Source: Promethearchaeota archaeon (GTDB lineage: Archaea; Asgardarchaeota; Lokiarchaeia; Sigyniarchaeales; SOKP01). Taken from it: 17,666 nucleotides of DNA. A model generated the notes under the pieces. The model did not search any database. It worked only from the letters and a program-made list of their open reading frames with translations, and was not told the origin of the DNA. The first letter of the stretch is position 1, and every line of letters starts with the position of its first letter. The position numbers and the translations under genes are program-made. The stretch is from NCBI GenBank assembly GCA_016926735.1, contig JAFGOA010000082.1:1-17666 (forward strand). Direction: 5' to 3'. Below, piece by piece: positions 1-17,666 of this stretch.

Positions 1-30
1 CATTGATGAATTATTGATTTATAGATATCC

Positions 31-76
31 TCACTCAATTCATTCCCTCCATAAAGGTAGGGGTCTTCTTGAGTGA
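31..76. mobile_element. IS200/IS605-type end (REP-like) hairpin remnant
   Basis: TCACTCAA (31-38) pairs with TTGAGTGA (69-76), enclosing an inner bulged hairpin CCCTCC-ATAAA-GGTAGGG. The CAATTCATxCCC..TAAAG..GGGGxxTTCTTG pattern resembles IS200/IS605 subterminal hairpins. No transposase in the window. Confidence 0.5.
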
Positions 77-170
77 TAAAAGATAAAAGGATATAAGAAA
101 TTAAGATTAAATCTTTTTTTTTATGATAAGAAGAATATCCTAAAATCTTAAGATAGTAATATTTAAGACA

Positions 171-210
171 ATCATCGTAAAATGGGGGTATTACTAAATT
201 GACGCTAATA
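171..210 (+). repeat. Dispersed cassette-boundary site, copy 1
   Basis: ATCATCG-TAAAATGGGGGTATTACTAA-attgacg-CTAATA. The downstream arm (ATTAAT at 245, continuing to ~340) is homologous to that of copy 5. Confidence 0.9.
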
Positions 211-399
211 CACAATATATTCTATTTCACTAGACAATAGCGGGATTAATGTAAATAACATAATATCCAGTAATATTATTAAACTTTCAAGAGATTCTTA
301 AAAGATATAAAATCAATTGATTCTTAATCTTAAGAGATATTTATGATAAATTCTATATATAATAATTTAAACAAATAATCTTTTTTAAAAAAAGAAACC

Positions 400-786
400 T
401 TATGATTTACCTTTCTTTTCTCTCCAGATATAAAAATCATAATATTTTTGAACTTGATTTTTCTTCTCTTTTACTTTTTTTAAATATTTTTCTCTTAGTG
501 AATTTAAGCTATTTTCTCCTAAATCTATTGCATCATTAAATATTTCCCCTATTAGTGTTAATTCCATTTTCTTAGGTTGGAACAATTTAAAAAATGCAAA
601 TGGATTATTAGGATTAATGTCTATTTCTCGTACTATCATATCATACATATGATCTCTAATAAAATCTGCTAAATCATAACCACAATAATTATTATTTTCA
701 TCTATTAGATAATTTAATATATTTTCATAAGCAATATTAAGCTCTTCAAAAAATTTCTTATCTTCTCTCTTTTCTATTTTAAACAC
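400..786 (-). CDS. Hypothetical protein (128 aa)
   Basis: Open frame ending in TAA, no recognisable motif. The called GTG overlaps an SD-like AGGTG, so the true start may be slightly downstream. Confidence 0.7.
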   Translation of the reverse strand: MFKIEKREDKKFFEELNIAYENILNYLIDENNNYCGYDLADFIRDHMYDMIVREIDINPNNPFAFFKLFQPKKMELTLIGEIFNDAIDLGENSLNSLREKYLKKVKEKKNQVQKYYDFYIWREKKGKS

Positions 787-1157
787 CTATTTATATATCT
801 TTATTAATATATAAAACTTGATCTCCATTTAAGGTTTTTTTGTTTAATATTACTATCTATTACTAATCCTATCAATGAAGCTTGGAACGTTTTATTAAAG
901 AAATTAAATTATTTTTTTGCTCTTTATATATTATAAGAATAATATCGATTAATTGGGAACTTAGATTTCCCATAAATAACAATAGGAATAATTTAACCTT
1001 AGGGCTGGTCTTTTTGAAAAAAAAGATTAATAATTAGAATAGAAATTACTGAATTTTTATAAATAATTTGAAGGTTATGTAAATACATATATGTTCATTA
1101 TACTTCTATTTATAATATACTTAACAAAATTTTACTATTTTTAAAGGTTATTAAATT

Positions 1158-4100
1158 ATCTTAGAAGAAACTATAAAGGATTTAAATTTTCCAATTATTG
1201 GAATTGGGGCATCAGCAGGAGGTCTTGAAGCATTTGAGCAATTTTTCTCAAATATTTCCTCAGATACTGGTATGGCATTTGTTTTAATATCTCATTTAGA
1301 TCCAAACCATAAAAGTGATTTAACTGATTTAATAAAATTATATACAAAAATGAATTGTATAGAAGTCAATGAAGGTATGAGGATATCACCTAACCATATT
1401 TATATTATTCCTCCCAATTTTAATTTGGAAATAAAAGAGGGTGTATTCTATCTCAAAAAACCCAATATCATTAGGGGATTGAGATTACCAATTGATTTCT
1501 TTTTCAAGTCTTTAGCTTTAGAAAAAAAGGATCAAGCAATAGGAATTGTTCTTTCAGGAACAGGAACAGATGGTACACTTGGTATTAAAGAAATAAACGC
1601 TATTGGAGGATTGGCTATTGTTCAAGATCCGCATTCAGCGAATTATGATGGGATGCCAAAAAGTGTAATAATGAATGCTATTGCAGATTATGTCTTACCA
1701 GTGAATACAATCCCCGAGGTGTTGATAAAATATGTTAATGAAAAATTGAAATATAAAAAAAAAAAAGTTGATATAAAAGATTTAGAGTTTCATAATGATC
1801 TCTCTGAAATATTTACTATTTTAAGTACAAAATTAAATCATGATTTTTCTTGTTATAAAGAAAATACAATGATCAGACGTATAGAGAGAAGAATGGTTAT
1901 TAAACATATTAATAATATACATGATTATATAAATTATCTTCGTAAAAATCCAATCGAAATTGAGGTTCTCTTTAAAGAATTATTAATAGGGGTAACATAT
2001 TTTTTCCGGGATAAAGAAGCATATGATATTTTGAGAAAAAAGGTTATTCCTGAACTTTTTAAAGATTGTACTCAAAATAAAACAATTAAAATTTGGATTC
2101 CAGGATGCTCTACTGGAGAAGAACCATATTCCTTAGCAATATTATTTCAAGAATATTTAGATAAGAATAATAAATCGTGTAAGATACAGATTTTTGGGAC
2201 GGATATTGATGAGGTAGCAATAGAAAAGGCGCGTAATGGAATATATCTAGATAATATTGTAGTTGATGTATCATCTGATCGTCTAAATAAATTTTTTATT
2301 GTGGAAGGTAATAATTTTAAAATAAAACCAATCATAAGAGAAAAACTAGTGTTTGCAGTGCAAGATCTCATAACAGATCCTCCTTTTTCAAATGTAGATT
2401 TGATTGTTTGTAGAAATTTATTGATTTATTTAACACCAGATATCCAAAAAAAAATATTAACATTGTTCTATTATTCTCTTAATTCTGATGGTTATTTATT
2501 TTTAGGTAGCTCAGAATCTATAAGTAATCTATCTCAATTATTCATTGAAATTGACAGAAGATGGAAAATTTATCAATGTAAAAAAGTTGCTCCTTTACTT
2601 TTAGGTATATCAAGACCATTTCCCCCATTAACACATTACACTTTAAGACCCAATAAACGAGATGATTTTAAGAGTCCAGATATAATAAACTATAAGGATT
2701 TAATGGAAGAATTCTTAATAAAAACATATACTCCTCCTTCTATATTAGTGAATGAAAAAGGAGATATTTTATATATTCATGGAAAAGTTAATTCCTATCT
2801 TGATTTACCAGAGGGAGAGGCAAAAATGAATATTTTTGAGATGTCAAAGGATAATTTAAAAATACACTTAGCATCAGGTATAAGAAAAATAAATAAATCT
2901 AATAAACCAATAATATATGAAAATTTATCAATTAGATTGAATGGAAGTATTATTAGATTTAATCTAATGATATCACCAATTAATCAACTTAACTCATTCA
3001 ATGGTTTAATCATGATAACATTTATAGAATTAACGCCTGATCTAATCGCAGAAGAAGAATTAGAAGTTATTGATATAAAGGATACAATTATAGACATTAG
3101 AGTTAAGGAATTAGAGGAAGAATTGCTCTCTACAAAACAATATCTTCAGACAACAATTGAAGAACTTGAGAACACTAATGAAGAATTACAATCATCTAAT
3201 GAAGAACTACAGAGTACAAACGAAGAAATACAAACTTCTAAAGAAGAACTTCAATCTTTAAATGAGGAATTAACTACTGTTAATTCAGAGCTTGAAACTA
3301 AAATAACGGAATTATCAGAGGTTAATTCAGATTTATCTAATTTCATTTCAAGCACTGATATTGCTACTCTCTTCATAGATGGAAATTCTATAATTCAACG
3401 GTTTTCTCCAAATATAAAAGAAATTTTAAATATTATAGAAACAGATATTGGACGCCCTATAGAACACATCTCATCAAATCTCCAATATGATTCCTTAGTT
3501 CAAGATGCTAAAGAAGTCCTTAAAAAATCAATTACATTAGAAAAAGATGTTCAAACAAAAGATAATCAATGGTATAGCATGCGTATAATTCCATACAGGA
3601 CAATTAACAATATTATATCTGGAGTAGTTATAACATTTTTTAATATCTCTATTAGAAAAAAAATAGAAGAAGAAAAGATAGAAACTATGTTATTTGCCGA
3701 AAATATTGTAGAAACAACTAGAACACCATTGTTAGTCATAGATAATAACCTAAAGGTTATTAAAGTAAATTCTGCATTTTGTAAGTTATTCCAAGTCGAT
3801 AAAAAAGAAACAGAAAACAATTTTATTTTTGAATTAGGAAATAAACAATGGGATATCCCAAAATTACGTGAAATCCTGGATAAAATCATTAAAACTCATT
3901 CAAAAATTAAAGATTTTGAAGTAGATCATAATTTTGAAAAAATTGGTCAAAGAATTATGCTTCTTAATGCTAAAGAATTAAAAAGAAAAGAAGATTCTTT
4001 AATATTAATATCCATTGAAGATATAACAGAAAAAAAGGTCGCTAATGATAAATTGATCGAATCAAGAGAAATGTTTAAAGATGCTTACCAAAAGGTTGAA

Positions 4101-4778
4101 TTTTATAAAGATATTTTTATCCATGATATAAATAATATTCTACAAATTATACTTAGTTCTAGCGAACTTATTAAAAATATCCTAAAAAATCCTGAAGGTT
4201 ATGAGAAAATAATAGAAATGAATAATATGATTTTAAATCAAATTAAAAATGGTAAAAATTTAGTAAAAAACATTTCATTATTATCTCAGATAGATCAAAT
4301 TGGAGGAAATAATTATCTTTACCAAATATCTACTTTAATTGATAAGAGTATTGAAAATGTAAGAAATTCGTTTCCTAATAGAAAGATTGATTTTAATCTC
4401 GATTATAATAATAGAGAGTTAAAGGGATATATTAATGATCTATTATATAATGCAATAGAGAATATATTTATTAATTCAATCAAACATAGTGATAAAAACT
4501 CTATTCAAATTAATATTAAAGTTTCTAAAGAGGAAATTCAAAATGTAAATTATATTAAGATTGAGGTTGAAGATAACGGTCCAGGAATACCAGATGATCT
4601 AAAAAATCTAATTTTTAAAAATAAAATTAAATTCAGTGAAGTAGGATTGGGAATGGGATTGTATATTGTGAAAAAAATAATTGAAAGTATAAACGGAAAG
4701 ATTTATATCAAAAATCGTGTTAAAAACGATTATTCTAAAGGATTAAATGTGATCATATTATTAAGAGAAGAGGAATAA
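1158..4778 (+). CDS. CheB methylesterase-CheR methyltransferase-coiled coil-PAS-PAS-histidine kinase fusion protein
   Basis: CheB: GIGASAGG (in frame from 1200, upstream of the called ATG at 1272), ISHLDP, GTGTDG. CheR: WIPGCSTGEEPYS, GTDID, CRNLLIY. Coiled coil NEELQSSNEELQSTNEE, then PAS domains. Kinase: H-box FIHDINNILQ, EDNGPGIP, GLGMGL. The start is uncertain: the frame opens after TAA 1152-1154 with no ATG/GTG/TTG before 1272. Confidence 0.93.
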   Translation: MLEETIKDLNFPIIGIGASAGGLEAFEQFFSNISSDTGMAFVLISHLDPNHKSDLTDLIKLYTKMNCIEVNEGMRISPNHIYIIPPNFNLEIKEGVFYLKKPNIIRGLRLPIDFFFKSLALEKKDQAIGIVLSGTGTDGTLGIKEINAIGGLAIVQDPHSANYDGMPKSVIMNAIADYVLPVNTIPEVLIKYVNEKLKYKKKKVDIKDLEFHNDLSEIFTILSTKLNHDFSCYKENTMIRRIERRMVIKHINNIHDYINYLRKNPIEIEVLFKELLIGVTYFFRDKEAYDILRKKVIPELFKDCTQNKTIKIWIPGCSTGEEPYSLAILFQEYLDKNNKSCKIQIFGTDIDEVAIEKARNGIYLDNIVVDVSSDRLNKFFIVEGNNFKIKPIIREKLVFAVQDLITDPPFSNVDLIVCRNLLIYLTPDIQKKILTLFYYSLNSDGYLFLGSSESISNLSQLFIEIDRRWKIYQCKKVAPLLLGISRPFPPLTHYTLRPNKRDDFKSPDIINYKDLMEEFLIKTYTPPSILVNEKGDILYIHGKVNSYLDLPEGEAKMNIFEMSKDNLKIHLASGIRKINKSNKPIIYENLSIRLNGSIIRFNLMISPINQLNSFNGLIMITFIELTPDLIAEEELEVIDIKDTIIDIRVKELEEELLSTKQYLQTTIEELENTNEELQSSNEELQSTNEEIQTSKEELQSLNEELTTVNSELETKITELSEVNSDLSNFISSTDIATLFIDGNSIIQRFSPNIKEILNIIETDIGRPIEHISSNLQYDSLVQDAKEVLKKSITLEKDVQTKDNQWYSMRIIPYRTINNIISGVVITFFNISIRKKIEEEKIETMLFAENIVETTRTPLLVIDNNLKVIKVNSAFCKLFQVDKKETENNFIFELGNKQWDIPKLREILDKIIKTHSKIKDFEVDHNFEKIGQRIMLLNAKELKRKEDSLILISIEDITEKKVANDKLIESREMFKDAYQKVEFYKDIFIHDINNILQIILSSSELIKNILKNPEGYEKIIEMNNMILNQIKNGKNLVKNISLLSQIDQIGGNNYLYQISTLIDKSIENVRNSFPNRKIDFNLDYNNRELKGYINDLLYNAIENIFINSIKHSDKNSIQINIKVSKEEIQNVNYIKIEVEDNGPGIPDDLKNLIFKNKIKFSEVGLGMGLYIVKKIIESINGKIYIKNRVKNDYSKGLNVIILLREEE

Positions 4779-5077
4779 CTTTATTAGGAATATCCATAAT
4801 AGGGGACAGTCAAATTGAACTACTCACCCCTAAACAGTACCGAGTATTTTTTTTTTGTTACATTTTTCATCACTTCCTTTGAATCGGAAATATAGCTAAA
4901 TTATAGCGGTTCTTCCATGTAAAGCATGATCCAATTGAGTGTACATTGAATTAAAAAATAAATAGGACATTAAGAAAAAAAATATAATGAAGATGTTTTT
5001 TTTTTTAGTCAACTAAGAATATTGATACTCAAAAATCGGTTTATTTTAATAATCCCATAATTATTTTTCATTTTAAT

Positions 5078-5107
5078 ATGTGTGTAATTACTAAAATTTC
5101 TTTAATA
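5078..5107 (+). repeat. Possible degenerate copy of the boundary site
   Basis: ATGTGTGTAATTACTAA-aatttct-TTAATA versus consensus ATGGGGGTATTACTAA-N7-CTAATA. Intergenic and same orientation as the clear copies. Confidence 0.35.
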
Positions 5108-5351
5108 TCTATCTTTTTCAATACCATAGACCTTGTACTATAGCTATAGATTATTTAAGAATATTTATTTAAACAATCATAAAGTAGATTTTATGTATGT
5201 GACAAAATAATCTTGAGTATTATCAAAATAATCGATAATAATCTAAATAATTGTGATTAAAAAAATTGATAATTAAAATCATCATTATATTTTATTAAAA
5301 CTTAGCTAGAGACTACTGAATAATTTAATTTATATAATTTGAGAAAAATTT

Positions 5352-5759
5352 TTAAATTTCAACTTGGATCTTTTCAATATCCATCTTTTCTTTTTCTAAT
5401 TGTTTAATTTCTTTTAGTATAACTTTTTTTTTAGTTTTTTCTGCCTTATCAATTGCTTTTATTTTTATTAAAAATTCTTTTTCTTTTTCTTTTTTTAGAT
5501 TTGTTAAATCATTTTCTATACTTTTAGTGGAAGTAATTAGTTCTTTTACTTTTTCTGTCCATTTATTCTTCTCTTGAATATCTTTTTCAAGATCTACTTG
5601 TTCTGAATTTAGTTTATCATCCATATTGCTAATTTGTTTATCATATTTCTCCTTAACTTCATCTTTTATAGAAGCATGTTTATTTTTTGCTTCTTCTTCT
5701 ATACGAGATATTTCGTCATATTTTGCCATAATCTGACCGTTTATAAGTTCTTTTGACAT
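5352..5759 (-). CDS. Hypothetical coiled-coil (Lys/Glu-rich) protein
   Basis: Highly charged, helical-looking ORF. ATG at 5759 is preceded by SD-like GATGTGA; the ORF track's GTG at 5768 lies within that SD. Confidence 0.75.
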   Translation of the reverse strand: MSKELINGQIMAKYDEISRIEEEAKNKHASIKDEVKEKYDKQISNMDDKLNSEQVDLEKDIQEKNKWTEKVKELITSTKSIENDLTNLKKEKEKEFLIKIKAIDKAEKTKKKVILKEIKQLEKEKMDIEKIQVEI

Positions 5760-5933
5760 TTTTTTCACATCTATTATTTACTTAATTTTATTGATATATA
5801 ATATTATTATTTGGTAATATTTAAATATTCTCATATGGTAATATTAATATATAATAATAAAAATAATTTGAAACAGGATCTAATTTATAAAATTTATCTA
5901 TTTAATTAGTAAAAAGAGATTTAGGATAATATC

Positions 5934-6266
5934 ATGAGTATAAATGTATTAAGAATGACTTCTAAATTTTTTAAATTATTGAGTGATGTTAATGTATTGA
6001 AAATAATTTTACTATTGAAAAATAATGAGAAATCTTTCCAAGTAATTCAAAATAATTTAAATATTACACAATCTCACCAATCTCATTTAATGAGAAAACT
6101 TATTGATTCAAATATTTTAATTGTTCGAAGAGAACAAAGAAAAAAAATTTATAAAATAAAAAATAAAATAATATTTAGAATTCTTGGGGAAGCAAAAGGG
6201 TTTCTAACAGAAATACAAAAAGAAAAAATTGACGAATTAAAAGATTTTAATCTTTATGATATTTAA
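5934..6266 (+). CDS. ArsR/SmtB-family winged-HTH transcriptional regulator
   Basis: FFKLLSDVNVLKIILLL...ITQSHQSHLMRKL...RREQRKKIY matches the ArsR wHTH pattern. Confidence 0.85.
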   Translation: MSINVLRMTSKFFKLLSDVNVLKIILLLKNNEKSFQVIQNNLNITQSHQSHLMRKLIDSNILIVRREQRKKIYKIKNKIIFRILGEAKGFLTEIQKEKIDELKDFNLYDI

Positions 6267-6273
6267 TTTATAA

Positions 6274-6558
6274 TATTATTGTTTAAGAATATTAGTTCTT
6301 ACTGATAGTATGCATCTTATATCATATAATCAAAAATCATTTAATATTACATATCTAACACTTCAAAGCCATCTTAAATTTTTCGAAAGATTATCCAATC
6401 AAATCCAACTCATAAAAAGAATTAAAATAGGAAAAGAAATCATCTATTTTTTTTAGATCATCTCTAAAAAAGAATATACTTTATTGAGAAATCAAGATCA
6501 GAAAATAAAAGAAATAATTAAACAATTTAAAAATAATGGAGTCAAGGTATCAATATGA
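6274..6558 (+). pseudogene. Degraded winged-HTH regulator fragment
   Basis: Manual translation gives ...QKSFNITYLTLQSHLKFFE...LIKRIKIGKEIIYFF* (TAG 6454-6456, after a T8 run), then EYTLLRNQDQKIKEIIKQFKNNG further downstream. Resembles archaeal double-wHTH regulators. Confidence 0.4.
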
Positions 6559-6629
6559 TAATTTTATTGTAAAATATAATTATTTTCACTTTTACACGAT
6601 AATTTGTTTTTTAACAATGAAAATATTTA

Positions 6630-6695
6630 TTTCATGGAAAAAGTGAAGTTTTTAATGGAATTTGGAAGTGAAATGGGGATATCACTAAACACCTT
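6630..6695 (+). repeat. Boundary site copy 2 (left arm and core only)
   Basis: TTTCATGGA...TTTTAATGGA...GTGAAATGGGGATATCACTAA with ATGG at 6634/6655/6673 (spacing 21/18). The right half, CTAATAA, is not conserved. Confidence 0.85.
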
Positions 6696-6890
6696 CTGGT
6701 GAATGATTAACCTTATATCATTAAGAATTTAAGAAGATGAATAAATATCTTAATGATAAAAAAAGAAATAGGAAAATTTGGACATTTTATTTGGATTTTA
6801 ATCTCCGTCTTGTTCTTTACTTGTTATAAATTTATATAGATGATTGAAATACAATACAAAAAAATATTAGATTTCATTGATTTGATTTAG

Positions 6891-7039
6891 AGTTTTCCAA
6901 TTATTGAAAAAGGTGATATATAAAAAATATTATTTTGGTATGAGTCCATCAGATCCATACTTAAATATCACTTCTCTAACCTCCTATTTAGGAAAAAAAA
7001 AGACTTAGAAGTTAATATATATTCTTTTTTTAATTTTTA
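6891..7039. repeat. Empty-site copy of the locus at 12385-13408
   Basis: 6891-7003 aligns to 12385-12500, and 7005-7039 is identical (35 bp) to 13374-13408. Confidence 0.9.
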
Positions 7040-7333
7040 ATCATAGATCAAAATAATCAAGAAAAAAAATAAAAATATAATATTTATTTCAATATTATTG
7101 TAGTATTGACTTAATGGACCCAAAACCTAAATGGGAACAATATATCCGTCTAAAATGCATATTTTTCCAATTTAGATTTGAAAATCGAAAAGATTAGTTT
7201 CCTCATTCAATATTATCATCTAATAAAAGTTATATTAGATTAGATCGGAAGATAAAAGAGGAAAATTATGAAATAAAATAAAATGACTCTACTGTTAAAT
7301 TCTAATTTTAAAAGAAAATAAAACGAAATATAT

Positions 7334-7705
7334 TTAAGAAAGTTTCATTATTTTTCCAGATTTTATTAGTCTACAAAAATATGGGATATCTTCCTTAGGA
7401 TTACCAATCATTTTACTTAAAATAGCTTCTTTTTTATATCTTGGATGAAAATGATGTGGTCTGGTAGAAACTACCCATCTATCATCATAATTATCAAAAC
7501 GACAACGATCCAATTCTATATTTGAAAAAATAATAGAATAACTATATTGTTCATAGTTATTAAACTAAATATACACAATATATCCATTAGTGAGTTCTAA
7601 ATTAATTCTTGGATCCTCTTGATTTATAGCAATTCTTGATATAGATTTTTTTAATTGTTTTTCTACGATAATCTGTGAAATATTTATTTTTTGTAAAGCA
7701 TTCAT
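7334..7705 (-). pseudogene. TumE/DUF6516-like toxin interrupted by an in-frame TAG at codon 47
   Basis: Manual translation: MNALQKINISQ...NGYIVYI*FNNYEQYSYSIIFSNIELDRCRFDNYDDRWVVSTRPHHFHPRY...KLS*. The RxDN...STxPHHxH motif is DUF6516-like. The ATG overlaps the upstream gene's TGA (TGATG). Confidence 0.75.
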
Positions 7706-7947
7706 CAATTTTTACTCCATGATATTTTCAATTCCTGTAACTCATCTCGTTTATCAAGGATATTTCTTAGAGAAATAGCATCTGGCTCTGCTTCTTGGAG
7801 AGTTCCATCTGCGGCATGTTTTAAGAAAAGTTCAGCTGATGTATAATTCCATTTTGATAATAGTGTATTTATCGTATCAGTGATTAATTTAAGTTTTGAA
7901 TCCAGTAAATCAAAAAGTAGATCCTTATCAACTAAAATTGATGTCAT
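7705..7947 (-). CDS. Putative antitoxin (TumA-like small helical protein)
   Basis: 80-aa acidic helical protein (LLSKWNYTSAELFL), translationally coupled to the DUF6516-like gene. Confidence 0.7.
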   Translation of the reverse strand: MTSILVDKDLLFDLLDSKLKLITDTINTLLSKWNYTSAELFLKHAADGTLQEAEPDAISLRNILDKRDELQELKISWSKN

Positions 7948-8210
7948 GATTAATACAATTTAATTTTACAATAATTTTTTATATTATATTAAGAATAGAG
8001 GTTTTGTTATAATAATATTTGATATATAAATTATTCAAAAAAAAATATCATTTTCCTCCTATTTATTTAAAAAATTTCCTTTTATATAAAGAGTTAATGA
8101 TTTTATAGAAGGTCTAATTCCTTGCTTCTCACTAATAATAGCTAAAATATTTATAAAGTAGACAAGAGCGGTTCTAATATCTATCCCCTTATAATAAAAT
8201 ATAAAAAAGT

Positions 8211-8241
8211 TCAATGTGATAGGATTTGAACCTATATCTCC
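8211..8241 (-). other. tRNA 3'-end-like fragment (T-arm plus acceptor 3' strand)
   Basis: Minus strand reads GGAGAT-ATAGG-TTCAAAT-CCTAT-CACATTG-A followed by a T-run: a perfect 5-bp stem with a TTCAAAT loop. No 5' half found. Confidence 0.4.
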
Positions 8242-8320
8242 TAAAAAAAGTTTTTTTTAATTACATTTTTCTGATATTTATATCATAGATAAAAATTTTT
8301 TTATTAAAATCAAGAATAGG

Positions 8321-8394
8321 TTTTAATGGACAATTGAGTGATTTTAATGGAAAATCAACGTGAAATGGGGGTATTACTAAATTCATACTAATAA
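8321..8394 (+). repeat. Boundary site copy 3 (complete)
   Basis: TTTTAATGGA x2, then CGTGAAATGGGGGTATTACTAA-attcata-CTAATAA. ATGG at 8326/8347/8365; ATTAAT 40 bp after CTAATA. Confidence 0.95.
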
Positions 8395-8547
8395 GCTACT
8401 AGTATTATTTTATTATTAATTGGAATGATTAATGGAAATAAAAATTATAAACAAAAATAAAATCAATATATTAATATACTTGGGGATTAAAGATTTAATT
8501 ATTATTATAATAATCCTAAAATTCTATAATAAAGATGTGAAAATAAT

Positions 8548-11500
8548 ATAGTAAGATTAAAAAAAGAAGAAGAAGTATTTTTAGAAGATTTGAGACACCA
8601 TTTGAGAAGATCAATTTTTGAATATATTCCTAAGGTACCTAAAATAGATCCTAAAACAACTGGAATTAAAATTAAGCGTGATAGGATTATAGGTATAAGT
8701 ATAGTAAAAAATATTAATATCTCTTTATTCCCAGAGTCAATTAAATTCCTTACAAAACTAAGAGAAATATATATAAGAAGTCTCTCACCTGTTCATTTCC
8801 CTGATTCAATAAAAAAGCTTAAATCACTTAAAATATTATATTTAAGACATGTTAGGCTATTTGAATTTCCAGAAGGAATTGGAAAATTAGAAAATCTCCA
8901 ATATCTTAATATGGGGTGGAATGATCTAAAAGAGATTTCTGAATCCATTGGAAATCTTAAAAAGCTTAATATCCTTATCATAACATGGAATCATAAATTG
9001 ATGCATCTTCCAGAATCAATAGGAAACCTTAATAACCTTCAAATACTTAAACTAAAAAATAATTATCTATTTGATATTCCCGATTCAATTGGAGAGTTAG
9101 AAAACCTTCATTCTCTTAATTTAAGTAATAACAAAATAGAAGAATTACCAAATGCAATTGGAAATCTAATACATCTTAAAGAACTTAATTTAAGTAATAA
9201 CAAAATAAAAGAATTACCAAACACATTTGGAAACCTAATAAATCTCAAAGAGCTTAATTTTGATCTCAATCATATAGAGGAGATCCCAAAATCTTTTAAA
9301 AAATTAAGAAATCTTCAATCTCTTAATTTTAAGCGAAATTATCTAAAAGAGATTCCCAAATCAATTAGAAAATTAGAAAAACTTCAATGTATTAATTTAG
9401 AAGAGTGTACCTTGAAAAAGATTCCAAAGTCAATTGGAAAGTTAAAGTGTCTTAAAGAACTTAATTTAGAGTATAATTATTTAACAGAATTACCAAATAC
9501 TATTGGAAATCTAATAAATCTCGAAGTTCTTAATTTAAAGGATAATAAATTGACAGAATTACCAAATACAATCGGAAATCTATTTAATCTCAAGAAAATT
9601 AATTTAAAGAGTAATAAATTAGCAAAATTACCAAATACTATTGGAAATCTAATAACTCTCGAAGTTCTTAATTTAAAAGATAATAAATTGACAGAATTAC
9701 CAAATTCGATTGGAAATCTAATAAATCTCAAAATTCTTAATTTAAAGTCTTGTAGATTAAAAGATTTACCAAATACATTTGGAAATCTAATACATCTTAA
9801 AGAACTTGTATTAAATAATGTTAGATTTGCAAAATTTCCAGAATATATATATAAATTAAGAAATCTTAAAAAAGTTGAAATAAATGGAATTATTTCAGAT
9901 TCTATAATAGAAATTTCAGAATCTATAGGTGATCTCATAAACCTTGAGGAATTAAACTTACATCTTATAAGAATTAGCTCTTCATTAAAAATCCCAGAAA
10001 CAATTGGAAAATTAAAAAATATTAAGAAAATTTATTTAAATCATTTGCAAGAACTTCCAAAAACTATTGGAGATTTAGAAAATCTGCAAATACTTAGATT
10101 ACGTTCCAGTCAATTGAAAGAATTACCAAATTCGATTGGAAATTTAAAAAATCTACAACGACTTGGATTAAGTTCTAGTCTATTGAGAAAATTGCCAAAT
10201 TCGATTGGAAATTTAAAAAATCTAAAAAAATTACTTCTAATTGATAGTGAATTAACAGAGCTTCCAGAAACTATTGGAGATTTACTAAATCTTGAGGAAA
10301 TAAGTTTAAACAAAAATAAATTAATAAAATTACCAGAATCAATTGGACAATTGAAAAATCTTAAGGAATTAGATATTAGTTATAATCACCTAGTTAAAAT
10401 TCTTGAATCTATAGATAAATTATCAAACCTACAAACACTTATTTTGAATAACAATAATATTACACATATTCCTGAATCTATAGGTAATTTATCAAACCTA
10501 CAAACACTTATTTTGAATAATAATAATCTTACACATATTCCTGAATCCATAGGTAATTTATCAAACCTACAAACACTTATTTTAAATAATAATAATCTTA
10601 CACATATTCCTGAATCTATAGGTAATTTATCAAACCTACAAACACTTATTTTAAATAATAATAATCTTACAGATATTCCTGAATCTATAGGAAACTTAAA
10701 AAAAATAAGAGAGCTTAATTTAGGGCATAATCAATTATTGGAACTTCCAGAGACAATAGGAAATCTAATAAAAATAAAAGAATTAAATTTAGAGCATAAT
10801 AAATTATTAGAACTTCCAGAGACAATAGGTTCTTTAAAATATATTTTAAAATTAAGTTTAAACAATAATCTATTGAAATCGATTCCAGATTTAATAGGAT
10901 ACTTAAATAATCTAATAGAACTAAACTTAGAGTATAATACTCTCCAACAACTTCCAGAGGATATAGGCAAATTATCTAACCTCCGAGCACTTATTTTAAA
11001 TAATAATTATCTGATAGATATACCTGAATCAATAGGAAATTTAAAACATCTTAAAGAGTTTAATTTAAGCTATAATCAATTAGTGGAGCTTCCAAACACA
11101 TTAGGAGATTTAAATCGTATTTCAGAATTAAATCTAAGCCATAATCTATTAAATGTTATTCCAGATTCTTTAGGTAATTTAAGAACTCTAAGAAAGCTCA
11201 ATTTAGAAGGTAATCATTTAATAAATATACCTGATTCAATAAAAAACCTAAATTTACAATGGCCAATTGCGAAAAATTTGTCAAAATACTTTGATATAAA
11301 AATTTGGGAAAAATTGGAAATTTTCTTTTTTAAAAAAGATTCACAAAATATTTTGCAAACCATATCCCAACCATATGTAATTTATGAGAATAGATTAAGT
11401 TTACTGAACGAGGTAATCAAAAATTTAATGATAAAATATTATTCTGAAGGAATAACCACCCAAACCTATGATCCAAATATAAATACAATTATTTATAATA

Positions 11501-11994
11501 TTTTAAAAATGATTAATTTTTTTCATAAGTCTACTTTGAATTATTATATACTTCCTGGAAATTCTAATAAACCAGATTATAACAAACTTAGTCAACTATT
11601 TTTTGGATGTAGTAAAGAAACATTCTATGAGAAATTAGTTAATAATCAAATTAAATTAGATTCCATTAGACGACCTACTTTAGTTTTGATTGGAGATATT
11701 GCATATATTTTTTATAAATGGAATGATGAAAAATCTAATGAAGATAAGTTCATTCTGAAAGATATCTATAATGCATTTATAACAAAAACGAATCAATATC
11801 AAAAAATTAATTTATCAACTCAAATAACCCAGGATGATTTTCTGAATATTATTATCATTTTTACTAATAATAAACTTCTAGATTTATCATATAATTCTGA
11901 AAATACAGAGTGGAGAATAATAAATGAAAATAATTTAAAATGCTTTTATCAATCCAATTCTTTATTTTATTTATTAGATCAGATATTTTACTAA
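8548..11994 (+). CDS. Large leucine-rich-repeat protein (about 35-37 23-aa LRRs) with an uncharacterised C-terminal domain
   Basis: Repeated LPxSIGNLxNLxxLxLxxNxL units. The ORF track starts at TTG 8590, but the frame is open from 8533, with ATA at 8548 after SD-like GATGTGA. Confidence 0.95.
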   Translation: MVRLKKEEEVFLEDLRHHLRRSIFEYIPKVPKIDPKTTGIKIKRDRIIGISIVKNINISLFPESIKFLTKLREIYIRSLSPVHFPDSIKKLKSLKILYLRHVRLFEFPEGIGKLENLQYLNMGWNDLKEISESIGNLKKLNILIITWNHKLMHLPESIGNLNNLQILKLKNNYLFDIPDSIGELENLHSLNLSNNKIEELPNAIGNLIHLKELNLSNNKIKELPNTFGNLINLKELNFDLNHIEEIPKSFKKLRNLQSLNFKRNYLKEIPKSIRKLEKLQCINLEECTLKKIPKSIGKLKCLKELNLEYNYLTELPNTIGNLINLEVLNLKDNKLTELPNTIGNLFNLKKINLKSNKLAKLPNTIGNLITLEVLNLKDNKLTELPNSIGNLINLKILNLKSCRLKDLPNTFGNLIHLKELVLNNVRFAKFPEYIYKLRNLKKVEINGIISDSIIEISESIGDLINLEELNLHLIRISSSLKIPETIGKLKNIKKIYLNHLQELPKTIGDLENLQILRLRSSQLKELPNSIGNLKNLQRLGLSSSLLRKLPNSIGNLKNLKKLLLIDSELTELPETIGDLLNLEEISLNKNKLIKLPESIGQLKNLKELDISYNHLVKILESIDKLSNLQTLILNNNNITHIPESIGNLSNLQTLILNNNNLTHIPESIGNLSNLQTLILNNNNLTHIPESIGNLSNLQTLILNNNNLTDIPESIGNLKKIRELNLGHNQLLELPETIGNLIKIKELNLEHNKLLELPETIGSLKYILKLSLNNNLLKSIPDLIGYLNNLIELNLEYNTLQQLPEDIGKLSNLRALILNNNYLIDIPESIGNLKHLKEFNLSYNQLVELPNTLGDLNRISELNLSHNLLNVIPDSLGNLRTLRKLNLEGNHLINIPDSIKNLNLQWPIAKNLSKYFDIKIWEKLEIFFFKKDSQNILQTISQPYVIYENRLSLLNEVIKNLMIKYYSEGITTQTYDPNINTIIYNILKMINFFHKSTLNYYILPGNSNKPDYNKLSQLFFGCSKETFYEKLVNNQIKLDSIRRPTLVLIGDIAYIFYKWNDEKSNEDKFILKDIYNAFITKTNQYQKINLSTQITQDDFLNIIIIFTNNKLLDLSYNSENTEWRIINENNLKCFYQSNSLFYLLDQIFY
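10402..10691 (+). repeat. Near-perfect 69-bp tandem repeat (4 units plus a partial) inside the LRR gene
   Basis: CCTGAATCTATAGGTAATTTATCAAACCTACAAACACTTATTTT(G/A)AATAATAATAATCTTACACATATT units at ~10402, 10471, 10540 and 10609. Confidence 0.95.
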
Positions 11995-12002
11995 GATATA
12001 TG

Positions 12003-12044
12003 ATTCAGCGTGAAATGGGGGTATTACTAAATGCACTCTAATAA
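12003..12044 (+). repeat. Boundary site copy 4
   Basis: ATTCAGCGTGAAATGGGGGTATTACTAA-atgcact-CTAATAA, starting 8 bp after the LRR stop codon. Confidence 0.95.
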
Positions 12045-12270
12045 ATGATTTCGGTTATATTTTTTAAGAAATGAGAATATTATTAATATATAAGAAATAT
12101 TTAGTAAGATATCTAAATCTTTAAAGAATCTCTACCTATTTTATATCAATTCTACGTAAATTATCAGTAGTTAGTAAGAATAGATGATTTTTTTTCTCTG
12201 CAATTTCCTCAAAATTTTAATTAGAGTTTTATAAAATAAAAAAGATATAAGTAAATTAATTTATATCTAA

Positions 12271-12327
12271 GGTTTTTATGGAAAAGTTGATAAATATAAT
12301 AAATGTTTACTAAAGCAGAACTGATAA
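12271..12327 (+). repeat. Degenerate boundary site
   Basis: GGTTTTTATGGAAAAG arm, then AAATGTTTACTAA-agcagaa-CTGATAA. The N7 geometry is kept but the G-run is lost. Confidence 0.5.
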
Positions 12328-12500
12328 GGTTTACTTATTTTGGTTAATTCTTTCTATTAGTTCTTATTAAGCTTTATAATTTTAAGTTTTCCGATTATTG
12401 GAAAAAAGTGATATCTAAACAATATTGTTTTGGGCAGGAGTTCATCAGATCTATTCTTAAATATCACTCCTATAACCTTCTACTTAAAAAAAAAAAAGGA

Positions 12501-13328
12501 TTAAATATTATTAATATCTTCTATAATTTTGAACCCTCTCTTTTGAAGGCTTTTCTTAAGAGCTTCACTCAGTTTTACTACTTTAGACTCATAAAATAGA
12601 ATGGCGGGGATACAAACCGCAATAGATATAAATGGCATATTTATCATTAGGATAAGCCCAAGTAGCCAATCTGAAGGATTTAAATCCAAAATAAAATTTT
12701 CTATAGCTAATAGTCCGATTGCAAAGAGCGTACTAATCCCTACGTATCCTTTTACTATACTATAAATGTCCTTATATACGCCTTCTATATCAGGTAATAA
12801 TCTAGAACCCTCTTTCCTTGATTTTTGTGAGCACATAATACTTGAATCCTGTAAAAGCCATATTGGTGCAATAATGATGATTAAAAAGGGTATAATAAAG
12901 AGAGTTGCTATTGTATTCACTATCAGATCACTCCCCGAAAGAGAAAGAATAATATTACGATGAATAAGTTGTGAGAGAAATGTTCCAATGCTAAAGCCAA
13001 ATAATCCCATAATTATAACTCTCGCCATCATAGTGCTAAATCTTAGCTCTTTATGTGGATTTTGAAGAATCGCATATCTGAAACGCTTTAGTTTCATTAT
13101 ATTATGTAATTTAAAAAATATAATTGACATAGGGACTTCAAGAAGGATTATCAAAACAATCATAATAATTGGAGAAAATACAAAAAAATAGAGAATATCA
13201 ATATATGCATTTTCTCCAGGGATTAATAAAGTGATATCATTAGCATCCTGACTTGCTATAAGTAAAACCATTAATATCGGAACTTGGAATACTATAGAAA
13301 AAGCTATCATCTTATAGTTTCGTTTCAT
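12501..13328 (-). CDS. Hypothetical multi-pass membrane protein (~6 TM)
   Basis: 275-aa ORF with about six hydrophobic segments, ATG start, and a T-run immediately after the stop. Confidence 0.85.
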   Translation of the reverse strand: MKRNYKMIAFSIVFQVPILMVLLIASQDANDITLLIPGENAYIDILYFFVFSPIIMIVLIILLEVPMSIIFFKLHNIMKLKRFRYAILQNPHKELRFSTMMARVIIMGLFGFSIGTFLSQLIHRNIILSLSGSDLIVNTIATLFIIPFLIIIIAPIWLLQDSSIMCSQKSRKEGSRLLPDIEGVYKDIYSIVKGYVGISTLFAIGLLAIENFILDLNPSDWLLGLILMINMPFISIAVCIPAILFYESKVVKLSEALKKSLQKRGFKIIEDINNI

Positions 13329-13373
13329 TTATTAAGCTCATCTTTGACTAAAAAATTTTAATTAATAAAAGAA

Positions 13374-13408
13374 TTAGAAGTTAATATATATTCTTTTTTT
13401 AATTTTTA
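13374..13408 (-). promoter_or_regulatory. Putative archaeal BRE/TATA promoter for the membrane-protein gene
   Basis: Minus strand AAAAAAAGAA-TATATATTAA about 55 bp upstream of ATG 13328. An identical block sits at 7005-7039. Confidence 0.45.
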
Positions 13409-13869
13409 CTGATTCTTATTAATGAGGAATGGAATACAACATTTAAGTTATTTAAATCTATTCTTGACAAAGATCTTATCTCATTTCAAAAAATAAAGAA
13501 GATTTTTATTAAAATTTTTAAATTAATTGAAAATGATAAAGAATATTAATAACTTTAGAATTAAATATGTTTAAAATTGTATTAATTCCAGAATTTATCC
13601 CATATATCCAATAAAAAATAACTAATACAAATCAAATAAAAAATAATATTGATAAATATTCTGCCTCATTATTATTAATAAAACTATTTTTCATGGAAAT
13701 TTTAATAAAATCGTTATTAAATAGAAAATTAAACTTTTGATTATAGAGAAATTTGAATTATTAGAGAACATCGAATAGTATTTTCTATTATAAACCAATT
13801 ACATTGTAAAAGATATATATCTTTAGAGTTATACAAAGCTTATTATTAGAAAATTATCAGTTATATATT

Positions 13870-15210
13870 ATGATTCCGACAATAGGTTTTTTCATAGATT
13901 GGATCTCTTCTGCTAATCATATTGAATTAATATTAAGTTTAGAAGAAGCTGCTAAAAAAGCTGGAGTTAATTTATTGACAATAATGGGAGGTGCATTAAA
14001 TTCTCCAAAAATATATGAAGCTAAAAGTAATAAACTTTACAACAATCCTAAAGATATACCAATTGACGGACTTATAATAGAATCTGGTTTATTAGGATTG
14101 TATTGTAATTATCTTCAAATGAAGGAGTTTATCAGTAGATTCAATCATATTCCAGTGGTAAGTCTATCAAAAAAGATCGAAAGCATTCATACAATTATTA
14201 TTGATGCTTCTAAAGGATTTAATGAATTAATATCTCACGTTATAAAAAAGCATAAATGTCAAAATTTTGCGTATATTAGTGGTCCAAAAGAAAATGACGA
14301 CTCTAATAAAAGATTAGAAGTTTTTAAATCAACCCTCAAGGAAAATCAAATCACCTGGAATGAAAAGGCGATTTATTATGGTAAATTTATAAACACATCT
14401 GGAAATGAAGCAATTAATTATTTTTTTGATGACCTCAATATTTCACCCGACGTTATTGTTGCGGCAAATGATGATATGGCAATGGGTGCAATTAATGAAT
14501 TAAAAAAACGTAAAATTCTAATCCCAGATACCATAAAAATAATCGGTTTTGATGATCAAATTAACGCAAAATTTTTCAATCCTCCACTTTCAACCGTAAA
14601 AATCCCAACGAATCAAATATGTGAAAAGGCAATCGAAGTAATTAAGGATTTAATAGATGGAAAAAAAAAGGATGAATTAATTGAAATTCCAACAAAAATG
14701 ATCATACGTTCATCCTGTGGATGCGATAATTCAAGAACAAATGAATCAAATTCTGATAATTTCAATCTTCTTCCAAAAAAACAAAAAATAATTATTAATT
14801 TTATAGATGCATATAGAAATATAGGCTACACTCGTGATATAGGCCTTCTTGAAAAAGTAATTCCATATCTATTTGATAATACTAACATATTATTATGCAT
14901 TATTTCATTCTTCCAAAATAATTCCTCAGAAAATCTTAGTCCAGTATTAAAATATATGAATAATGAAGCAAAAATCTCAAAATTTAAAGAAATATTTAAA
15001 AATCCTTATCATTTATTAAAATCTCTTCTGAGATCAGAAAACCCTATCAATATTCGTCTATTTTCTATCATTTTTCAAGATAAAGTAATTGGAACTATCA
15101 TATATCAAGTGAAATTAGATGGAAATCTCTTAGGAAGCGCAATGCGGACCAATTTACTAGATAATTTAGCAAAAACATTATATATCCATCAATTTTTGAA
15201 TCATTATTAA
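13870..15210 (+). CDS. LacI/GalR-type sugar-binding (periplasmic-binding-protein fold) sensor protein lacking the N-terminal HTH
   Basis: Begins directly at TIGFFID. Motifs AYISGP, AANDDMAMG, IIGFDD, PPLSTV, IIRSSCGC. C-terminal GAF-like region, no output domain. Confidence 0.88.
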   Translation: MIPTIGFFIDWISSANHIELILSLEEAAKKAGVNLLTIMGGALNSPKIYEAKSNKLYNNPKDIPIDGLIIESGLLGLYCNYLQMKEFISRFNHIPVVSLSKKIESIHTIIIDASKGFNELISHVIKKHKCQNFAYISGPKENDDSNKRLEVFKSTLKENQITWNEKAIYYGKFINTSGNEAINYFFDDLNISPDVIVAANDDMAMGAINELKKRKILIPDTIKIIGFDDQINAKFFNPPLSTVKIPTNQICEKAIEVIKDLIDGKKKDELIEIPTKMIIRSSCGCDNSRTNESNSDNFNLLPKKQKIIINFIDAYRNIGYTRDIGLLEKVIPYLFDNTNILLCIISFFQNNSSENLSPVLKYMNNEAKISKFKEIFKNPYHLLKSLLRSENPINIRLFSIIFQDKVIGTIIYQVKLDGNLLGSAMRTNLLDNLAKTLYIHQFLNHY

Positions 15211-15514
15211 ATTTCATAGTCAGTAGAAGATATCTATTTCTTTAAAATCTTTTTTATCTTTTGATTTTATTTATTTTAATTTTTAATGAAAATTCTATGA
15301 AAATAGCTATAGAACGGTAATTTCTAATTCCGAATTTAGTGAAAATTTCATAAAAAATTATTTTTTTATTATAATATTATTGATATATATGTCTAAATAA
15401 TGTAAATCAACTTGAAACAGTTATCAGTTTTTACATAGAATTAATCATAAATCAGAAAAATATGTCTTTATGATATGATTATTGGAATATTTAACTAAAA
15501 CATAAAAGACCTCC

Positions 15515-15757
15515 TTAAACAGAAACTAATGAAAACATTATTCCTAACACACTTAAAATCAAACTTGCATTTAATAGCTTACTTTTCCTTTCAACTTTAT
15601 TTGTTTTAATATATAAAAATAATGAAAGAAATCCAATAACAACACCACAAAATTCAGTTACTATTGCTATATAATTTTCAAAATTAGAGGCAGCGTGATA
15701 ATGTTGTATAAATGCAGAACCCAAACTTCTAAGTCCTAAAAACCAAAAATAAAACAT
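15515..15757 (-). CDS. Small hypothetical membrane protein (possibly a fragment)
   Basis: 80-aa ORF with 2-3 hydrophobic segments. Confidence 0.5.
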   Translation of the reverse strand: MFYFWFLGLRSLGSAFIQHYHAASNFENYIAIVTEFCGVVIGFLSLFLYIKTNKVERKSKLLNASLILSVLGIMFSLVSV

Positions 15758-15930
15758 AATTTTGAATATCTAAAATTAGATAAATTATAATTATCTTTCA
15801 TAATCGAATAGTTATTACGATCTTATATAAAATAATCAGGAATAAAATTCTCTATATATAATAAAAAAATATCTATAAAATCTTATTGAAAAAAAGGTCT
15901 TTATATCATCATATATTCGTATTAGAAATA

Positions 15931-15971
15931 ATCATCGTGAAATGGGGGTATCACTAAAATCGCGCTAATAA
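15931..15971 (+). repeat. Boundary site copy 5
   Basis: ATCATCGTGAAATGGGGGTATCACTAA-aatcgcg-CTAATAA. ATTAAT 40 bp after CTAATA, and the downstream arm is homologous to copy 1. Confidence 0.95.
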
Positions 15972-16188
15972 ACGATATCAATTGGATTCTCTAAATTTGA
16001 AGGGATTAATATGAATAATATAATGTTCCAATACGATTGCTTAACATTCAGAAGACTCATAAAAGAAATGTATTTATTTGATAATTCTTAAATATTATTC
16101 TTAATTGCTATAACTATAATTATTATTTGAAATAAAAGATAAATATAAAAGGCTTTTCTATCATTTCCTTCTATGATTGTGATTAAAA

Positions 16189-16800
16189 TTGTTCGTGGCG
16201 TGGTTAAATTTCATCTTTTTTAATGTTTTTGAAATATTGATGATATATTTTGCTAAAATCGGTTCTATGCCATTTATCCGAGAGAAAAAGCGTGGTGAAA
16301 AAGCATGGGAGGAAAGTGCTCGATACCGAAGTTTTTTTGGAATTTTCGAATTAGGAATGATTATATGCATTTTCTTATGGATTTGGTTTCCAATTCCCCA
16401 ACTAAGTTGGTTAATTAACCAAAATATCTTTATTAGTATCTTTATTGGAATTTGCATAAGCATTCCTAGTTTATTACTTTTGATAAAGGGAATGAAAGAT
16501 GCTGGTGAGGAGAGCTTACATCCCTCTAAAGAAACTAAAATGTTTGGCGGAATTTATAGACATATTCGTCATCCTCAAAACTTAGGCGAGTTTTCACTCT
16601 TTATTGTTTTGGCTTTTTGTATTAATTCACTCTTTCTCGTTCTTTGGGTCACAACTAACGTGATTATATTAATTTTAATTGTTAGCTATTTTGAAGAGAA
16701 AGATTTAGTTGAGCGATTTGGCGAATCTTATATTAAATATAAGCAAACAACAGGAGCATTCTTCCCTAAAATTAGAAAGAGTTTGAATAAAGAAGAGTAA
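16189..16800 (+). CDS. Isoprenylcysteine carboxyl methyltransferase / PEMT-family membrane methyltransferase
   Basis: Motifs GGIYRHIRHPQNLGE and EEKDLVERFGESYIKYKQTTGAFFP, with multiple TM helices. Confidence 0.9.
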   Translation: MFVAWLNFIFFNVFEILMIYFAKIGSMPFIREKKRGEKAWEESARYRSFFGIFELGMIICIFLWIWFPIPQLSWLINQNIFISIFIGICISIPSLLLLIKGMKDAGEESLHPSKETKMFGGIYRHIRHPQNLGEFSLFIVLAFCINSLFLVLWVTTNVIILILIVSYFEEKDLVERFGESYIKYKQTTGAFFPKIRKSLNKEE

Positions 16801-16875
16801 TTCTGTAACTATATTACATTTTTCTGATAACTATCTAAAAGATAAAAATTATTTTTATTATAATTAAGAAAAGGT

Positions 16876-16949
16876 TTTTAATGGAAAATGTAATAATTTT
16901 AATGGAAAATGGATCTGAAATGGGGTTATCACTAAGCTCACTCTAAAGA
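16876..16949 (+). repeat. Boundary site copy 6
   Basis: TTTTAATGGA x2, then TGAAATGGGGTTATCACTAA-gctcact-CTAAAGA. ATGG at 16881/16902/16920 (spacing 21/18); ATTAAT at +40 (16983). Confidence 0.92.
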
Positions 16950-17258
16950 AGAAAAACAATTATGTTATTACAAGAGAAGATTATTAATTAATAAACTAAA
17001 GAATTTTAGTATAAAATTTAAATTTCTTAAAAAATAAATAAAAAATAGCATACCAATTGACTCTTTAATTAAAATTTGAAAAAAATCGAATTTATAAATT
17101 GGGATTTAATAAATAGAGAAATCGATAAATATAAAATTGATTATTTAATTTTTCCCCTTTTTTAATCAACTTTTTTAAAGATGAGGACTTTATAAAAATT
17201 TTTATTTCTTAATATTATTATTATGAAATGATGCAACACTCAAATAAATTCCTTCTTG

Positions 17259-17600
17259 TTATTTATATTTACCATATTGCATACTCCACTTATCTGCAAT
17301 TTCTAAAAATTTTTTATATCCATTTCTTCTGATATAAATAATCGCTTCTTTATACTTTTTATACTTATATCCATTTTTATTATGAAAATTTTGAATAATT
17401 TCACAAGAGGGATATTTATCACAATCTGCACATGTAATGAAATTATTGTTCATACAACATATTTTCATCTTACATTTTGCCCTTGAGAGATCTCTTTCAC
17501 CATTTTGATAACCTAATTTACACCCTTTACAAAATTTTGTTTCTAATACTTTACACGTCCCACAATAAGCACCGCAACATCCTATCTCTAATTCAGTTAT
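17259..17600 (-). CDS. DUF3795-family Cys-rich protein (113 aa)
   Basis: Extended frame: (M)TELEIGCCGAYCGTCKVLETKFCKGCKLGY...CKMKICC...TCADCDKYPSC. ATA start at 17600, 5 nt after SD GAGGTG. Confidence 0.85.
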   Translation of the reverse strand: MTELEIGCCGAYCGTCKVLETKFCKGCKLGYQNGERDLSRAKCKMKICCMNNNFITCADCDKYPSCEIIQNFHNKNGYKYKKYKEAIIYIRRNGYKKFLEIADKWSMQYGKYK

Positions 17601-17666
17601 AAAAACACCTCTTTATATGTATATAATACCATTTTGGATTAAAATTTTATAAAGTTATATTTAATA

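Follow-up and report, generated by a model that had tools for sequence, protein, structure and literature searches.

The window and its genes

The window analysed here, 17,666 nucleotides long, is the entire contig C112 of the source genome G000 (3.88 Mb) and carries six copies of a short repeat among genes of mixed function (Table 1). A pattern search of the window allowing up to three mismatches returned six matches to TRAAATGGGGDTATYACTAA, each with no mismatch and all on the + strand; dinucleotide shuffles of the window gave 0.08 matches on average and reached six in none of 200 trials. The number of copies, and the distances of 6491, 1692, 3650, 3927 and 978 bp between successive copies, are therefore as given in an earlier sequence-only reading, which had interpreted the region as a cassette array. 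The same pattern, with up to two mismatches, has seven matches in the whole of G000, all forward, of which six lie on C112 and one on C168 (158-177), and the reversed pattern has none; the TGGGGG type of the site is thus clustered and not evenly spread over the genome. The contig begins 177 nt left of copy 1, and repeat family A, unrelated to the sites, probably caused the contig break. Relative to long ORFs the copies are intergenic, with convergent genes around copies 2, 4 and 6 and divergent ones around copies 3 and 5, again in agreement with the earlier description; two short reverse-strand ORFs that overlap copies 1 and 3 (3-215, running off the contig end, and 8261-8386) are probably spurious. 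The conserved element much exceeds 20 bp, with about 125-135 nt aligned per copy by nhmmer, and an upstream flank is common to copies 2, 3 and 6.

Table 1. Repeat copies, flanks, genes and other repeats of the window, in order of position.
Feature	Position	Strand	Remarks
Repeat family A, unrelated	1..96	.	At many G000 contig ends, ~95% identity
Copy 1	20-bp match 178-197; core 177..194	+	GTAAAA-TGGGGG-TATTAC; left flank AATCATC
Copy 1 right flank	195..297	+	R-flank TAAATTGACGCTAATAC...GGGATTAATGTAAATAA...; G001:C67 homology begins at 298
Repeat family B, short, unrelated	994..1078	.	Many copies in G000-G003; exactly between two synteny blocks
CheB-CheR-PAS-histidine kinase fusion, cargo or backbone	1272..4778	+	Ortholog on G001:C31 (92%)
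Repeat family C, unrelated	4812..4958	.	Abundant in G003; begins where G001:C31 synteny stops
ArsR/SmtB-like winged-helix regulator	5934..6266	+	Matches below curated cut-offs
Copy 2 upstream flank	6599..6667	+	Two phased U boxes: TTCATGGAAAAA ... TTAATGGAATTT
Copy 2	20-bp match 6669-6688; core 6668..6685	+	GTGAAA-TGGGGA-TATCAC; array-internal type, U + degenerate right arm
Copy 2 right flank	6686..6830	+	6630-6830 81% identical to G001:C187; outer flanks both differ
Second membrane-gene cassette copy, remnant	6885..7044	+	Matches 12379-12522 (81%) and 13364-13408 (96%); ORF deleted
Decayed TumE-like toxin, broken frame, and upstream 80-aa ORF	7334..7947	-	Weak profile match
Copy 3 upstream flank	8260..8359	+	-100 box in common with copy 6 (86%); two U boxes
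Copy 3	20-bp match 8361-8380; core 8360..8377	+	GTGAAA-TGGGGG-TATTAC
LRR cargo protein, 1134 aa	8590..11994	+	Leucine-rich repeats
Copy 4	20-bp match 12011-12030; core 12010..12027	+	GTGAAA-TGGGGG-TATTAC; no U boxes; LRR stop codon 15 nt before
Copy 4 right flank	12028..12171	+	G001:C120 match (94%) begins at 12172; flank mostly deleted in G001
Membrane protein, cargo, 275 aa	12501..13328	-	No family match
LacI-type periplasmic-binding-like domain protein, cargo	13870..15210	+	Orthologs on G003:C285 (97%) and G001:C140 (91%), contexts differ
Copy 5	20-bp match 15938-15957; core 15937..15954	+	GTGAAA-TGGGGG-TATCAC; left flank AATCATC, decayed U flank
PEMT/ICMT-like methyltransferase, cargo	16189..16800	+	Profile matches
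Copy 6 upstream flank	16813..16914	+	-100 box and two U boxes, spacing 21 nt
Copy 6	20-bp match 16916-16935; core 16915..16932	+	CTGAAA-TGGGGT-TATCAC

Genes lie on both strands between the co-oriented sites, so that cargo does face either way as proposed, and comparative evidence supports independently acquired cargo joined at such sites. However, the notion of one cassette per module has to be given up for modules 1 and 4, which are composite. In module 1 (198-6668) two further repeat families sit at borders between synteny blocks, and the first two genes of the module are also neighbours in G001, where no site lies upstream, while the two blocks of module 4 are located on separate contigs in G001 and G003. 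The toxin-antitoxin label given to module 2 is weakly founded, as the TumE match in the window falls below the cut-off (E 0.0013) and the frame is broken; an intact homologous pair is found in a G001 cassette. For the gene called ICMT, the PEMT model scores above its cut-off and the ICMT and NF040696 models below theirs. Neither this gene nor the LRR protein has an ortholog in G001-G003, the latter showing similarity at the repeat level only, and the LRR reading frame ends 16 bp before the 20-bp core of copy 4 rather than 8 bp. Cargo elsewhere in the site family and in the window includes a GH10-CBM3-dockerin enzyme, a TetR regulator, a GNAT acetyltransferase, an Fe-S protein, a ParE toxin with antitoxin, the LRR protein and the PEMT/ICMT-like enzyme; no recombinase is found among the cargo examined. 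Window synteny also breaks off the core sites, at 996/1081 and 4814 (the other repeat families), 6417, 13413/13688 and 15235, and the region has therefore been reshaped by other processes as well.

Architecture and distribution of the site

The 20-bp core is part of an imperfect palindrome, composed of a left arm GTGAAA, a 6-nt spacer and a right arm that is either TTTCAC or degenerate (TATYAC or TTTTGC). Judged by its sequence, it is built like the core site of a tyrosine recombinase. The statement that a dif palindrome is lacking is hence incorrect, the site being a dif-like imperfect inverted repeat with a 6-nt spacer, while the accompanying statement on attC hairpins stands, as the attC-type folded single strand is absent at the sites. 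The spacing is strict: perfect GTGAAA-Nx-TTTCAC palindromes number eight at N6, none at N3, N4, N5, N7 and N10, one at N8 and two at N9. The perfect palindrome occurs in 32 of 41 related genomes (0-14 sites each, versus 0-1 for the reversed control); G006, G009 and G018, 96-98% complete by marker-gene count, have XerA-type matches but zero perfect palindromes.

All 16 adjacent same-contig site pairs in G000 are co-oriented, according to our tally of the listed pairs, as are all four sites of the sister array G001:C120. The spacers in the window are TGGGGG (four times), TGGGGA and TGGGGT, and identical or nearly identical spacers recur in other co-oriented pairs, namely C85 18624/24020 (both GGACAG), C55 (GATTCA/GATTAA), C38 5765/17056 (CATCTA/CCTCTA) and G001:C157 (TAGGGG/TGGGGG). 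The site at C41:63274 and that on G003:C499 have the right half in common and different left halves; left and right halves combine into four flank classes.

Occupied and empty loci

Comparisons between genomes revealed two loci at which an occupied and an empty form can be aligned, both elsewhere in the genome and belonging to the same site family; none of the six window copies showed such a polymorphism. At the first, G003:C485 has a lone perfect site whose two flanks match C55 to the left of 8390 and to the right of 13649 at 94-96% identity, and G000 carries 5271 bp of inserted DNA there, bounded by GTGAAA-GATTCA-TATTAC and U-box-GTGAAA-GATTAA-TTTCAC. At the second, G001:C192 fuses C85 18625-18846 with C85 22589-24034 (97-98% identity) at a single TAACTG site, C85 of G000 being 3.7 kb longer. 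The insert junctions fall inside the core at both loci. The right-hand copy of the second locus has the left-arm variant GCAAAA, which recurs at other U-type TAACTG sites (C85:21332 and C161:2437), and the variant therefore travels with the incoming flank and does not stem from target duplication. Such hybrid flanks are consistent with an attB/attP/attL/attR scheme. In the window, block 12172-13413 is 94% identical to G001:C120, where it likewise follows a site and has another upstream neighbour.

The polymorphisms, matched spacers, hybrid flanks and recombinase-free accessory cargo together largely support the interpretation as a cassette array, with corrections concerning the palindrome, the composition of the modules and polymorphism within the window. 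The six repeats are likely to be junction sites of site-specific recombination, which inserts and probably excises gene cassettes devoid of an integrase. Chromosomal target sites comprise a left arm (ATC)GTGAAA, a 6-nt spacer and a perfect right arm TTTCAC(G). In cassettes, one end has the degenerate right arm and, after it, some 120-150 nt of conserved flank; the other end usually has a stretch of about 100 nt in which two direct 'U boxes' TTAATGGAAAAT, set 21 nt apart, directly precede the left arm. If a cassette circle and a target of identical spacer exchanged strands within that spacer, the left junction would read target flank–left arm–spacer–degenerate arm and the right junction U boxes–left arm–spacer–perfect arm. 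Further rounds of insertion would generate co-oriented arrays with internal junctions of the 'U + degenerate arm' form, which is that of window copies 2, 3 and 6. Copies 1, 4 and 5 are without recognisable U boxes, contrary to what the simple model predicts for internal junctions, and copy 1 is in this respect attL-like. We infer that circles act as intermediates, how the events were directed and ordered, which enzyme is at work, and that the six window copies arose by such insertion.

One alternative, which we regard as improbable, is that palindrome and U boxes form a regulatory module, either the operator of a dimeric factor over a promoter or the start of a small transcript, the nearby rearrangements being incidental. 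The U boxes do resemble an AT-rich promoter about 18-20 nt 5' of the palindrome, a same-strand ORF follows about half of the G000 family members, and the window encodes an ArsR-like regulator. Empty sites, syntenic on both sides, are also kept as perfect palindromes across three species of another genus, a conservation that could equally fit a host function of the palindrome such as the binding of a regulatory protein. However, eight of 16 examined sites face a convergent gene or lie between two gene 3' ends (e.g. C85:24020), the sites have no match in Rfam and, apart from a hairpin of 4-6 bp, fold neither stably nor with covariation, and possible short ORFs across the site are, from a reading of the site sequences, not kept as peptides. 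Regulation also leaves unexplained the insert boundaries in the core, the common spacers of flanking sites and the four flank classes.

There is similarly little to favour the elements being ends or relics of a transposon or MITE-like family that targets the palindrome and duplicates part of it on insertion. Both C55 junctions carry GTGAAAGATT, which resembles a 10-bp target duplication, copies also occur singly between unrelated flanks (window 6630-6830 and G001:C187), and the genome contains many TnpB genes (17 matches) besides several short repeat families. Yet the C55 and C85 insert ends showed no terminal inverted repeats on reading, no Y1 transposase was found, the inserts lack a transposase, and the TnpB gene closest to any site, that on C43, is separated from it by 1.1 kb and a further ORF. 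The duplicate copies on C85 differ in the way expected of attP- versus attB-derived arms, GCAAAA going with the U flank; the cassette-borne right arm is invariably exactly 6 nt from the left arm; and the copies are just 60-80% identical, unlike recently active MITEs. Equally doubtful is that the copies were left by segmental duplication and homologous or microhomology-mediated deletion in a repeat-rich, fast-rearranging region without a dedicated recombinase: paralogy does reach past the sites (6885-7044 versus 12379-13413, and 8260-8302 versus 16813-16855) and other repeat families likewise lie at synteny breaks, but two independent loci break inside the same 18-bp palindrome, between its arms, the N6 spacing is strict, the palindrome is enriched across the family, and the cargo between sites is unrelated.

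Candidate enzyme and relation to known systems

The window encodes no recombinase, in keeping with the expectation that the enzyme would be encoded outside it. The single PF00589 match in G000 is XerA (NF040815, 240 bits versus a cut-off of 220), and one match each is present in G002, G016, G019 and G023, which have 10-14 perfect sites each. No site lies near xerA in G000, where neither an arm-binding integrase nor an IntI-type integrase was found, the integron models scoring far below their cut-offs. According to passages of PMC2958812, XerA of P. abyssi performs integration and resolution in vitro and needs no partner protein. The host XerA, as the only tyrosine recombinase found, is the leading candidate, an assignment that we make tentatively.

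Among known systems, integrative mobile elements exploiting Xer (IMEX: CTX-phi, TLC-phi and the gonococcal genetic island) and other dif-like modules also lack an integrase, and their core likewise consists of two arms in inverted orientation with 6 nt between them. In difGGI and the attP of TLC-phi, as described in the review PMC5357621, a degenerate arm is combined with a conserved central region and a conserved second arm, and the Asgard sites follow the same pattern. Tandem co-oriented build-up at a target and a host Xer-type enzyme, here the sole tyrosine recombinase found, are further likenesses. The Asgard case differs in its archaeal host, in a single XerA (a candidate enzyme only) instead of XerC/D, in many chromosomal targets of varied spacer instead of one dif, in arms of 6-9 bp versus 11 bp in known dif sites, in long conserved flanks with direct repeats, and in small gene cassettes as cargo instead of phages or islands. 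The dif arms of P. abyssi given in passages of PMC2958812 do not resemble those of the Asgard sites. Literature text searches, and the matching passages of the review PMC8371274, yielded no description of an archaeal IMEX.

As in integrons, co-oriented sites part small, mostly single-gene accessory cassettes, toxin-antitoxin cassettes included. The two direct repeats upstream of a simple site resemble the arrangement at attI1. Unlike in integrons, there is no attC-type fold, the arms are 6 nt apart rather than 40-120 nt, cargo faces either way, several loci serve as targets and no IntI-type integrase was found. Clusters of attC have been reported from Asgard archaea, most archaeal arrays being without an adjacent integrase gene, according to passages of PMC9668308. 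The pdif modules of Acinetobacter plasmids share discrete cargo (toxin-antitoxin pairs among it), Xer-type sites and the lack of a recombinase of their own. Their bounding sites are inverted and located on plasmids, whereas the Asgard sites are direct repeats on apparently chromosomal contigs. Lambda attP/attB offers the small core, an overlap identical in both partners, hybrid attL/attR after insertion, and long element-borne flanks with repeated boxes; in the Asgard cassettes such boxes could serve as binding sites of the arm type or for accessory proteins. The Asgard cassettes, however, encode neither integrase nor excisionase.

By analogy with integrons or Xer-exploiting elements, the sites look like docking points for the gain and loss of small blocks of accessory genes. 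If XerA is the enzyme, the system would be an archaeal counterpart of the Xer-exploiting elements.

Distribution and anatomy of the repeated site

The 20-bp core is present in the window as six exact copies, all on the plus strand, and the pattern match confirms each of the positions proposed in the sequence-only reading. Successive copies are spaced by 6491, 1692, 3650, 3927 and 978 bp. Shuffled sequence contains a mean of 0.08 core matches, and none of 200 shuffles attains six. The host genome bin (G000), which is archaeal and encodes profilin-like proteins, in keeping with the Asgard affiliation first proposed, comprises 3.88 Mb in 238 contigs with 26% G+C, the window being its complete contig C112. 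When up to two mismatches are allowed the core is found seven times genome-wide, always forward, with six copies in the window and one at C168:158-177, and a reversed-pattern control across G000 gives no match. As six of seven copies lie on one contig, the copies are strongly clustered and not scattered through the genome, and the even genome-wide spread that had been named as an argument against a cassette array is not seen. The orientations of the genes neighbouring the copies are likewise as first described, while the stop codon of the leucine-rich repeat (LRR) gene, placed 8 bp before the core in the sequence-only reading, is in fact 16 bp from the 20-bp core. Three more co-oriented sites are found at the start of contig C168 (Table), which may continue the window array or represent its far end, an adjacency of contigs that is conjectural.

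The conserved unit far exceeds 20 bp, with about 125-135 nt per copy aligned by nhmmer, which also recovers additional members on contigs C168 and C85. Alignment of all family members reveals an imperfect palindrome, composed of a left arm (GTGAAA, or GTAAAA or CTGAAA), six variable bases and a right arm of two kinds, the perfect complement TTTCAC (in most cases with G after it) and a degenerate TATYAC/TTTTGC. Behind the degenerate arm a right flank of some 120-150 nt is conserved (TAAAYTCACTCTAATAA...GATTAATG.AAATAA...). Upstream, many copies carry two direct repeats (U boxes; TT[AC]ATGGAAAAT), which are 21 nt apart and end 4-5 nt before the left arm, and three stretches of the window display an exact phasing of boxes and core. 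The U boxes may have a role of their own, for instance as promoter elements. Motifs resembling them, with no palindrome, also stand at the start of the left border of the LacI-like block in the window, a border common to the related genome G003 at 97% identity.

The palindrome is often longer than the two arms (ATC-GTGAAA...TTTCAC-GAT). In G000, GTGAAA-N6-TTTCAC occurs at eight sites with eight different spacers; at other spacings the perfect arms are absent (N3, N4, N5, N7 and N10), found once (N8) or found twice (N9), and when a mismatch in one arm is tolerated N6 gives 22 matches versus 5-17 at other spacings. Of 41 related genomes, 32 show enrichment of the perfect palindrome; the genomes have 0-14 sites each, compared to 0-1 for the reversed control. 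Two inverted arms around a 6-nt centre are described for core sites of the Xer/dif type of tyrosine recombinase in PMC2958812 and PMC5357621. As the core has this same layout, the statement in the sequence-only reading that the site is without the dif palindrome is wrong. Three species belonging to another genus retain an unoccupied perfect site (spacer TTGGCG) within syntenic surroundings on either side (about 66-74% identity), so that the landing pads are old and perhaps under selection.

Coordinates of site classes and associated features (Cnn, contig of G000 unless another genome is given; Lnnn, extracted locus)
Feature	Location	Description
No U boxes, perfect arm	C41:63274; C222:22795; C30:17088; C43:19621; empty sites in relatives	attB-like target
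U boxes, degenerate arm	Window copies 2, 3, 6; C168:157; C133:8999; C85:21332, 22586; C161:2437	Array-internal junction
No U boxes, degenerate arm	Window copies 1, 4, 5; C85:18624; C125:19408; C159:5628; C161:6024; C38:5808	attL-like
U boxes, perfect arm	C85:24020; C158:8942; C55:13649; C38:17056; C168:3013 (8-nt centre)	attR-like
Sites at start of C168	L050: 157, 2080, 3013	Co-oriented; last with U boxes, perfect arm and 8-nt centre
Phased U boxes and core	Window 6631-6710, 8323-8405, 16878-16960	Phased exactly 21 nt (ATGG at each)
U-box-like motifs	Window 13688-13735; L024 3093-3140	TTTTCATGGAAAT ... AAATGGAAAAT; no palindrome
Empty TTGGCG site	L183 (G016:C38); L184 (G023:C29); L185 (G004:C41)	Perfect site
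Dockerin-encoding part of C55 insert	L049 (G000:C55) 3806-6406	GH10-CBM3-fn3-dockerin enzyme; separate dockerin protein
C168 cargo ORFs	Within L050 467-8313	Between sites
xerA and orc1/cdc6	L051 (G000:C228) 3208-5522	xerA (3208-4131) directly upstream
Palindrome near XerA gene	L178 (G016:C138) 4631-4648	Perfect; about 2.8 kb from the sole XerA gene there
Contig-end repeat	Window 1-96	About 95% identical to ends of C4, C11, C63, C73, C111, C138
85-nt repeat	Window 994-1078	Many copies (about 75-97%) in G000-G003, often at contig ends
147-nt repeat	Window 4812-4958	Over a dozen copies at 90-98% in G003

Flank classes and loci with and without inserts

The aligned family members fall into four flank classes, defined by U boxes present or absent and right arm perfect or degenerate (Table). 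This distribution matches what a single reaction between a circular element and a chromosomal site would produce. The element would carry the U boxes, left arm, spacer, degenerate arm and right flank, and would recombine inside the spacer with a chromosomal left arm-spacer-perfect arm.

The related genomes contain loci in which both states can be compared. Contig C485 of G003 carries one perfect site (...AAAATC GTGAAA GATTAA TTTCAC GTGC...), with a left flank 96% identical to G000 C55 up to 8390 and a right flank 94% identical from 13649 onward. In C55 the left flank leads into GTGAAA GATTCA TATTAC, followed by a 5271-bp insert, a U box with GTGAAA GATTAA TTTCAC and the same right flank, and these flank matches place the switch between the arms. 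On contig C85 five sites all face one way; the outermost two (18624/24020) have spacer GGACAG and the three between them TAACTG. Contig C192 of the related genome G001 shares the outer structure and has a single TAACTG site, which joins C85 18625-18846 to C85 22589-24034 (97-98% identity), so that G000 holds about 3.7 kb extra, corresponding to two cassettes, absent from G001. The right-hand copy in C85 has the left-arm variant GCAAAA, also found at other U-type TAACTG sites; this indicates that the variant arrives with the incoming flank and argues against a simple target-site duplication. In G003:C425 the left chromosomal flank and junction are as at C85:18624, with divergence about 85 nt past the core, so that one landing pad carries different cargo in three genomes.

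Similar arrangements are seen elsewhere. C41:63274 and G003:C499, both with spacer GACTGG, share one right half and differ in their left halves, and C38 carries a spacer-matched pair (5765 and 17056). Another spacer-matched pair, in G001:C157, consists of one site with a degenerate arm and one perfect TGGGGG site, between which lie an intact gene for a TumE-like toxin and its partner. G001:C120 holds a four-site array, all on one strand, the last cassette of which is the membrane-protein gene of window 12172-13413 (94% identity); this gene stands directly behind a site in both G000 and G001, with different upstream neighbours. Insertions are seen at several loci in G000. Breakpoints falling exactly at the site between strains, which the sequence-only reading had proposed to look for, were found at the sister loci C55 and C85, where relatives show a core-internal junction and the flanking sites have a common overlap as in attL/attR pairs, and comparison of the six window copies with relatives gave no empty or alternative junction.

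Cargo and mosaic structure of the window

The cargo is accessory and mixed. Within the window it comprises a CheB-CheR-PAS-kinase fusion, an ArsR-like regulator, a decayed TumE-like pair, a 1134-aa LRR protein, a membrane protein, a LacI-type binding-domain protein and a PEMT/ICMT-like methyltransferase. The toxin-antitoxin label previously given to module 2 has to be softened, as it relies on a weak TumE match on a broken frame. The C55 insert encodes a GH10-CBM3-fn3-dockerin enzyme, a dockerin protein and an EF-Tu-like fragment, while the C85 inserts encode an Fe-S protein, a TetR regulator and a GNAT acetyltransferase. On C168 a CDC48-N protein and a ParE toxin with antitoxin lie between sites, and a SNF2 helicase and a DNA methylase lie past the last one. 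The GH10 gene displays a cellulosome-style architecture in an Asgard genome. No recombinase is found among the cargo of the window, C55, C85 or C168, in agreement with the earlier view that any such enzyme would be encoded outside the window.

The window is a mosaic, its blocks matching orthologs that are dispersed over several contigs in G001 and G003. Two block borders adjoin a site flank (298, after the right flank of copy 1, and 12172, after that of copy 4), others coincide with unrelated repeats (994-1078 and 4812-4958) and still others are without any repeat (6417, 13413/13688 and 15235). At 6885-7044 the membrane-gene cassette is present a second time, as a remnant. In G001 the genes at 400-786 and 1272-4778 are neighbours, as the overlap between the end of C67 and the start of C31 shows; a kinase gene and no site precede them there, which indicates that module 1 is at least partly ordinary backbone. 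Other repeats are also present in the window. The one at its very start is the probable cause of the break in the assembly immediately ahead of copy 1. The 85-nt repeat, which looks MITE-like, sits exactly between two synteny blocks, and the 147-nt repeat has, besides the window copy, one 41-nt fragment in G000.

The six copies of the site are probably junctions formed by site-specific recombination of integrase-less cassettes. Evidence from the site family largely supports the cassette-array reading, which is to be corrected as to the dif-like palindrome and the partial backbone nature of module 1.

Among other explanations, replication-origin boxes or rolling-circle origins were prompted by a GGGG run, TATTAC and the direct repeats, and were rejected as the arm varies (TATTAC, TATCAC, TTTTGC, TTTCAC) and the copies are kilobases apart. 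A conserved micro-ORF over the core (MEN...EMG[VIL]...) is open in several copies; its peptide is not kept under other spacers and two family members have an early stop, and the frame was judged a by-product of the DNA repeats. Ends of IS200/IS605 or TnpB elements are contradicted by the lack of a Y1 transposase in the search, the one near-TnpB site being 1.1 kb away beyond another ORF. A MITE or insertion sequence agrees poorly with that same result, with inserts devoid of a transposase and with duplicated copies that differ in an arm-specific manner. For attC sites, DNA folds of both strands gave a strong local hairpin in copy 2 only, and the RNA and DNA folds share no long hairpin, which rules out this type of site and bears out the earlier remark that attC hairpins are lacking. 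A small structured RNA is dismissed, with no Rfam match at the sites (the window scan gave one unrelated match, E 0.81, away from them), a consensus fold of six pairs with one compensatory change, and single-sequence fold z-scores of -2.1 to +1.6. No tRNAs were found in the window.

Candidate enzyme and relation to known systems

The 99%-complete G000 bin contains a single PF00589 match, a protein that passes the archaeal XerA model (240 bits versus a cut-off of 220), scores 85.6 bits with the integron-integrase model (cut-off 265) and has XerA/XerC-like proteins as its nearest solved relatives; a further gene outside the bin is conceivable. Relatives with 10-14 perfect sites likewise have a single PF00589 match each. 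Of the tyrosine recombinase searched for on the advice of the sequence-only reading, a gene is thus present in G000, and no site is found near it. As xerA adjoins orc1/cdc6, a replication origin is probably nearby. The palindrome near the XerA gene of G016 may be there by chance. The XerA of P. abyssi carries out integration and resolution in vitro with no partner (PMC2958812), and its dif has arms unlike GTGAAA. A Pyrococcus-type dif has no near match in G000 and shows no excess at N6 (69 hits versus 66-69 at other spacings). Three serine recombinase genes in G000 were discarded as candidates, no site being within 5 kb of any of them. If the cassette-junction reading is correct, XerA is the leading candidate for the enzyme and only that, its involvement being possible at somewhat less than even chances. 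A scan of genome contigs for integrase-linked arrays using the TGGGGG core returned one record, identical with contig G003:C476, and a metagenome scan with U box and left arm gave 119 stretches, with one true family member (L115) among the 80 loci scanned.

By analogy, the G000 system would be most like the Xer-exploiting integrative elements and dif-like modules, with which it shares the lack of an integrase, a dif-style core and tandem accumulation. The combination of one conserved and one degenerate arm is also that of difGGI and TLC-phi (PMC5357621). In contrast to such elements, which integrate at the one dif of the chromosome, G000 has many landing pads with different spacers; its sites combine short arms with long flanks that bear direct repeats, the cargo consists of small cassettes, and the host is archaeal. 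Known dif arms are 11 bp (PMC2958812), the G000 arms being shorter. The overall design resembles that of integron arrays, but the system fails both the attC test (imperfect inverted repeats R''-L''...L'-R' that fold in single-stranded form over about 57-141 nt) and the IntI test (an integrase with the IntI-specific additional domain), and its cargo genes lie on both strands, at variance with the mostly co-oriented and promoterless cassettes of integrons. Clusters of attC are reported for Asgard bins (PMC9668308). In the open-access literature covered, which included passages of a 2021 review on tyrosine recombinases of archaea, neither Xer-exploiting nor integrase-less cassette systems were found to be described for Archaea.

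Among known prokaryotes, Asgard archaea stand closest to eukaryotes. A far-reaching and, in our judgement, rather unlikely extension is that an integrase-less cassette system run by the housekeeping XerA operates throughout one family of Asgard genomes as an archaeal counterpart of integrons and IMEX, with landing pads of common arms in which the spacer serves as address, half-degenerate sites that stack into arrays, and accessory genes including some of bacterial type (the dockerin-bearing GH10). As the sites are short and well defined, the idea of a cassette system is testable in vitro with purified recombinase. The repeats also appear to break assemblies of Asgard metagenome bins, in which the site motif can be used for mapping variable regions. 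A cassette system that dispenses with an integrase of its own, uses short palindromic landing pads and stacks accessory genes would provide a concrete and testable route of gene flow into Asgard genomes, for cargo that here includes sensors, LRR proteins, toxin-antitoxin pairs and dockerin-bearing carbohydrate-active enzymes, and would extend the Xer-exploiting, integron-like logic from Bacteria to Archaea.

Follow-up and report, generated by a model that had tools for sequence, protein, structure and literature searches.

A membrane-protein gene beside an empty copy of its flanking sequence on an Asgard archaeal contig: a candidate transposase-less transposon

One contig of an Asgard archaeon contains two copies of a non-coding sequence, named S, with a length of about 250 nt. 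One copy (E0) is uninterrupted and the other (F0) is split by an 865-bp segment that carries a single membrane-protein gene. With moderate confidence, the segment is interpreted as a transposase-less gene-carrying element with terminal inverted repeats, of the 'mobile insertion cassette' (MIC) type, located beside an unoccupied or exactly vacated copy of its target. The class of mobile insertion cassettes was founded on MIC231 of Bacillus cereus.

The window, i.e. the whole stretch of DNA that was analyzed, is the complete contig G000:C112 with a length of 17,666 bp. The genome (G000) is a metagenome assembly of 3.88 Mb in 238 contigs, with a G+C content of 26% and a completeness of 99.3%. Besides S, the contig carries the following genes:

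CheB-CheR-PAS-histidine-kinase gene
1134-aa leucine-rich-repeat gene
Periplasmic-binding-type gene
Several small ORFs

No tRNA genes were found in the window, and a scan of the window with Rfam returned nothing relevant (one match, E 0.81, outside the left flank of S). No RNA run was listed as containing positions 6500-7400.

An empty and a filled copy of S

The features of the two copies and of the segment are as follows:

6885-7117: E0, uninterrupted S
6885-6994: left-flank part of S in E0, 96/112 identical to 12385-12498 and 99/112 to the copy in the congeneric genome G001
6995-7002: single 8-mer AAAAAAAG of E0, where the left and right homologies overlap exactly
7003-7044: right-flank part of S in E0, 39/42 identical to 13372-13413 and 38/42 to G001
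7045-7117: right context of E0, common to the filled copy in G001 and absent from F0
7051-7058: unoccupied MITE target AAATAATC, single copy in E0
12379-13413: F0, split S
12379-12490: left flank of S in F0
12491-12498: left copy of the 8-bp direct repeat, AAAAAAAG, candidate target-site duplication
12499-13363, minus strand: segment with the gene, lacking in E0; candidate transposon without transposase (MIC-like)
12499-12510, plus strand: left terminus of the segment, GATTAAATATTA, 11/12 to the terminal repeat GATTAAATGTTA of a MITE family
12501-13328, minus strand: gene for a 275-aa multi-pass membrane protein of unknown function, from an Asgard-restricted family
13352-13363, plus strand: right terminus of the segment, AAAATTTTAATT (in G001 AAAACTTTAATT), 8/12 to the family repeat TAACATTTAATC
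13364-13371: right copy of the 8-bp direct repeat, AATAAAAG
13372-13413: right flank of S in F0

A sequence-only reading of this DNA had described 6891-7039 as the left and right flanks of the membrane-protein gene joined directly, and proposed that the same locus exists in an empty and in a filled form. The alignments bear this out. Positions 6885-7044 correspond to 12379-12498 fused to 13372-13413, and E0 and F0 are collinear except for 12499-13363. Blastn within the window matched 6885-7025 to 12379-12522 (80.6% over 144 columns, E 1e-29) and 6995-7044 to 13364-13413 (92%, E 1.5e-13). The missing piece with the gene, put at about 870 bp in that reading, measures exactly 865 bp. Its left flank of about 110 bp had been called diverged and its right 35 bp identical; in global alignments the left flank is 86% identical between E0 and F0, with 2 gap columns, and the right flank contains an unbroken 35-nt run (7005-7039 = 13374-13408). 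The join, already placed at a microhomology, falls in the 8-mer at 6995-7002, which borders the segment left and right in F0. The segment amounts almost exactly to one gene, spanning from 2 nt past the stop codon to a point 35 nt ahead of the start codon. As had also been stated, each copy is located downstream of a boundary repeat (core at 6670 and E0 start at 6885; core at 12012 and F0 start at 12379).

The imperfect inverted repeats near 12471 and 13372, proposed by the same reading to flank the gene, are 12/15 complementary, but both arms are retained in E0 and are therefore not the ends of the missing segment. A match of 12/15 is no more than chance would give with so many 15-mers to pair between the two flanks.

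The segment contains one long ORF (275 aa) and no transposase; three short plus-strand ORFs overlap it. A Pfam scan of the 275-aa protein returned no family, and the nearest Atlas clusters are unnamed archaeal (Promethearchaeota/Thorarchaeota) proteins. Homologs are present in 38 of 61 related genomes, the next-best being 40% identical. The C-terminus is homologous to that of paralogs, with alignments extending to residues 272-274 of 275. A viral collection contained neither a relative of the protein nor a MITE end. An A-rich/ATATATAT stretch in the right flank of F0 could act as a putative archaeal BRE/TATA on the minus strand.

A third copy, F1, is filled with the same gene and is located on contig C120 of G001. 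The block 12172-13413 (F block) aligns to C120 over 1245 nt with 94.4% identity. The gene is intact there, with 253 of 276 positions identical (92% at the amino acid level) and codon differences of which 17 are synonymous and 23 non-synonymous. Past the point that matches the right end of F0 (13413), F1 runs on into sequence homologous to the right context of E0 (7045-7117; 85.9% and 83.6%); this gives S a length of about 250 nt and means that F0 lacks the right-hand part of it. After removal from G001 of a MITE and one duplicate 8-mer, described below, 60 of 70 positions of this context are identical. A 32-mer in the right flank is invariant across E0, F0 and F1.

The flanks were searched for around other genes, a check that the sequence-only reading had itself suggested. 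A 166-nt query of the empty unit against the whole 3.88-Mb genome gave E <1e-10 solely at E0 and F0, the 40 other listed matches having E values of at least 0.0066. The left flank was found in 2 of the 135 genomes of the host's family (G000 and G001). The invariant 32-mer of the right flank was found, among 185,579 species genomes, on the G001 contig only. A metagenome scan with one exact 25-nt flank pattern returned one locus, 99.97% identical to G001:C120. No flank similarity was present around paralogs of the 275-aa gene. Thus, in the genome, the 135 family genomes, the species genomes and the metagenome pattern, the flanks surround the same gene or are empty. Likewise, no second context was found for the 865-bp segment in the genomes and with the one exact metagenome pattern; F0 and F1 are both in S. 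This result speaks against the proposal of a reusable promoter-terminator chassis, the flanks being known solely as E0, F0 and F1 and never around other cargo.

Several other roles for the flanks were considered and rejected. The palindrome TTTTCCAATTATTGGAAAA found no support as a shared operator; the third copy of the palindrome, TTTTCCAATTATTGGAA at position 1181, is coding sequence (NFPIIGIGASAGG of a CheB domain) and unrelated. A structured RNA in the left flank was not supported by a three-sequence consensus fold with covariation at 1 of 32 pairs (minus strand) and 1 of 18 pairs (plus strand), by single-sequence z-scores of -1.7 to +0.5, or by Rfam, which gave nothing relevant. A small peptide in the left flank was also discarded: the frame is open in all three copies, yet in the alignment most substitutions alter the amino acid. 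Finally, duplication of a whole cassette was rejected. No homology connects E0 and F0 in the upstream stretches from boundary repeat to flank, where shuffled sequences scored at least as high as the real ones in 183 of 300 and 10 of 300 cases; what the two copies share is therefore limited to a patch of about 250 nt and does not amount to a cassette frame.

The ends of the segment and a MITE family

The second difference between E0 and F1 consists of 121 nt that are present in F1, about 60 nt from the gene segment, and absent from E0. It is a MITE of 121 bp, multi-copy and free of ORFs, with perfect 12-bp terminal inverted repeats (GATTAAATGTTA ... TAACATTTAATC). In F1 it is flanked by a perfect 8-bp duplication of AAATAATC, an 8-mer of which E0 has a single copy. 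This difference is an insertion with target duplication, which shows that the family has been active at the locus and that E0 has kept states from before insertion. A second MITE copy of G001, on contig C11, is 97-98% identical, lies in a different context and has its own duplication, TAAATTAC. Among six full-length copies that were aligned, five have a perfect 8/8 target duplication. Matches to the MITE at E <=1e-5 occur in 6 of the 135 family genomes, and the family is present in G001, G015 and G069. G015 has at least four full copies; a 23-mer from the end gave 21 matches there, versus one for the reversed control.

No transposase or parent IS was found beside these ends in G001 and G015, whose assemblies are fragmented, two of the ends being located at contig ends. 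Solo or truncated ends beside PALP, FeoB and other genes were considered as gene-carrying elements and rejected as partial MITEs. A 279-aa ORF that is present in several copies and lies beside one end was rejected as well, since it shows no transposase signature and its second copy has no end next to it. In G000, 22 candidates for other gene-carrying elements (pairs of ends with an 8-bp repeat) look like noise.

The left terminus of the 865-bp segment directly abuts the flanking 8-mer, matches the terminal repeat of the MITE family at 11 of 12 positions and contains the stop codon of the gene (12501-12503). In G001 this end is less perfect (GATTTAAATATT, with one extra T). The 8/12 match of the right terminus is expected by chance once per 73 nt and so carries no weight by itself. 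Compared with each other, the two ends of the segment form an inverted repeat of 12/17. The flanking 8-mers match at 7 of 8 positions and have the length of the family's duplication (8 bp), a repeat that is also expected under deletion; in G001 (F1) the flanking 8-mers match at only 6 of 8.

Random 865-bp segments and the ends of long ORFs, both taken from the G000 genome, were used as null sets. The features of the ends were noticed post hoc, so the following frequencies overstate significance: among 400,000 random segments, a flanking repeat of at least 7/8 occurs in 0.19% (0.96% if both 8-mers are A+T-rich), an end with at least 11/12 identity to the family repeat on either side in 3e-5 (0.003%), and the 12/17 inverted repeat together with the 7/8 flanking repeat in none; an inverted repeat of at least 12/17 occurs in 0.10% of random segments; a family-like 12-mer (at most one mismatch) lies at the ORF end in the same register in 1 of 2733 long ORFs, which is this gene, and within 12 nt either way of the ORF end in 3 of 2733. 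The terminal repeat has 69 matches in the 3.88-Mb genome at <=1 mismatch per strand. Because the terminal repeat overlaps native C-terminal coding sequence that is homologous to paralogs, the match of the left end, which covers the last codons and the stop, could be a rare coincidence of an Asn-Ile-stop ending.

If the segment is a transposon, the transposase of the MITE family would move it in trans, and its insertion into S would have duplicated the 8-mer AAAAAAAG. E0 would then represent a target without any insertion in its past or, less probably, a copy that lost the element exactly between the two 8-mers. The insertion would have occurred in a G001-like lineage, from which the filled allele would have been transferred into the contig next to a resident empty S. 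The weak points of the transposon reading are the degenerate right end, the single context and the lack of a transposase among the sequences found.

Boundary repeats, shared blocks and rival explanations

The boundary-repeat cores upstream of the two copies, the blocks that the window shares at high identity with congeneric genomes, and two genes next to E0 are:

6670-6688, plus strand: boundary-repeat core upstream of E0
12012-12030, plus strand: boundary-repeat core upstream of F0
298-996: block holding the 128-aa ORF 400-786, 90% identical (G001)
1081-4814: CheB-CheR-kinase block, 92% (G001)
5332-6417: block holding ORFs 5352-5768 and 5934-6266, 99% (G003)
12172-13413: F block, 94% (G001)
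13688-15235: block with the binding-protein gene, 97% (G003) and 91% (G001)
7346-7708, minus strand: TumE-like toxin gene with an in-frame stop, neighbor of E0 in the same inter-repeat interval
7705-7947, minus strand: 80-aa upstream partner of the TumE-like gene

Six copies of the boundary repeat are located on the contig, all on the plus strand, and the strict core AAATGGGGNTATNACTAA occurs on no other contig of the genome. The repeat measures about 170-400 nt and includes TTTTAATGGAA motifs phased at 21 nt as well as a core in which all three frames contain stop codons; it is conserved in sequence from about -100 to +170 nt, and further in some pairs. It is genus-specific, with convincing copies in G000 (seven, including one on C168), G001 and G003, while matches in other genera share just the 19-mer. 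Single-strand DNA folds of the six sites on both strands revealed no shared hairpin, and RNAalifold found 0 consensus pairs in 15 aligned sites. The best match to the integron integrase model TIGR02249 in the genome reached 46 bits against a cut-off of 265, and the single PF00589 protein is a 309-aa tyrosine recombinase on C228. With no shared structure and no integron integrase, the boundary repeats therefore do not qualify as attC sites.

The F block is 94% identical to G001, versus 60-79% for the 24 other listed G000-G001 blocks of at least 250 nt; the filled allele was therefore probably brought into the contig by recent gene exchange within the genus. To the left of the gene segment this allele includes about 330 nt, made up of S and upstream sequence, and to the right 50 nt. 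The high-identity single-gene blocks of the window sit on different contigs in the congeners, and no common end signature was seen among them.

In G000, 0 exact left ends of the MITE family and 0 matches at E <=1e-5 were found; together with the 94.4% identity of the F block to G001, this is in keeping with an insertion that took place in a G001-like lineage, the filled allele being transferred afterwards.

The main competitor of the transposon reading is a simple loss, which is tentatively entertained as a real but lesser possibility. According to this explanation S was duplicated together with a native gene, one gene was then deleted between AAAAAAAG and AATAAAAG through slippage or illegitimate recombination, E0 is the scar, and the match of the left end is coincidental. 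The repeat exactly at the join (5 nt exact, AAAAG, and 7/8 overall) is in keeping with a deletion, as are the right end of the segment, which is not convincingly a terminal repeat, the C-terminus of the gene, which is native up to the stop codon, and the one genomic context known for the gene. The interval that holds E0 is also mosaic, with patches homologous to three other contigs, and is decaying, as concluded from the in-frame stop in the TumE-like gene (homologous to C15, on whose intact copy the Pfam family TumE was assigned); another deletion-like difference relative to G001 lies at 12031-12165. A deletion leaves unexplained that the left end, directly at the 8-mer, is 11/12 identical to a verified transposon end, that the two ends form the 12/17 inverted repeat, and that the length of the direct repeat is that of the family's duplication. 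It would need the removal of almost exactly one transcription unit, and the sole other direct-repeat-flanked indel that separates E0 from F1 proved to have arisen by insertion on the F1 side, with nothing deleted from E0. Another rival explanation is an assembly artefact, in which E0, or its linkage to F0, is a strain chimera or a repeat that was collapsed or expanded. The assembly is metagenomic, with 238 contigs, and the contig is rich in repeats, but this explanation is highly unlikely: the left flanks of E0 and F0 differ by 14%, and the right context of E0 (7045-7117) recurs in G001 but not in F0, so that E0 is separate DNA and not F0 joined wrongly. Independent assemblies of the filled arrangement exist in G001:C120 and in a metagenome contig, and one sequencing run, possibly the source of the DNA, contains all sampled words of 6500-7400.

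Capture of different genes by site-specific recombination, with S as a reusable promoter-terminator chassis or an integron-like docking site, is very unlikely. The appeal of this idea lies in the cassette-like array of the contig with its six same-strand boundary repeats unique to it, in a syntenic G001 contig with toxin-antitoxin pairs between such repeats, in single-gene blocks common to congeners at 89-99%, and in the 32-nt core of the right flank, which is invariant in three copies while the rest differs by 8-14%. Integron-type arrays, mostly without integrase, are also described as enriched in Asgard archaea (PMC9668308). Set against this, in the sequence sets searched the flanks either surround this one gene or enclose nothing, and never hold other cargo; the genome has one tyrosine recombinase and no integron integrase; the boundary repeats, with no shared hairpin and 0 consensus pairs in 15 copies, are not attC-like; and the stretches from boundary repeat to flank are non-homologous between E0 and F0. 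A broader possibility, considered improbable, is that the contig and its relatives in the genus represent a new type of platform for exchanging genes in Lokiarchaeia, the filled/empty pair being one momentary view of it. This possibility draws on the arrays punctuated by the genus-specific repeat, on the lack of a dedicated integrase, and on the single-gene blocks, including the one with the candidate element, that are 89-99% identical between species whose remaining shared blocks reach 60-79%. If so, S would be a preferred docking sequence and not a chance target.

Relation to known systems and significance

Most likely the 865-bp segment adds an Asgard archaeal case to the known class of elements that have terminal inverted repeats, carry a gene and lack a transposase. 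Like MICs it has a single passenger gene and no transposase, an end in common with a MITE family, an 8-bp flanking duplication and an available unoccupied target. It differs from them in the degenerate right terminal repeat (8/12), in the one insertion context, in that no cognate transposase or parent IS was found, and in the host, an Asgard archaeon. A term search of the literature, which was non-exhaustive, found no description of MIC-type elements in Asgard archaea. MICs and MITEs are presented as IS-related objects that a cognate transposase can activate (PMC3129680). In comparison with archaeal MITEs, the segment shares its left terminus with the 121-bp family, but it is 865 bp long and almost entirely one ORF, whereas the MITE carries no gene.

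Clusters of attC sites without integrase (CALINs) are reported as common in Asgard MAGs, and a missing nearby integrase as common in archaeal MAGs (PMC9668308). The contig resembles integron cassettes and CALINs in its same-strand array of boundary repeats, in the toxin-antitoxin genes of the related array (the G001 array is rich in such pairs) and in that no integrase is nearby. In contrast to integrons and CALINs, its boundary repeats are conserved in sequence and not in structure, the genome has no IntI, the filled/empty difference is not located at a boundary repeat, and the flanks are not common to other cassettes. With replication slippage the pair has in common one short repeat left at the join, and the 8-mers could serve as a slippage substrate; the transposon-end start and the inverted-repeat ends of the segment are not predicted by slippage.

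If the deletion explanation is true, E0 is an ordinary deletion scar; the expression chassis is unsupported either way. If the transposon reading is true, the movement of a single gene in an Asgard archaeon would be documented with the element, its target duplication and an unoccupied target on one contig. The MITE family with which the segment has its left terminus in common can now be searched for its transposase. Some genes of the contig were exchanged between congeners far later than the rest of the genome diverged, and such recent exchange bears on estimates of gene flow in the archaeal lineage closest to eukaryotes.

Boundary repeats and the genes between them

The boundary repeat that punctuates the window on the plus strand is genus-specific. 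Its copies are located as follows.

Window 111-276, plus strand, boundary repeat
Window 6603-6756, plus strand, boundary repeat
Window 8297-8457, plus strand, boundary repeat
Window 11945-12109, plus strand, boundary repeat
Window 15880-16037, plus strand, boundary repeat
Window 16851-17012, plus strand, boundary repeat
G000:C168:94-257 (same genome), further copy

Upstream of the core, GTGAAATGGGGGTATTACTAAAT, stand two TTTTAATGGAA motifs at a spacing of 21 nt. All three plus-strand frames are closed by conserved stop codons (TGA, ACTAA, CTAATAA). Copies are homologous to one another in a mosaic pattern, as far out as about -280 nt on one side and +230 nt on the other. A consensus secondary structure was looked for across the copies and none was found. 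Weaker nhmmer matches occur on contigs C133, C190, C85 and C158. A role as promoter, insulator or recombination site is possible. Upstream of F0, the copy of the shared non-coding sequence split by the membrane-protein gene, about 130 nt (window 12031-12165) are missing from F1, the filled copy in the congener G001 (around position 3900 of the syntenic contig L075, G001:C120). This stretch lies between the core of the boundary repeat and the point where the 94% block begins, and after it comes a degenerate relic of a second repeat right arm; the difference adds another rearrangement at one of these repeats.

Between its boundary repeats, L075 carries three MazE/PIN pairs, a ParE toxin gene, a DUF308 membrane protein and a GNAT-histone-deacetylase fusion. 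Further along G000:C168 lie a CDC48-N-like gene and a ParDE-like pair. Immediately after E0, the uninterrupted copy of the shared sequence, window 7114-7277 matches G000:C170:2678-2841 as a 164-nt non-coding stretch of 73% identity. The toxin module beyond it is the following.

Window 7346-7947, minus strand, two-gene module homologous to G000:C15:1506-2110

The window copy has an in-frame stop within the TumE-like toxin gene; the 80-aa upstream gene is intact.

Small repeats and the signalling gene

A 121-bp MITE family has perfect 12-bp terminal inverted repeats (GATTAAATGTTA) and target duplications of 8 bp.

L075 2524-2644, MITE copy
G001:C11:39789-39909, MITE copy
Several contigs of G015 (same family), MITE copies

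G015 is rich in copies and G000 has none. No transposase was found beside the MITE ends in G001 or G015. A short repeat with CCTTAGGGCTGGTCTTT (window 994-1078; L075 about 2150-2250) is shared with G001:C168 and G003:C482 at 88-93%, and also adjoins an ISL3/Mutator-like transposase fragment in G001:C120; it may be an IS end. Directly 3' of the CheB-CheR-kinase gene, a repeat of about 130-150 nt (window 4810-4958) has at least eight copies in the congener G003 (91-98% identity) and probably represents a further small mobile element. In the 1168-aa signalling protein, the CheB domain begins 5' of the first ATG (IILEETIKDLNFPIIGIGASAGG...; window 1153-1272), in a frame that lacks ATG, GTG and TTG downstream of the preceding stop; the gene therefore either uses a non-canonical start or has lost part of its N-terminus.

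Single-gene blocks close to congeners

The following single-gene blocks are closely similar to congeners.

Window 298-996
Window 1081-4814
Window 5332-6417
Window 12172-13413
Window 13688-15235

Their counterparts in G001 and G003 lie on different contigs, and no common end signature was seen among the window's high-identity blocks. Identity to these genomes is 89-99% across the single-gene blocks, against 60-79% in the remaining aligned blocks of G000, which suggests recent gene-by-gene exchange within the genus.
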